In this document: one piece after another, positions 1 through 32,000 of the stretch
Layout of the letters: each line of letters starts with the position of its first letter
How positions within the stretch are numbered: position 1 is the first letter of the stretch
The notes under the pieces: generated by a model
Told to the model about the DNA's origin: nothing
Seen by the model: only the letters and a program-made list of their open reading frames with translations
Database searches by the model: none
Origin: Planctomycetales bacterium
GTDB lineage: Bacteria; 4484-113; JAFGCY01
DNA: 32,000 nt
Reading direction: 5' to 3'
NCBI GenBank assembly: GCA_022646745.1
Contig: CP060262.1
Span: 390,001-422,000, forward strand
Made by a program: the position numbers and the translations under genes

Positions 1-711
1 GAGTACCTGCTGGACAGCAGCGGCAACTTCTACTTCATGGAGATGAACACCCGCCTGCAGGTGGAGCACCCGGTGACGGAGATGATCACCGGCATCGACC
101 TCGTACGCCAGCAGATCCGCGTGGCGGCCGGCGAGAAGCTGGAGTTCCGCCAGGAGGATGTGCAGATCAAGGGCTGGGCCTTCGAGGCGCGCATCAATGC
201 CGAGGACCCCTACCGCGGCTTCATGCCGGCGCTCGGCCTGCTCAACCGCTACATCCCGCCGCAGGGCCCCGGCGTGCGGCTGGACTCCTGCGCCTACGAG
301 GGCTTCGACATCCCCTCGCAGTACGACAGCATGGTTGCCAAGCTGATCACCTACGGGCCGGACCGCGAGACGGCGGCGATCCGCATGCTGCGGGCGCTGC
401 ATGAGTTCATCGTGACCGGCGTGCGCACCACGATCCCGTTCCACGACTTCGTGTTCAGCCACCCGGTGTTCCGCAGCGGCGACTTCACCACCGCCTTCGT
501 TGACAACTACTTCAGCGAGGAGCAGGTCAAGAAGCTGGTCAGTGGCCCGCAGGAGGGCATCAGCAGCGAGCAGATCGCGCTGGCGGCTGCGCTCAAGTAC
601 TACCTGGACCGCAGCGAGGTGATCGTCAGCAACCAGGCCGACGACCGTGAGGCGGGGCGCCGCTGGGCCCTCGTCAACAGGCTGGCCAGCACCAGCTATC
701 TCCCGAACTAG
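1..711 (+). CDS. accC: Biotin carboxylase (BC subunit of an acetyl/acyl-CoA or pyruvate carboxylase), C-terminal part; the 5' end lies outside the window
   Basis: Frame 1 is open from nt 1 (EYLLDSSGNFYFMEMNTRLQVEHPVTEMITGIDLV...). This is the classical ATP-grasp biotin carboxylase signature, followed by the BC C-terminal domain. Stop TAG at 709-711. Confidence 0.9.
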   Translation, partial: EYLLDSSGNFYFMEMNTRLQVEHPVTEMITGIDLVRQQIRVAAGEKLEFRQEDVQIKGWAFEARINAEDPYRGFMPALGLLNRYIPPQGPGVRLDSCAYEGFDIPSQYDSMVAKLITYGPDRETAAIRMLRALHEFIVTGVRTTIPFHDFVFSHPVFRSGDFTTAFVDNYFSEEQVKKLVSGPQEGISSEQIALAAALKYYLDRSEVIVSNQADDREAGRRWALVNRLASTSYLPN

Positions 712-719
712 GCAAGCCA

Positions 720-1253
720 ATGAAGATCATCACCGACATCAACGACGAGCATTTCGACATCGATATCCACGTCGACACCGCCACCGAGGAGGGTTTCCTC
801 GCGACGGTGAACGGGCGGCAGGTGCACATGCGCATCATCGAGCACAAGCCGACCTCGCTGACGCTGTCAATCGACGGGCATGTCGGCTTCTACGAATTCC
901 GCAAGGACAAGGGCCGGCTCGTGGAGGTGATCCACGCCAACCGCTCCTTCCGCAGCGACATGAAGAACCCGCAGCAGGACTCGCTGGAGAAGCTGCTGGA
1001 GGCGATGGGTGCCGGCATGGGCGGCGGCAGTGCGGAGACCAACGTGGTGGCGCCGATGCCGGGCAAGGTGCTTGGCGTGTCCTGCAAGCCGGGCGAGAAG
1101 GTCGAGCTCGGGCAGATCGTGCTGGTGCTTGAGGCGATGAAGATGGAGAACGAGATCGGCAGCGTCTGCGAGGGCACCGTGCGCAAGGTGAACATCAAGG
1201 CCGGGGATACGGTGGCGGTTGGCGACGTGCTGATCGAGGTGGACCCGCAGTAG
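720..1253 (+). CDS. Biotin carrier protein: N-terminal beta-rich (BT-like) part plus C-terminal biotinyl/lipoyl domain
   Basis: The ATG lies 8 nt after the accC stop. The C-terminus reads VVAPMPGKV...IVLVLEAMKMENEI, which contains the E-A-M-K-M biotinylation motif. 177 aa. Confidence 0.85.
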   Translation: MKIITDINDEHFDIDIHVDTATEEGFLATVNGRQVHMRIIEHKPTSLTLSIDGHVGFYEFRKDKGRLVEVIHANRSFRSDMKNPQQDSLEKLLEAMGAGMGGGSAETNVVAPMPGKVLGVSCKPGEKVELGQIVLVLEAMKMENEIGSVCEGTVRKVNIKAGDTVAVGDVLIEVDPQ

Positions 1254-1255
1254 GG

Positions 1256-1277
1256 GGAGGCCAGACGAGAGTCTGGC
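1256..1277 (+). repeat. GGAGG + hairpin GCCAGAC-GAGA-GTCTGGC directly after the BCCP stop
   Basis: The exact 23-nt string GGAGGCCAGACGAGAGTCTGGCA recurs at 24897. GNRA tetraloop. Confidence 0.8.
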
Positions 1278-1284
1278 AGCGGGA

Positions 1285-1317
1285 TTCCGGTTTCGGGTTT
1301 CGGGTTTCCGGTTTCGG
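1285..1317. repeat. Heptamer array (GGTTTCG-like, about 4.5 units)
   Basis: TTCCGGTTTCGGGTTTCGGGTTTCCGGTTTCGG. Its reverse-complement counterpart is at 2549-2579. Confidence 0.8.
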
Positions 1318-1361
1318 GGGAATAGGCTCGCATGCGCTCGGGTGGCTAGTGTGCTAGCCCG

Positions 1362-1454
1362 GTCAATCAGTCAAGAAGTCAAACAGTCAACCACCTGCAT
1401 CGAGCATTTCCACAAGGGCAGTTGTTGACTCTGTGACTGATTGACTATGTGACT
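1362..1454. repeat. Long 8-nt-periodic word palindrome: (GTCAANNN)x4, ~35-nt spacer, (TTGACT/GTGACT NN)x4
   Basis: GTCAATCAGTCAAGAAGTCAAACAGTCAACC ... GTTGACTCTGTGACTGATTGACTATGTGACT. Confidence 0.85.
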
Positions 1455-1748
1455 TTTTCCATGGCCATCAAACGCTCGGGTGGCGACGAGCAAGGTATCA
1501 AAGGGATTCCTTAACGCTAAGGCGCGAAGACGCGAAGGAAGTCAAGGGAAAGCATGTTCCATCGAAAAGCTAAGTACCGGCGTTGCCCCGCAACGCCTGC
1601 ACGCGAGCGGCTGCTTCGTGCGCAATGAGTCTCGCGAGTGAGGGCAAGTTGCCAACTTCTTCTCTGTGTACTCTGTGGCTCTGTGGTCATACGAACGGGA
1701 ACATCTGCCACGAAAGCATCATGACAACAGGCATATCCCGTATTGCCA
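1362..1748 (+). repeat. Composite repeat family A, copy 1 (~390 nt): word palindrome, GGCTCG/CGCTCGGGTG box, TTCCTTAACGC...AAGGAA box, GTACCGGCG hairpin, CTCTGTG words, CATATCCNGTATTGCCA
   Basis: Modules are collinear with 3773-4153, including an exact 34-nt block (1507-1540 = 3914-3947). Confidence 0.8.
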
Positions 1749-1810
1749 CTCCCTCTGACAAGCGAACTTCGAGGCATGCACTACCAGTCGCGGCCAGGCC
1801 GCGCCGGTAC
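1574..1810 (+). repeat. Shorter unit bounded by the same GTACCGGCG-hairpin ... hairpin-CGCCGGTAC termini
   Basis: GTACCGGCGTTGCCCCGCAACGCC at the left end, GCGGCCAGGCCGCGCCGGTAC at the right end. Confidence 0.55.
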
Positions 1811-2092
1811 AACCTTCCTTTGGGAATTCTTCTCCTTATATTCCTCCGCACTTCCGCGTCAATGAAACCAGACGGCGAGCAAGTTGTCACTCGCGCGAAT
1901 GCGCGGCTCGCTTGCGTCCGGGTGGCAACGAGGCATTCGGAGCGGTTCTGGTTAACGCTGGGTCGCTGGGACGCTGTGGAATCCAAGGAAACAATTTCCC
2001 TTTGCTCGCCAAGGACCGGCGGCGCCCTGCGAAGCCAACACGCGAGTTGTGGCAACGGGGCAGGATGCTGCGCGAGTGAGGCAATCGAGATG

Positions 2093-2150
2093 GAAGTAGG
2101 GATGGGGTAACACCCCATCCAGGGCGGCGGTATTACCGCCGCCCTACTTC
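2093..2150 (+). repeat. Y-shaped element type 1: outer stem GAAGTAGGG/CCCTACTTC enclosing hairpins GATGGGGT-AAC-ACCCCATC and GGCGGCGGTA-T-TACCGCCGCC
   Basis: The pairing can be read directly from the sequence. Further copies at 8552, 10917 and (inverted) 25062. Confidence 0.85.
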
Positions 2151-2220
2151 ATACGGAAATGGCAACGAGCGGTAATCAAGGGGCTTGCTTAACGCTAAGT
2201 CGCAAATGAAAGAAAGGTTT

Positions 2221-2265
2221 GTCAGGCTCATTGCTCACTCTTCATTGCTCATTGCTTGCCGGCAT
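2221..2265 (+). repeat. TCATTGC heptamer-word module (GTCAGGCTCATTGCTCACTCTTCATTGCTCATTGCTTGCCGGCAT)
   Basis: Near-identical copies at 4288-4332 and 4439-4483. Confidence 0.85.
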
Positions 2266-2548
2266 CCACTCCCAGTCGCACGAAGTGTGCGCCGCTACCC
2301 ATTCCACTCACGTTCATCGTAAGGTTATTGAAAATGAATTCTCCGCGCCTCTCTTCAATCTCAGCGTCTCCGCGTCAATAAAACCAGGCTGGCGAGCAAG
2401 TTGTCACTCGCGCGGCTGCGCGGCTCGCATGCGCTCGGGTGCATGCGAGGTGACGATGCGAAGGTTTTGTCAACGCGGAGCCGCGGAGTCGCGGAGGAAT
2501 TCAGGAGAAGACTCTCCACAGGATCAACAAGTGCTGCAGTTCTGATTG

Positions 2549-2579
2549 CCGAAACCGGAAATCGGAAACCCGATACCGG
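2549..2579. repeat. Inverted counterpart of the 1285-1317 heptamer array (CCGAAAC-like)
   Basis: CCGAAACCGGAAATCGGAAACCCGATACCGG. Confidence 0.8.
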
Positions 2580-2630
2580 GTTGTCAGAATGGATTCCGGC
2601 CTCCAAGCCAAGCTTACAGCTTGGCCACCC

Positions 2631-3554
2631 CTAGCCCGCCGCTTCCTGCTCCATGTCGCTATTGCCGCTGTTGCGGTGCTGCTCCATCCACCAGGCGCCG
2701 TAGTCCACCATCGCACGCACGCGCACCAGGCGGCTGTCGGCGCTGCCGACGCGGCCGTAGAGCGTATGCTCAGTGTCGCGCTCGAACTCATCCTTGATGG
2801 CGATGAAGTCGCTGTCATTGCTGGCGAGGTCCTCGAACTCAACCCAGCGGCGCTGGCCGTCGATCAGCATGCTGCAGCCCTCACGCTGCATCCGCTTGCC
2901 CTGCCAGCGGCCGATGTGCTCGGAGAGGTGCAAAGTCGAGTTGGTGCGCACGCCGAGTGACAGCACCTGGCCGTCGAGCTCATACAGGCGGCCGAGCGGG
3001 GAGCGCTCGCCGAACTGGCAGTCCAGCGGATGCTCACGGGTGATTTCGTGGGCCAGGCGGCCCCAGGCGCAGACGCTGACGATCGGGTGCATGCTGCGCT
3101 TCACGCCGGGCAGGCTGCGGAACAGCTCAGCCACGCGGCCGACGCCGCGGCTGGGGGAGATCTGCGGGATGTAGGGGGCCATTTCCTCGCGGATGCTCTG
3201 GTGCCATTCAGCGGGGACCGGCGGGTCCTGCCAGTTGGCGGGATCCGTGTTCCAGGTGGTGAAGGCCGGCATCACGATCGTGCCGTCGGGGGTGACGACA
3301 TTGACCAGCGCACTGATCACGGTCTGGGCACCGCCGCAGACCCAGCCGAGGCTGGACATCGAGCAGTGCACCAGCACGTCCATGCCGGGCTCAAGCCCGA
3401 GCTTGCGCAGGTCACGCTCCAGCGCCTGCTGGGTGACGGGAACCTGGCTGCGCCCGACGACGCTGTGTTCCGAGATGACATCACCGTTGCTCCCGTTTGT
3501 GGACGGCGCGAACGGAGTGCGTTCGATCTGCTGGATTGTGTGCCCCGGTCTCAT
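2631..3554 (-). CDS. Aminoglycoside N3-acetyltransferase family (AAC(3)/YokD-like) protein
   Basis: 307-aa ORF. LRKLGLEPGMDVLVHCSMSSLGWVCGGAQTVISAL..DGTIVMPAFT and the later LHLSEH block fit the AAC(3) family layout. TATAAT (3566..3561) lies 6 nt upstream of the ATG. Confidence 0.75.
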   Translation of the reverse strand: MRPGHTIQQIERTPFAPSTNGSNGDVISEHSVVGRSQVPVTQQALERDLRKLGLEPGMDVLVHCSMSSLGWVCGGAQTVISALVNVVTPDGTIVMPAFTTWNTDPANWQDPPVPAEWHQSIREEMAPYIPQISPSRGVGRVAELFRSLPGVKRSMHPIVSVCAWGRLAHEITREHPLDCQFGERSPLGRLYELDGQVLSLGVRTNSTLHLSEHIGRWQGKRMQREGCSMLIDGQRRWVEFEDLASNDSDFIAIKDEFERDTEHTLYGRVGSADSRLVRVRAMVDYGAWWMEQHRNSGNSDMEQEAAG

Positions 3555-3560
3555 GTGGAG

Positions 3561-3566
3561 ATTATA
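3561..3566 (-). promoter_or_regulatory. -10 box TATAAT, 6 nt upstream of the AAC(3) ATG (leaderless geometry)
   Basis: Plus strand ATTATA at 3561-3566, spacer 3555-3560, ATG at 3554..3552. Confidence 0.5.
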
Positions 3567-3703
3567 CGAATTTTCAATTAACAGTTAAAATCGAGTGTGC
3601 GGCGGGTAAAGTCCCGGCAAGGGCTGTTCCAAACGGGAGAGCGCATGAATAAAGGGCGCAGCAAGTGTCAGAACCTTGCGTGGACCATTAATTAAATCTT
3701 CCT

Positions 3704-3744
3704 AAAATCGACAAAAGACGCAAATCGGGGCGGTTTTCGCGTCT
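3704..3744 (-). terminator. Candidate intrinsic terminator on the minus strand
   Basis: Minus-strand sense reads GACGCGAAAACCGCCCCGATTTGCGTC followed by TTTTGTCGATTTT. The stem has one bulge and a U-rich tail. It lies ~800 nt downstream of the helicase stop, after the repeat tract. Confidence 0.35.
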
Positions 3745-3772
3745 CATTTGGGCAAATAGGGAGCAGGAAGCC

Positions 3773-3864
3773 AGTCAAGCAGTCAACGAGTCAATAAGTC
3801 AATCACTGGCTTCGAGCAGGCTTAAACGATTTAGTTGACTCTGTGACTCCGTGACTATTTGACT
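3773..3864. repeat. Second copy of the AGTCAA/TTGACT word palindrome
   Basis: AGTCAAGCAGTCAACGAGTCAATAAGTCAATC ... GTTGACTCTGTGACTCCGTGACTATTTGACT. Confidence 0.85.
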
Positions 3865-4153
3865 AGTGATAGGCTCGCATGCGCTCGGGTGACGGGAAGG
3901 CTGTATCTACGGTTTCCTTAACGCTAAGGCGCGAAGACGCGAAGGAAACGAAGGGAAAGAAAGCCCCAACGGAACACAGTACCGGCGCGGCCCTGCCGCG
4001 ATTGCACGCGAGATGTGGCAATTGAGGCAAGGAATGACGTGAGAGAGGGTCTGTTGCCAACAATTTCTCTGTGAACTCTGTGGCTCTGTGGTTATACAAA
4101 TCGAGGCATCAACCGAGAAGTCATCAGGATGTAAGTCATATCCAGTATTGCCA
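3773..4153 (+). repeat. Composite repeat family A, copy 2
   Basis: Collinear with 1362-1748. The exact 23-nt ATAGGCTCGCATGCGCTCGGGTG (3869-3891) is also at 1322-1344. Confidence 0.8.
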
Positions 4154-4287
4154 GGCCCGTCTGGCCTTTTGAGTCAAGCGGTGGCGTGACGAGGCGCGCA
4201 ACTGCGCGATATGCTGCGTGCTCGCCTGTCTGGTTTTATTGGCGCAGAGGCGCAGAGATTCAGGAGGCGCAGAGGATTAAATTGCAT

Positions 4288-4332
4288 GTCAGGCTCTTTG
4301 CTCATTCTTCATTGCTCATTGCTTGCCTGCAT
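4288..4332 (+). repeat. TCATTGC word module, copy 2
   Basis: GTCAGGCTCTTTGCTCATTCTTCATTGCTCATTGCTTGCCTGCAT. Confidence 0.85.
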
Positions 4333-4438
4333 GCTCTCCCAATCGCACGAAGCGTGCGCCGCTACTTCCTGGCAATATGGAGCTTAGGGTTTGATTAACA
4401 CAGAGATCCACAGAGTCCCACAGAGGTATTCAATATCC

Positions 4439-4483
4439 GTCAGGCTCATTGCTCATTCTTCATTGCTCATTGCTTGCCGGCAT
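4439..4483 (+). repeat. TCATTGC word module, copy 3
   Basis: GTCAGGCTCATTGCTCATTCTTCATTGCTCATTGCTTGCCGGCAT. Confidence 0.85.
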
Positions 4484-4489
4484 ACCGAG

Positions 4490-4534
4490 CCTGACTGGCG
4501 TCAGGCCTCCGCGCCTGGCTAGCGCCAGACCTCC
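4490..4534 (-). repeat. Two GGAGG + hairpin units immediately after the helicase stop codon
   Basis: Plus strand reads CCTGAC-TGGC-GTCAGG CCTCC, then CTGGC-TAGC-GCCAG ACCTCC. In gene sense the order is TAG C GGAGG-hairpin GC GGAGG-hairpin. Confidence 0.8.
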
Positions 4535-4535
4535 G

Positions 4536-6887
4536 CTACCAGTCGTTGTCATTCCACTCCAACTGGGCCTCGTCGTAGCTGCCATCGGGCAGCTTCGTGA
4601 GGAAGCGGCTCGGGCGGTTGATGATGCGCTGGAAGTCATGCGTCTCGCTGATCATCGGGTAGCTCATGAACAGCAGCTGCTCGGCGCGCGTGACCGCCAC
4701 GTAGAACAGCCGGCGCTCCTCGTCCTCGCCCTCCGGGTCCGTGCGGCTCATGCGGTGCGGGATCACGTCGTCCTGCACATGCACGAGGAACACGGTGTGC
4801 CACTCCAGCCCCTTGGCCTGGTGGATCGTTGACAATGTGACCGCGCCCTCCTCCGGGTCGTCCGCGCCCTCGACCTCCTGGCCCTGCAGCTCGCTGCCGC
4901 TGAAGCTGCCGTTCAGGCCGATCTCGGCTAGGAAGGCGGTGACCGTGTCGAACTGGTTGGCGAAGATCTCCAGCTGCTCGAGGTCGTCCAGCCGCTGGCG
5001 CCAGTTCTCCCATTTCATCTGCAGGTAGTCACTGTAGCGCTCGTCGATCACGCGGCGGATCAGCTCGGAGGGCGGCGTTGTCAGCGCCTCCGGCTCGAGC
5101 TTCTCGAGGAAGCTCTTCAGTTCTCCGAGCGTCTCCTTGGCCTTGCCACGCACGCCTTCCACCACACCGTTGTAGATGAACTTCTGCAGTGGGTTCTGCA
5201 CGCGCAGCTTGCCGACCACACCGGCGACCGTCTTCGGGCCGACGCGATCGCACATCTCGAGCATGCGTTGCCAGGCCAGCTCGTCATGCGAGTTGGCAAG
5301 CACCAAGAGGTAGCTCAGCACGTCCTTCAGGTGCGCCTGCTCGAAGAAGCGCAGGCCGCCGCGCACCACGAAGGGAATGCCGCGGCGCGTGAACTCCAGC
5401 TCGACCTCCAGCCGGTTGGCATGCGCGCGGTAGAGCACGGCGATCTGCTTGTAGTCCAGCTGGTGCTCCTCGCGCAGGGACAGGATCTGCTCGCAGACGA
5501 ACTCGGCCTGCTCCTCGCGCGAATTGCAGGCAACCAGCAGCGGGCGGTCCTCGGAGCTGGGCTTGACACTGACCAGCTGCTTCTTAAACTCAGCCGGTCC
5601 CTCGCCAAGGATGGCGTTGGCAAGGTCCAGCACCTGCGGCGTGGAGCGGTAGTTCGTCTCCAGCTTGCAGATGTTGGCACCGGGGAAACTCGTGGGGAAG
5701 CTGAGGATGTTGCGGAAGTCGGCACCGCGGAAGGAGAAGATGCTCTGGGCGTCGTCACCGACCACGAACAGGCTGCGCCCCTGGGGAGCCTCCGGGCTGT
5801 CCTCGACGGGCTCCTCCAGGTCGTCATTCGGCTCAGGCACTTCTGTGCGCAGGGTGGTGGACATGATGTCAATCTGCTGCCCGGCGAAGCGAGCGGCGTT
5901 GAAGGGATCGGAAGGAGTAGCAGAAACAGAATGAGAATCAGAAGGAGAATCATAATCAGAAGCAGAAGCAGCAGGCAGCGGGGCGGGTACGTCCGACTCG
6001 TCATCGCCAACTGGTACGGCCGGTTTCTCCTCACCGCGCGGGTCGCCGAATGTCTCCGCGCGCTCCCTCATCATCTTCTCGGTGACGGGGAAGTTCATCC
6101 ACTTCACGATCTCGGCCTGGATGTGGTTGACATCCTGGTACTCGTCGACGAGCAGCTGAGTGAAGCGGCCGCATAGCCGGCGGCGCACGCCGGGGTGTTC
6201 CTGCAGCAGCTTGAGCCAGTTGATCAGCAGGTCGTCAAAGTCCATCTGGTTGCTCTGGAACTTGCGCTCCGTGTAGAGGATCAGCACGCGCTGGATCTCG
6301 GCGTACTGGTCATACAGGTGCGGGTAGCGCGCGGAGAGCAGGCTTTCGAGGTCGGTGTTGGTGTTGACCATTGCGCTGCCGATATCAACCAGCACGCGGT
6401 CGCTCGGGAAGCTCTTGCCGCTGCCCTCGATGCCGGCCTCCGTGCGGCAGAGCTTCATCACCTGGCGCTGGTCGGCACTGTCGAGGATCGTGAAGCTGGA
6501 GTTGAAGCCGATGTGGCGCGAGTAGCGGCGCAGCACTAGGTTGGCAATCGAGTGGAAGGTCCCGCCGGTGATTTCGCGCGCCGGGCGGCCGATCAGGGCC
6601 TCGGCGCGGTCCAGCATGCTCTTTGCCGCCTTGTTGGTGAAGGTCGTCATCATGATCCGGCGCGGGTTGATGCGCAGCTCGCCAATCAGGTAGGCGATGC
6701 GGTAGACGATCACCCGCGTCTTGCCACTGCCGGCCCCGGCCAGCACCAGCGTGGCACCGAGCGGCGCGGTGACTGCGGCGTACTGCTGCTCATTGAGCTC
6801 GGCGCGCCAGTCGATGTTGAAGGGGGAGTGACGCTCCTCAGCCGTGCGGCTGAGCCTGATCCTCCTGATGTCGCGGTTCTCCGTCAC
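4536..6887 (-). CDS. UvrD/PcrA/Rep-family ATP-dependent DNA helicase carrying a ~100-aa low-complexity insertion between helicase motifs II and III
   Basis: LNEQQYAAV, Walker A AGAGSGKT, LLVDEYQD, VVGDDAQSIFSFRGA, TNYRS, TIHQAKGLEW and LFYVAVTRA motifs are all present in order. GTG start at 6887..6885. Confidence 0.9.
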   Translation of the reverse strand: MTENRDIRRIRLSRTAEERHSPFNIDWRAELNEQQYAAVTAPLGATLVLAGAGSGKTRVIVYRIAYLIGELRINPRRIMMTTFTNKAAKSMLDRAEALIGRPAREITGGTFHSIANLVLRRYSRHIGFNSSFTILDSADQRQVMKLCRTEAGIEGSGKSFPSDRVLVDIGSAMVNTNTDLESLLSARYPHLYDQYAEIQRVLILYTERKFQSNQMDFDDLLINWLKLLQEHPGVRRRLCGRFTQLLVDEYQDVNHIQAEIVKWMNFPVTEKMMRERAETFGDPRGEEKPAVPVGDDESDVPAPLPAASASDYDSPSDSHSVSATPSDPFNAARFAGQQIDIMSTTLRTEVPEPNDDLEEPVEDSPEAPQGRSLFVVGDDAQSIFSFRGADFRNILSFPTSFPGANICKLETNYRSTPQVLDLANAILGEGPAEFKKQLVSVKPSSEDRPLLVACNSREEQAEFVCEQILSLREEHQLDYKQIAVLYRAHANRLEVELEFTRRGIPFVVRGGLRFFEQAHLKDVLSYLLVLANSHDELAWQRMLEMCDRVGPKTVAGVVGKLRVQNPLQKFIYNGVVEGVRGKAKETLGELKSFLEKLEPEALTTPPSELIRRVIDERYSDYLQMKWENWRQRLDDLEQLEIFANQFDTVTAFLAEIGLNGSFSGSELQGQEVEGADDPEEGAVTLSTIHQAKGLEWHTVFLVHVQDDVIPHRMSRTDPEGEDEERRLFYVAVTRAEQLLFMSYPMISETHDFQRIINRPSRFLTKLPDGSYDEAQLEWNDNDW
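5921..5975. repeat. AGAATG/AGAATC/AGAAGC hexamer-word array inside the helicase coding sequence (antisense to the gene)
   Basis: CAGAAACAGAATGAGAATCAGAAGGAGAATCATAATCAGAAGCAGAAGCAGCAGG. It shares the exact 19-mer GAAACAGAATGAGAATCAG with intergenic 31441-31459. Confidence 0.8.
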
Positions 6888-6893
6888 ATATCC

Positions 6894-6899
6894 ATTTTA
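6894..6899 (-). promoter_or_regulatory. -10 box TAAAAT, 6 nt upstream of the helicase GTG
   Basis: Plus strand ATTTTA at 6894-6899, spacer 6888-6893, GTG at 6887..6885. Confidence 0.45.
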
Positions 6900-6930
6900 C
6901 AGGCAGGAAACGGGTGTATAGGGGAAGTGG

Positions 6931-7662
6931 CTAAAGCCCGAACCCGCCGCTAAGGGTGAGCACCGAGCCGGTGGTCTGGCGGGCGGTCTCGCCCGTCAGG
7001 TACCAGACCGCGCCGGCCACCTCGCGCTGGCTGACCAGCACGCCGGAGGGCACATGCTCGGCGTCAAACTGCGGCACGCCCTCGGCCGCCAGCTCCGTGA
7101 TCCCAAGCGCAATGCAGTTCACCGTCACCTGGTCCGGGGCCAGCTCGCGCGCCAGGCTGCGGCTGTAGCTGGCCAGTGCCGTCTTGGCAGCGCCGTAGAC
7201 CGCCACCGCCTTGTAGCTGCGGATGCTGTCATTGCCGGTGCTGAGGAAATTGACAATGCTGCCGCCACCGATGCGCAGGTAGCGGTTGCAGGCGCGCACG
7301 GCATTGTGCACGGCCAGCACGTTGTCATCGAACACGCGGCTGAGCGTGGCGGAGTCGGTGCCGATGATGGTGCCATCGGAGGCGGAGCCGGAGGCGTTGA
7401 TGAGGATGTCGATGCCGCCCTCCTCCACCGCGACCTGCTCGGCGAGTTTGCACATCGCGTCGTAGTCCAGCGCATCACAGCGGTGGGTGCTGAGCCTGTA
7501 GCCGGCGGCCTGCATTTCATCGGCGAAGGCAGCCGCGCTGTCGCCGTCGCTCTTGAATACGGCATGCACGCGCTGGCCTTCCACCAGCAGGGCCTCGCTC
7601 ACCCAGCGGCCGACGCGGCGCGTGCCACCGACCACGATGGCAGTGCGGGGCGTGCCAGGCAC
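6931..7662 (-). CDS. Short-chain dehydrogenase/reductase (SDR) family oxidoreductase; the N-terminal GGTRRVG is reminiscent of pteridine-reductase/FolM-like SDRs
   Basis: TAIVVGGTRRVGRWV nucleotide-binding turn, NASG, and the catalytic Y-G-A-A-K (YGAAKTAL). 243 aa. Starts 6 nt after the stop of the upstream ORF, so an operon is likely. Confidence 0.85.
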   Translation of the reverse strand: MPGTPRTAIVVGGTRRVGRWVSEALLVEGQRVHAVFKSDGDSAAAFADEMQAAGYRLSTHRCDALDYDAMCKLAEQVAVEEGGIDILINASGSASDGTIIGTDSATLSRVFDDNVLAVHNAVRACNRYLRIGGGSIVNFLSTGNDSIRSYKAVAVYGAAKTALASYSRSLARELAPDQVTVNCIALGITELAAEGVPQFDAEHVPSGVLVSQREVAGAVWYLTGETARQTTGSVLTLSGGFGL

Positions 7663-7668
7663 GGGGAG

Positions 7669-8013
7669 CTAGTGTCCCCCCGCGGACTGCCAGCCGCGGA
7701 TCTTCGCCTCACAGCGCTCGTCGCAGAGATCGGCGATCTCGGAGAGCGAGCCGACGGCCGCTTCCGGATTGGCGATCTCCGAGCGCGGGCCGACGATGGC
7801 CTGGAAGCAGGGCAGGTCGTCCACGTTGCCCGGGTCGGACAGCGAGGGATAGGACACCAGCAGCTTGACGAGGTCGTCCACGTCCTCGAACAGGGTGACG
7901 AGGCGGCGGTGCCCGGCGACGCGGCCCGGCTCGAACTCCTGTTCGGCGATGCGCTTCATCACGCCGAAGTTGAGCGGATGCACCGGGGTGAAGTAGAGCT
8001 TCTCAGCGATCAT
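7669..8013 (-). CDS. Hypothetical protein (114 aa), family not recognised
   Basis: Clean ORF with GC-rich third positions like its neighbours, directly upstream of the SDR gene. TAGAAT (8028..8023) lies 9 nt upstream of the ATG. Confidence 0.55.
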   Translation of the reverse strand: MIAEKLYFTPVHPLNFGVMKRIAEQEFEPGRVAGHRRLVTLFEDVDDLVKLLVSYPSLSDPGNVDDLPCFQAIVGPRSEIANPEAAVGSLSEIADLCDERCEAKIRGWQSAGGH

Positions 8014-8022
8014 GATGGAGTA

Positions 8023-8028
8023 ATTCTA
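8023..8028 (-). promoter_or_regulatory. -10 box TAGAAT, 9 nt upstream of the ATG of the 114-aa ORF (very short leader)
   Basis: Plus strand ATTCTA at 8023-8028, ATG at 8013..8011. Confidence 0.4.
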
Positions 8029-8030
8029 CA

Positions 8031-8137
8031 GCAGAGAGCAGGGAGCAGAGAGCGGAAAGCAGGCTGAGCTAGCAGAGAGCTGAGAGCAGATAGCGGAGTG
8101 GGCTTGCAGAGAGCAGATAGCTGATAGCAGACTGATG
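8031..8137. repeat. Degenerate heptamer microsatellite (GCAGAGA-like, about 15 units)
   Basis: GCAGAGAGCAGGGAGCAGAGAGCGGAAAGCAGGCTGAGCTAGCAGAGAGCTGAGAGCAGATAGCGGAG... A short inverted counterpart CTGCTATCTGCTTTCTGCTTTCTGC is at 8305-8329. Confidence 0.75.
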
Positions 8138-8449
8138 TACTTCCACCTGCAAGCTTCGCTGCGCTCGGGCAGCAGTTTCGCCATGTGCAGCGGCTTTCTA
8201 AACGCGGAGTCGCGGAGACGCAGAGAATAAAGGAGAAGAGAAATCCAACGCTGGGTCGCTGGGGCGCTGGGAATCTCTAAACGAACAAGTTCCGGCTGCC
8301 GGGTCTGCTATCTGCTTTCTGCTTTCTGCAAACCGTCGGATTGCTTCGCTGCGCTCGGGTCACAGAACGGCAGTGTGTAACGGTTCTCTTAACGCGAAGG
8401 CGCGAAGACGCGAAGCGTTTCAAGGAGGGAAATATCAAATCTGAAATCC

Positions 8450-8746
8450 GTATCGGCGCTGCCCGGCAGCGCCAGCGCGCGTGATGCTGCGAAAGGGCAA
8501 GCCCTTGCGCGAGTGAGACTTCTTTACAGGAGAAACTGACTGCCTGAAAGGGAAGTAGGGATGGGGTAACACCCCATCCCGGTGGCGGTATTACCGCCAC
8601 CCTACTTCAAACTACAGTTCAAGCCAGTGTTGCTTTGAACCACCAAGCCACAAGAACACCAGGGCTTATGACAATCCCTACCTAGCGCAAGGTGGTGCGC
8701 ACGAAGAATCAGCTCGCGTGCTGGCGTCGCCGGGCGACGCCGGTAC
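8450..8746 (+). repeat. Inverted-repeat-bounded ~297-nt unit (family B, copy 1) containing Y element type 1
   Basis: Left end GTATCGGCGCTGCCCGGCAGCGCCAGCGCGCGTGATGCTG. The reverse complement of the right end is GTACCGGCGTCGCCCGGCGACGCCAGCACGCGAGCTGAT. Collinear with 10816-11105. Confidence 0.7.
8552..8608 (+). repeat. Y-shaped element type 1, copy 2
   Basis: GAAGTAGGGATGGGGTAACACCCCATCCCGGTGGCGGTATTACCGCCACCCTACTTC. Confidence 0.85.
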
Positions 8747-8864
8747 ATTATTAATGAAAGTTGATTCCATAAACGGAAGAAAAACTCTTTGTGCTCTGTG
8801 CTCTCTGTGGTTGGAATCTCAGAGTGCTCCTCTTACTCGTTGTGCGACTCGCGCCGCACCTCCG

Positions 8865-9191
8865 TCAGCTAAAAAGCTGAGCCAGCAACTCAGTATGCTG
8901 GCGTTCGCAAACTTCGCCGCAGGCGCGGAACAGTTCCTTTAAGTCGATCCAGTCATCCAGTTCCTCGTCCGTCGCCACATGCGCGATGAACCACTCCGGG
9001 TAGGCCGCAGCGTCATGGCGGCGCTGGACCAGCACGCCGAACAGGTAGTCCCCCGCCGGGTTGCGCATCACGAGCATGCGGCGCATGAGCTGCGGGTGCA
9101 GCGTGCAGTCCTCCGCGAACTGCTGGTAGACCAGCTCCGTTGTCAGCTCGAAATCCGGGCGGTGCTCGAAGCGCAGCTCGAACTCAGGCAT
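8865..9191 (-). CDS. Hypothetical acidic protein (108 aa), translationally coupled to xseA
   Basis: ATG 9191..9189 overlaps the xseA stop (sense ATGCCTGA). The longer ORF-track version (to 9332) would run 140 nt inside xseA. The product MPEFELRFEHRPDFEL... is not recognisable and is not XseB-like. Confidence 0.55.
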   Translation of the reverse strand: MPEFELRFEHRPDFELTTELVYQQFAEDCTLHPQLMRRMLVMRNPAGDYLFGVLVQRRHDAAAYPEWFIAHVATDEELDDWIDLKELFRACGEVCERQHTELLAQLFS

Positions 9192-10530
9192 CGCCGTCCT
9201 CGCGGCGCACGCGCATTTCACCGGCCGCCGGCTGCACGCGCAGCACTTCACCGGGGGCCACGTTCGCGGCATCACGTACGAGGCTGCCATCCTCACGCCA
9301 GACGAGCGAGAAGCCCAGCCCGAGCGGGGCACGCGGGTCGAGCGCCTTCAGGTGCTTCTCCATGTTGCCAACGCGCTGCCGGGCATCCTCGCTGGCATTG
9401 CGCGTAAGTCTGAGGAATTCGGCGGACAGGCGCGGCAGGCGGTAGGCATCCTCCTCCATGCGGCGCATCGTGAGCGTTGCCATCCTGTCCAGGAGCTCGC
9501 CGTGGCGGCCCTCGCTGCCGAGCCCGCTGTATTCCACGGCCAGCTCCGCCAGCTCATTGCCAAGCTCATCCAGGCGCTGGCTGCGCTCCTCCACGCTGCC
9601 CGCCACATCACGCAGCAGGCGGTGGTCGAACAGGCGCTTCAGGCGCTCGTTCGCATTGCCGAGGTTGTTGCGCAGCTCACGCACCAGCCGGCCGGTGCGG
9701 TCGCCGATCGCGCCGCGCAGCTCATTGACATCGGGGGTCACGACCTCGGCCGCGGCACTGGGGGTCGGGGCGCGGAAGTCGGCGACGAAGTCCACGATGG
9801 TGAAGTCGATCTCATGCCCGACGCCGGTGATCACCGGCGTCTCGATCTCCGCCAGCACACGCGCCAGCTTCTCGTCATTGAAGCACCAGAGGTCCTCGAG
9901 GCTGCCGCCGCCGCGCACGAGCAGGATGCTGTCGAGGCCGGGGAAACGGTCGGCGGCCTGCAGCGAGGCGATGATCTCGGGCGCTGCCTTGTCACCCTGC
10001 ACGCTGCAGGGGAAGAGCACGACCTCCATGTAGGGCGCACGGCGCCTGAGCACGTTCAGCACATCCTGCAGGGCAGCGGTGGCGATGCCGGTCACGATGC
10101 CGATGCGGCCGGCCACGGCGGGGGGGCGCAGCTTGCGTTCCGGGGAGAACAGGCCCTCGCCGTCGAGCTTGCGCTTGAGCGCTTCGAACTGGGCGGCGAG
10201 GTCGCCCTGCCCGCTCTTGATGATGTCGTCACAGATGATCTGGTAGTTGCCGCCCTTCGGGTAGACGCGCACGTCGCCATGCACCATCACGGCGTCGCCG
10301 TCGGCGGGCGGGCGGGCCTTGCGACGGCCGAAGCCGAACCAGGCGCAGGTGATCTGGCTGTCGGCGTCCTTCAGCGTGAAGTAGAGGTGGCCGCTGCCAG
10401 CGAGGCGCACATTGGAGGCCTCGCCCTTGACCCAGACGCTGCGCAGCTCGGAGTCGCTCTCGAGCAGCTGCTTGATGCGCGCGGTCAGGCGCGAGACGGT
10501 GATTTCGGAGTGGGCCGTGCTTCCTTCCAC
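9184..10530 (-). CDS. xseA: Exodeoxyribonuclease VII large subunit
   Basis: N-terminal OB-fold signature ITVSRLTARIKQLLESD..VWVKGEASNVRLAGSGHLYFTLKDADSQITCAWF, the catalytic core GIVTG..GAALQD..RGGGSLEDLWCFNDE, and a helical tail. GTG start with TATAAT 6 nt upstream. Confidence 0.9.
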   Translation of the reverse strand: MEGSTAHSEITVSRLTARIKQLLESDSELRSVWVKGEASNVRLAGSGHLYFTLKDADSQITCAWFGFGRRKARPPADGDAVMVHGDVRVYPKGGNYQIICDDIIKSGQGDLAAQFEALKRKLDGEGLFSPERKLRPPAVAGRIGIVTGIATAALQDVLNVLRRRAPYMEVVLFPCSVQGDKAAPEIIASLQAADRFPGLDSILLVRGGGSLEDLWCFNDEKLARVLAEIETPVITGVGHEIDFTIVDFVADFRAPTPSAAAEVVTPDVNELRGAIGDRTGRLVRELRNNLGNANERLKRLFDHRLLRDVAGSVEERSQRLDELGNELAELAVEYSGLGSEGRHGELLDRMATLTMRRMEEDAYRLPRLSAEFLRLTRNASEDARQRVGNMEKHLKALDPRAPLGLGFSLVWREDGSLVRDAANVAPGEVLRVQPAAGEMRVRREDGDA

Positions 10531-10536
10531 GGACTG

Positions 10537-10542
10537 ATTATA
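10537..10542 (-). promoter_or_regulatory. -10 box TATAAT, 6 nt upstream of the xseA GTG
   Basis: Plus strand ATTATA at 10537-10542, spacer 10531-10536, GTG at 10530..10528. Confidence 0.5.
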
Positions 10543-10604
10543 GAGGGGAGGCGACTCGCTGCGCTCGAATGGCGGAGAGGCAGGATGCAGTCACGAAGCC
10601 TATG

Positions 10605-10706
10605 AGTCAATGAGTCAATGTGTCAAGGAGTCAAGGAGTCAATGATTGGCGGCGTGATTCTCTCAAACGGATGTTGTTGACTGATTGACTATGTGACTAA
10701 GTGACT
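10605..10706. repeat. Third copy of the AGTCAA/TTGACT word palindrome (5 + 4 units)
   Basis: AGTCAATGAGTCAATGTGTCAAGGAGTCAAGGAGTCAATG ... GTTGACTGATTGACTATGTGACTAAGTGACT. Confidence 0.85.
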
Positions 10707-10815
10707 GCTGAATTGGCTCGCTTGCGCTCGAATGGCAACGAGGTATTCAGGGCGGTTTTATTAACACGGAGTCGCGGAGGGAATTCAAGGAGAAGAAACT
10801 TCACAATGAATATCC

Positions 10816-11105
10816 GTACCGGCGCTGCCCGGCAGCGCCAGCGCGCGTGATGCTGCAAAAGGACAAACCCTTGCACTAGTGAGATTTCGTGGCGAGAGAA
10901 GCTGATTGCCTAAAGGGAAGCAGGGATGGGGTAAGGCCCCATTTGCGGTGTCGGTATTACCGCCACACTACTTCAGACAGTTATCCAAGCCGTCTTTGTT
11001 CCTAAACCACCAAGCCACCAGGGGAAATGACAATCCCTGCCTCGCGCAGCGTGGTGCGCACGCAGTATCAGCTCGCGTGCTGGCGGCACCTGGTGCCGCC
11101 GGTAC
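10816..11105 (+). repeat. Inverted-repeat-bounded ~290-nt unit (family B, copy 2)
   Basis: The left end GTACCGGCGCTGCCCGGCAGCGCCAGCGCGCGTGATGCTG matches copy 1 at every position except one (GTATCGG in copy 1 versus GTACCGG here). The right end is ...GCGTGCTGGCGGCACCTGGTGCCGCCGGTAC. Confidence 0.7.
10917..10974 (+). repeat. Y-shaped element type 1, copy 3 (degenerate)
   Basis: GAAGCAGGGATGGGGTAAGGCCCCATTTGCGGTGTCGGTATTACCGCCACACTACTTC. Several stem positions are mispaired. Confidence 0.7.
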
Positions 11106-11118
11106 TGATTATCCTGAC

Positions 11119-11139
11119 CTGTTTCTCATTCTGATTCTG
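11119..11139. repeat. Inverted copy of the hexamer-word block
   Basis: CTGTTTCTCATTCTGATTCTG is the exact reverse complement of CAGAATCAGAATGAGAAACAG at 24842-24862. Confidence 0.85.
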
Positions 11140-11172
11140 CTTCTTCTGACAACTGACAACTGACAACTGAAT

Positions 11173-11224
11173 GGAGTGTTGGTCTCAGACCAACAGGGCC
11201 CTGTAGCTCTCAGAGCTACACTCC
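11173..11224. repeat. Y-shaped element type 2 (outer stem GGAGTGT/ACACTCC with two inner hairpins), copy downstream of lipoprotein paralog 3
   Basis: GGAGTGT TGGTC-TCA-GACCA ACAGGGCCCT GTAGCTC-TCA-GAGCTAC ACTCC. Confidence 0.85.
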
Positions 11225-11272
11225 GATTCTGACCACCGACCACTACTCCGGCGCGACCCGGCCGTGACCAAT

Positions 11273-14200
11273 TCAGAACTGTGGATTGTACTTCTGCTTG
11301 AGCCAGCCGATGATGTTCTGCAGCATGTCGGCGCGGGTCATCCCCGGCGGCTCCGACTCAGTGATGTTGACAGCGGCCCAGGGGTAGCCGACCACCCAGT
11401 GGCGGGTGTTGCCGTGGTTGCTGATTGCGTAGTTTGGCCAGAACCCAAGATCACGGTATGGGGCAACTGTAGTTCCCCAGCTCAGGTGTCCCAACCAGTA
11501 GCCATCGGCCTGTTGCTGGGGCGCGAGACCGAGCGACAGGCCTGGCAGGATGAAGAATGGGTCATCGTAGTATCCGATTCCTGTGTATTGCAAGCCAGTG
11601 CCAACGCTGAGCTGTGTCGCATGTTTTCCACTCGATCCATCCAGCAGGTAGTTCTCCCCTGACTTGCTCCAACTGTTTGAACGTCCCAGGAAGCCGAAGT
11701 CAGCGTTGAAACTGGAGGGAGCGGAACTGAAGTATTTTCCGGCACCCAACCCAGTTCCATCATCCGTGACCACGGCGGATGCCCAGCAATGCCTGTATTC
11801 CTGCTGAGGCACTGCATACGGAAGTGGAATGACATCGTAGTAGTACTCCCACCCGCCGAGCAAACCCAGGTCAGGAAAGTCATTGACCTTGGAGTTGTTC
11901 TGGCTCATCATCAGCATCGGCCGGCCCTGCTCAAGGATGGCGATGTAGTTGTCAATCTCAGCCGTAGTCCACATCGTCTCCTGGCGCGGCTCGATGGCAT
12001 CCGCCGGCCCGCCCCTGTACCAGAGGACGAGGAAGTGCCCGTGCGGCTGCAGGTCTGCCAGGATGCTGTCCGTGTACGGAATGACCTGCCAGTCCAGCCC
12101 GAGGCTGTCCAGGTCGGCTGTCAGCGCGGTGAGGTTGGCATCATAGCTGCCACCGTCATTGCGGATGATGGCGACATCGAAATCGCCACCGTAGACCACG
12201 ATGTCCTTCGTGACCGCCATCGACCCGACTTCATTGAAGCCGGCGAGGCTGACGGGATGGCTGCCGGGGCCAAGGCCGTCCAGCTGGACCTGCAGCTGGT
12301 CGACAAACTCATAGATGCCGTCATTGTCAACATCCCAGGCGAAGTAGTCAATCGCCGGGGAACCCTGCAGTGTTGTGACATCAAGGGTGACCGACAGCTC
12401 CTCATCCCCCAGCCGGGAGGGAGGATCGATGCTGAAGCCCAGCTCCATTGAGGCGCTGGGCACGAGGATCGTCTGGTACTCGATCGGCAGATCCTGCTTC
12501 AGGTACATCCTGATCCAGAACTGGGCGGAACCGCTGTTGATCTGTGCCTGGCCCGAGTAATCAAACGGCTCGACCAGGCTTTCATTGGAGAAACCCGGCC
12601 CGGACAGGCGAACATCTTCCACAAGGCCGTCCGGGTCAACAAGGTCCAGGCTGTATTCAAGTTCATACGGCCGGAAGTCGATCTCCGGGTTGAATTCGTG
12701 CATGTAGTATGGCGCCGTCAGGCAACTGGCAATCACCGGCTCGCTGATGGCCGCATTGCCAAACTTGTCACGCACCTCAAGCTGGACGGAAGTCTCAGAA
12801 CTGCCTGTGCAGCTGAACTGCCAGCTGCTGTCCGTGATGAAGCCGCCCTGCGGGATGCCGTCAAGCAGCAGCCGGCAGACCGGACTGGCACCCCAGAGGT
12901 TCGCCCGCCGTACTGTGAAATCCGCCGGCGCCAGCAGGACATCGTCATCCAGCACAGCTGTGACACTGGGCCAGGGATGCAGCTGCACGGTGCTGTCTGC
13001 CTCCCGGTACAGCCCATCAGTACCCAGCACCCTGAGGCGCACGGAATGCAGCTTGGCAATCTCAGGCGTGTATTCAAATGGCTCAGCCCCGCCGGTGACC
13101 TGCACTGCTTCCGGCTGTGAGTCCACATACCAGGCGTACTGCACGACTTCAGTGGTACCCCCAGTTATTGGTGTGAATGTGAAGCTGTGCGGTGCCACGG
13201 CCTCGCTTTCGCTCGGTTCAATGGCGACCGTCACCAGGCCCTCCAGGCTGAAGCTACTGAGCGCTTCAGAGCTGGCGCCGTCGCCGTCCGTAACGCGCAG
13301 CCGCACAAGGGAAGTGCCACCCATGAAGCCGGCGTCCAGCTGGGCAGCGGCATCGGCAAGCTCGAACTCGCCGTCGCCATCGAGGTCCCAGTCGTAGCTG
13401 GCAATCCCGCCGTCCCAGTCCGAACTGGCGGAGGCATCGAAGCTGACCGTATATGGCTCCGGGCCTTCCCCGACTTTATAGCTGAACTCCGCCTGCGGCA
13501 GGGCATTCAGCCTGTAACTGGCCAGCTTGCCGGGCTGCCCTTCAGTGCCTGAGCCTGCATCCCAGGCCGTGACGTAATACTCCATCGTCCCGGCTGTTGC
13601 CAGCTCATCCACATATGTGAAATCCCGGATGTCCCGCCGTGCCGCCTTCAGGAGGAAGGTCACATCACTCTCCGGCCCGCCCGGCCCCGGCAGCAGCTCA
13701 GTCTTCGCCAGCAGCGGAATGTGCCGGTACAGGCGGTAGCCCGTGATCCGCTCCTTCCAGTGCTGGGCGATCACTGTCACATCGGCGAGGCCGACCAGTC
13801 CATCCGCGTTGCCATCGATGTGAGAAAGAGTCCAGTTGTGGCTGCCGACGGAGTTGTCATCGCGGTCCCCGGCCGGCCAGTATATAAGTCCATCCGCTTC
13901 CTCCTCCGGCAGGTAGCTGACCTTCTCATTCCAGTGGATCGCCAGCGGTACAAGGTCGGAGGCGTTGACCTCACCGTTGCCATCGTAATCGCCCGGCAGG
14001 CGGGCCGTCCAGCTCAGTTCGATGCGGTTGAGCTGTTCATTCACATCGGAGACGCGCTTCGCCTGGAGGGTGAACACCTCCGTCCCCGCGGCCGGGGCAG
14101 CACTGGCATTGCGCTCGGTCCCGAGCCGCTCCAGTTCAGCAGCAAGGAACTGCTCCAGCTCTGAGAAGTCGGCTGCTTCAGGTGCAGTGGATTCGACAGC

Positions 14201-14380
14201 AGGCTGTATTGCATTGTCAGGTTGGCCAGCCGGTGACTGTCCGCGCAGGCTGTGAGGTTCCGCCCTGCCCTGCCGCGCCAGTTCACCACTGCCGGAGGAA
14301 CAGGCTGCCAGGCACAGCGCAAGCAGGGCCAGCAGGCCCGCTGCCAGACGCATCGACAAGTTGTCAGAACTGCGGGTCAT
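11273..14380 (-). CDS. Large secreted lipoprotein, paralog 3 of 3: lipobox signal, dockerin-like Ca-binding loops, FN3-like module, PKD/Ig-like repeats, C-terminal alpha/beta domain with variable insert
   Basis: 1035 aa. MRLAAGLLALLALCLAAC lipobox. GDYDGNGEVNASDLVPL and DGNADGLVGLADVTVIAQHW (dockerin/EF-hand-like). GYRLYR...YYVTAWD (FN3-like). FDASASSDWDGGIASYDWDLDGDGEFE...LRVTDGDG (PKD). An alternative start at ATG 14353 (MRLAAG...) would remove the overlap with the upstream gene. Confidence 0.85.
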   Translation of the reverse strand: MTRSSDNLSMRLAAGLLALLALCLAACSSGSGELARQGRAEPHSLRGQSPAGQPDNAIQPAVESTAPEAADFSELEQFLAAELERLGTERNASAAPAAGTEVFTLQAKRVSDVNEQLNRIELSWTARLPGDYDGNGEVNASDLVPLAIHWNEKVSYLPEEEADGLIYWPAGDRDDNSVGSHNWTLSHIDGNADGLVGLADVTVIAQHWKERITGYRLYRHIPLLAKTELLPGPGGPESDVTFLLKAARRDIRDFTYVDELATAGTMEYYVTAWDAGSGTEGQPGKLASYRLNALPQAEFSYKVGEGPEPYTVSFDASASSDWDGGIASYDWDLDGDGEFELADAAAQLDAGFMGGTSLVRLRVTDGDGASSEALSSFSLEGLVTVAIEPSESEAVAPHSFTFTPITGGTTEVVQYAWYVDSQPEAVQVTGGAEPFEYTPEIAKLHSVRLRVLGTDGLYREADSTVQLHPWPSVTAVLDDDVLLAPADFTVRRANLWGASPVCRLLLDGIPQGGFITDSSWQFSCTGSSETSVQLEVRDKFGNAAISEPVIASCLTAPYYMHEFNPEIDFRPYELEYSLDLVDPDGLVEDVRLSGPGFSNESLVEPFDYSGQAQINSGSAQFWIRMYLKQDLPIEYQTILVPSASMELGFSIDPPSRLGDEELSVTLDVTTLQGSPAIDYFAWDVDNDGIYEFVDQLQVQLDGLGPGSHPVSLAGFNEVGSMAVTKDIVVYGGDFDVAIIRNDGGSYDANLTALTADLDSLGLDWQVIPYTDSILADLQPHGHFLVLWYRGGPADAIEPRQETMWTTAEIDNYIAILEQGRPMLMMSQNNSKVNDFPDLGLLGGWEYYYDVIPLPYAVPQQEYRHCWASAVVTDDGTGLGAGKYFSSAPSSFNADFGFLGRSNSWSKSGENYLLDGSSGKHATQLSVGTGLQYTGIGYYDDPFFILPGLSLGLAPQQQADGYWLGHLSWGTTVAPYRDLGFWPNYAISNHGNTRHWVVGYPWAAVNITESEPPGMTRADMLQNIIGWLKQKYNPQF

Positions 14381-17300
14381 AATCCACCTTCAGCCAGGCG
14401 ATGATGTTCTGCAGCATGTCGGCGCGGGTCATCCCCGGCGGCTCCGACTCAGTGATGTTGACAGCGGCCCAGGGGTAGCCGATGACCCAATGGCGGGTTG
14501 ATCCGTGATCAGAGAAATTCCTGCCTGGCCAGGTACCAATATTACGATAGGGGGAGAAGTAGCTGCCCCAGCTGAAATGAGCCAGCTTGTAACCACTTAA
14601 CTCTTCCAGCGGAGTAAGACCAGTCGTTGCATAAAGGACTGTCTCCGAGTGGAAACCTTCCTCATAAAGGCCGATGCCGCAATATTGCAGGCCATCCGGC
14701 ATCTCAATCTGGCTGGCCCGGTACCCGGAGCTGCCTTCTTCGTTGTAACTTTCAACCCGCCACTTTGATGCTTCCCTGCTTGTCAATGTGCCCAGGTCTG
14801 CAGTGAAGCTCTGCGGTGATGTCGGGAAGAACTGGCCCTTCTCGAATCCAATGCCGTCATCCGTGACGACACTTGAAGCCCAGGCGTGCCTGGATTCCTC
14901 AAATGGAAGTGTATAGGCCTGCAAATCTGCTCCGTAGAAGAATTCCCAGCCACCAAACCAATCTAGTGGATGGTGATCTGTCAGCTTGGAGTTGTTCTGG
15001 CTCATCATCAGCATCGGCCGGCCCTGCTCAAGGATGGCAATGTAGTTGTCAATCTCAGCCTCAGCCCACATCGTCTCCTGGCGCGGCTCGATGGCATCCG
15101 CCGGCCCGCCCCTGTACCAGAGGACGAGGAAGTGCCCGTGCGGCTGCAGGTCTGCCAGGATGTCGTCCGTGTACGGAATGACCTGCCAGTCCAGCCCGAG
15201 GCTGTCCAGGTCGGCTGTCAGCGCATTGAGGTTGGCATCGTAGCTGCCACCTTCATTGCGAATGATGGCGACATCGAAATCCCCACCGTAGACCACGATG
15301 TCCTTCGTGACAGCCTTCGACCCGACTTCATTGAACCCGGCGAGGCTGACGGGATGGCTGCCGGGGCCAAGGCCGTCCAGCTGGACCTGCAGCTGGTCGA
15401 CAAACTCATAGATGCCGTCATTGTCAACATCCCAGGCGAAGTAGTCAATCGCCGGGGAACTCTGCAGTGTTGTGACATCAAGGGTGACCGACAGCTCATC
15501 ATCTCCCAGCCGGGACGGGGGATCGCTGCTGAAGTCCAGCTCCATTGTGGCACTGGGCACGAGGATCGTCTGGTACTCGATCGGCAGATCCTGCTTCAGG
15601 TACATCCTGATCCAGAACTGGGCGGAACCGCTGTTGATCTGTGCCTGGCCCGAGTAATCAAACGGCTCGACCAGGCTTTCATTGGAGAAACCCGGCCCGG
15701 ACAGGCGAACATCTTCCACAAGGCCGTCCGGGTCAACAAGGTCCAGGCTGTATTCAAGTTCATACGGCCGGAAGTCGATCTCCGGGTTGAATTCGTGCGT
15801 GTAGTATGGCGCCGTCAGGCAACTGGCAATCACCGGCTCGCTGATGGCCGCATTGCCAAACTTGTCACGCACCTCAAGCTGGACGGAAGTCTCTGAGCTT
15901 TCCGCGCAGCTGAACTGCCAGCTGCTGTCCGTGATGAAGCCGCCCTGCGGGATGCCGTCAAGCAGCAGCCGGCAGACCGGACTGGCACCCCAGAGGTTCG
16001 CCCGCCGTACTGTGAAATCCGCCGGCGCCAGCAGGACATCGTCATCCAGCACAGCTGTGACACTGGGCCAGGGATGCAGCTGCACGGTGCTGTCTGCCTC
16101 CCGGTACAGCCCATCAGTACCCAGCACCCTGAGGCGCACGGAATGCAGCTTGGCAATCTCAGGCGTGTATTCAAATGGCTCAGCCCCGCCGGTGACCTGC
16201 ACTGCTTCCGGCTGCGCATCCACGTACCAGGCGTACTGCACAACTTCCGTCGTTCCACCGATCAGCGGAGTGAAGATGAAGCTGTGCGGTGCCACGGCTT
16301 CGCTTTCGCTCGGTTCAATGGCGACCGTCACAAGGCCCTTCAGGCTGAAGCTCCTGAGCGCTTCAGAGCTGGCGCCGTCGCCGTCCGTAACGCGCAGCCG
16401 CACAAGGGAAGTGCCACCCATGAAGCCGGCGTCCAGCTGGACAGCGGCATCGGCAAGCTCGAACTCGCCGTCGCCATCGAGGTCCCAGTCGTAGCTGGCA
16501 ATCCCGCCGTCCCAGTCCGAACTGGCGGAGGCATCGAAGCTGACCGTGTATGGCTCCGGGCCTTCCCCGACTTTATAGCTGAACTCCGCCTGCGGCAGGG
16601 CATTCAGCCTGTAACTGGCCAGCTTGCCGGGCTGCCCTTCAGTGCCTGAGCCTGCATCCCAGGCCGTGACGTAATACTCAATCGTCCCGGCTGTTGCCAG
16701 TTCGTCCACATAGCTGAAGTCCCGGATGTCCCGCCTTGCAGCCTTGAGGAGGAAAGTCACATCACTCTGCGGCCCGCCTGGGCCCGGCAGCAGTTCAGTC
16801 TTCGCCAGCAGCGGGATGTGCCGGTACAGGCGGTAGCCCGTGATCCGCTCCTGCCAGTGCTGGGCAATCACTGTCACATCGGCGAGGCCGACCAGTCCAT
16901 CCGCGTTGCCATCGATATGCGAAAGCGTCCAGTTGTGGCTGCCGACGGAGTCGTCATCGCGGTCCCCAGCGGGCCAGTATGCAACTCCGCCCGCTTCCTC
17001 CTCCGGCTGGTAGCTGACCTTCTCATTCCAGTGGATCGCCAGGGGCACCAGGTCGGAGCTGTTGACCTCGCCGTTGCCATCGTAGTCACCGGGCAGGCGG
17101 GCCGTCCAGCTCAGTTCGATCCGGTTGAGCTGCTCGTTCACATCGGAGACGCGCTTCGCCTGGAGGGTGAACACTTCCGTCCCCGCGGCTGGCGCGGCAC
17201 TGGCATTGCGCTCAGTCCCGAGCCGCTCCAGCTCATCAGTGAGGAACTGCTCCAGCTCTGAGAAGTCGGCTGCAGCAGGTGCAGTGGATTCGACAGCAGG

Positions 17301-17477
17301 CTGTATAGCATTGTCAGGTTGGCCAGCCGGTGACTGTCCGCGCAGGCTGTGAGGTTCCGCCCTGCCCTGCTGCGCCAGTTCACCACTGCCGGAGGAACAG
17401 GCGGCCAGGCACAGCGCAAGCATGGCCAGCAGGCCCGCCGCCAGACGCATCGACAAGTTGTCAGAACTGCGGGTCAT
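14364..17477 (-). CDS. Large secreted lipoprotein, paralog 2 of 3 (same architecture as paralog 3)
   Basis: 1037 aa. By eye it differs from paralog 3 at roughly one residue in twenty over the first ~830 aa and again matches over the last ~45 aa, but is strongly divergent in between. Alternative start at ATG 17450. Confidence 0.85.
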   Translation of the reverse strand: MTRSSDNLSMRLAAGLLAMLALCLAACSSGSGELAQQGRAEPHSLRGQSPAGQPDNAIQPAVESTAPAAADFSELEQFLTDELERLGTERNASAAPAAGTEVFTLQAKRVSDVNEQLNRIELSWTARLPGDYDGNGEVNSSDLVPLAIHWNEKVSYQPEEEAGGVAYWPAGDRDDDSVGSHNWTLSHIDGNADGLVGLADVTVIAQHWQERITGYRLYRHIPLLAKTELLPGPGGPQSDVTFLLKAARRDIRDFSYVDELATAGTIEYYVTAWDAGSGTEGQPGKLASYRLNALPQAEFSYKVGEGPEPYTVSFDASASSDWDGGIASYDWDLDGDGEFELADAAVQLDAGFMGGTSLVRLRVTDGDGASSEALRSFSLKGLVTVAIEPSESEAVAPHSFIFTPLIGGTTEVVQYAWYVDAQPEAVQVTGGAEPFEYTPEIAKLHSVRLRVLGTDGLYREADSTVQLHPWPSVTAVLDDDVLLAPADFTVRRANLWGASPVCRLLLDGIPQGGFITDSSWQFSCAESSETSVQLEVRDKFGNAAISEPVIASCLTAPYYTHEFNPEIDFRPYELEYSLDLVDPDGLVEDVRLSGPGFSNESLVEPFDYSGQAQINSGSAQFWIRMYLKQDLPIEYQTILVPSATMELDFSSDPPSRLGDDELSVTLDVTTLQSSPAIDYFAWDVDNDGIYEFVDQLQVQLDGLGPGSHPVSLAGFNEVGSKAVTKDIVVYGGDFDVAIIRNEGGSYDANLNALTADLDSLGLDWQVIPYTDDILADLQPHGHFLVLWYRGGPADAIEPRQETMWAEAEIDNYIAILEQGRPMLMMSQNNSKLTDHHPLDWFGGWEFFYGADLQAYTLPFEESRHAWASSVVTDDGIGFEKGQFFPTSPQSFTADLGTLTSREASKWRVESYNEEGSSGYRASQIEMPDGLQYCGIGLYEEGFHSETVLYATTGLTPLEELSGYKLAHFSWGSYFSPYRNIGTWPGRNFSDHGSTRHWVIGYPWAAVNITESEPPGMTRADMLQNIIAWLKVDYDPQF

Positions 17478-20400
17478 AGTCCACCTTCAGCCAGCCGATG
17501 ATGTTCTGCAGCATGTCCGCGCGTGTCATGCCGGGCGGCACCGAATCAGCGATATCTACTGCCGCCCATGGGAAGCCTACAACCCACTGGCGTGTGTTGC
17601 CATGGTCACTGAAGCTGTAGTTCGGCCAGTGGCCCATATTGCGGTATGGAGTCTGGGTCCCACCCCAGCTGCCATAGACCAGGTTGAAGCCGTTCTGCAA
17701 CGGAGTGACAACCAATCCAGTGATTCCACTGGGGGGAACCGGCTCAAGGAAATCATTGCTGTATGCCGTGCAGCTTAGTTGCAGGCCTGGTTCAAGAACA
17801 ATCTGCTTGACGGAGTACCCAGAGCTGCCTGGGCCACCATACTTTTCCGCAGTATAGTCAAAATCCCAGATAGTTCTGTCGATCATCCCAGTCACATCCC
17901 CGGAGAAGCTTACCGGGGCAAACTCAAACCACTGATTGGTTCCGAATCCGGTGTATCTGTCACACATCAGCGCCTGCGCCCAAATTAAGCGATGCTCATC
18001 TGCATCAACAACAGCATCCTGGATGTCTGCGTTGAAAAAGGTTTCATATCCGCCGGACCATTCCGGATGTTCTGACGGCCTTGTGCTGTTCTGGCTCATC
18101 ATCAGCATCGGCCGGCCCTGCTCTAGGAGCGCGATGTAGTTGTCAATCTCCGCCGTGGTCCACATCGTCTCCTGGCGCGGCTCGATGGCATCCGCCGGAC
18201 CGCCGCGGTACCACAGCACCACGAAGTGCCCGTGGCTGAGCAGATCACTGGCAATGCTGTCCGAGTACGGGAATTCCTGCCAGCTCAGGGCAAGTGAGTC
18301 AAGGTCGTCCTTGATTGCGTCAATGTTCGTGCTGTATGTCCCGCCGTCGTTGCGGATGATGGCGACATCCGTCTCAACCGGCCAGACCTGCATGGTATGG
18401 CTGAAGGAGCGTGTGTCGCCAATGGAGTTCTCCACTTCCAGCCTGACTTCATGAATACCGGGCTCCAGCCAATTGGTAGTGAAGTGGAATTCATTCAAAT
18501 TGGAGCCATAGCCACCGTTCACAAACCACTCATGACTGCGTATGGATGGGTACCCATCGTATTCCGTGATGTCCACTTCCGCATTGACCCCACTGCCCAT
18601 GTATGACTCCGGCGTAATGCTGAAGTCAGCAAGGATGTACCCCGAATCAAAGTAATAATCAGTTGCCAGGTCAGGATACTGGAACATGTCAAGCGTCAGT
18701 CTGAAGTACGGCCAGTTTGACTGGCCTGCTCCTTCGCTTGTGTTATATGTTCCACCTTTAAGCGAGACACTCTTGTCAGGATCCGTGTCTCCATTTGGCA
18801 ATCTGACGAGGATCTGGTTCACCAGGTTGTCAGGATCGTCAATTTCAGTGATCTGCCAGTTTATGTCAAACGGATATGTCCCGATCTTCGGATCGTATTC
18901 GAAGGTGATGTCAGGCAGTACCTGTGCCTTCACTGTGTAGGCCTTGCTCAGTGCCGTGTTGCCGAACTTGTCAATCGCCTCGACCTGCAGCTCCGCACTG
19001 CCTCTCTCCTGCAGCACGTACAGCCAGCTTGTCTGCTGGTTGAATTCACCCTGCGGGTTGCCATCCACCACGAGACGGAAAAGCGGGTCCGCACCGCTGG
19101 AGGCGGTGACACTCTGGGTGAATGTCGCTGGTGCCAGACCATATGCACTTTCCGGCCTGGCTGTGACACTGACTTCCGCATGGCACTGCAGCAACAGGCT
19201 GGCTTCGCGGTAGATGCCGTCCTCGCCCTTCACCTTGAGGCGCGCGGTAGTTGATTCCGGGGAATTGAGAGTGAACTGTTTCGGCTCCGGCGTGAATTCC
19301 AGTGCGACCGGCGTCTCATCCGCACCTTCATACCATTCATACTGCACAGCCGGCATGCTGCCGCTGACAACAGGATTGACGGTGAAGGTATGCGGGGTAA
19401 TGGCCTCGGATTCGTCCACCTGCAGCTGCACATTCAGCAGGGAGGGCAGCAGGATGTTGCGGCTCAGCACGGTCTGCCCGCCCTGGTCATCGGTCACCCG
19501 CAGCTGGATGAGCGGGAAGCCCGCCGGCAGCACCGCCTCGATCTCGGCTGAGTCCGCCGCATCGGCAAACTCGCCGTCGCCATCGAGGTCCCATGCGTAA
19601 CTGACGATCTCACCGTCAGGATCATTGCTGCCCAGCGCGCTGAAGGAGAGCGTATAGGGTTCGTCCTCCACGAGGATCTCGTAGTCAAACTCCGCGATCG
19701 GCTGCATGTTGACGAGGTAGGAGGCGATGTTGCCTTCCGGTGCTTCCGTGTCTGTGAACTCGTCCCAGGCGCGCACCGTGTACTGATAGCTGCCGGGGAT
19801 GCCGACACTGTCAATGTAGGCATACTCCCGCAGGACCGGGTCGTCCGCCTCGCGGCTGACACTGATCGGGCTGTCCTCCACGTCCGGCATCGGCAGCAGC
19901 ACCCCGTTGCCAAGCTCCAGGTTGCGGCGGTAGATGCGGTAGCCGGTGTAGCGCTGCTTCCAGTGCTGCGCGATCACCGTCACGTCGGCCATGCCAACCA
20001 CGCCGTCATGGTTGCCATCAACATAGCTCGCCAGCCAGTTCTGCCTGCCAAGCGAATTGTCATGCCGGTCACCCGCCGGGAAGTGGTCGATGCCGCTTTC
20101 CTCCACAGGCAGGTAGGAAACCTGCTGGCCCCAGCGCTGGCCAAGCGGCACGAGGTCGCCGAAGTTCACTTCGCCATTGCCGTCGTAGTCACCGGGCAGG
20201 TGCTTGGTCCAGCGCAGTTCCACCCGGTTGAGCTGCTCACCGGGTCCGGAAACACGGGTGGCCGACAGGTTGAACACCGCGCTGTCGGCACCGGGGGCTT
20301 CGCTGGCCGTGCGCTGCTTCTCCAGGCGCTCCAGTTCAGCAAGCAGGAAGTTCTCGATCCGCTCAATGTCGCATTCGCCGCCGGAGCTAGCGGTCGGATC

Positions 20401-20637
20401 CACCGCTGCCGTATCCGAGTCGTCCTGCGCATTATCCGCAGCACCGTTCGTGATCACTTCCCCGTGTACGGTCAGCAGCTGGGAACTCTGGTTATTGGCA
20501 TCAAGTGAGCTGGACTTACTGCCGCCGCAGGATGCAAGCAGTAAAAGCAGCAGGCAGGCAGCAGCCAGCCGTGATGGAAGGAGCACGCGTGCAGCAGAAT
20601 TCGCCGTGTGCATCTTTTCAGCACTGATTTCAGCCAT
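17461..20637 (-). CDS. Large secreted lipoprotein, paralog 1 of 3 (more divergent copy, same domain order)
   Basis: 1058 aa. LLLLLLASCGG lipobox, GDYDGNGEVNFGDLVPL and DGNHDGVVGMADVTVIAQHW, a PKD block (SNDPDGEIVSYAWDLDGDGEF...LRVTDDQGG), and the conserved C-terminal HGHFVVLWYRGGPADAIEPRQETMWTTAEIDNYI and GMTRADMLQNIIGWLKVDYDPQF. SD-like GGGGGA precedes ATG 20637; ATG 20613 is an alternative. Confidence 0.85.
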   Translation of the reverse strand: MAEISAEKMHTANSAARVLLPSRLAAACLLLLLLASCGGSKSSSLDANNQSSQLLTVHGEVITNGAADNAQDDSDTAAVDPTASSGGECDIERIENFLLAELERLEKQRTASEAPGADSAVFNLSATRVSGPGEQLNRVELRWTKHLPGDYDGNGEVNFGDLVPLGQRWGQQVSYLPVEESGIDHFPAGDRHDNSLGRQNWLASYVDGNHDGVVGMADVTVIAQHWKQRYTGYRIYRRNLELGNGVLLPMPDVEDSPISVSREADDPVLREYAYIDSVGIPGSYQYTVRAWDEFTDTEAPEGNIASYLVNMQPIAEFDYEILVEDEPYTLSFSALGSNDPDGEIVSYAWDLDGDGEFADAADSAEIEAVLPAGFPLIQLRVTDDQGGQTVLSRNILLPSLLNVQLQVDESEAITPHTFTVNPVVSGSMPAVQYEWYEGADETPVALEFTPEPKQFTLNSPESTTARLKVKGEDGIYREASLLLQCHAEVSVTARPESAYGLAPATFTQSVTASSGADPLFRLVVDGNPQGEFNQQTSWLYVLQERGSAELQVEAIDKFGNTALSKAYTVKAQVLPDITFEYDPKIGTYPFDINWQITEIDDPDNLVNQILVRLPNGDTDPDKSVSLKGGTYNTSEGAGQSNWPYFRLTLDMFQYPDLATDYYFDSGYILADFSITPESYMGSGVNAEVDITEYDGYPSIRSHEWFVNGGYGSNLNEFHFTTNWLEPGIHEVRLEVENSIGDTRSFSHTMQVWPVETDVAIIRNDGGTYSTNIDAIKDDLDSLALSWQEFPYSDSIASDLLSHGHFVVLWYRGGPADAIEPRQETMWTTAEIDNYIALLEQGRPMLMMSQNSTRPSEHPEWSGGYETFFNADIQDAVVDADEHRLIWAQALMCDRYTGFGTNQWFEFAPVSFSGDVTGMIDRTIWDFDYTAEKYGGPGSSGYSVKQIVLEPGLQLSCTAYSNDFLEPVPPSGITGLVVTPLQNGFNLVYGSWGGTQTPYRNMGHWPNYSFSDHGNTRQWVVGFPWAAVDIADSVPPGMTRADMLQNIIGWLKVDYDPQF

Positions 20638-20677
20638 TGATTCCCCCAGGAGTTAGCCGGTGGTTAAACCCAGTGTA

Positions 20678-20685
20678 AATATACT
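20678..20685. promoter_or_regulatory. Overlapping divergent -10-like hexamers (TATACT on plus, TATATT on minus) between lipoprotein paralog 1 and the 20782 gene
   Basis: AAATATACT core. It is the only AT-rich block in the 144-nt divergent spacer. Confidence 0.3.
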
Positions 20686-20781
20686 TACCTGCCGTGGGGC
20701 GGATGTCAAGCGAGACGGGATGCCGCGCTTGTGAAACTATGGCCCGCGCGGGCCAGTCCTACAGCGGGGAGGTTATGCGGC

Positions 20782-21684
20782 ATGGATGAGGACATCGCAC
20801 GCTTTGAAGCACGCCGGACACGCGGCTGCCGCTGCTGCGGCTGGCTGCTGCTGGCTGGCCTGCTCGGGCTGGGCCTGATCATGTGGGGTGACTACAGCAG
20901 GTCGAAACGGATGGCGGAGACCATGAACACGGATGAGCTGATGAGCACCGAACAGGTGGAGCAGTTCATCGCCGAGAATGACATCAAGGTCAAGCACGAG
21001 GATGGTGAGTGGAAGGCCGAGCCCCCCTGGAAGCAGCCGATCGTGGACCAGCTGCGTGACCGCTTCGAGGACCTCGCCAGTGAGGAACGCATTGCCGAGA
21101 TGAAGCAGCGCGCCGAGGACAGCCGGCTGTACATCCGCAGCCTGCTGGACAAGTCGCCGGAGGAGCTGCGGCCTAAGCTGGATGAACTGAAGGAGCAGAT
21201 CGCCAACCTGACGGACCGTGAGACGGTGCGCGAGGCGATCGAGAAGGTGTCCGAACTGGACGGCGAATGGGTGGAGGAAGAGGCCCAGCGCCTGCTGGAC
21301 AGTAAACCAGGGGAGAACATCGAGCTGTATGTGTCGAAGCTGCAGGCGATGCTGGAGAACGTCAAGGATGAGGACTTGCGGCAGAAGCTGCGTGATGCAA
21401 TAGACGAGCAGCTGGGACAGCAGCAGCAGCAGGCCGAGCGCGGTGAGCTGCCGGACATCAACCCGGAGACTGGTGAAGTGCCCCTTGTGCTGGCATACCT
21501 GAAGGAACACAAGGATCCGCGCAAACCCGTGGACTGGAGCTTCGTGAAGGAAGTGGAGCTGGACGACGGCCCGGCCTACAGCGTGGATGTGATCTTTGGA
21601 GATGGTACGGAGACGACCTACTACATCCGCGGTGGCGAAGTGGTGCTGGTGGCGACGCGGGACAAGGCTGCAGATGACGCCTGA
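20782..21684 (+). CDS. Hypothetical membrane-anchored, charged coiled-coil-like protein (300 aa)
   Basis: ATG 20782 is preceded by GGAGG (20768-20772) at 9 nt, and I prefer it over the GTG at 20731. One N-terminal TM segment (CCGWLLLAGLLGLGLIMWG) is followed by an E/K/R/L-rich sequence. No family recognised. Confidence 0.6.
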   Translation: MDEDIARFEARRTRGCRCCGWLLLAGLLGLGLIMWGDYSRSKRMAETMNTDELMSTEQVEQFIAENDIKVKHEDGEWKAEPPWKQPIVDQLRDRFEDLASEERIAEMKQRAEDSRLYIRSLLDKSPEELRPKLDELKEQIANLTDRETVREAIEKVSELDGEWVEEEAQRLLDSKPGENIELYVSKLQAMLENVKDEDLRQKLRDAIDEQLGQQQQQAERGELPDINPETGEVPLVLAYLKEHKDPRKPVDWSFVKEVELDDGPAYSVDVIFGDGTETTYYIRGGEVVLVATRDKAADDA

Positions 21685-21884
21685 GCCGATGCCCGCGCTC
21701 ATTCATATATGATTGTGGCCTGCCGGACCCACTGAACAACTGCCCGAACTGCGGCGCTGCACTTGCGAGTGAGGCCCTGCGCTGTGCCAATTGTGACGCA
21801 TCCACTCCGCTGGGGCGGGAGACTGAACCCGAGGACCGGATCACGCAGGAGCTTTCCCGGCATGCTGATGACGAGCATCCGGAC

Positions 21885-22424
21885 GTGCGCGAAATGCTGC
21901 AGAGCGGGATTGACGATGCACCGCAGGATGCGCCTGAGCCGGAAGTGATCGTGGTGCGCGAGCCGGTGGTGATCGATGGCGGCGGCCGGCAGTATTCACA
22001 CCGCGAGCGGGCCAGCTCCTGCTACATCAACCGCTCCTGCCCGACCTGCGCACCATGCTGCCTGGCAATGTTCCTGGCGCCGATGATCTTCCTGTTGTGG
22101 ACGCTGTACCCCGGCTGGAAGCAGTCGCGTGAGATCGCGCGCTACAGCAGCCGTGAGGCCAGCCAGCAGGCCGAGAGCCAACCCGACCCTGCCAGCGACC
22201 GCCTGTTGTCAGAGGTGCGCGAACTGGAGTTTGACAGTCGCACGGCGGTCGAGGCCTTCATCGAGGAACGTGGAATTGCCTATTCGCGACGCGAGGACGG
22301 CTACTGGATCGCATCAGACCGTACGCAGCAGGCTGCTTTGGTGGTGCTGCAGCAGCGCTGGATGGAACTGCCGGAGGATCCTGACGGGGATGAAGCAGTG
22401 ACTGACGATGCAGCGGATGAATAA
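21885..22424 (+). CDS. Hypothetical membrane protein. The reading frame is open from 21678 and encodes a CxxC-N10-CxxC zinc ribbon upstream of this GTG, so the true start is probably upstream and non-canonical.
   Basis: ORF-track GTG start. One TM segment (CCLAMFLAPMIFLLWTLY) and an acidic tail. See the finding on 21678-21884. Confidence 0.6.
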   Translation: MREMLQSGIDDAPQDAPEPEVIVVREPVVIDGGGRQYSHRERASSCYINRSCPTCAPCCLAMFLAPMIFLLWTLYPGWKQSREIARYSSREASQQAESQPDPASDRLLSEVRELEFDSRTAVEAFIEERGIAYSRREDGYWIASDRTQQAALVVLQQRWMELPEDPDGDEAVTDDAADE

Positions 22425-22659
22425 CAGCGGGAAATTTCCGGAAATTCAGCGGCAGGACTGTAACGCTTTTTTGCAGGCCACGTCTTAGATAGTGCATACA
22501 CACCTGTGACAGGTTCGCAGGAGAGGATCGGGCTTCCCGGGCTGCAAAGCAGCCGTTCGGATTAGCCTCCTGGCGATTTCGCCCGGGCCCGTCCAATCCG
22601 GAGCCGTCCGGCCATGGGGTGGTTATTTCTTCGACCCATCACCCCACCTTGCATTCATG

Positions 22660-22665
22660 TACAAT
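22660..22665 (+). promoter_or_regulatory. -10 box TACAAT, 6 nt upstream of ATG 22672
   Basis: Spacer 22666-22671. Confidence 0.45.
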
Positions 22666-22671
22666 CACGCC

Positions 22672-22977
22672 ATGGCCGGATGGCTCCGAACCTTCCTCCT
22701 GATATTCGTGGCAGCGCACCTGCTCGTGATTTCCCTCAACCACTTCCTCGGCCCGTTTGACCCGTTCAGGGGCGAGGGTGAACTGACCCGTGACCAGATC
22801 ACGCTCGGCACCGGCTTCTACGGCGTGCTGGCGGGCCTGCTGATCTTCGCCTGGGTGATCATCTGGCTGATTGTGTTCTTCCTGCTGCGCGACCGCGCGA
22901 AGCAGGCTGAGAAGAAACAGAAGCAGAATGAGAAGCAGGGTCAGCAACAGAAGCAGAATCAGAAGCAGGGTCAGTAG
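22672..22977 (+). CDS. Small two-TM membrane protein with a K/Q-rich repeat-encoded tail (101 aa)
   Basis: Start re-assigned to ATG 22672 because TACAAT (22660-22665) lies exactly 6 nt upstream. Two hydrophobic segments, then EKKQKQNEKQGQQQKQNQKQGQ. Confidence 0.55.
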   Translation: MAGWLRTFLLIFVAAHLLVISLNHFLGPFDPFRGEGELTRDQITLGTGFYGVLAGLLIFAWVIIWLIVFFLLRDRAKQAEKKQKQNEKQGQQQKQNQKQGQ

Positions 22978-23047
22978 CGGCTACTTCCTGTCGTCGGATC
23001 CGCGAAGCTTTGCACGATCCCCCCTCCCCTGTCTGGACAGCGCGGCG

Positions 23048-23053
23048 TAGAAT
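23048..23053 (+). promoter_or_regulatory. -10 box TAGAAT, 6 nt upstream of the TSUP ATG
   Basis: Spacer 23054-23059, ATG 23060. Confidence 0.5.
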
Positions 23054-23059
23054 GGTCGC

Positions 23060-23425
23060 ATGTTCTATGTGCTCTATGCCCTGATCGGGATTGCGGCTGG
23101 CATGCTCGGCGGATTCGTCGGCGTGGGCGGCGGCATCATCATTGTCCCCGCGCTCGTGTTCCTGGCCGGCTATTCGCAGATCAAGGCCCAGGGTACCAGC
23201 CTCGCGATCCTGCTGCCGCCGATCGGCCTGCTGGGCTTCATGCAGTACATGAAGAACCCTGACACGAAGATCGACCTGGTGGCGGCCGGCATCATCGCTC
23301 TGTTCTTCGCGGTCGGGGCGCACTTCGGCGGCAAGCTGGCCAACAGCATCGAGCCGGCGATCGTGCGCAAGAGCTTTGCAATCCTGATGTTCGTCACATC
23401 CTTCATGCTGTTCTTCAAGAAGTAG
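23060..23425 (+). CDS. TSUP (TauE/SafE) family membrane protein, half-size (4-TM) form
   Basis: GMLGGFVGVGGGIIIVPALVFL and QGTSLAILLPPIGLLG are typical TauE/SafE motifs. 121 aa. TAGAAT lies 6 nt upstream of the ATG. Confidence 0.8.
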   Translation: MFYVLYALIGIAAGMLGGFVGVGGGIIIVPALVFLAGYSQIKAQGTSLAILLPPIGLLGFMQYMKNPDTKIDLVAAGIIALFFAVGAHFGGKLANSIEPAIVRKSFAILMFVTSFMLFFKK

Positions 23426-23453
23426 CCTGCGGGCTGCAACTCGACTTCTGGTC

Positions 23454-23459
23454 TATAAT
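23454..23459 (+). promoter_or_regulatory. -10 box TATAAT, 6 nt upstream of ATG 23466 (the uORF ahead of the CNNM gene)
   Basis: Spacer 23460-23465. Confidence 0.45.
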
Positions 23460-23465
23460 CAGCCG

Positions 23466-23525
23466 ATGGAAGCCACCGACGACGAGGCCTCGCGGATACG
23501 CCCAGGGGGGGTGATCGCGCGCTGA
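23466..23525 (+). CDS. Putative leaderless 19-codon upstream ORF (MEATDDEASRIRPGGVIAR) preceding the CNNM gene
   Basis: TATAAT (23454-23459) lies exactly 6 nt upstream of ATG 23466, the geometry seen at six other genes here. It stops 10 nt before the TTG start of the next gene. Support is positional only. Confidence 0.3.
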   Translation: MEATDDEASRIRPGGVIAR

Positions 23526-23535
23526 CGCGGCCGGC

Positions 23536-24855
23536 TTGGAAGTCCTGATAGCCATCCTGATCATCGCCGTGCTGATAATGCTCAGCGCATTCTTCAGCGG
23601 CGGCGAACTGGCGCTGATGTCGCTGGACCTGGTCTCACTCGAGGACCGGGCAAACTCCGGCGACCGCATCGCGCAGATGCAGCTCACGATGCGCCGCCGC
23701 CCACAGCGCACGCTGGGCACGATCCTGATCGGCAACAACATCGTCAACATCATCGCGCCGACCTTCGCGACACTCACCGCGCAGAAGCACCTCGCCCCGC
23801 TGCAGGGCATCGGCGAGCATGCCACGCTGATCAGCACCATCGCCATGATCGTGCTGGTGACGATCTTCGGCGAACTGGTGCCGAAGACCTTCGCCGCGGT
23901 GCGCGGGCAGCGCGTTGCCAAGCTGGTGACACCGCCGCTGTACATCCTGGACATGCTGCTCCTGCCCGCCAACTGGCTGCTGGAGGCGGTGCTCTCGCCG
24001 CTGATCCGCTGGCTGACCGGCGGGCGCACCAACGTCGAGCAGCGCATCGGCCCCGGTGAGCTGCGGGCGGTGCTGACGGCGGCGATGGCCGGCGGGCATG
24101 TCAACAAGCAGGATGTGGCGATCGCGCGCGAGGCGATCCAGATGTCGCACCGCGACCTGGAGGACGTGATGACCCCGCGCGTGGAGATTGAGGCCCTGCC
24201 GGTGACGGCGACGGTCGGCGAGGCGATGCACCTGATGGACTCCACCGGGCACTCGCGCATCCCGCTGTACGAGGAGAGCGTTGACAACATCACCGGCGTG
24301 CTGATCCTGAAGGACCTGGTGCACGTCAGCCTGCGGGCCGCGGTCGGCGGGCTGGACCCGGGGGACCGCTGGGCCTCGGAGCCGGCTGTGACCTACCGCC
24401 GCGAGGTGCTGCACTACCCCGGCACAAAGGGCATCCTCGAGACGATGAGCGAGATGAACCGCAACCGCGTGCACCTCGTGGTCGTTGTCGACGAACATGG
24501 CGGGACCGACGGGATCGCCACGCTGGAGGACATCATCGAGGAGCTGATCGGCGACATCCGCGATGAGACGGACACCGAGCACCACGCGGACATCGTGCGC
24601 ATCGGCGAGGGCTTCATGCTGATCACGGGGCGCGCGCGGATCGACTCGATTGACATGCTGGACGGGGTGGACACCACTGAGCTGGACAGCAACAGCGTGG
24701 GCGGGCTGATGATGGAGAAGCTGGACCGCGCGGTGGTGGCCGGTGACGTGCTGGAACTGCCGGGCCTGAAGCTGACGGCGCTGAAGGTGATTGGCAACAC
24801 GGTGAAGCTGATCAGGGTGGAGGAAGTTGGGGAAGAGGAAACAGAATCAGAATGA
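23536..24855 (+). CDS. CNNM/CorB-HlyC family protein (DUF21 membrane domain, CBS pair, CorC_HlyC domain); putative Mg2+/Co2+ efflux or hemolysin-like transporter
   Basis: SAFFSGGELALMS and FGELVPK (DUF21), a CBS pair (VMTPRVEIEAL..., HLVVVVDEHGGTDGIATLEDIIEELIGDI), and a C-terminal CorC domain. The only in-frame start after the upstream stop is TTG 23536, and it has no SD. Confidence 0.88.
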   Translation: MEVLIAILIIAVLIMLSAFFSGGELALMSLDLVSLEDRANSGDRIAQMQLTMRRRPQRTLGTILIGNNIVNIIAPTFATLTAQKHLAPLQGIGEHATLISTIAMIVLVTIFGELVPKTFAAVRGQRVAKLVTPPLYILDMLLLPANWLLEAVLSPLIRWLTGGRTNVEQRIGPGELRAVLTAAMAGGHVNKQDVAIAREAIQMSHRDLEDVMTPRVEIEALPVTATVGEAMHLMDSTGHSRIPLYEESVDNITGVLILKDLVHVSLRAAVGGLDPGDRWASEPAVTYRREVLHYPGTKGILETMSEMNRNRVHLVVVVDEHGGTDGIATLEDIIEELIGDIRDETDTEHHADIVRIGEGFMLITGRARIDSIDMLDGVDTTELDSNSVGGLMMEKLDRAVVAGDVLELPGLKLTALKVIGNTVKLIRVEEVGEEETESE

Positions 24856-24896
24856 GAAACAGCAGACCGGAGCGGAGGCTTCCAGCCGCCGGAATC

Positions 24897-24918
24897 GGAG
24901 GCCAGACGAGAGTCTGGC
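24897..24918 (+). repeat. Second copy of the GGAGG + GCCAGAC-GAGA-GTCTGGC hairpin, downstream of the CNNM gene
   Basis: Identical to 1256-1277. Confidence 0.8.
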
Positions 24919-25061
24919 AACTGTCTGAAACAGTTTAGATAGTCTTAATAGTGGAAGAAGTTGTTAGTTGCTAGTTCTTAGTGGCAGCGCTGCTCACCGC
25001 TGGAAAGTGCTCAGTTGCCAGCCAGAGCAATCGCCCTCTCGCGAAGAGAGCAAAACTAGGA

Positions 25062-25118
25062 GACGTAGGGTGGCGGTAATACCGCCACCGGGATGGGGTG
25101 TTACCCCATCCCTACTTC
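25062..25118 (-). repeat. Y-shaped element type 1, copy 4, inverted orientation
   Basis: The reverse complement matches the 8552 copy through both inner hairpins. One mismatch in the outer stem. Confidence 0.85.
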
Positions 25119-25134
25119 AGATCCAAGAGCCGGT

Positions 25135-25394
25135 GGAGCAGCGTTGCGCAGGCGTAGCCGAAGCTGCGCAAGCTTTGTAACGAATATAGCCAGCGAAGCT
25201 GCGCTTCGCGGCTCCTCCGGAGTGTCGCTCCAAGAGCGACATGGCCCCGTAGCTCCCAGAGCCACACTCCGATCCGTTGTCAGACTGTCGTCTGAGCTCC
25301 TTGCCGAGCTTGCGCTCGACCTCCCCGCCTGACTCGCGTCAGGCCTCCGAGCCCGGCTTGCGCCGGACCTCCGTTGTCAGCTTTACAGCTGACA
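25135..25394 (-). repeat. Composite repeat family C, copy 1 (~250 nt): GC-rich box, Y element type 2, hairpin/CCTCC array
   Basis: Collinear with 27657-27900 at high identity by eye. 29405-29642 is a more diverged third member. Confidence 0.8.
25219..25270. repeat. Y-shaped element type 2
   Basis: GGAGTGT CGCTC-CAA-GAGCG ACATGGCCCC GTAGCTC-CCA-GAGCCAC ACTCC. Confidence 0.85.
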
Positions 25395-25447
25395 TCCGCT
25401 CCAAACTCCAACCCCCAAACTCGTTGTCAGCTTTATAGCTGACCTCC
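25280..25447 (-). repeat. Array of six short hairpins, each followed on the plus strand by (A/C)CTCC (GGAGG + hairpin in the sense of the PLP-enzyme gene)
   Basis: TCAGAC-TGTC-GTCTGA, CGAGC-TTGC-GCTCG, CCTGAC-TCGC-GTCAGG, CCGGC-TTGC-GCCGG, TGTCAGCT-TTAC-AGCTGACA, GTCAGCT-TTAT-AGCTGAC. Confidence 0.85.
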
Positions 25448-25469
25448 GCTACGCCCGACTACCCAGGTC

Positions 25470-26663
25470 CTACACCCTCGCCAGAGCCTGTTCAAGGTCA
25501 GCGATGATGTCCGCCGTGGTCTCGCAGCCGATGCTGAAGCGCACCATCCCGTCAGGGATGCCGGCCTCCTGGCGCTCCTCAGAAGTCATGCCGACATGCG
25601 TCATGCTGGCCGGGTGCTGGATCAGGGTGTCAACGCCGCCGAGGCTGACCGCCAGTGAGCAGAGGCGGACCGCATCCATCATGGCCTTGCCGGCCTCCAG
25701 CCCGCCCTTCAGCTCGAAGCTCATCAGGCTGCCCGGCCCGCTGGCCTGCTTCTCGTTCAGCTCGCGCTGCGGATGGGACTTCAGCCCGAGGTAGTGCACC
25801 CGCTTGACCTTCGGGTGCTTCTCCAGCCACTTGGCAATCTTCTTCGCGCTCTTCTGCATCTGCTTCACGCGCAGCTCCAGCGTCTTCAGGCCGCGGATCA
25901 CAAGCCAGGCCTGGTGCGGGTCCATCGTGGCCCCGAGGTGGTACCAGGCATGGTGCACCTCCTTGTAGTGCTCCTTGTGGGCGAACACGATGATGCCGCC
26001 CACCACGTCGGAGTGGCCGTTCAGCGACTTCGTGATGCTGTGCACCACGATGTCCGCGCCGTGCTCGATCGGGCGCTGCAGCACGGGGCTGAGCACGGTG
26101 TTGTCAACGGCCAGCAGGCAGCCGTTGCCATGCGCGATCGCGGCTGCGGCCGCGATGTCCGTCACCGCGATCGCCGGGTTGGCCGGGGTCTCGATGAAAA
26201 CCATGCGGGTGTTGGGCTTCATCGCCGCGCGGATGTTGTCGGCATCGGAGCTGTCAACGAAGCTGAATTCAACGCCGAAGCGGCTCCAGTGGCGCTCAAT
26301 GTTGATGCGGGTCGGGGCATAGATGCTCTCGCTCATCACGATGTGGTCGCCGGCGTTCAGCAGCGCGAAGAACAGCGTGTTCACCGCGCCGATGCCCGTC
26401 GAGCAGGCCAGCGCATCGGCTCCGCCCTCCAGCGAGGCCACATTGCGCTCGAGCACGTCGATCGTTGGGTTGGCCAGCCGGGTGTAGATGTAGCCCTGGG
26501 TATGGTCCTTGAAGCACTGCGCCCCGTGGTCCGTGTTGCGGAACTTGTAGGTGGAGGACTGCACGATCGGCGGGATCACCGACCCGTACTCATCCCCGTG
26601 GAACCCACCGTGGATGCTGCGGGTCGCAAAACCCTCGAATTCATGCTCATGCTTGTCTGACAT
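25470..26663 (-). CDS. Cys/Met-metabolism PLP-dependent enzyme, methionine gamma-lyase / O-acetylhomoserine sulfhydrylase-like
   Basis: TRSIHGG..., SSTYKF, YTRLANPT, and the PLP-lysine block HSITKSLNGHSDVVGG. 397 aa. GGAGG lies 7 nt upstream of the ATG. Confidence 0.88.
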   Translation of the reverse strand: MSDKHEHEFEGFATRSIHGGFHGDEYGSVIPPIVQSSTYKFRNTDHGAQCFKDHTQGYIYTRLANPTIDVLERNVASLEGGADALACSTGIGAVNTLFFALLNAGDHIVMSESIYAPTRINIERHWSRFGVEFSFVDSSDADNIRAAMKPNTRMVFIETPANPAIAVTDIAAAAAIAHGNGCLLAVDNTVLSPVLQRPIEHGADIVVHSITKSLNGHSDVVGGIIVFAHKEHYKEVHHAWYHLGATMDPHQAWLVIRGLKTLELRVKQMQKSAKKIAKWLEKHPKVKRVHYLGLKSHPQRELNEKQASGPGSLMSFELKGGLEAGKAMMDAVRLCSLAVSLGGVDTLIQHPASMTHVGMTSEERQEAGIPDGMVRFSIGCETTADIIADLEQALARV

Positions 26664-26699
26664 AGTAATTCCTCCAGTCCGCGTGCCTGATGGCCTGCA

Positions 26700-26707
26700 A
26701 TTATAAT
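26700..26707. promoter_or_regulatory. Bidirectional overlapping -10 boxes in AATTATAAT: TATAAT on plus for rsmA (leaderless) and TATAAT on minus for the PLP enzyme (36-nt leader with GGAGG)
   Basis: Plus TATAAT at 26702-26707. Minus TATAAT is the reverse complement of 26700-26705. Confidence 0.5.
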
Positions 26708-26713
26708 CCCGCC

Positions 26714-27616
26714 ATGCTCGATCAGTTCGTACAGCAGGCCCTCGAAAGGGCGAGAATCCGCCCCAGCCGCGCCAAGGGCCAGCATTTCCTGATAGATGAC
26801 CGGGTGCTAGCGGAGGTTATTCGGGCCGCCGAGCTTACGCCGGAGGATTACATAGTCGAGATCGGGCCGGGGCTCGGCACACTGACCACTTCACTGGCGC
26901 GCCGTGTGAAGAAGGTGTTCGCCTTCGAGCTGGACGAAGGCCTGGTGCGCTACCTGCACAACTGGGTGCTGCACGACAACCCGAACATCGAGCTGGAGGA
27001 CATCGCCTTCAACAAGTACGTGCTGGAGAAGGTGATCGAGCGCGCCAAGGCTGACGGGGCACCGCTGAAGATCGTGACCAACCTGCCCTACCAGATCAGC
27101 TCGGCCTTCCTGCACACTCTGGTGGAATACGCCGAGGACATCCAGCTGAGCGTGGTGATGCTGCAGAAGGAAGTCGCGCAGCGCGTGACGGCGCGGCCCG
27201 GCGACCCGGGCTACAACTCCTTTTCGATCTACCTGCAGACCTGGCTGTCGGCGCGGATGGTCTGCGATGTGCCGGAAGCCAGCTTCATGCCGGCGCCGAA
27301 GGTCCGGAGCGCGGTGATCCGCATCCGCCCGCTGGAGGACCGGGAGAAGCCGATGCCTCTCAACCGCGACATCTACTTCCACCTCGTTGAGAACGTGTTC
27401 CGCCAGCGGCGCAAGCAGATCAGCAATTCGCTGAACTTCGCCTTCGGGCACCTCTCCCAGGAGCAGGTGCAGCAGGCGCTGGAGACGGCGGCGATAGACC
27501 CGGTGATGCGCGCGCAGGACCTGTCGATGGATGACTACGTACGCCTCAGCGATGCTCTCGACGGGCTGGGCGTGATGGCGAAGCGGAAGGGGCGGGATTG
27601 GGAGGAGGAAGAGTAG
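26714..27616 (+). CDS. rsmA: 16S rRNA (adenine1518/1519-N6)-dimethyltransferase
   Basis: KGQHFLIDDRVLAEVI, the SAM-binding VEIGPGLGTLT, and NLPYQISS. I prefer the ATG at 26714 because TATAAT (26702-26707) lies 6 nt upstream. The ORF-track ATG at 26690 is the alternative. Confidence 0.88.
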   Translation: MLDQFVQQALERARIRPSRAKGQHFLIDDRVLAEVIRAAELTPEDYIVEIGPGLGTLTTSLARRVKKVFAFELDEGLVRYLHNWVLHDNPNIELEDIAFNKYVLEKVIERAKADGAPLKIVTNLPYQISSAFLHTLVEYAEDIQLSVVMLQKEVAQRVTARPGDPGYNSFSIYLQTWLSARMVCDVPEASFMPAPKVRSAVIRIRPLEDREKPMPLNRDIYFHLVENVFRQRRKQISNSLNFAFGHLSQEQVQQALETAAIDPVMRAQDLSMDDYVRLSDALDGLGVMAKRKGRDWEEEE

Positions 27617-27660
27617 TCAGTAGGCAGTGGGCAGAAGGCAAAAGGCAGGAGGCAGAGGGA
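27617..27660. repeat. GGCAGNN heptamer array starting right after the rsmA stop
   Basis: GTCAGTAGGCAGTGGGCAGAAGGCAAAAGGCAGGAGGCAGAGGGA. Confidence 0.75.
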
Positions 27661-27743
27661 GCTGCGTTGCGAAGGCGAAGCCGTAGCTGCGCAGGCTCTG
27701 TCTTGTCAGCAAAGCCAGTGATGCTGCGCTTCGCGGCTCCTCC

Positions 27744-27796
27744 GGAGTGTCGGTCTCAAGACCGACAGGGCCTAGTGGCTCCCAGAGCCACACTCC
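27744..27796. repeat. Y-shaped element type 2
   Basis: GGAGTGT CGGTC-TCAA-GACCG ACAGGGCCTA GTGGCTC-CCA-GAGCCAC ACTCC. Confidence 0.85.
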
Positions 27797-27805
27797 GATC
27801 CATTG

Positions 27806-27900
27806 CCAGCTTTACAGCTGGCCTCCTGGCCGAGCTGGCGCTCGACCTCCCCGCCCGGCTCGCGCCGGACCTCCGTTGCCAGGCTAACAGCCTGGCCTCC
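27806..27900 (-). repeat. Array of four hairpin + CCTCC units abutting the CYTH stop codon
   Basis: CCAGCT-TTAC-AGCTGG CCTCC, CGAGC-TGGC-GCTCG ACCTCC, CCGGC-TCGC-GCCGG ACCTCC, CCAGGCT-AAC-AGCCTGG CCTCC. Confidence 0.85.
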
Positions 27901-28529
27901 TACAGCTGTCCGAGCAGGCGCAGGCCGCGGGCGTACTTGCCCTCGGCGGCGATGCGGCCTCCATATTCCTGACGGACCCAGTCCGCCGCCTTCAGGAGCA
28001 CGTCGTCAGCCACGCCGTGGCTTTCCAGCTCGATCACATACTCACCGGCGGTCTCTTCACTGCCCGGCAGCGAATAGGTGCACTCATCGATTGACACGTT
28101 CAGCACCTTGCCGGGGTCACCGAGGTTGGCCTCGCGGGCCAGCTCGCTGATCTCGAGGATGGTCTCCATCTTCTGGTTGACGAGGCTTTCGGTCAGGCCG
28201 CCGAGGAACTCGATCACGCTGCCGAAGTCCGGCTCCGTCAGCTTGAGCTTGTGCTCATCTCGGATGAACAGCGTGTCATGCTCCTGCAGCGGGCGCTTGT
28301 AGGTCAGGCGGAACTCGTTGCCGGAGAATACGTTGCCGAGCTTCTGGCGCACGCGCAGGCTGTGGTCAATCGCCAGGAGCGCCATGTCCGGGGTATCCAC
28401 CATGCGGTCGTAGGTGGTGCTCATCCCAAGCGTCTGCAGCGGCAGGTCCAGATGATGCGCGAGGCCCTCCAGCAGCTTGTGCGGGTCGGGGTCCTGCTCC
28501 ATCACGATCTCGATTTCTCTCTCTTCCAT
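27900..28529 (-). CDS. CYTH-like (triphosphate tunnel metalloenzyme/class IV adenylate cyclase fold) protein
   Basis: N-terminal EIEIV (an ExExK-like strand, with the Lys replaced by Val), alternating charged beta-strand pattern (RVRQ, FRLTYK, HKLKL, VIELES) and terminal KYARGL. Start set at ATG 28529, which has AGGTGG 7 nt upstream and TATAAT further up. The ORF-track extension to 28646 is not supported. Confidence 0.6.
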   Translation of the reverse strand: MEEREIEIVMEQDPDPHKLLEGLAHHLDLPLQTLGMSTTYDRMVDTPDMALLAIDHSLRVRQKLGNVFSGNEFRLTYKRPLQEHDTLFIRDEHKLKLTEPDFGSVIEFLGGLTESLVNQKMETILEISELAREANLGDPGKVLNVSIDECTYSLPGSEETAGEYVIELESHGVADDVLLKAADWVRQEYGGRIAAEGKYARGLRLLGQL

Positions 28530-28556
28530 ATGCACCACCTGTACTTGCGGGCAGGG

Positions 28557-28564
28557 ATTATAAC
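28557..28564. promoter_or_regulatory. Bidirectional -10-like core ATTATAAC: TATAAT on minus for the CYTH gene, TATAAC on plus for the NosL-like gene
   Basis: Minus TATAAT is the reverse complement of 28557-28562, 27 nt upstream of ATG 28529 with AGGTGG in between. Confidence 0.4.
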
Positions 28565-28639
28565 AGACCACAGGCCGGAACAAGGCCCCCCGGATGGCAG
28601 TCTGGTAGCATGTACCGGGATAATCCCGGAAGCACAACA

Positions 28640-29197
28640 ATGACACACATCATCCGCACAGTAAAGGCTCGCAGCAGGGTTCTGCTGCCGATCGCGGCAC
28701 TGGCCGCCGGCATCTCCTGCCTGCTGACGCAGAGCGCCGAGGCGGAGATCCGCCACAAGGAACGCTGCAACATCACCCAGCTCGTGCTGGAGGACTGCCC
28801 CAACGGCATCCGCGCGGACTTTGACAACGGGCGGCACCTGTGGAGCTTCGCCGTCGCCGGGCCGATCGCCTTCGCCGAGAAGATGGAGACCTACCTCGAG
28901 GAGCCGGTGGCGGTCTACATCGTGGATTACCCGACGCGCAACGATGAGAACATGCGCATGGTGGACGTGGAGAAGGCCTGGTTCCTGTATGACGCTGAGG
29001 GCGACGAGTCGCTCAGCCAGTCGCCGCATATCTACGGCTTCCGCCAGAAGGAAGCCGCGGTGGAGGCTCAGAAGGAAGTCGGCGGCGAGCTGAAGCGCTG
29101 GGACTACGTGTTCGAGCAGGTGACGCAGATCGCGGAAGACTGGGACCCCTCGGCGAAGTACCGCCGCGGCAGCCTGCGTGAGGGTGGACGGAAGTAG
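28640..29197 (+). CDS. Secreted/lipoprotein-like protein, possibly NosL-family (copper chaperone-like)
   Basis: Signal peptide MTHIIRTVKARSRVLLPIAALAAGISC. The C-terminal SPHIYGFRQKEAAVEAQKEVGGELKRWDYV resembles the NosL 'aF.s...A..fa...gG.v' block. ATG 28610 is the alternative start. Confidence 0.45.
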   Translation: MTHIIRTVKARSRVLLPIAALAAGISCLLTQSAEAEIRHKERCNITQLVLEDCPNGIRADFDNGRHLWSFAVAGPIAFAEKMETYLEEPVAVYIVDYPTRNDENMRMVDVEKAWFLYDAEGDESLSQSPHIYGFRQKEAAVEAQKEVGGELKRWDYVFEQVTQIAEDWDPSAKYRRGSLREGGRK

Positions 29198-29433
29198 GAA
29201 GGAGAGGTTGGGGGTTGGAGTGGGGAGTTTGGATGGTGGAAGAAGTGGGAGAAGTGAGAAAGTAGGGCAAGGCCACCGTGCCTTGCCGAGGATGGCAACT
29301 GCCATCCGTTTGGTGGCCAGTTGTCAGTGGCCAGTGGTCAGTTGCTGTCGGAGTAGCGGTGTAGAGGCAAAGCCCTAGGTGGGCAATCTTGATCCCTTGT
29401 AACAAAGCCGGCGAAGCTGCGCATCACGGCTCC

Positions 29434-29485
29434 GGAGTGTCGCTCTGAGAGCGACAGGGCCATGTAGCTCTGAGAGCTACACTCC
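29434..29485. repeat. Y-shaped element type 2
   Basis: GGAGTGT CGCTC-TGA-GAGCG ACAGGGCCAT GTAGCTC-TGA-GAGCTAC ACTCC. Confidence 0.85.
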
Positions 29486-29522
29486 GACCTCCTAACTCCA
29501 ACCGCCAAACTCCAAACCTGTT

Positions 29523-29642
29523 GCCAGACTTTCGTCTGGCTTCCGGGCCAATCTTGCGCTCGACCACCGAGCCTGGCTCGCGCCAGACCTCCAATGGTGC
29601 AGCTTTGCAGCACCTCCGATGGCACAGCTTCGCAGTGCCTCC
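29523..29642 (-). repeat. Array of four hairpin + CTCC units abutting the MoeA-like stop codon
   Basis: GCCAGAC-TTTC-GTCTGGC (same stem as 1260/24901), CTGGC-TCGC-GCCAG ACCTCC, GTGCAGC-TTT-GCAGCAC CTCC, GGCACAGC-TTC-GCAGTGCC TCC. Confidence 0.8.
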
Positions 29643-29644
29643 GG

Positions 29645-31324
29645 CTAGTAGATCAGCACCTCGACTTCCTCGCCGTCGGAGTACTGGCGGCCGCCCTCGA
29701 TCGGCAGCAGGGCCTGGCCACGGATGTAGTCCAGCCAGGGGTCGCCCTCCTGCCCGGCATAACGCGTTGCCAGCCGGCCGCTCTCGCGGTCGCGGCGGTA
29801 GCGGATGGCGCGCAGGCTGTCACGTTCGGTCTGGATGCGCGAGCCGTTCTCCAGCACCACGATCTCCGTGCTCTGGAAGTTGCGCGGGCGCAGGTACTTG
29901 TGTGACAGCGGACGTACGAATGCCACGAAGGCGCTGATCGCCTCCGGCAGTGAACCGGGCATCGAGACCACCGGGCGGCCGTTGACCTTGCCGGCGGTGA
30001 TGTGGCGGCAGGGATCGACATCAATGCCCGCCATGTAGACGGTGCCCAGCGAGGCGATCACGTCATGCGCCAGTGAGCGGTGCCGGTGGTGTGAGCCGCC
30101 GACGATGTACAGCACATCAACCTGGCTGGTCCAGACCTTCATAGCATTGCGCAGCTCACGGAAGCCGTCCGGTGCATAGCCCATCAAAAGCGATGCCACC
30201 TGCGCACTCTGGGAGAGGTGGTAGCAGGCCGTGGCGATCGGGCATTCCTCCTCGCGCTTCTCCTGGCCTCCGGCCCGGCCGGCCACCGGGAAGGGCAGTC
30301 CGAGGCTGGCGATGCCGACCACGGGCTTGCGGAACACCTCGACCTCGTCAACACGCAGGGCCTTGAGCATTGCTAGGTCCAGCGGGCCGAGCACGGCCTT
30401 CTCCGGGATCATCGCTTCCTTGTTGCGGGCCCAGGAGCCGATCGGCAGCAGGTTGCGCTCCGGCTTCTCAAACACGCGCGGCAGTTCCACCTTGCCATTC
30501 TGGTACTGGTTCACCAGCTCCCAGTCACGCGGCGGCTCCTCAACGGGGGCGGCCTCCTCCGGCTCGGGTTCGTCACGGCGCCTGCGGCGGCGGCGGTCCG
30601 GCTCGGGCTTGGGCGGTTCCTTGTAGTCGAACTCGTACTCACCGGGCAGCGGCACGAGGTCATCCAGTGGGTAGACCATGTCCGCCCCGCGCGGCACCTC
30701 CTGGCCGATGGCGACCGGGATCGCCTGGCCGTGGCGCAGCGCCTCATCCTTGCGGTTGCTCTGGGGCGGGCGGCGCAGCTGGAACTCGGCGGGCGGGACC
30801 TCCACATCACTGTGGCGCTCCTCACGGCGCTCAACGGCCGGGCCGCTGTCCTCGTAGTCATCCTCAAACTCAGCCTCGGCGGCGTTGATCTGGAGGGACT
30901 CGAAGCTGGCCTCCTCCTCGTCCTCCTCGGCCTCGCCGTCAGCGCTCTTGCGCTTGACCTTCTCGTCACGGCCGATCATGGACATGTCGATCGCGGCATC
31001 GGCGGTGATCGCCTCTTCCTCGATGATGTCCTCCTCCTCGACCTCGATCACTTCCTCGGCCTCGTCCTCGGCCATGTCCATGACGGACTGGCCGAGTTCG
31101 GCGGCGTGCTCCTTGAGCCAGGCACTGGCCTTCAGGTCACGGGACATGATCGCGAGGCCATCCACGAGGGACAGCGGACGGGAGGGCTGGTTGCCGCGTG
31201 CGGTGACGGGCTTGGCCAGGCGGTAGCCCAGCGCCTTTGATGATTTGATGGAAAGCGTGCGCGGGGGATAGGTCAGATCCATGATCCGCGCCAGCGCTTC
31301 CGCAAGATTTGGCTTGTCAGACAT
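29645..31324 (-). CDS. Divergent MoeA/gephyrin-E-like protein with large acidic and Arg-rich insertions
   Basis: The N-terminus LAEALARIMDL...ALGYRLAKPVTA..PSRPLSLVDGLAI parallels the MoeA domain I motif (P.fd.SamDGyA). GQAIPVAIGQEVPRGADMVYPLDD, VFRKPVVGIASLG, VDVLYIVGGSHH, GRPVVSMPGSLPEAISAFVAFVRP and a terminal GEEVEVLIY follow in MoeA order. Confidence 0.65.
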   Translation of the reverse strand: MSDKPNLAEALARIMDLTYPPRTLSIKSSKALGYRLAKPVTARGNQPSRPLSLVDGLAIMSRDLKASAWLKEHAAELGQSVMDMAEDEAEEVIEVEEEDIIEEEAITADAAIDMSMIGRDEKVKRKSADGEAEEDEEEASFESLQINAAEAEFEDDYEDSGPAVERREERHSDVEVPPAEFQLRRPPQSNRKDEALRHGQAIPVAIGQEVPRGADMVYPLDDLVPLPGEYEFDYKEPPKPEPDRRRRRRRDEPEPEEAAPVEEPPRDWELVNQYQNGKVELPRVFEKPERNLLPIGSWARNKEAMIPEKAVLGPLDLAMLKALRVDEVEVFRKPVVGIASLGLPFPVAGRAGGQEKREEECPIATACYHLSQSAQVASLLMGYAPDGFRELRNAMKVWTSQVDVLYIVGGSHHRHRSLAHDVIASLGTVYMAGIDVDPCRHITAGKVNGRPVVSMPGSLPEAISAFVAFVRPLSHKYLRPRNFQSTEIVVLENGSRIQTERDSLRAIRYRRDRESGRLATRYAGQEGDPWLDYIRGQALLPIEGGRQYSDGEEVEVLIY

Positions 31325-31334
31325 TGAACTGAGT

Positions 31335-31340
31335 ATTTTA
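31335..31340 (-). promoter_or_regulatory. -10 box TAAAAT, 10 nt upstream of the MoeA-like ATG
   Basis: Plus strand ATTTTA at 31335-31340, ATG at 31324..31322. Confidence 0.35.
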
Positions 31341-31370
31341 GCGCTAAAGAAGGGATCAGGTTGCAGGGAG

Positions 31371-31466
31371 CTGGGAACAGGGGCAGGGAAGAGGCAGAAG
31401 GCAAAAGGCAGGAGGAGAAATAGAATGAGAATGAGAATGAGAAACAGAATGAGAATCAGCAGAGCC
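31371..31466. repeat. GGCAGNN-type heptamer array running into an AGAATG/AGAATC hexamer array
   Basis: ...GGCAGAAGGCAAAAGGCAGGAGGAGAAATAGAATGAGAATGAGAATGAGAAACAGAATGAGAATCAGCAGAGCC. Confidence 0.8.
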
Positions 31467-31577
31467 GAGGTGTAGCGGCGTCACCTCGCGACGACTACAC
31501 GCGAGCGGATACATCAGGGTGTAAACCTCCGGGAGTGAGATTCGCTTCCCTGTACAATTTCCTTTAGGAGCACTCTC

Positions 31578-31952
31578 TTGGGAAGTATCTTCTTCAATCG
31601 CAAACGAGATCTCGGCATTCCTGACATCGAGCGCATCGTCCTGCACGATGCGGAGATTCATTCCTTTGATGAACTGGATGGAGGCATTGTCAGGATAAAG
31701 GTGAATGACGGAACAGGTCAGCTTCAGTTACTGAATTTCACTGGCGTTTCCAGGATAAACAGTCTATTGCAGTTTAGCGACAAAGGAATATCCGTGAAGC
31801 AAGCCGCTACAGGTAGTGGGCTGGCTGGCGCAGAATGTGAAAGAATTGATCTGGGATTCAGGACTTATTTCTTGAACTTCAGTGGCAGGCCAATTCTCCT
31901 GATTGAGCACACCGGATTTGAGGTTGAGTTACTTGGAGAAATAGCGGGCTGA
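31578..31952 (+). CDS. Hypothetical protein (124 aa) in a visibly AT-richer patch
   Basis: TTG start with AGGAG (31566-31570) 7 nt upstream and TACAAT (31553-31558) further up. No family recognised. It competes with an overlapping minus-strand ORF (31356..31661) that has no such signals. Confidence 0.45.
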   Translation: MGSIFFNRKRDLGIPDIERIVLHDAEIHSFDELDGGIVRIKVNDGTGQLQLLNFTGVSRINSLLQFSDKGISVKQAATGSGLAGAECERIDLGFRTYFLNFSGRPILLIEHTGFEVELLGEIAG

Positions 31953-32000
31953 AGTTCGCTGTTTCAATTAGCTAACTTTGGTGCATTCTCTCCCAGTCGC

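Follow-up and report, generated by a model that had tools for sequence, protein, structure and literature searches.

What the oversized gaps of this locus are made of, and how their contents came to be there, is the question raised by a 32,000-nt stretch of Planctomycetales DNA (the window). The eight gaps reported in the initial annotation (1254-2630 to 31325-31577) are all present, with lengths of 1377, 981, 851, 742, 614, 283, 447, and 253 nt (5,548 nt in total), and the modules named in it are found at or near the places where it had put them. The genes bordering the gaps are housekeeping genes, and the host bacterium is uncultured.

The proposal that the gaps are built from recurring modules is borne out by a BLASTN self-comparison of the window (E<1e-3), in which 71% of the gap bases match another gap site, compared with 2% of 12.1 kb of coding controls. 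Composite families also recur collinearly as proposed, the block pairs being 74%, 82%, and 83% identical (BLASTN), and the last block recurs once more at 29350-29600 with 72% identity. For seven gaps, at least one strand has an RNAfold z-score between -3.5 and -10 against dinucleotide shuffles, while those of coding controls range from +0.7 to -4.3. The structure of gap 8 alone is not unusual (z of approximately +0.7); of the element that it belongs to, this gap holds only the left half, and the right half is past the window end.

Such repetition might reflect only local duplication and slippage, or an artefact of metagenome assembly, and array lengths do differ by whole words between copies. 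However, over gaps 1-2 and 5-8 the contigs built from other samples and with other assemblers agree at 99.6-100% identity, which argues against an artefact. Moreover, modules also occur outside the window, whereas confinement to it would have pointed to local duplication: three of them (F1, F2, and Y2, described below) are present elsewhere in the lineage, in the metagenome-assembled genome AC1.30 (L008/L010) and in loci L012, L013, L018, and L025. This origin is thus very improbable.

The gaps are composed of at least five palindromic element families, nested or in tandem. F1 consists of two inverted arms of approximately 100 nt each, holding box A, GGCAACGAGG, and GGTTTT.TCAACGC, followed by three 8-mers (a 4-nt word, N, and CGC) and GAAT.AAGGAG; at least nine such arms are found in the window. 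F2 ends, of types A and B, consist of GTA(C/G)CGGCG and a hairpin with an 8-bp covarying stem, and are usually located just inside an F1 arm. The Y modules are two Y-shaped double hairpins, Y1 and Y2, and arrays of 6-8-nt words form mirrored pairs around the elements and travel with them. The arrangement of these modules in gaps 1 and 2 is as follows.

1256-1280, plus strand: hairpin with GGAGG, a 6-bp stem, and a GAGA loop, directly 3' of the stop of the biotin-carrier gene (720-1253, plus strand)
1280-1318: GGTTTCG heptamer array, outer layer of gap 1, pairing with an inverted partner at 2549-2579 (31 nt, 90% complementary, 1231 nt apart)
1326-1905, plus strand: E1, complete F1-shell element, with box A (1326-1348) and an inserted GTCAA/TTGAC word palindrome (1355-1460)
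1473-1560: E1 left arm, with TTAACGC and three GAAG words; the right arm is at 1826-1905
1574-1810: F2 element enclosed by E1, with a CTCTGTG array (1662-1686)
1906-2423, plus strand: E2, complete F1-shell element, with left arm 1906-1990 (TGGG words) and right arm 2330-2423
2013-2298: F2 element in E2, with a Y1 double hairpin (2092-2154), a partial arm (2175-2215), and a TCATTGC array (2226-2256)
2424-2510, plus strand: E3, solo F1 left arm (box A GGCTCGCATGCGCTCGGGTG, TCAACGC, three GGAG words, GAATTC), which pairs with the preceding right arm into a hairpin
2549-2630, minus strand: CGAAACC array, then a hairpin at the stop of the acetyltransferase gene (2631-3554, minus strand)
3765-4365, plus strand: gap 2 composite, with a GTCAA palindrome (3765-3870) and an F1 left arm (3873-3955, three GAAG words)
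3979-4365: F2 element of gap 2 (A end at 3979, B end at 4330-4365), containing a CTCTGTG array (4067-4091), a nested F1 arm (4190-4280, AGAG words), and a TCATTGC array (4293-4323)
4399-4536, minus strand: end of gap 2, with a CACAGAG array (4399-4425) and a TCATTGC array (4444-4474)
4485-4536, minus strand: two GGAGG-hairpin units directly 3' of the UvrD stop (24-nt period, 2.2 copies)

The initial annotation took all of this for one repeat vocabulary tiling the intergenic space in conserved order. The single vocabulary does not hold, as the families are independent and differ in distribution, the arms with CGC 8-mers being widespread and the GGAGG-GNRA hairpins restricted to the lineage. The tiling applies to the eight gaps, but five smaller ones (82-232 nt, 20638-23535) lack the modules. 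Order is conserved only in part, in that an F2 end comes approximately 25-30 nt after an F1 arm, and GGAGG hairpins always lie by a gene 3' end. A CRISPR array was rejected, the array periods being 6-8 nt or 24-25 nt with no unique spacers.

F1 in the gaps is the cargo-less form, or empty shell, of a small cassette that carries a GxxExxY nuclease gene. In L013, F1 arms flank a TIGR04256 (GxxExxY) gene (E 6e-41), adjacent to a deletion derivative in which no more than the final 16 codons survive (94% identity, E 2.6e-5), and in L146 a gene 93% identical to that of L013 stands between these arms among different neighbour genes. All GxxExxY genes examined, from five independent contexts, are surrounded by arms of this design, which occurs in at least 120 loci from very different metagenomes, where 64 of 126 arm matches have an inverted partner, downstream in 59 of those 64. 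A GxxExxY gene lies near the arms in only 2 of 120 metagenome loci, most hairpin-only copies being without one, and tblastn finds neither gene nor remnant in the window, whose copies are cargo-less or filled with F2. The cassette is found in many bacterial phyla and has apparently never been described before. GxxExxY proteins are PD-(D/E)XK nucleases of unknown function (PMC3424549). Residues D72, E82, and K84 are invariant across 30 homologues, and the structures closest to the AF2 model (pLDDT 89) are Cas4 and lambda exonuclease, both weak matches (best E 6e-3, TM approximately 0.5).

The F1 palindromes hold a T-run on the 5' side and an A-run on the 3' side, and solo arms and deletion derivatives are common. 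Within an arm, the first word tends to equal the third, with a different word between them, an ABA pattern that slippage does not predict and that counts against a slippage model. The arms start with ..AAC and end with GTT..., the units stand in tandem, and their cargo comprises small ORFs typical of cassettes (GxxExxY, a HicB-like gene, and orphan ORFs), all of which would fit integron-type gene cassettes with attC hairpins. This is nevertheless hardly credible here, because the ORF is located inside the hairpin loop and not beside a complete attC, copies that consist of the hairpin only occur one by one at unrelated intergenic sites, and no integrase is found in the element loci. In Bacteroidota, the cassette occupies a single conserved site between the methylmalonyl-CoA mutase subunits, where the ORF exactly fills the loop between the arms. 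There it looks vertically inherited, and the conserved site suggests that the arms may have to do with how the ORF is expressed or processed, and not with mobility.

The remaining families are best followed in gaps 3 to 8.

8030-8864: gap 3, built in nested layers
8030-8135: AGCAGAG arrays, pairing with 8787-8807 and 8304-8329
8150-8238 and 8342-8430: F1 left arms, with a partial TGGG array at 8240-8275
8450-8746: F2 element with A-type ends on both sides, enclosing Y1 (8550-8612)
approximately 8835-8864, minus strand: GGAGG-GCGA hairpin after a 155-aa gene
10555-11226: gap 4, with a box-A-like stretch (10555-10575), a GTCAA palindrome (10595-10712), and an F1 left arm (10716-10800)
10816-11105: F2 element of gap 4, enclosing Y1 (10916-10978)
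11119-11170: CTGATT and CTGACAA arrays, with a Y2 double hairpin at 11169-11226
24823-25469: gap 5, with a hexamer array spanning the CNNM stop codon (24823-24862)
24870-24921, plus strand: GGAGG hairpins; Y1 in reverse orientation is at 25058-25122
25135-25214: long hairpin, with Y2 at 25211-25276
25276-25460, minus strand: approximately six GGAGG-hairpin units, including a CCAAACT array (25399-25422)
27612-27899: gap 6, with a GGCAGNN heptamer array (27612-27655) and a long hairpin plus Y2 (27657-27802)
27802-27899, minus strand: four GGAGG-hairpin units after the CYTH gene stop
29204-29643: gap 7, with a G-rich array (29204-29240) mirrored by a CCAAACT array (29483-29518)
29305-29342: GTGGCCA array between the mirrored arrays, as are a long hairpin and Y2 (29350-29491)
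29520-29643, minus strand: five GGAGG-hairpin units after the MoeA stop codon
31356-32000, plus strand: cargo-bearing F2 element truncated by the window end, with a GGCAGNN array (31356-31412) and an AGAATG array (31415-31459) upstream of its A end
31472-31522: A end of this element, followed by ORF124 (31578-31952) and the start of the B end (31988-32000)

F2 ends are REP-like, and compensatory changes preserve their hairpin: 89.7% of cells are paired, compared with 73% in shuffles, and both-side changes affect 19 cells against 4.8 expected, a count reached in 0 of 500 shuffles. REP/BIME and REPIN-RAYT systems, known from E. coli and Pseudomonas, are intergenic hairpin units, 20- to 40-nt imperfect palindromes, with a GTAG-like 5' foot and covarying stems, and in the REPtron layout a protein gene is flanked by inverted repeat copies. 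The gaps share with them the covarying stems, the mosaics of units and linker motifs, and the location at gene 3' ends, the GTA(C/G) foot of F2 may correspond to theirs, and GxxExxY between F1 arms recalls the REPtron. F2 ends, and perhaps the GGAGG hairpins, could be REPs or REPINs spread by a distant Y1 (IS200/IS605-like) RAYT, making the mosaic a rich BIME. The GTAG or GTAC directly 5' of the hairpin (GTAC being at least as frequent), the inverted pairs of ends without visible target duplications (no direct repeats flank F2 in the 6 elements whose ends were read), and the hairpin arrays at gene 3' ends favor this origin. It is unlikely all the same, since no RAYT or Y1 gene is found in the window or in lineage loci L001-L025 (approximately 150 kb, largely overlapping or redundant), and the F1 arms are tied to a different protein, a PD-(D/E)XK nuclease instead of a Y1/HUH transposase. 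Furthermore, the inverted F2 ends lie 230-390 nt apart without cargo (approximately 520 nt around ORF124) and are of two types, so they are not REPIN doublets. Unlike REPs, the arms are approximately 100 nt long with CGC-spaced 8-mers, and the units nest.

The GGAGG hairpin arrays may have a role in RNA. All 11 GNRA hairpins of the gaps stand shortly after the 3' end of a gene and in its sense orientation, and each is preceded by a GGAGG-like word; among 83 coding hairpins, the number is 0. They are lineage-specific: 617 kb of unrelated DNA holds none. CAAC or GGGGA follows the GGAGG hairpins, and no T-tail follows the GNRA hairpins. Intrinsic (Rho-independent) terminators, which combine a GC-rich hairpin with a T-run, were rejected for them, and the single terminator-like site in 24800-29700 is below the shuffle count.

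Structures selected in place (3'-UTR stabilisers, ORF-processing stems as in the 23S rRNA intervening sequence (IVS), or protein-binding arrays), duplicated occasionally and with mobility secondary, would account for the GNRA loops and their strict sense orientation, for the filled loop in Bacteroidota, and for the stems of Y2, which covary as those of F2 do. This explanation is doubtful, however, as the same units are found in unrelated contexts and organisms, and deletion derivatives and solo arms are common. It is also opposed by the Rfam scan, which gave 0 matches at the gathering score for the window and for 20 metagenome loci; relaxing the threshold to E<=1 added none for the window. The literature searched held no counterpart of the modules. 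The comparison of orthologous gaps weighs against it as well. In a syntenic relative (L014/L015), the gene junctions that span 614 and 447 nt in the window consist of a 4-nt overlap and a 21-nt spacer, with 0 module matches, and the modules were therefore acquired rather than ancestral. Gap regions also turn over far faster than neighbouring genes: between strains 93-95% identical, gap 7 is 16.1% different with 66 further gap columns, whereas the divergence of its flanking genes is 0.7-5.3%.

Taken together, the gaps are probably a mosaic of mobile-derived, hairpin-forming palindromic elements of at least five families, accumulated in tandem and by nesting; this reads as palindromic DNA moved by a presumed enzyme and in part serving as 3'-UTR RNA structure. 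Permissive intergenic sites of the lineage would receive elements side by side and inside one another, and new copies would insert into palindromes already present or beside them, although no transposition event could be traced to exact junctions or target duplications, and the GTCAA palindrome and Y1 are seen only in the window's own strain. The drive might be provided in trans, either by an unlinked enzyme or by small nucleases that the elements encode, GxxExxY in the case of F1. Arrays may then grow and shrink by replication slippage while arm pairing is maintained, and the sense-strand GNRA hairpins are expected to be transcribed as 3' UTRs where, like REPs, they could protect the mRNA 3' end or punctuate the transcript.

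The repeat load is far above ordinary, but to place the gaps beyond anything of REP/BIME or MITE kind is too strong, as their parts behave as familiar classes do, namely inverted-repeat elements that have deletion derivatives, hairpins with a REP-like GTAG or GTAC, and mosaics of BIME type. Bacterial MITEs are non-autonomous elements with inverted repeats that arise from IS through internal deletion. As in MITEs, F1 and F2 gap units have terminal inverted repeats, lack coding capacity, and share their ends with gene-bearing parents (the GxxExxY element in L013 and ORF124, respectively); unlike MITEs, the parent cargo is no recognised transposase, no target-site duplications are seen, and the inverted repeats stand out by their length and internal repetition. 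Cyanobacteria hold STRR heptamer arrays, and Nostoc holds nested small dispersed repeats. An excess of heptameric repeats in bacteria is described in PMC4692102. The gaps resemble the cyanobacterial repeats in their 7-nt word arrays confined to intergenic DNA and in their repeats within repeats, but phylum and words differ, and here the arrays form mirrored pairs around a core and are combined with long structured modules. Drosophila FB elements have long terminal inverted repeats of short tandem repeats in variable number, many being empty and some bearing genes. The likeness to F1 is analogy only, since FB elements are eukaryotic, of kilobase scale, and without sequence relationship. The ORF of a 23S rRNA IVS lies in a stem formed by flanking complementary sequence. 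The ORF-bearing Coxiella IVS with S23p (PMC4990558) is comparable to the present elements as a small selfish element, but these lie outside rRNA and involve another protein family.

Coding partners are thus seen for F1 in relatives, outside the window, and for F2 at the window edge. The reported lack of transposase, RAYT, or reverse transcriptase in the window agrees with Pfam for the ORFs taken as genes, but leaves aside ORF124, an orphan ORF between an F2 A end and B end. The right half of its unit mirrors the left, and the mirrored B end and arrays are visible in L018 (7990-8085). The unit and its flanking arrays also adjoin rpsF/rpsR in L025 with 98.4% identity, where a metagenome mis-join at the repeat is possible.

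The eight long intergenic gaps are best read as a mosaic, similar to BIMEs, of palindromic elements derived from mobile DNA. According to this model, units bounded by inverted arms (F1) would be cargo-less shells of a cassette encoding a GxxExxY nuclease, and units with GTA(C/G)CGGCG and hairpin ends (F2) would be REP-like elements nested in F1. Word arrays—tandem repeats of 6–8 nt—would travel with these units and change in length by slippage, and gene-proximal hairpin arrays with GNRA loops probably serve mRNA. The organism is uncultured, and the window, with a G+C content of ~62%, holds housekeeping genes:

37–1253, biotin carboxylase and biotin carrier
2631–3554, aminoglycoside-type N-acetyltransferase
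4536–6887, UvrD
9184–10530, XseA
11273–20637, three tandem PKD-domain paralogues
also in the window, short-chain dehydrogenase, TauE, CNNM/CorC transporter, Cys/Met-metabolism lyase, KsgA, CYTH protein, and MoeA-like protein

The eight gaps sum to 5,548 nt (~17% of the 32-kb housekeeping region), in agreement with the ~5.5 kb of the initial annotation, and 71% of their bases have a significant BLASTN match elsewhere in the gaps, versus 2% in 12.1 kb of coding controls. The three pairs of composite blocks align with identities of 74%, 82%, and 83%, and for the last block there is one more copy, with 72% identity. Tandem Repeats Finder detects about forty arrays within the gaps, with periods of 6, 7, 8, or 24–25 nt. 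When folding is compared with dinucleotide shuffles, seven of the eight gaps have z values between −3.5 and −10 for one strand or both; those of coding controls lie between +0.7 and −4.3. Mis-assembly is excluded by the presence of the gaps, 99.6–100% identical, in contigs from other samples and assemblers.

The initial annotation had described intergenic space as tiled by a single vocabulary of modules, with a density and combinatorial structure well beyond ordinary REP/BIME or MITE loads. The tiling holds for the eight gaps, but the five smaller gaps at 20638–23535 are ordinary, and at least five families take the place of the single vocabulary. The mosaic is real and unusual; its parts, however, are variants of inverted-repeat, REP-like, and foldback-like elements, so the finding is not categorically new. 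As in the initial annotation, no described element family was found to match it, either in Rfam, where the arms have no match, or in the literature searched: no paper found with the terms GxxExxY and PDDEXK_3 or with the literal arm sequences describes these repeats or arms.

Two modules originally listed as separate, the GGCTCGC(A/T)TGCGCTCGGGTG box and the TTAACGC plus triple 8-mer box, are both parts of one F1 arm of ~100 nt. This arm is composed, in order, of box A, GGCAACGAGG, 8–15 nt, GGTTTT.T.AACGC, word-N-CGC-word-N-CGC-word, and GAAT.AAGGAG, where GAAG, TGGG, GGAG, or AGAG serves as the word, with most arms repeating a single word three times. The arms form left/right inverted pairs. 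Gap 1 (1254–2630) is made of three F1 units head to tail, all three enclosed between two mirrored arrays, GGTTTCG and CGAAACC, which lie 1,231 nt apart:

1326–1905, complete F1 unit
1906–2423, complete F1 unit
2424–2510, solo F1 arm

Word arrays often constitute such mirrored pairs around other units:

8032/8787, mirrored pair
8101/8303, mirrored pair
29204/29483, mirrored pair
both sides of the ORF124 unit (at the window end), mirrored pair

A strictly nested arrangement was rejected, as it fails in gap 2 (3555–4535), where an F2 pair (3978/4366) crosses the CTCTGTG/CACAGAG pair (4075/4416).

The best clue to the origin of F1 comes from L013, a locus of a related genome, where F1 arms (with GGAG words, AATAAAGGAGAAG, and the outer box) flank a 140-aa gene assigned to TIGR04256 “GxxExxY protein” and Pfam PDDEXK_3 (E 6e-41). 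An adjoining second arm pair holds only the last 16 codons of this gene (94% identity, E 2.6e-5) and is a classical deletion derivative of the GxxExxY element. In the window itself, tblastn with GxxExxY recovered no remnant. Arms flank every GxxExxY gene examined, in five independent contexts:

L013
L146, with a 93%-identical GxxExxY gene and the same arms among different neighbours
L087, a GC-rich contig
L158, an alphaproteobacterial MAG
the mutase site of Bacteroidota

A degenerate pattern of the arm core was found in at least 120 metagenome loci from many habitats, in DNA ranging from AT-rich to ~64% G+C. Among the 126 arm matches listed (L026–L145), 64 have an inverted partner, which lies downstream in 59 of these, with loops of 3–400 nt, and the purine-rich arm precedes the pyrimidine-rich one in 59 of the 64 palindromes. 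In these listed arms, the first 4-nt word tends to recur as the third, with a different word between them (pattern ABA in 48, AAA in 27, ABC in 26, AAB in 17, and ABB in 8). Some metagenome palindromes contain nested word arrays, including the CTCTGTG/CACAGAG words of the window. GxxExxY is the sole recurrent neighbour gene around the 126 listed matches.

In viral DNA (IMG/VR), the F1 pattern is present on two phage-like contigs as small palindromes of ~150 nt directly after stop codons, with triple-8-mer arms, so this element type also occurs in viral DNA:

L016, 8540–8690, palindrome
L017, 4930–5075, palindrome

Further viral scans yielded no confirmed locus with the GxxExxY profile and no matches with the F2 pattern. 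At another locus (L053, 481–1896), two CGC-8-mer arms separated by 1.7 kb enclose a gene for an IS4/Tn5-type transposase, probably representing an IS inserted into a palindrome, which resembles the targeting of REP sequences by some IS elements.

GxxExxY (PDDEXK_3) proteins form a large family, the function of which is listed as unknown by Pfam's authors (PMC3424549). The D...E.K motif (D72, E82, and K84) is invariant, and the nearest structural matches of an AlphaFold model (pLDDT 89) are Cas4 and lambda exonuclease, although these matches are weak (best E 6e-3, TM ~0.5). By analogy with RAYT genes located between inverted REPs, the candidate mover of F1 that most readily suggests itself is the GxxExxY nuclease. 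Alternatively, the arms may serve the expression or processing of the ORF instead of mobility. In Bacteroidota (Draconibacterium-type genomes and relatives; L031, L150, L160, L161, and L164), the GxxExxY cassette occupies a conserved site between the genes for the methylmalonyl-CoA mutase subunits, with spacers of only ~20–40 nt to both sides, and the ORF fits the loop between the arms exactly: its ATG directly follows the left arm, and the right arm contains its stop codon. Both the conserved locus and this exact fit suggest a possible role in expression or processing. A comparison by eye of G-U and A-C mismatches in two GxxExxY elements, made for a functional RNA strand, gave inconsistent results.

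Returning to the nuclease as mover, a broader proposal is possible, albeit on balance doubtful: GxxExxY (PDDEXK_3) proteins could be the enzymes of an unrecognised class of palindrome-associated nuclease elements widespread among phyla, a PD-(D/E)XK counterpart of RAYT-REP. Such elements would carry a small nuclease gene in the loop of a long hairpin with CGC-spaced word-array arms, and their cargo-less hairpins would spread intergenically and seed the runaway nested mosaics of this lineage. The link between GxxExxY and CGC-period-8 palindromes across phyla appears to be undescribed. Its constancy provides a testable hypothesis for the function of an orphan protein family, and the palindrome design offers a cheap DNA signature for locating GxxExxY elements.

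As for F2, the “GTACCGGCG-hairpin termini” first reported are the ends of these elements, which are 230–390 nt long. Such elements are placed ~25–30 nt inside an F1 left arm in L012, another related locus, and in five of the window's copies. Two types of ends were distinguished, A continuing with CACGCGAG and B with CGAYTGGGAG. The 8-bp hairpin after the conserved GTA(C/G)C is paired in 89.7% of cells, versus 73% in shuffles and at most 53% in slid-register controls, and two-sided changes affect 19 cells versus 4.8 expected, a number reached by none of 500 shuffles. This excess of pairing and of two-sided changes over shuffles indicates that the hairpin is kept by compensatory changes. The Y-shaped double hairpins noticed at first sight are indeed discrete modules, Y1 and Y2, and compensatory changes were found in both stems of Y2.

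An F2 pair at the end of the window holds ORF124:

31472, F2 A-type end, preceding ORF124
31578–31952, ORF124

The B-type end and the mirrored AGAATG and heptamer arrays 3' of ORF124 are present in L018, a locus of a strain 93–95% identical, which runs beyond the window. ORF124 is an orphan whose sole homologues are near-identical copies; it has no match in Pfam or NCBIfam, and its best PDB sequence match is insignificant (E 0.07). The unit with its arrays also adjoins rpsF/rpsR on another contig, with 98.4% identity and a different number of array words. This points to a unit duplicated or moved as a block, although a mis-join in so short a metagenome contig is possible. The window (31325–32000) and L018 (7331–8006) have 100% identity in gap 8 and ORF124, whereas neighbouring genes differ by 0.7–5.3% and gap 7 by 16%, a contrast that suggests recent acquisition or exchange.

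The modules are not confined to the window: other loci and genomes (MAG AC1.30, L012, and L013) carry them. A scan with box A (GGCTCGCWTGCGCTCGGGTG), the outer part of the F1 arm, covered species-representative genomes, with the host genome not among them, and detected five stretches, two of them from the same 1.88-Mb contig (“MAG: bacterium AC1.30”), where they carry F1 arms, F2 ends, Y2, and GGAGG hairpins. The orthologous gap of L012 and L013 (XseA identity 85% and 79%) has the same kinds of modules in other combinations. The more distant L014/L015 (59% identity) keeps the gene order (TauE, CNNM, lyase, KsgA ... CYTH ... MoeA, XseA), with a 4-nt overlap and a 21-nt spacer in place of 614 and 447 nt in the window, and contains none of the modules. 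These comparisons make the mosaic a derived trait of a sub-lineage.

Turnover is visible at closer range. Flanking genes of the window and L018 diverge by 0.7–5.3%, versus 16.1% with 66 gap columns in gap 7 (29198–29644), where the differences include whole-word indels and swapped hairpin units. In the KsgA–CYTH gap of L018 (2357–3840), an AT-rich cargo encoding a 237-aa membrane-like protein, a HicB-like antitoxin, and a 109-aa ORF bears a GTAGCGGCG end and a reversed box A. It replaces 210 nt of the window (27589–27798) comprising the KsgA 3' end, a GGCAG array, a long hairpin, and Y2; the gaps are thus also integration sites for accessory genes. The region lends itself to the study, in a natural setting, of genome expansion driven by repeats: both the extent of intergenic inflation between essential genes of a chromosome that is ordinary in other respects and the speed of turnover.

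Among hairpins whose 6-bp stem carries a 4-nt loop, a GNRA loop is found in 11 gap cases versus none of 83 coding cases. Each of the 11 follows GGAGG, GGAAG, or GGATG and has the sense orientation of the gene ending just upstream. The window has 10 occurrences of the GGAGG-GNRA motif, which is also present in L008, L012, and L018, whereas neither L014/L015 nor 617 kb of unrelated loci contain it. The hairpins have no T-tails. The GNRA loops and the sense orientation point to a putative RNA-level role of the arrays in 3' UTRs. As strictly sense-oriented arrays, they are clean candidates for an mRNA 3'-end structure specific to this lineage.

In metagenomics, such mosaics cause assemblies to fragment, the contigs holding them being mostly 1–7 kb long, and give rise to spurious ORFs that reach 175 aa, such as 1583–2110. 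The stop-free ORFs 1583–2110, 1687–2118, and 2219–2545 (108–175 aa), which cross the mosaic, are in all likelihood spurious, with a risk of being wrongly annotated as genes; a Pfam search of the first gave no match.

CAGAAT/CAGAAG hexamer arrays of the gaps also occur in coding sequence, in frame:

5887–5986, inside UvrD, encoding the Ser/Asp-rich linker AASASDYDSPSDSHSVSATPSD
22899–22977, C-terminus of the ORF 22657–22977, appearing by eye to encode a Gln/Lys-rich tail
24823–24862, spanning the CNNM stop codon

Relatives of XseA with >60% identity are all metagenome proteins, and the more distant ones are from Anaerolineae. The tandem paralogues at 11273–20637, of ~1040 aa each, were considered as RND pumps and rejected as such, since they hold PKD domains and are not transporters; their stop and start codons overlap, and their identity reaches 95% in stretches of 150–300 nt.

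Follow-up and report, generated by a model that had tools for sequence, protein, structure and literature searches.

What does a tandem array of three paralogous lipoprotein-like genes do for the bacterium that carries it? The question is raised by the minus strand of the window, as we call the whole stretch of 32,000 nucleotides analysed here; the genome is that of an uncultured wastewater bacterium of the candidate phylum UBP7. The trio, first described in an earlier note, is real: the called ORFs are co-oriented (Table 1), and paralogs 2 and 3 are 87% and 44% identical to paralog 1, respectively. The product of paralog 3 is identical to P0005 (MCB1219933.1/UNM08760.1, "hypothetical protein"). 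The genes are packed as tightly as the earlier note stated, but the gap of 10 nt that it gave reflects an alternative start at Met10, and the longest ORFs of neighboring genes overlap by 17 nt. The ATG of paralog 1 sits within the last codons of the upstream paralog 2 (...DYDPQF-stop) and is preceded by a Shine-Dalgarno-like AAGGTGG; by analogy with this junction at 14380, which is identical, the ATG of paralog 2 would lie inside the final codons of paralog 3. Paralog 3 has a Shine-Dalgarno-like GGGGGA 5 nt ahead of its ATG. The three genes are probably co-transcribed and translationally coupled.

Table 1. Positions of the array genes and of the features of their products, in window coordinates.
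Feature	Position	Strand	Remarks
Paralog 3	17461..20637	-	1058 aa; first in transcription order
Paralog 2	14364..17477	-	1037 aa; start overlaps end of paralog 3 by 17 nt
Paralog 1	11273..14380	-	1035 aa; last gene of the array; start overlaps end of paralog 2 by 17 nt
Signal peptide, paralog 1	14300..14380	-	Putative lipobox LAAC, Cys27; pattern match
Signal peptide, paralog 2	17397-17477	-	Putative lipobox LAAC, Cys27; pattern match
Signal peptide, paralog 3	20527-20637	-	Putative lipobox LASC, Cys37; pattern match
N-terminal base module, paralog 1 (aa ~68-295)	13496..14179	-	AlphaFold secondary structure
Split dockerin-like EF-hand pair, paralog 1	13757..13993	-	Loop 1 aa 130-146, loop 2 aa 189-208, 42-aa insert
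Dockerin-like pair, paralog 2	16854-17090	-	Equivalent of the paralog 1 pair
Dockerin-like pair, paralog 3	19960-20193	-	Equivalent of the paralog 1 pair
PKD domain, paralog 1 (aa ~292-379)	13244..13507	-	PF18911, E 8.5e-8, 32.6 bits
Four further Ig-like all-beta domains, paralog 1 (aa ~383-730)	12191..13234	-	AlphaFold, pLDDT 50-93
C-domain with predicted GATase1 fold, paralog 1 (aa 727-1035, ~310 aa)	11276..12202	-	AlphaFold and Foldseek
C-domain, paralog 2	14367-15299	-	Equivalent of the paralog 1 C-domain
C-domain, paralog 3	17464-18393	-	Equivalent of the paralog 1 C-domain
WYRGGP loop after strand beta3, paralog 1 (aa 787-792)	12005..12022	-	Conserved motif
WYRGGP loop, paralogs 2 and 3	15102-15119 and 18196-18213	-	Equivalents
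Ser826 of paralog 1 (domain S100), end of strand beta4	11903..11905	-	Conserved Ser
Ser826 equivalents, paralogs 2 and 3	15000-15002 and 18094-18096	-	Conserved Ser
Hypervariable beta-rich insert of the C-domain, paralog 1 (aa ~828-966)	11483..11899	-	Identity and dS comparison
C-domain insert, paralogs 2 and 3	14574-14996 and 17671-18090	-	Equivalents

Only 47 related clusters emerged when 1.84 billion representatives were scanned exhaustively with HMMER. The family's 11 distinct genome loci all lie in metagenome-assembled genomes (MAGs) whose titles read UBP7, unclassified "bacterium" or, in a few cases, "uncultured Planctomycetales". Related genomes differ in the array: the syntenic site holds three copies in the window, two in L002, whose MAG is 99.8% identical, and one in L001/L004 and L003, which come from two related species. 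By position, paralog 3 is orthologous to the single-copy gene of the related genomes (79% DNA identity with that of L001). Further tandem arrays of the family were found in L005, L006 and L009. The locus is a lineage-specific tandem expansion (one to three copies) of a rare gene family.

Each product consists, in order, of a putative lipoprotein signal, a disordered tether of ~40 aa, a base module, a stalk of five Ig-like domains of which the first is a PKD domain, and a distal head of ~310 aa. Pattern matching detected a putative lipobox in all three paralogs, as the earlier note had proposed, each preceded by a basic n-region and then a Leu/Ala h-region. The tether that follows is of low complexity, and residues 1-67 have a pLDDT of <50 in the full-length AlphaFold model. 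The FN3-like module expected by the earlier note appears in this model as a beta-sandwich at 102-291 (strands 102-126 and 214-291), which together with a helix at 72-86 forms the base module of paralog 1; a dockerin-type calcium-binding loop-helix pair is nested in the sandwich.

The two loops (GDYDGNGEVNxxDLVPL and DGNxDGxVGxADVTVIAQHW) were found 41-42 aa apart in all three paralogs. Like type-I dockerins (PF00404), the pair has two loop-helix repeats, and loop 1 (D-x-D-x-N-G-x-V-N-x-x-D) has the full set of D/N residues at positions 1, 3, 5, 9 and 12; in loop 2 (D-x-N-x-D-G-x-V-G-x-x-D), position 9 is Gly. Unlike in type-I dockerins, the pair is split and lies within an FN3-like sandwich near the N-terminus, with no cohesin or carbohydrate-active enzyme nearby. 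The Pfam Dockerin_1 profile scored 14-19 bits on the window paralogs, below the cut-off of 22.9. The "dockerin" of the earlier note is therefore to be read as a sub-threshold module nested in a beta-sandwich beside a lipid anchor. We considered whether the pair nevertheless docks these lipoproteins into a cohesin-bearing scaffold or S-layer protein, the array encoding interchangeable subunits of one surface complex, as in a cellulosome. The calcium ligands at positions 1 and 12 are invariant in both loops (alignment A4), Dockerin_1 passes its Pfam cut-off (24.2 and 26.5 bits) in distantly related modules without the insert, and the base module is the most conserved part of the protein between lineages (94-98% identity, P0003 vs P0004). 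However, the flanking ORFs scanned in the window contain no cohesin or scaffoldin and, as the earlier note had observed, no glycoside hydrolase, protease or transporter partner; the non-syntenic loci L005-L013 have no non-family gene in common; and each protein already carries its own lipid anchor. Further, dockerin-like modules without known cohesin partners are reportedly common in non-cellulosomal bacteria. Such docking is thus very improbable.

The base module also occurs with other heads. Its HMM matched at least 20 ORFs in UBP7 loci. A stand-alone homolog, P0167, bears the NCBI name "fibronectin type III domain-containing protein", and in P0008, P0016, P0017, P0024 and P0030 the module is joined to propeller-like C-termini. 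A shared base module with differing heads fits a design of one scaffold with interchangeable heads. Between the base module and the C-domain, PF18911 identified one clear PKD domain per paralog (31.5-35.3 bits; Pfam cut-off 27). Residues 295 to 730 are entirely beta in the full-length AlphaFold model, in support of the further Ig-like repeats reported earlier, and the Foldseek matches of this model, which include multi-domain Ig/FN3 chains, agree. The top matches to this model were to GhpA, the "grappling hook" of Aureispira (9fly and 9flp; E ~1e-14 to 1e-15), because both proteins are chains of Ig-like domains. The match covers generic Ig repeats only (TM 0.13-0.27), the end domains are dissimilar, and GhpA, to go by the residue ranges that its entry titles give, runs to several thousand residues, unlike the window proteins of 1035-1058 aa.

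The C-terminal alpha/beta domain with the motifs quoted in the earlier note is present in the window paralogs. As that note anticipated, no sequence profile names it: matches were absent from Pfam (including its GATase profiles), NCBIfam and the PDB, hhalign against Escherichia coli PabA gave a probability of only 1.4%, and a single family member had a weak match to DUF4350 (E 0.04). The AlphaFold model of the C-domain (pLDDT 92, pTM 0.92), compared by Foldseek, places it in the fold of the class-I glutamine amidotransferases. Its best structural matches in the PDB were TrpG (1qdl_B; E 4.5e-4, TM(target) 0.59), PabA (8rp2; E 6.2e-4) and the GATase subunit of GuaA (7d97), over a range of E 4.5e-4 to 7e-3, probability 0.98-1.00 and TM(target) ~0.6; the best match in BFVD was an aminodeoxychorismate synthase of Pandoravirus, a PabA/B fusion (E 8.3e-5). 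The order beta1-alpha1-beta2-alpha2-beta3-Gly-rich loop-alpha3-beta4-elbow is common to these enzymes and the C-domain. The nearest folds are thus true amidotransferase subunits, and not ThuA, which the earlier note had named beside GATase1-like folds. ThuA-like proteins, DUF4350, the GldG/IFT52 "GIFT" domain, the middle domain of beta-galactosidase and the S51 and S66 peptidases have the same fold but no glutamine amidotransferase chemistry, and some are extracytoplasmic; none gave a significant profile match to the C-domain or was among its top 20 structural matches. Rank 21 was a chain of the IFT-B1 entry 8bd7, which we take to be IFT52.

From the order of strands and helices, we infer that the WYRGGP loop occupies the position of the amidotransferase glycine-rich loop and that Ser826 stands at the nucleophile elbow, where amidotransferases have Cys. 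Near-invariant residues follow beta1 (R-N-D-G-G-x-Y), beta3 (W-Y-R-G-G-P) and beta4 (S-Q): among 51 family members, G64 and G65 are conserved in all, W61 and P66 in 50, E82 in 49 and R63 in 48, and S100 is Ser in 47 of 50 and the next residue, Q101, is Gln in 50 of 50. As far as can be tested, these motifs and G-Y-P-W-A appear to be specific to the family. The C-domain differs from class-I amidotransferases in having Ser for the nucleophile Cys, ~150 extra residues after the elbow and, near the C-terminus, a GYPWA motif and no conserved His or Glu across the family alignment. Further, it is predicted to be secreted and lipid-anchored without a synthase partner, unlike the cytoplasmic amidotransferases. 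The earlier note's view of a GATase1-like fold lacking catalytic residues is consistent with these results, and the C-domain matched no characterised enzyme family with its catalytic residues intact. Because the Cys-His-Glu triad is lost, the C-domain is not an amidotransferase.

We considered two other roles for this domain. The one that we prefer, with a probability of roughly 0.45, is a non-catalytic surface recognition head on a lipid-anchored Ig stalk, with the insert tuning specificity. However, the apparent elbow has a near-invariant Ser and the glycine-rich loop beside it is kept, which points just as well to residual or altered catalysis, in which a surface-tethered Ser-dependent hydrolase or acyl-transferase would reuse the elbow and the loop as oxyanion loop, and the insert would set substrate specificity. 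S51 (dipeptidase E, cyanophycinase) and S66 (LD-carboxypeptidase) peptidases use an elbow Ser on the same fold superfamily. The predicted fold belongs to enzymes with a nucleophile elbow, the GGP loop is effectively invariant, and His103 (SQ-x-H-G) is present in 36 of 50 family members; but in the three window paralogs and their nearest relatives Asn or Ser takes the place of His103, and no His or acidic residue is invariant. Nucleophile elbows typically have a small residue two positions ahead of the nucleophile; here it is Leu, Met or Val. Further, profiles of S51, S66 and other peptidases and of esterases gave no match even with E relaxed to 10, and S51 and S66 structures were absent from the top 50 Foldseek matches. 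An enzymatic role is thus somewhat unlikely.

The paralogs differ in a mosaic pattern with sharp junctions. Over aa 1-832, paralogs 1 and 2 share 94-97% identity (dS 0.07-0.24), but over aa 833-985 only 42%, with saturated dS; sliding-window profiles are concordant. Divergence peaks in the beta-rich insert of ~150 aa, and conservation is highest in the C-domain core and the N-terminal module. The "variable head" of the earlier note thus applies to the insert and not to the core of the C-domain, and the Ig-like stalk is also variable (between lineages; 16-48% identity between proteins whose N-terminal modules are 94-98% identical). P0001 is a clean hybrid of paralog 2 (columns 1-650) and paralog 1 (columns 650-1070). 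The array is also less GC-rich than its neighbors, as noted earlier: GC3 is 0.72-0.74, compared with 0.86-0.90 in seven flanking genes. Overall GC is lowest (0.584) in the first-transcribed gene, and the GC3 of the family is below that of its neighbors across genomes.

The earlier suggestion of an adhesion, receptor or antigenic-variation system would fit this mosaicism and the varying copy number. Variation itself might be the function: in an antigenic, phage-receptor or decoy system, exposed epitopes would change as the tandem copies recombine; the hybrid, the 3, 2 and 1 copies, the low GC3 and the restriction of variable segments to the stalk and head insert all point this way. However, the ORFs scanned include no invertase, recombinase, reverse transcriptase or promoter-less silent cassette, and none of the three copies is truncated or lacks a signal peptide and start of its own. 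The L002 hybrid may have arisen through collapse of a short-read assembly, and the saturated dS of the insert indicates ancient divergence and not recent switching. We regard variation as the function itself as improbable, although it overlaps with, and does not exclude, a recognition head.

SusE/SusF-type proteins of Bacteroidota have a similar design of an Ig-like stalk and a distal binding domain. For BtuH of Bacteroides, PMC8941943 reports direct binding of vitamin B12 through a C-terminal domain. The lipid anchor, beta-sandwich stalk and C-terminal globular ligand-binding head described there offer a model for the window proteins by analogy only, as the heads are unrelated in sequence and fold, the window has no adjacent TonB-dependent transporter or uptake partner, and the phyla differ. 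In a recognition role, a lipid anchor would hold the protein at the cell surface, its exposure being assumed, and the Ig stalk would keep the head at a distance from the cell. Ligand-binding or active sites of such alpha/beta folds are usually built from the loops behind the parallel strands; the conserved loops probably serve in this way here too, and the topology would place the conserved residues in a single pocket bordered by the insert. The head would bind an extracellular ligand non-catalytically, possibly a glycan or other polymer. Against this reading, relaxed constraint could account for the lower GC3 and the mosaicism as well as diversifying selection could. With the insert setting specificity, the three genes would provide three specificities on one conserved scaffold, and new variants would arise as genes duplicate, cross over unequally and exchange segments by recombination among paralogs and strains.

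The earlier note had described three consecutive paralogous genes on the minus strand, and the corresponding reading frames, each longer than 1000 aa, were present (see the table below). Paralog 1 shared 87% identity with paralog 2 and 44% with paralog 3, and a run of three such long ORFs with this similarity cannot be due to chance. The spacing of no more than 10 nt proposed between the frames held when an alternative start at Met10 was used, but not for the longest frames, which overlapped by 17 nt at each junction. The ATG of the downstream gene lies inside the last codons of the upstream gene (...DYDPQF and the stop) and follows an AAGGTGG, as seen at the 14380 junction; paralog 3, the first gene to be transcribed, carries GGGGGA 5 nt before its ATG. 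Because the start lies in the conserved 3' coding sequence of the preceding paralog, a tandem duplication would automatically regenerate a coupled start with the Shine-Dalgarno-like AAGGTGG. Promoter and terminator consensus scans within the array gave background levels. Together with the overlapping starts, these results suggest that the array is likely co-transcribed with translational coupling.

Features of the lipoprotein array, its surroundings and related loci (positions count from the start of the window unless a locus in another genome record is named)
Feature	Position	Strand	Description
Paralog 1	11273-14380	-	ORF of 1035 aa
Paralog 2	14364-17477	-	ORF of 1037 aa
Paralog 3	17461-20637	-	ORF of 1058 aa; transcribed first
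Starts of paralogs 1 and 2	14351-14380 and 17448-17477	-	made by conserved C-terminal codons of the preceding paralog (...GAT TAT GAC...)
Aminoglycoside 3-N-acetyltransferase family gene	2631-3554	-	full length (PF02522, E 1.8e-82), amid housekeeping genes
uvrD-SDR-xseA block	4536-10530; L001 14123-23057		order and orientation inverted in L001 relative to the family gene
Divergent ORF directly upstream of the array	20731-21684	+	317 aa; no significant Pfam match
Divergent ORF directly upstream of the array	21885-22424	+	179 aa; no significant Pfam match
Two-gene form of the array	L002:6841-13108		compared with window 11273-20637
Alternative heads	L009:11112-18822		unannotated, on base module and PKD stalk
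Circularly permuted C-domain	L012:8282-10915	+	beta4 to last helix first, then beta1 to alpha3
Circularly permuted C-domain	L011:63-2726	+	beta4 to last helix first, then beta1 to alpha3

As the earlier note had observed, the array is less GC-rich than its surroundings: GC3 was 0.72-0.74 in the three genes and 0.86-0.90 in seven neighbours. The same offset was found in single-copy orthologs and in other arrays of related genomes, where family members had a GC3 of 0.77-0.80 compared with 0.86-0.95 for neighbouring genes; the exception was one TPR gene in L001, a single-copy locus of a related species, with a GC3 (0.69) below that of the family genes. Recent horizontal transfer was therefore rejected as the cause, and the low GC3 looks like a property of the gene family.

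Each protein begins with a lipobox, LAAC (Cys27) in paralogs 1 and 2 and LASC (Cys37) in paralog 3, preceded by a basic n-region and a Leu/Ala hydrophobic core. By this match to the pattern [LVI][ASTVI][GAS]C, the array products are predicted to be bacterial lipoproteins and substrates of signal peptidase II, as had been proposed. In the full-length AlphaFold model of paralog 1 (alignment of 19 sequences, mean pLDDT 76), residues 1-67 were disordered, which fits a signal peptide and tether. The base module that follows consists of a helix (72-86) and a beta-sandwich of strands 102-126 and 214-291, in which helices 140-148, 178-188 and 199-206 are nested, the first and last of them after dockerin-type loops. 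The sandwich agrees with the predicted FN3-like module, and a stand-alone homolog of the base module is named 'fibronectin type III domain-containing protein' by NCBI.

The split dockerin-like pair lies inside this FN3-like domain. In paralog 1, loop 1 (D131-Y-D-G-N-G-E-V-N-A-S-D142) has canonical calcium ligands at all of positions 1, 3, 5, 9 and 12 (D131, D133, N135, N139 and D142), and loop 2 (D189-G-N-A-D-G-L-V-G-L-A-D200) has D189, N191, D193 and D200, with Gly (G197) at position 9. Positions 1 and 12 were invariant in both loops among 19 relatives (alignment A4). Type-I dockerins (PF00404) likewise contain two calcium-binding loop-helix repeats, but Pfam scores them as one contiguous module, whereas the repeats of the array proteins are 41-42 aa apart and fall below the cut-off (17.6, 18.8 and 14.4 bits for Dockerin_1 in the window proteins against a gathering score of 22.9). 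Two distant relatives of the base module with an unsplit pair scored 24.2 and 26.5 bits, above the threshold. The ligand pattern, the invariant loop ends and these scores thus indicate that the pair is real.

Such a pair could point to a cohesin-dockerin surface assembly. No cohesin, glycoside hydrolase, protease or obvious transport partner was found among the flanking ORFs scanned in the window, in agreement with the earlier reading; the flanking housekeeping genes encode AAC(3), UvrD, SDR, XseA, a CNNM/CorC transporter, TauE, a Cys/Met PLP enzyme, KsgA, CYTH and MoeA. Further, a search for partner genes around 11 family loci returned only further family members, and no non-family gene was common to the non-syntenic loci L005-L013. 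Judged from these flanking ORFs and family loci, a cohesin-dockerin assembly is very unlikely. The aminoglycoside 3-N-acetyltransferase gene of this region is syntenic in L002, a near-identical MAG, and the synteny of the two divergent ORFs upstream of the array is kept in L001-L004.

Beyond the base module, the full-length model showed a stalk of five all-beta domains (residues 295-730). The first is the PKD domain noticed earlier, with PF18911 scores of 32.6, 31.5 and 35.3 bits in the three paralogs (cut-off 27). The others are consistent with the further Ig-like repeats proposed, since Foldseek matched the full-length model only to Ig/FN3 chains, among them the grappling hook GhpA, alpha-2-macroglobulins and contactins.

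The C-terminal domain of about 310 aa (C-domain, or head) matched nothing in Pfam or NCBIfam, nor in a profile search of all PDB sequences. Pfam GATase families did not match any of 29 C-domain sequences at E values up to 10, and hhalign gave a probability of 1.4% against E. coli PabA. The AlphaFold model built from 29 family sequences was confident (pLDDT 92, pTM 0.92), and its best Foldseek matches in the PDB were TrpG (1qdl_B, E 4.5e-4, TM/target 0.59), PabA (8rp2) and the GATase of GuaA (7d97), with probabilities of 0.98-1.00. After these amidotransferase subunits came partial matches to DJ-1/PfpI, flavodoxin and CheY. In a viral structure library, the top match was the Pandoravirus aminodeoxychorismate synthase, a PabA/B fusion. 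Thus, the modelled fold is class-I glutamine-amidotransferase-like with about 150 extra residues, and the superfamily-level guess of a GATase1- or flavodoxin-like fold was right. Within Pfam, ThuA-like (PF06283) did not match, and DUF4350 (PF14258) gave a sub-threshold hit in one of 29 members (E 0.04).

We counted conservation over 58 unique family sequences. From the order of secondary structure, without superposition, we infer that W-Y-R-G-G-P after beta3 takes the place of the glycine-rich loop and that the L-M-M-S-Q serine at which beta4 ends (S100 in C-domain numbering, Ser826 of paralog 1) occupies the nucleophile-elbow position. Conserved residues were G64 and G65 (51/51), Q101 (50/50), W61 (50/51), R63 (48/51), E82 (49/51), D30 (48/49), S241 (46/47) and N296 (48/48). 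The C-domain keeps conserved residues in the loops after beta1, beta3 and beta4, and in such alpha/beta folds these loops are the usual place of ligand binding. Although the C-domain shares its fold with catalytic GATase1 domains, it lacks their elbow Cys, their His-Glu and their profile match: Cys was found at the inferred elbow in none of 50 members, and no His-Glu of the triad's H-P-E motif is conserved near the C-terminus, where the strand end reads G-Y-P-W-A. Therefore, the C-domain is not an amidotransferase, and the triad is lost.

A serine could take over as nucleophile, and the elbow residue is Ser in 47 of 50 sequences (Ala in two, Thr in one). S51/S66 serine peptidases, which have a GATase1-like fold, combine a Ser nucleophile with a conserved His and an acid. 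The C-domain has the Ser, but the family has no invariant His or acid and no Pfam match to these peptidases. His103 is present in 36 of 50 sequences, but each of the three window proteins has Asn or Ser in its place. We consequently consider a Ser-based hydrolase acting through the retained elbow unlikely.

Paralogs 1 and 2 differ mainly within the head. Over residues 1-832 they share 94-97% amino acid identity (dS 0.07-0.24), whereas over residues 833-985 identity drops to 42% with saturated dS, before returning to 84% at the protein end. The divergent block corresponds to the beta-rich insert, which lies after the elbow Ser and before the conserved S-W-G motif. When homologs encoded in other MAGs were compared in sliding windows, sharp mosaic junctions became apparent. 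One homolog (P0002) matched paralog 3 at 96-100% identity for about 400 residues and at 48-76% in the stalk; within its C-domain, the core was about 91% identical, the insert 23-46% and the end 95%. In another pair (P0003 and P0004), the base modules were 94-98% identical but the stalks only 27-48%. These profiles indicate that the base module and C-domain core are conserved, and that the stalk and insert are hypervariable at the sequence level and exchanged as segments.

Copy number at the syntenic site, which has the CNNM/hypothetical genes on one side and the uvrD-xseA block on the other, also varies among related genomes, from three in the window to two in L002 and one in two related species (L001/L004 and L003). 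The single-copy gene is closest to paralog 3 (79% DNA identity). The L002 MAG is 99.2-99.8% identical to the window, and its two genes correspond to paralog 3 and a clean hybrid in which paralog 2 (the first ~650 alignment columns) is joined to paralog 1 (the rest), that is, the window array minus one 3.1-kb unit. This form arose either by unequal crossover or by collapse in short-read assembly. We rejected the idea that paralogs 1 and 2 stem from assembly duplication, because about 4% of their nucleotides differ and both have divergent inserts of their own. What we found is not a characterised enzyme family with intact catalytic residues in an invariant array; the family has undergone lineage-specific tandem expansion and segmental recombination. 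Two further genes at the L001 locus, which encode a TPR protein and a protein with a SocA_Panacea domain, do not occur in the window; together with the inverted uvrD-SDR-xseA block, they mark the expansion site as a point of rearrangement too.

It could be argued that variation is itself the function, a possibility that overlaps with ligand recognition by the heads. The hypervariable segments would suit it, but no switching machinery was seen among the ORFs scanned, and we regard it as quite unlikely. A diversity-generating retroelement was rejected: the scanned ORFs contained no reverse transcriptase, direct repeats within 10500-21000 were the paralogs themselves, with no template repeat, and the insert divergence is old, as judged from the saturated dS.

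When 1.84 billion representative proteins were scanned exhaustively with HMMER (E<=1e-3), only 47 clusters with C-domain relatives were detected, and those looked up were all named 'hypothetical protein'. Because a word-indexed protein search returned only two matches with the N-module query and two with the A2 profile query, we took the family size from the HMMER scan and from a genome scan with an alignment of 9 sequences as the query. Proteins of 600-1230 aa carry the C-domain at their C-terminus, and some longer ones (1300-2100 aa) carry it internally. The records with relatives are titled 'bacterium isolate UBP7 HKST-UBA01/03' (UBP7 being a candidate phylum), 'bacterium' (AC1.30, SJ870, Zod_Metabat.1143) and 'uncultured Planctomycetales bacterium'; a saline activated-sludge plant was reported as the source of UBP7 MAGs (PMC8495973). 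Other loci carry four family genes in a row (L005), three (L006), or an array of at least six base-module genes (L009). The same base module also bears other heads, some of them propeller-like C-termini containing Asp-box-like A-x-D-x-x-G-x-x-W repeats or SBBP repeats. Unannotated alternative heads on the base module and PKD stalk occur in P0008, P0016, P0017, P0024 and P0030, as well as at L009. Two MAGs, Zod_Metabat.1143 and a bin titled 'uncultured Planctomycetales', show a clean circular permutation of the C-domain: profile positions ~89-308 come first, followed directly by 3-92, and the permuted proteins end exactly where alpha3 ends.

The array thus encodes predicted lipoproteins of modular build, in which a conserved base and an Ig-like stalk are followed by a GATase1-fold head without the triad; this head retains a cluster of conserved loops alongside a hypervariable insert. 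The reading that we favour, at a probability of roughly 0.45, is that the head is a non-catalytic recognition module. The stalk would display it away from the cell, the head would recognise a ligand without catalysis, and the insert would tune its specificity, so that the array may supply three specificities. A parallel in design is Bacteroides BtuH, for which direct binding of vitamin B12 via a C-terminal domain has been reported (PMC8941943). More tentatively, the proteins could belong to a modular surface-display system of UBP7's own, a new class of variable receptors in which a conserved lipid-anchored base and Ig stalk carry interchangeable heads. In this proposal, the commonest head would be an undescribed ligand-binding family derived from the amidotransferase fold, with natural circular permutants, and tandem paralogs and strains would swap the specificity insert as a cassette. 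Taken as a whole, this combined proposal is less likely than not.

The description in the earlier note held nearly point by point. The array represents a putative surface-protein family that is uncharacterised and taxonomically narrow, and its heads form a new domain family within a known fold; on present evidence it is not a categorically new system. The practical value is modest, namely an annotation (fold, boundaries, conserved site and variable insert) for about 50 clusters now called 'hypothetical' or 'PKD domain-containing'. No long-standing question is resolved, but the family is worth annotating and expressing, and its domain boundaries give clear expression constructs. If our reading is correct, the new domain family would be a secreted, triad-less module of glutamine-amidotransferase fold, absent from Pfam and NCBIfam. 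It would belong to a modular surface-protein architecture so far seen only in a small number of very poorly known, uncultured lineages, represented by MAGs with the titles UBP7, 'bacterium' or Planctomycetales. In these organisms, the mosaic tandem arrays would point to the cell-surface interactions that are under the strongest diversifying pressure, for which substrates, neighbours and phages are candidates.

Follow-up and report, generated by a model that had tools for sequence, protein, structure and literature searches.

Old, homologous cassettes between young flanks in tandem lipoprotein genes of an uncultivated activated-sludge bacterium

How can two neighboring genes be almost identical along most of their length and yet match at fewer than half of the residues in one internal segment? 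The question arises in the window, a 32,000-nt stretch of DNA from an activated-sludge bacterium of the uncultivated UBP7 lineage. According to the list of open reading frames (ORFs) and their translations, it contains three co-oriented paralogs, P1, P2 and P3, standing back to back on the minus strand:

17461..20637, minus strand: P1, 1058 aa, first gene of the array (ORF list and translation)
14364..17477, minus strand: P2, 1037 aa, middle gene of the array (ORF list and translation)
11273..14380, minus strand: P3, 1035 aa, last gene of the array (ORF list and translation)
14364..14380, minus strand: 17-nt overlap of the P2 stop and the P3 start, TATGACCCGCAGTTCTGA (ORF list and junction sequence)
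17461-17477, minus strand: P1/P2 overlap, with a junction like that of P2/P3 (ORF list and junction sequence)

P1 shares about 43% identity with both P2 and P3. Its orthologs are single-copy genes in three related genomes (K, J and U), each located at the same chromosomal site. Over their last 17 aligned codons, P2 is 94% (amino acids) and 96% (nucleotides) identical to P1, and 76% and 80% identical to P3; the gene junction is included in the duplicated unit. The gene beyond the array end is xseA, the other downstream neighbors being paralogs. No Rfam families are found in the window, and promoter-like and terminator-like matches there do not exceed chance expectation.

P3 possesses a lipoprotein signal (LALCLAAC), dockerin-like Ca-binding repeats, PKD/Ig-like repeats and a C-terminal GATase1-like domain. 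A lipobox is present in all three paralogs, hinting that the proteins are probably surface-exposed. PF18911 (PKD_4) scores above the gathering threshold in each of them (31.5–35.3 bits, cutoff 27; 32.6 bits in P3). Dockerin type I (PF00404) reaches 14–19 bits, below its cutoff of 22.9, and a dockerin-like motif, DYDGNGEVN...DGNADGLVGLADV, is readable in the paralog sequences.

The original prediction described P2 and P3 as differing at about one residue in twenty over some 830 aa before entering a sharply bounded divergent segment, and the measurements agree. Protein identity amounts to 95.7% in columns 1–858 (794/830, about one difference in 23), falls to 43% in the cassette columns 859–1022 (69/160; 51% in DNA) and recovers to 87% in the tail after the cassette (39/45). 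Cassette borders were placed by a maximum-likelihood (ML) two-breakpoint fit on the P3/P2 alignment, which improves the log-likelihood by about 276 and falls within 10 nt of the predicted P3 coordinates. The enclosed block holds 233 nucleotide mismatches in 480 positions, compared with 124 in 2625 outside it (Fisher p = 1e-121). Between cassettes, scaffold residues are retained (GGWE, RHxWA, GSSG, GLQY, SWG, PYR) and the residues between them differ; the P3/P2 cassette alignment also contains indels.

11407..11887, minus strand: cassette type 3 (P3), ML breakpoints; beta-rich lobe, domain residues about 97–253
14498..14984, minus strand: cassette type 2 (P2), ML breakpoints and pS/pN against cassette 3
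17604..18086, minus strand: cassette type 1 (P1), from the alignment; deepest branch among five types

It had been supposed that the cassette is the most divergent part of P1, but it is not alone in this: P3–P1 protein identity is 33.5% in the cassette and only 25% in columns 541–760.

On both sides, the cassette is framed by conserved elements:

11891..12034, minus strand: conserved block HGHF..WYRGGP..MLMMSQN of P3 (beta3-alpha3-beta4), directly 5′ of the cassette
14988-15131 (P2) and about 18087-18225 (P1), minus strand: equivalents of this block, from sequence comparison
11896..11916, minus strand: 21-nt anchor TGCTGATGATGAGCCAGAACA of P3, adjoining the left cassette border
14993-15013 (P2) and 18087-18107 (P1), minus strand: copies of the anchor, from an invariant-run search in six genes
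11273..11406, minus strand: conserved 3′ tail of P3, strand RHWVVGYPWAAV and C-terminal helix, from identity and the breakpoint fit
11309-11391 (P3) and 14400-14482 (P2), minus strand: identical 83-nt stretch in the tail, from an exact string match

The block upstream of the cassette is indeed similar in all copies (87–90% nucleotide identity, against 35–70% in the rest of P1), and the identical stretch of roughly 85 nt noticed near the 3′ end is a string of 83 nt occurring exactly twice, at 11309 and 14400. Across the six genes of the four genomes, no invariant run is longer than the 21-nt anchor; only three invariant runs of at least 14 nt exist in these genes, all of them within the conserved block. 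The pS of the block is 0.03 for P3/P2 and 0.32–0.36 against P1, for which it is about 0.65 elsewhere. Purifying selection alone could account for this conservation; the between-species pS of the block (0.27–0.29) equals the housekeeping value.

Synonymous divergence places segments of very different age within one frame. For P3/P2, pS is 0.12 over the N-terminal 810 columns (782 codons), 0.78 in the cassette, where it is saturated (pN 0.39), and 0.23 in the tail; cassette 1 differs from the other cassettes with pS of 0.73–0.85. The step from 0.03–0.12 in the flanks to 0.78, taken with the sharp breakpoints, bears out the earlier argument that uniform drift after duplication is inadequate. Outside the cassette, P2/P3 divergence is itself patchy, with an index of dispersion of 3.66 versus 0.94 in permutations (0/2000 reach 3.66), a longest identical run of 309 nt (permutation maximum 245) and pS between 0.00 and 0.50 in 40-codon windows. 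Such patchy flanks and the 309-nt tract are what one would expect of several conversion tracts and not of one duplication.

The cassettes are old, neither fast-mutating nor recently diversified. The initial label "hypervariable" is misleading if it means mutation that is rapid or targeted: synonymous sites are saturated, adenine is not favored among P3/P2 cassette mismatches (P3-side bases at mismatched sites: A 56, C 73, G 53, T 51), and tblastn of four cassette peptides against the window returns only the three full genes, with no silent partial donor copies. Diversifying selection, proposed as one possible cause, finds no support either. Between types, dN/dS is not measurable because dS is saturated, and positive selection may have acted there; within a type, the single unsaturated comparison (cassettes of K and J) gives dN/dS = 0.11, a sign of purifying selection within that type. 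The original prediction had regarded a low dN/dS in the cassette, combined with a lack of breakpoints at its edges, as evidence against itself; the low ratio is found, within one type, but so are the breakpoints, and the prediction is therefore not refuted.

Base composition sets the cassettes apart as well. Their GC3 is 0.57–0.62 in the window (0.62 for cassette 3, 0.57 for cassette 2), compared with 0.74–0.76 in the gene portions upstream of them, about 0.9 for the conserved block, 0.86–0.91 in housekeeping genes and a genome value near 0.89. Low GC3 relative to the block and housekeeping genes suggests that the cassettes are either recombination-cold or imported.

The four genomes together (three copies in the window genome, one in each relative) contain at least five deeply diverged cassette types; in a tree, the five form one clade inside a wider family. 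Cassette 3 is 52–54% identical to the cassette of U and to the type shared by K and J, and 45% identical to its neighbor, cassette 2. Relationships change across the conserved region: 5′ of it, P2 pairs with P3 (96%) and P1 with K (95–100%), whereas cassette 1 is unlike that of K. In columns 41–480, the P1 and K proteins are 90–100% identical (95–100% in all windows but one), with pS mostly near 0 (0.00–0.21; housekeeping pS 0.08–0.18). Identity is 24–42% in columns 881–1000, and pS is 0.6–0.8 throughout the cassette. U and J are orthologous only in columns 1–280 and replaced thereafter (pS 0.4–0.87; housekeeping pS 0.08). The left breakpoints of P3/P2 and P1/K lie within about 8 nt of each other, beside the 21-nt anchor. 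Sharp breakpoints and this reuse uphold the view that gene conversion or a swapping of cassettes has taken part. P1 was considered as a donor of the divergent P2/P3 flank patches and rejected, as informative sites show no excess match of either copy to P1.

Two other assemblies of the same organism, both short-read, depict the array differently. L002 has a two-copy form with a P2-5′/P3-3′ hybrid and a single switch in an identical tract, and L023 a P2/P3 patchwork; both lack cassette 2 and have zero private variants. These forms may represent short-read assembly collapse, not real recombinants.

The C-terminal domain is previously undescribed. No Pfam or NCBIfam model matches it, DUF4350 is touched by only 2 of 27 domain members (E = 0.038), and PDB contains no sequence match. 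An AlphaFold2 model built with 27 family members reaches pLDDT 93.4 and pTM 0.93; these members were needed for a confident model, as the three paralogs alone gave pLDDT 32.5. Foldseek searches of PDB retrieve PabA, TrpG and the GATase subunit of GuaA as best matches (probability 0.99–1.0, target-normalised TM 0.57–0.64, E about 1e-3), so a class I glutamine-amidotransferase-like fold is predicted with confidence. In the model, the cassette forms the beta-rich second lobe, consisting of seven beta-strands and two short helices. Instead of the ligand-binding insert imagined earlier, it would thus be about half of the domain fold. Residues D21, W52, G55, G56, P57, W69, E73, S91, Q92, G216, G234, P239, G255, G263, N287 and W291 are invariant in the 27 members, among which there is no invariant Cys or His of a Cys-His-Glu catalytic triad.

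The domain family is rare, with 54 cluster representatives among 1.84 billion, and is without a Pfam model. Its only close relatives among 1.8 billion cluster representatives are these few MAGs, and JGI metagenome contigs yielded none; no donor of cassette 2 or cassette 3 was found. A broader JGI scan returned 16 distant loci, mostly single-copy and uninformative on cassette exchange. The locus of one distant member (P0005) is also single-copy and lies beside pilT and flagellin genes.

As a probable explanation, we propose that homologous recombination and gene conversion, with conserved blocks as anchors, have shuffled or retained old cassette types. The cassettes would belong to a set of five or more old, homologous versions of the second lobe of a C-terminal domain, which would end tandem surface lipoproteins that have a lipobox and, as their stalk, PKD/Ig-like repeats, besides dockerin-like ones. 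The family would evolve by homologous recombination: tandem copies would undergo gene conversion, with unequal crossing-over probably also at work in the array, and gene segments would be replaced by diverged alleles of related lineages, drawn from a presumed allele pool. Breakpoints recur in the ultra-conserved block that precedes the lobe and, on the 3′ side, in the conserved strand and helix. Columns 1–858 and the final 45 columns of P2/P3 would be young owing to a recent duplication, repeated conversion tracts of different ages, or both, and the cassettes, much older than these flanks, would never have been overwritten. A likely reason is that 51% nucleotide identity leaves recombination nothing to pair; a further one may be that the distinct versions are useful.

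A rather unlikely competitor is a recent tandem duplication, after which one foreign cassette was imported, once, through double crossover in the conserved flanks; there would then never have been two old genes, P2 and P3, for conversion to homogenise. The single copies in K, J and U, implying that the window genome probably gained its copies recently, would fit such a history, and the P2 tail and P3 start repeat the P1 tail and P2 start like a duplication junction. The ortholog pairs P1/K and U/J directly show a replaced cassette or 3′ segment, and cassette GC3 looks un-ameliorated for this genome. However, GC3 is low in all three cassettes, including that of the old copy P1, so recent import is not implied, and the search for a donor came back empty. 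A single recent duplication also predicts even flank divergence; the patchiness observed (pS 0 to 0.5) would still require later conversion.

It is very unlikely that the cassette diverged in situ after a recent duplication, through positive selection or targeted hypermutation (DGR), and this reading is largely refuted. It would account for the sharp boundaries and for scaffold residues kept while intervening ones change, in a protein with a probable surface location suggested by its lipobox. Nevertheless, selection on amino acids does not yield a saturated pS, and the mutation spectrum without adenine bias, the indels inside the cassette and the dN/dS measured within a type all point away from it. 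Moreover, cassette 3 resembles cassettes of other genomes more closely than it resembles cassette 2, tblastn against the window finds neither a template nor a donor copy, and none of the 23 larger window ORFs, those scanned against Pfam, matches a reverse transcriptase. An assembly artefact, such as strain variants joined into a chimera or a repeat resolved wrongly, is less probable still and can hardly be credited. The disagreement of L002 and L023 with the window and their lack of private variants could be read in its favor, but it is these assemblies that miss sequence, as expected for a collapsed 3.1-kb tandem repeat. The window proteins are encoded on a contig of 4,112,261 bp, the flanks show 0/16,840 differences, and cassette 2 is a unique, intact homologous frame that collapse could not create.

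Under the preferred reading of retained and shuffled cassette types, the three isoforms would differ in the binding or substrate specificity that they present on a shared stalk, and we infer that selection keeps the cassette diversity, through phage or predator pressure or through substrate range. A bolder version, which we regard as improbable, treats the 21–42-nt anchor and the 3′ strand as dedicated signals serving a population-wide pool of lobes, and the domain as a surface enzyme or receptor of a new GATase1-like kind that may be serine-based. If true, the array would be a free-living-bacterium counterpart of antigenic-variation cassettes, with all variants expressed from one overlapping operon.

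The gene is not the unit of evolution at this locus, since segment ages within one frame run from near zero to saturation and one breakpoint is reused in both paralogs and orthologs. The array also reveals a rare domain family on surface proteins of a candidate phylum without cultured members. Should specificity for ligand or substrate reside in the lobes, the array would amount to a natural experiment in which specificity is swapped on a fixed scaffold. For annotation, it is a warning that short-read MAGs may collapse such an array into hybrid genes, two public assemblies being without cassette 2.

Several known systems share parts of this organisation. Class I glutamine amidotransferases (PabA, TrpG, GuaA; DJ-1/PfpI) resemble the C-terminal domain in its predicted overall fold and in motif order, a glycine-rich loop after beta3 (WYRGGP) preceding a small residue that ends beta4 (MSQ). 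Unlike them, the domain measures about 300 aa versus about 190, has an enlarged second lobe and resides in a lipoprotein that carries a secretion signal. A variable segment between conserved flanks of a surface protein is also characteristic of pilE/pilS, vlsE, msp2/p44 and diversity-generating retroelements; in contrast to silent-cassette systems, all three copies here are full-length genes, and this reading was rejected since tblastn found no partial donor copies in the window. We rejected a DGR target, given the lack of a second cassette-like copy in the window, of adenine bias and of a reverse transcriptase in the 23 ORFs. A polymorphic toxin C-terminus (Rhs/CDI) was rejected too: similarity resumes in the tail, all cassettes are homologous and share one fold, and what follows is a further paralog or xseA and not an immunity gene.

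In type I restriction-modification HsdS proteins, diverged target-recognition domains are swapped via recombination in conserved spacers, and each type is under purifying selection. The conserved-variable-conserved layout and the structured modules in deeply diverged types are common to both systems, although they are unrelated in sequence, fold and function, and the array has no invertase. No inverted repeats occur near the cassettes, which speaks against site-specific inversion of the shufflon kind. In Helicobacter pylori babA/babB, Campylobacter flaA/flaB and Neisseria opa, conversion keeps the ends alike, a divergent specificity segment is retained and chimeras occur; these genes mostly lie scattered in the genomes of host-associated pathogens, which face immune pressure. 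Near-identical ends, a retained divergent segment and chimeric genes recur here, but in a tandem overlapping array of an activated-sludge bacterium and with a structured half-domain instead of loops as the variable part.

Recombination at a conserved anchor is a known route by which genes of surface proteins evolve, and the closest analog is the lpl tandem lipoprotein cluster of Staphylococcus aureus. In the lpl genes of the nuSa-alpha island, a tandem lipoprotein-like cluster, a conserved in-frame stretch is the proposed recombination site (PMC2568036; Tsuru and Kobayashi 2008). The family and fold of P1–P3 are unrelated to lpl and belong to a different phylum, and the present comparison covers only 3 copies, in 4 genomes overall. 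Neighboring genes overlap here by 17 nt, whereas lpl genes are separated by intergenic spacers, and the variable unit is flanked on both sides by conserved sequence, making it a true internal cassette. Both systems nevertheless combine tandem lipoprotein paralogs with a conserved nucleotide stretch within each frame as the proposed recombination site, variable regions shuffled among copies and strains, a copy number that varies between genomes and an evolving unit that crosses the gene junction.

Three surface-lipoprotein paralogs, P1, P2 and P3, are called in tandem, co-oriented and with each stop overlapping the next start by 17 nt:

17461–20637, minus strand, P1
14364–17477, minus strand, P2
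11273–14380, minus strand, P3

The array, located on a 4.11-Mb contig, is flanked by housekeeping genes (among them xseA, SDR, uvrD, CNNM/CorC transporter, Cys/Met PLP enzyme, ksgA and moeA). Each protein possesses an N-terminal lipoprotein-type signal (…LAAC / …LASC), followed by two dockerin-like calcium-loop repeats scoring under the Pfam threshold and one PKD_4 domain scoring above it. The next ~360 residues, in which we infer further Ig-like repeats, gave no significant Pfam match, and the C-terminal region (~300 aa) matched no Pfam or NCBIfam model. Two ORFs just upstream of P1 (20773–21702, minus strand, 309 aa; 21885–22424) also lack a Pfam match. Equally sized genes are called at the matching position in two related genomes (K and J) and in another assembly of the same organism (L002), so these ORFs are conserved neighbours.

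The C-terminal region contains a divergent module of about 160 residues, hereafter the cassette. Codon-aware alignment reproduced the block described in the original prediction for P3 and P2 almost to the base, the best two-breakpoint model placing it at 11407–11887 in P3 and 14498–14984 in P2. Mismatches number 233/480 inside the block and 124/2625 outside it (Fisher p = 1e-121). At the protein level P3 and P2 share 95.7% identity over 830 residues, 43% over the following 160 and 87% over the final 45; the part that had been called near-identical is itself a patchwork. The identical string near the gene ends was recovered (83 nt, at 11309 and 14400), as was the similarity of the upstream block HGHF…MLMMSQN in the three copies (DNA identity 87–90%). 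The cassette had also been regarded as the most divergent part of P1, but columns 541–760 proved to have still lower identity.

Between P3 and P2, Nei-Gojobori counts give a synonymous divergence (pS) of 0.12 for the first 810 alignment columns at the N terminus (782 codons). It drops to 0.03 in the conserved block directly 5′ of the cassette, reaches 0.78 within the cassette and falls back to 0.23 in the tail. At 0.78 the synonymous sites are saturated (random expectation ~0.75), meaning that the divergence of the cassettes long predates whatever event made the flanks alike. The flanks range from 0.00 to 0.50 across 40-codon windows, contain an identical run of up to 309 nt, and their divergence is more clustered than in 2000/2000 permutations, a pattern that suggests multiple conversion tracts, differing in age, and not a single duplication. 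P1 was considered as donor of the divergent flank patches, and informative sites give no such signal.

In an alignment of six genes (~3.2 kb) there are only three invariant runs of at least 14 nt, all in the pre-cassette block, and the longest, TGCTGATGATGAGCCAGAACA, stops at the cassette border. At this anchor, the identity breakpoints of the paralogs P3/P2 and of the orthologs P1/K fall within ~8 nt of each other. Between species the block has a pS of 0.27–0.29, equal to the housekeeping value, so extra nucleotide-level constraint is unnecessary as an explanation. Among paralogs within the genome it is ~0.20–0.36 across windows and alignments, far below the ~0.65 elsewhere in those pairs, which is compatible with the block being converted from time to time across all copies.

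Three related genomes carry one gene copy each in the same chromosomal neighbourhood. They are listed with housekeeping pS relative to W, the window's own genome:

K, ENA/Logan contigs (L020–L022), 0.08–0.18
J, GCA_041395205.1 (L019), 0.22–0.28
U, UBP7 HKST-UBA03 (L001), 0.29

P1 and the K gene are 90–100% identical in columns 41–480 (95–100% except in one window; pS mostly ~0, range 0.00–0.21), 47–74% in columns 481–760 (pS 0.56–0.69) and 90% in the two windows of columns 761–840, where the domain starts. In the cassette, identity is 58% in the border window 841–880 and 24–42% in columns 881–1000, with pS of 0.60–0.81. The genes of U and J, genomes separated by a housekeeping pS of only 0.08–0.09, are orthologous in columns 1–280 only and replaced from there through the cassette end. 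K and J have one cassette type in common (87% identity), and this sole unsaturated comparison gives a dN/dS of 0.11. The recombination proposed in the original prediction is supported, while hypervariability and positive selection in the cassette are not. Altogether, four genomes (W, K, J and U) hold five cassette types forming one clade inside the wider family; cassette 1, that of P1, is the deepest branch, and the other four share 45–54% mutual identity. Diversity-generating retroelements and silent-cassette systems are opposed by the lack of adenine bias among cassette mismatches and of further cassette-like sequence within the window.

In K and J the gene, present once, still ends in …TATGACCCGCAGTTCTGA (L020 13130–13174, L019 13016–13060; compare window 14364–14437), a sequence that includes the overlapped start (MTRSS…) with which P2 and P3 begin in the window. 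Over its final 74 nt the K gene matches the P2 tail at 100% identity, and P3, which closes the array, has lost the overlapped-start ATG (KQKYNPQF). Genomes with one copy may thus derive from arrays or swap tails with them. Between its SDR gene and uvrD, K also carries an AAA_15/AAA_21 ATPase gene and a second gene of 279 aa (L020 16389–19378), both missing in the window and possibly a small defence-type insertion.

Other assemblies of the organism depart from the three-gene arrangement described above or from its gene sequences. GCA_020440665.1 (L002, JAGRNS010000006.1) equals the window at 16,840/16,840 flanking bases and throughout P1, and has two copies only, versus three at window 11273–17477. 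Its second gene (10001–13108; public protein MCB1219934.1) is a clean hybrid whose sequence is entirely P2 through nt 1679 and entirely P3 from nt 1926 on, the switch falling inside an identical P2/P3 tract. The middle gene of L023 (ENA ERZ28655281, scaffold_7588; 2758–5865) is a seven-segment P2/P3 patchwork with cassette 3, a P2-type tail and zero private variants. Cassette 2 is missing from both. Most simply, these forms reflect short-read assembler collapse of a 3.1-kb repeat, and the L023 patchwork is probably a short-read chimera; the alternative to collapse is that they are real unequal-crossover variants.

The C-terminal domain belongs to an undescribed family found in an uncultivated lineage. 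An exhaustive profile search detected it in only 54 proteins among 1.84 billion cluster representatives (24/54 at E < 1e-30), in two architectures: the lipoprotein-dockerin-PKD form seen in the window, and proteins of 1300–2100 aa with the domain near residues 600–900. There was no sequence-level match of the domain to any solved structure. AlphaFold2 with a 27-member family alignment gave a model (pLDDT 93.4, pTM 0.93) whose first Foldseek matches in the PDB were class I glutamine amidotransferases (PabA, TrpG, GuaA GATase subunit; probability ~1.0, TM 0.57–0.64 on target), an outcome with which the viral structure library agreed; the first half also resembled the DJ-1/PfpI and flavodoxin-like folds. 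W52, G55-G56-P57 (following beta3), S91-Q92 (closing beta4) and several Gly/Pro are among the invariant residues, which comprise no Cys or His, so the classical triad is absent. In the model, the cassette (domain residues ~97–253; seven strands and two short helices) makes up the fold's second lobe rather than a loop inserted into it. It is the least conserved region across the distant family and contains 66/92 insertion columns. From the fold and conservation pattern we infer that the three lobes may confer different specificities.

Further variants were seen among family members. P0177 (ENA contig, 6.8 kb) is a P1 variant with a 13-residue insertion, AADTQRTRPLEAV, in the PKD region, adjoining a repeated EAV motif. 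P0070, P0084 and P0153 (1.88-Mb contig, genome J), together with P0076, share the N-terminal dockerin-like/PKD stalk and have a different ~400-aa C-terminal domain; the stalk thus carries interchangeable heads across the wider family.

The window also carries several kinds of repeat. An intergenic element of ~335 bp, with no Rfam match, flanks xseA on both sides (8419–8753, 10784–11111; identity 75–81%). Families of short palindromic REP-like repeats occupy many intergenic regions and include a 57-nt hairpin-rich unit in both orientations (8552–8608 and 25062–25118 are 98% complementary). Purine-rich AGAATGAGAATCAGAAG-like repeats have a 12-nt period, and one, within the coding sequence of uvrD, places an acidic, Ser-rich insert (…ASASDYDSPSDSHSVSATPSD…) between the helicase domains.

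25188–25372, 27713–27875, 29406–29592, 11169–11226, REP-like repeats
2092–2154, 8550–8612, 10916–10978, 25062–25118, REP-like repeats, further sites
5887–5986, 22897–22989, 24821–24862, 31393–31468, ~11120–11160, purine-rich repeats

Composition sets the cassettes apart: GC3 is 0.57–0.62 in all three (11407–11887, 14498–14984, 17604–18086), ~0.74–0.76 in the remainder of each paralog upstream, ~0.9 in the conserved block, 0.72–0.74 as paralog average and 0.86–0.91 in housekeeping genes. On one reading the cassettes are recombination-cold and spared GC-biased conversion; on the other they came from lower-GC donors. P2 and P3 may be old genes whose flanks were homogenised, or a recently duplicated pair, one of which then acquired an imported cassette. 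Import is favoured by the single-copy relatives and the low GC3, and conversion also acted on P2/P3, as their patchy flanks show.

Overall, the locus shows the pattern of a modular surface-protein family undergoing recombination, in which old modules under purifying selection are joined to young flanks by homologous recombination, with conserved sequence as the anchor. Among documented systems, the array most resembles the lpl tandem lipoprotein cluster of S. aureus, where recombination takes place at a conserved nucleotide stretch present in every ORF and the unit of evolution extends across gene junctions (PMC2568036). A similar junction signature is present here: the final 17 aligned codons of P2 are 96% identical in nucleotides to P1 and 80% to P3, and the sequence from P1 tail to P2 start recurs from P2 tail to P3 start. 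Recombining modular surface genes are a known phenomenon, borne here by an undescribed domain family.

Follow-up and report, generated by a model that had tools for sequence, protein, structure and literature searches.

GGAG-tagged hairpin repeats at gene ends of a Planctomycetales bacterium: a probable lineage-specific REP/RAYT system

Hairpin Units in the Analyzed Region

In the window, i.e., the whole 32,000-nt stretch of DNA analyzed here, short hairpins headed by the word GGAG were found singly, as a pair and as longer head-to-tail arrays downstream of the BCCP, helicase, CNNM, PLP-enzyme, CYTH and MoeA-like genes (Table 1). A scan for GGAG followed immediately by a stem of 6-10 bp returned units at every place named in the preliminary description of this DNA, as well as one solo unit absent from its list. 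The junctions were also as stated there. At the CYTH gene, the G of TAG is the first G of GGAGG; at the helicase gene, one nucleotide lies between the stop and the unit; and the CNNM gene has its own plus-sense unit, the array in the same gap belonging to the minus-strand PLP-enzyme partner. This convergent gap of 600 bp is dense with short perfect hairpins. Its array, when read in the direction of the PLP-enzyme gene (minus strand), consists of six hairpins that can be written as GGAG-G(6 bp)-4 nt-(6 bp)C, and the last four units follow one another with a period of 24 nt. The PLP-enzyme, CYTH and MoeA-like arrays are each followed by an inverted pair of a second repeat family (family 2).

Table 1. 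Positions of the hairpin units, which are putative REP elements, and of related features. Window positions are counted from its first letter; positions in the lower part refer to the whole genomes.
Feature	Position	Strand	Details
Single unit, GGAG GCCAGAC gaga GTCTGGC	1256-1277	+	BCCP gene, +2 nt from TAG stop (1251-1253)
Two units, head-to-tail (4513-4534, 4489-4510)	4489-4534	-	Helicase gene, TAG stop at 4536-4538
Solo unit, GGAG GTGCGGC gcga GTCGCAC	8842-8863	-	Co-oriented with upstream minus-strand gene
Family 2 copy	11173-11224		
Three consecutive, slightly overlapping ORFs	11273-20637	-	1035, 1037 and 1058 aa
CNNM/PLP-enzyme gap	24856-25469		Convergent
Solo unit	24897-24918	+	Past CNNM gene (stop 24853-24855)
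GTAG-tagged hairpin pair	25066-25115		In CNNM/PLP-enzyme gap
Family 2 inverted pair, GGAG TGTCGCTC..GAGCGACA / ..CTCC	25219-25270		Behind PLP-enzyme array
Six-unit array	25279-25447	-	Past PLP-enzyme gene; units 25426-25447, 25376-25397 (tag GGAT), 25351-25372, 25327-25348, 25303-25324, 25279-25300 (GGAGC)
Heptamer run	25399-25425		
Second in-frame TAG, PLP-enzyme gene	25449-25451	-	Abuts first unit (TAG C GGAGG)
TAG stop, PLP-enzyme gene	25470-25472	-	
Heptamer run	27610-27690		
Family 2 copy	27744-27796		Behind CYTH array
Four-unit array	27805-27900	-	Directly on TAG stop of CYTH gene (TAGGAGG)
Family 2 copy	29434-29485		Behind MoeA-like array
Heptamer run	29486-29520		
Five-unit array	29523-29642	-	MoeA-like gene, 2 nt past TAG stop (29645-29647); units 29621-29642, 29596-29617, 29571-29592, 29547-29568 (tag GGTG), 29523-29544 (tag GGAA)
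RAYT genes, this genome	1371888-1372844; 273712-274356		Flanks GGAG G[TC]GCGCAA cttgy
RAYT gene, this genome	2464352-2465188		Flanks GGAG TGTNGCTC, the type of family 2 in the window
RAYT gene, this genome	1991705-1992334		Flanks GGAG CTACCCGC
RAYT gene, this genome	1726838-1727470		Frame terminates inside a 7-bp/4-nt unit
Y1-transposase gene	C1:2017405-2017905		Bracketed by GTAGC-GGTGGCGCC hairpin
RAYT genes, sister genome	C1:690215-690796; 810019-810606		Flanks of 2-4 tandem 7-bp/4-nt units per side (GCCTGAT gtca; GTCCGGA gcca), sides inverted
Long called ORFs containing sense units	C1:3625631-3629908; 2024568-2026703		
Reading frames ending inside a unit	C1:1748208-1751345; 874738-874989; 3962535-3963296; 2800742-2801698; 1686597-1688018		

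Runs of 7-base repeats (TTTGGAG, CAGTGGG/CAGTAGG, GGGTTTC, CAGACNN and GCAGAAG) regularly stand behind the units, in the window as well as in many 3′ regions genome-wide. The usual layout of a 3′ region is stop codon, hairpin units, heptamers and terminator, the heptamers preceding the canonical hairpin-plus-T terminator where one exists.

For comparison, the genome of a sister species was used (G001, MAG AC1.30, of which 2.7 Mb was taken), which has 87% nucleotide identity to the studied genome in coding DNA. The PLP-enzyme gene has a second in-frame TAG six codons past its stop, next to the first unit, and the same TAG-6 codons-TAG layout is present in the sister genome (L001, 4191-4215), where four of the six codons differ, mostly at the third position or conservatively. 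The older stop may be the distal TAG; alternatively, the layout may represent a tandem-stop or readthrough arrangement.

Motif, Geometry and Copy Number

Statistics were taken over the whole 4.11-Mb genome, with gene calls made by a crude codon-usage caller. In 222 intergenic perfect hairpins, the last letter of GGAG directly adjoins the stem base, compared with 8-30 at the neighbouring offsets, and coding DNA is flat in this respect. Of these 222 hairpins, 190 begin their stem with G; therefore, the head of the unit reads GGAGG. The hairpins have either a 7-bp stem with a 4-nt loop or an 8-bp stem with a 3-nt loop, and the letters that follow are A, then A or G. When candidates were picked by their non-stem positions only (GGAG-N7-GNNA-N7-AA), at least six of the seven pairs were formed in 77% of the intergenic matches in this genome and in 90% of those in the sister genome, versus 8% in coding DNA.

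The preliminary description had suggested covariation across all copies as a check on the stems, which it regarded as simply differing from unit to unit. The stems do covary: among 134 distinct sequences, 80.4% of the cells pair, versus 55% in shuffles, and the covariation score is 0.633, versus 0.218 in shuffles and at most 0.12 with the partners slid. They are not free to differ, however, and fall into sequence subfamilies (GCCAGAC-gaga, GTCAGAC-gaaa, GTCAGCT-gtaa, GCCAGGCT-gta and GTGCGCAA-cttgy) that have G-Y-C at the base in common.

Intergenic units number 344, and 277 were counted in the coding 85% of the genome, the latter being mostly chance stems of 6 bp; the sister genome has 284 units in 1.88 Mb. 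Within arrays, the units follow one another head-to-tail with a spacing of 24 nt in 18 cases and of 25 nt in 8. With regard to gap context, G-type units are distributed over convergent (132), same-direction (104) and divergent (13) gaps, of which the convergent and divergent ones are equal in total length. In the genus, which is represented by three genomes, a single 22-nt unit pattern occurs 49, 33 and 6 times; no match was found in 26 other relatives or with the reversed-pattern control. A search of the window against Rfam returned no matches at the gathering score.

Since the genome has 61% G+C and GGAGG is frequent as a Shine-Dalgarno (SD) word, GC-rich palindromes beside SD-like words might be expected to be common between genes by chance alone. 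We consider this explanation almost certainly wrong in view of the sharply fixed offset between GGAG and the stem, the covariation, the 49 matches set against an empty reversed-pattern control and the lack of the pairing in coding DNA; in addition, all the statistics were replicated in the second genome.

RAYT Genes and Their Flanking Hairpins

The genome contains seven matches to Y1_Tnp (PF01797), and five proteins pass the NCBIfam model NF047646 (REP-associated tyrosine transposase, RAYT) with 86-105 bits against a cut-off of 80. The RAYT translations show an HUH motif (NHVH/NHAH) as well as YIHxNP. Inverted GGAG-tagged hairpins flank four of the five RAYT genes, with a stem type of its own for each gene (Table 1). 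REP/RAYT systems are defined by such an arrangement, with a RAYT gene placed between inverted REPs and the same REP scattered over the genome (PMC2817692).

In the sister genome, two RAYT genes are bracketed by tandem units of the 7-bp/4-nt class, whose subfamilies (Table 1) are among the most abundant in that genome. No RAYT gene of the studied genome has the 7-bp/4-nt subfamilies of the window on both sides, and the link of this class to RAYT genes comes from the sister genome together with one RAYT gene here, the reading frame of which terminates inside a 7-bp/4-nt unit. Units located downstream of a RAYT gene run antisense to that gene.

GTAG-tagged hairpins were also observed. The CNNM/PLP-enzyme gap contains a pair of them (GTAGG GTGGCGG taata CCGCCAC and GGGATGGGGT gtt ACCCCATCCC), and a similar hairpin brackets a Y1-transposase gene, which is one of two shorter genes below the RAYT cut-off. 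Thus, the genome holds GTAG-tagged REPs beside the GGAG-tagged ones.

Orientation and Anchoring at Stop Codons

According to the preliminary description, the units are always oriented with the upstream gene. This is correct for all units in the window, but genome-wide it is a bias and not a rule without exceptions. In same-direction gaps, 34 units of the 7-bp/4-nt class are co-oriented with the upstream gene (83%) and seven are anti-oriented, and some of the units counted as "anti-oriented" or "divergent" are probably misclassified because the gene caller missed five of seven RAYT genes. In convergent gaps, 56 of 60 such units lie nearer the co-oriented gene and four nearer the other. The corresponding ratios in the sister genome are 64:27 and 89:20. 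The 8-bp/3-nt class has a weaker orientation bias and also occurs as inverted doublets, which were found only in this class and in family 2. Overall, about 15-30% of the units break the orientation rule.

Insertion of IS200/IS605 elements follows the replication strand. A replication-strand bias, as expected for IS200/IS605-like insertion, was considered for the units and rejected: the leading strand holds 115 of 211 arrays, and leading- and lagging-strand genes show the same degree of co-orientation. The orientation coupling thus follows gene direction.

In 50 of 147 cases (34%), the first unit begins at -1 to +2 nt relative to the stop codon, although only 2.1 would be expected from uniform placement in the same gaps; the sister genome has 25 of 99 against an expected 0.7. 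The tail end, in contrast, abuts a stop codon in none of 127 cases here and in none of 73 in the sister genome. Orientation and stop distance, which the preliminary description had named as the statistics to be measured genome-wide, are therefore both non-random, and the anchoring is head-first. The commonest junction is TAGGAGG, in which the G of the stop codon is the first G of the tag (26 cases), and the next is TAG-N-GGAGG. The stop is TAG in 43 of the 50 anchored cases versus 36% genome-wide (Fisher p = 3e-13), and TAG is preferred 14-fold over TGA. TAG stop codons make up about 10% of all TAG sites outside genes, yet they account for 73% of the TAG-flanked units; hence, target preference alone fails to explain the anchoring. 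An obligatory TAG or TA at the 5′ flank of every unit was also rejected, as TAG lies within 5 nt of only 16 of 167 stop-distant first units and of no internal unit.

Turnover Between the Two Species

The comparison of orthologues included 634 genes with C-termini ending at the same place. A stop-adjacent unit is present in 33 of these genes in the studied genome, and 18 of the 33 orthologues also have one, compared with a baseline of 19 in 601. The hairpin is identical at only one of the 18 shared sites. A few pairs differ by a compensatory base pair or a loop base, and most belong to other subfamilies, often at the same offset. Consequently, the position persists and the hairpin is replaced. 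In the window, the first unit of the helicase gene has an orthologous copy in the sister genome with one loop change; the BCCP orthologue carries a different unit (GTCAGAA ttca TTCTGAC) a few nucleotides farther from the stop; and the PLP-enzyme array has a counterpart at the same place made up of other units. The dominant subfamilies differ between the two species as well. Where a unit is present in one genome only, the other genome still has TAG in 23 of 34 cases.

In the CYTH array, units 2 and 3 are identical to the first two units in the sister genome, and unit 1 is an extra 24 nt (GAGG-hairpin-AA) placed exactly between TAG and the next base. A second clean 24-nt insertion right after TAG, with the same boundaries, was found at gene 1118. 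When the two genomes were compared automatically for clean insertions and deletions, only three further events emerged, because intergenic DNA aligns poorly at 87% coding identity; the proposal of TAG as a target therefore draws on the two clean events at CYTH and gene 1118. Taken together, units have been gained, lost and swapped between the sister genomes.

Both the persistence of position and the proximity to stop codons could be explained if the stop-adjacent units acted on translation termination, the hairpin hindering the terminating ribosome and tuning down the upstream gene, and selection holding one unit at the stop. About a third of the first units do start at -1 to +2 nt, their position is conserved across species in spite of hairpin replacement, and there is a precedent in E. 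coli (reference 17 as cited in PMC12306157). On the other hand, insertion specificity is indicated by the preference for TAG and by the clean insertions that follow it, and about two thirds of the units are not stop-adjacent. We regard such a role as possible but rather unlikely.

It should be mentioned that at the orthologous stop-adjacent site of gene 1186, GGAG-GCCAAGCT gtt AGCCTGGC in one genome faces GTAG-CCCGGCT aca AGCCGGG in the other, and the two tags may accordingly be related.

Folded Strand, Terminators and Ribosomes

Among single non-Watson-Crick pairs in the stems, G·T/T·G exceed A·C/C·A by 45 to 13 in this genome and by 127 to 8 in the sister genome, which indicates that one strand is the folded one. 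For the array of the PLP-enzyme gene, the sense RNA folds at -90.2 kcal/mol and the antisense RNA at -69.0 kcal/mol. As to the loops, the GNRA type noticed earlier accounts for 65% here but for only 42% in the sister genome, in which the most frequent loop is GTCA. In place of GNRA, the consensus GNNA was adopted, in which G1 and A4 are constant. The wobble bias and the G...A loops are equally compatible with RNA and with single-stranded DNA as the substrate of a RAYT.

Canonical hairpin-plus-T terminators are few in the genome (216 in total). A canonical downstream terminator is 3.5 times likelier for unit-bearing genes, which fits the ends of transcription units. Of 30 unit-bearing genes with such a terminator, 14 have it past the units, and in the other 16 it precedes them or lies among them. 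Substitution of canonical terminators by the units is therefore not supported, since the units do not regularly replace them. The units themselves are followed by A-A/G-C with no T runs and so do not have the form of intrinsic terminators. The 16S rRNA tail has the canonical CCUCC, and the organism uses SD sequences; judging from these sequences, the tags could bind ribosomes.

Units next to a stop codon must be part of the transcript. Protection of 3′ ends and attenuation of transcription are known effects of REPs, and by analogy an RNA role of the units in 3′ UTRs is plausible. The preliminary description went further and argued from the orientation coupling and the GNRA loops for a function in 3′ UTR RNA. 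The strand asymmetry is real, as is evident from the orientation, the head-first anchoring, the G·T bias and the sense folding; GNRA is not the consensus, however, and an RNA-only reading is supported in part. In its full form, it would make the units primarily host RNA elements, which serve in U-tract-independent termination, 3′-end protection or ribosome capture via the SD-like GGAGG, with the RAYT link being secondary. Such a reading can call on the excess of head-first over tail-first anchoring, an orientation bias that tracks genes and not the replication strand, and positions conserved between species with the sequence replaced. The 21 kcal/mol advantage of the sense fold, the canonical 16S tail together with SD use, and the excess of downstream terminators also agree with it. 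It does not account well for the same units flanking RAYT genes and running antisense downstream of a RAYT gene, nor for the different subfamilies dominating each species, as expected of proliferating repeats. The 14-fold preference of TAG over TGA has no obvious RNA rationale, the GNRA loop is not conserved, a sizeable share of the units break the orientation rule, and the window gave no Rfam matches. We therefore consider it improbable that the units are host RNA elements in the first place.

Proposed Origin and Mode of Insertion

Based on the above results, we suggest that the units are very probably REP elements, which form a lineage-specific superfamily with a GGAG tag instead of GTAG and are handled as single-stranded DNA hairpins by their own RAYT/TnpA-REP. 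They are high-copy intergenic hairpins with a fixed tag and geometry, and their subfamilies stand inverted around their own RAYT gene. They are restricted to one genus among the relatives searched and are gained, lost and swapped between sister species. A DNA-level element, considered less likely in the preliminary description, is thus what the cognate RAYT genes and the turnover favour.

The following pathway can be proposed for the spread of the units. The GGAG tag would act as a recognition and guide word, as does GTAG in other REPtrons, where it guides the choice of the cleavage site (PMC8266576). By analogy with these systems, the units would be cut and joined as single-stranded hairpins. 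Insertion or exchange would occur at the head side, preferentially after TAG, the G of which completes the tag, similarly to the insertion of IS200/IS605 elements 3′ of a short target. Additions at the head side could then build head-to-tail arrays that start at stop codons, and could also allow hairpins to be swapped in place. Units starting 0-2 nt past a stop would be transcribed as 3′ UTR hairpins. Their secondary effects would probably be those of other REPs, namely protection from 3′ exonucleases, partial termination and, if fewer than 16 nt separate them from the stop, hindering of terminating ribosomes.

To our knowledge, nothing in RAYT and IS200/IS605 biology predicts that units should be tied to stop codons or to the direction in which the upstream gene runs. 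The preference for stop-codon TAGs and the coupling to gene direction go beyond this biology, and there are two candidate explanations, selection on the transcript or access to single-stranded DNA where translation ends. It is conceivable, though we put it forward only tentatively, that the REP system is coupled to translation stops, with 24-nt units (GAGG-hairpin-AA) inserted exactly 3′ of UAG, the first position kept occupied across species and its hairpin swapped. If this is true, then either the REP/RAYT system aims at the ribosome exit point on mRNA or the host keeps an exchangeable 3′-UTR hairpin at UAG-terminated genes.

Comparison with Known Systems

REPs are among the commonest bacterial repeats. 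The units described here share with the REPtrons of E. coli, Stenotrophomonas, Marinomonas and Pseudomonas (PMC2817692, PMC8266576) the extragenic hairpin repeats that are about 22 nt long and number in the hundreds, the unpaired tetranucleotide directly 5′ of the stem and the RAYT genes between inverted copies of their own REP type. Common features also include several REP types and several RAYTs per genome, and a single folded strand in which G·T pairs are tolerated. They differ from the REPtrons in the tag, which is GGAG and not GTAG, and in the strong coupling to the direction of the upstream gene. Whereas BIMEs are of alternating orientation, the 7-bp/4-nt arrays run head-to-tail with a 24-25 nt period.

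The units also resemble the GTAG/CGTC-tagged superfamilies described by Di Nocera et al. (2013, PMC3733652), which include SMAG repeats and families of Rhodopirellula baltica and Opitutus terrae. These likewise occupy mostly convergent or same-direction gaps near the 3′ end of the upstream ORF, their head end often coincides with a TAG stop, and their families comprise several stem subtypes. Published REPs are mostly found in convergent and seldom in divergent gaps, and the TAG of the REP tag often supplies stop codons (PMC3733652). In those families, TAG lies inside the GTAG tag, whereas here it lies outside the tag, overlapping it by one G (TAGGAGG) or standing one base ahead. GGAG is absent from the tag variants listed in that work (GYAG, GYRG, GTRG, GTMG and GTGG), and head-to-tail dimers are absent or rare in the published REP families (PMC3733652), unlike the head-to-tail arrays observed here.

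Elements of the IS200/IS605 group are similar in that they have a related HUH/Y1 enzyme (TnpA Y1), strand-specific action on single-stranded subterminal hairpins, and insertion directly 3′ of a short target word that is chosen via a guide tetranucleotide 5′ of the hairpin. Unlike these elements, the units carry no gene and have no replication-strand bias, and their putative TAG target is deduced from two clean events.

In E. coli, REPs located less than 16 nt from a stop codon are described as lowering translation by stalling terminating ribosomes (reference 17, as quoted in PMC12306157). The REP hairpin there lies at most 15 nt away from the upstream gene's stop codon, which resembles the present case; however, the distance here takes the fixed values of -1 or +1 nt, with TAG as the stop in nearly all cases.

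It is well supported that the units are of a known kind (REP/RAYT), distinctive in the GGAG tag, the one-way 24-nt arrays and the single-base anchoring at TAG stops with persistence of position. With a tag identical to the SD core, one-way arrays, single-base TAG anchoring and positions that outlast their hairpins, this lineage offers a clean case, in which insertion specificity and selection on the transcript can be directly tested against each other using two sister genomes and a handful of RAYT enzymes.

Implications for Annotation

REP units explain much of the hairpin-dense DNA past genes in these uncultured bacteria. GGAGG words located there should not be taken for ribosome-binding sites, nor open frames running through 24-nt arrays for genes. 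The arrays can be read through, because the period of 24 nt equals eight codons and two frames of most units have no stops. Some units lie in sense inside long called ORFs (Table 1), and these are either REPs in genes or artefacts of the gene caller. Several other reading frames enter a unit, continue through GGAGG and the 5′ arm, and terminate at TGA in the 3′ arm (GTC TGA C), so that the final seven codons and the stop codon come from the REP.
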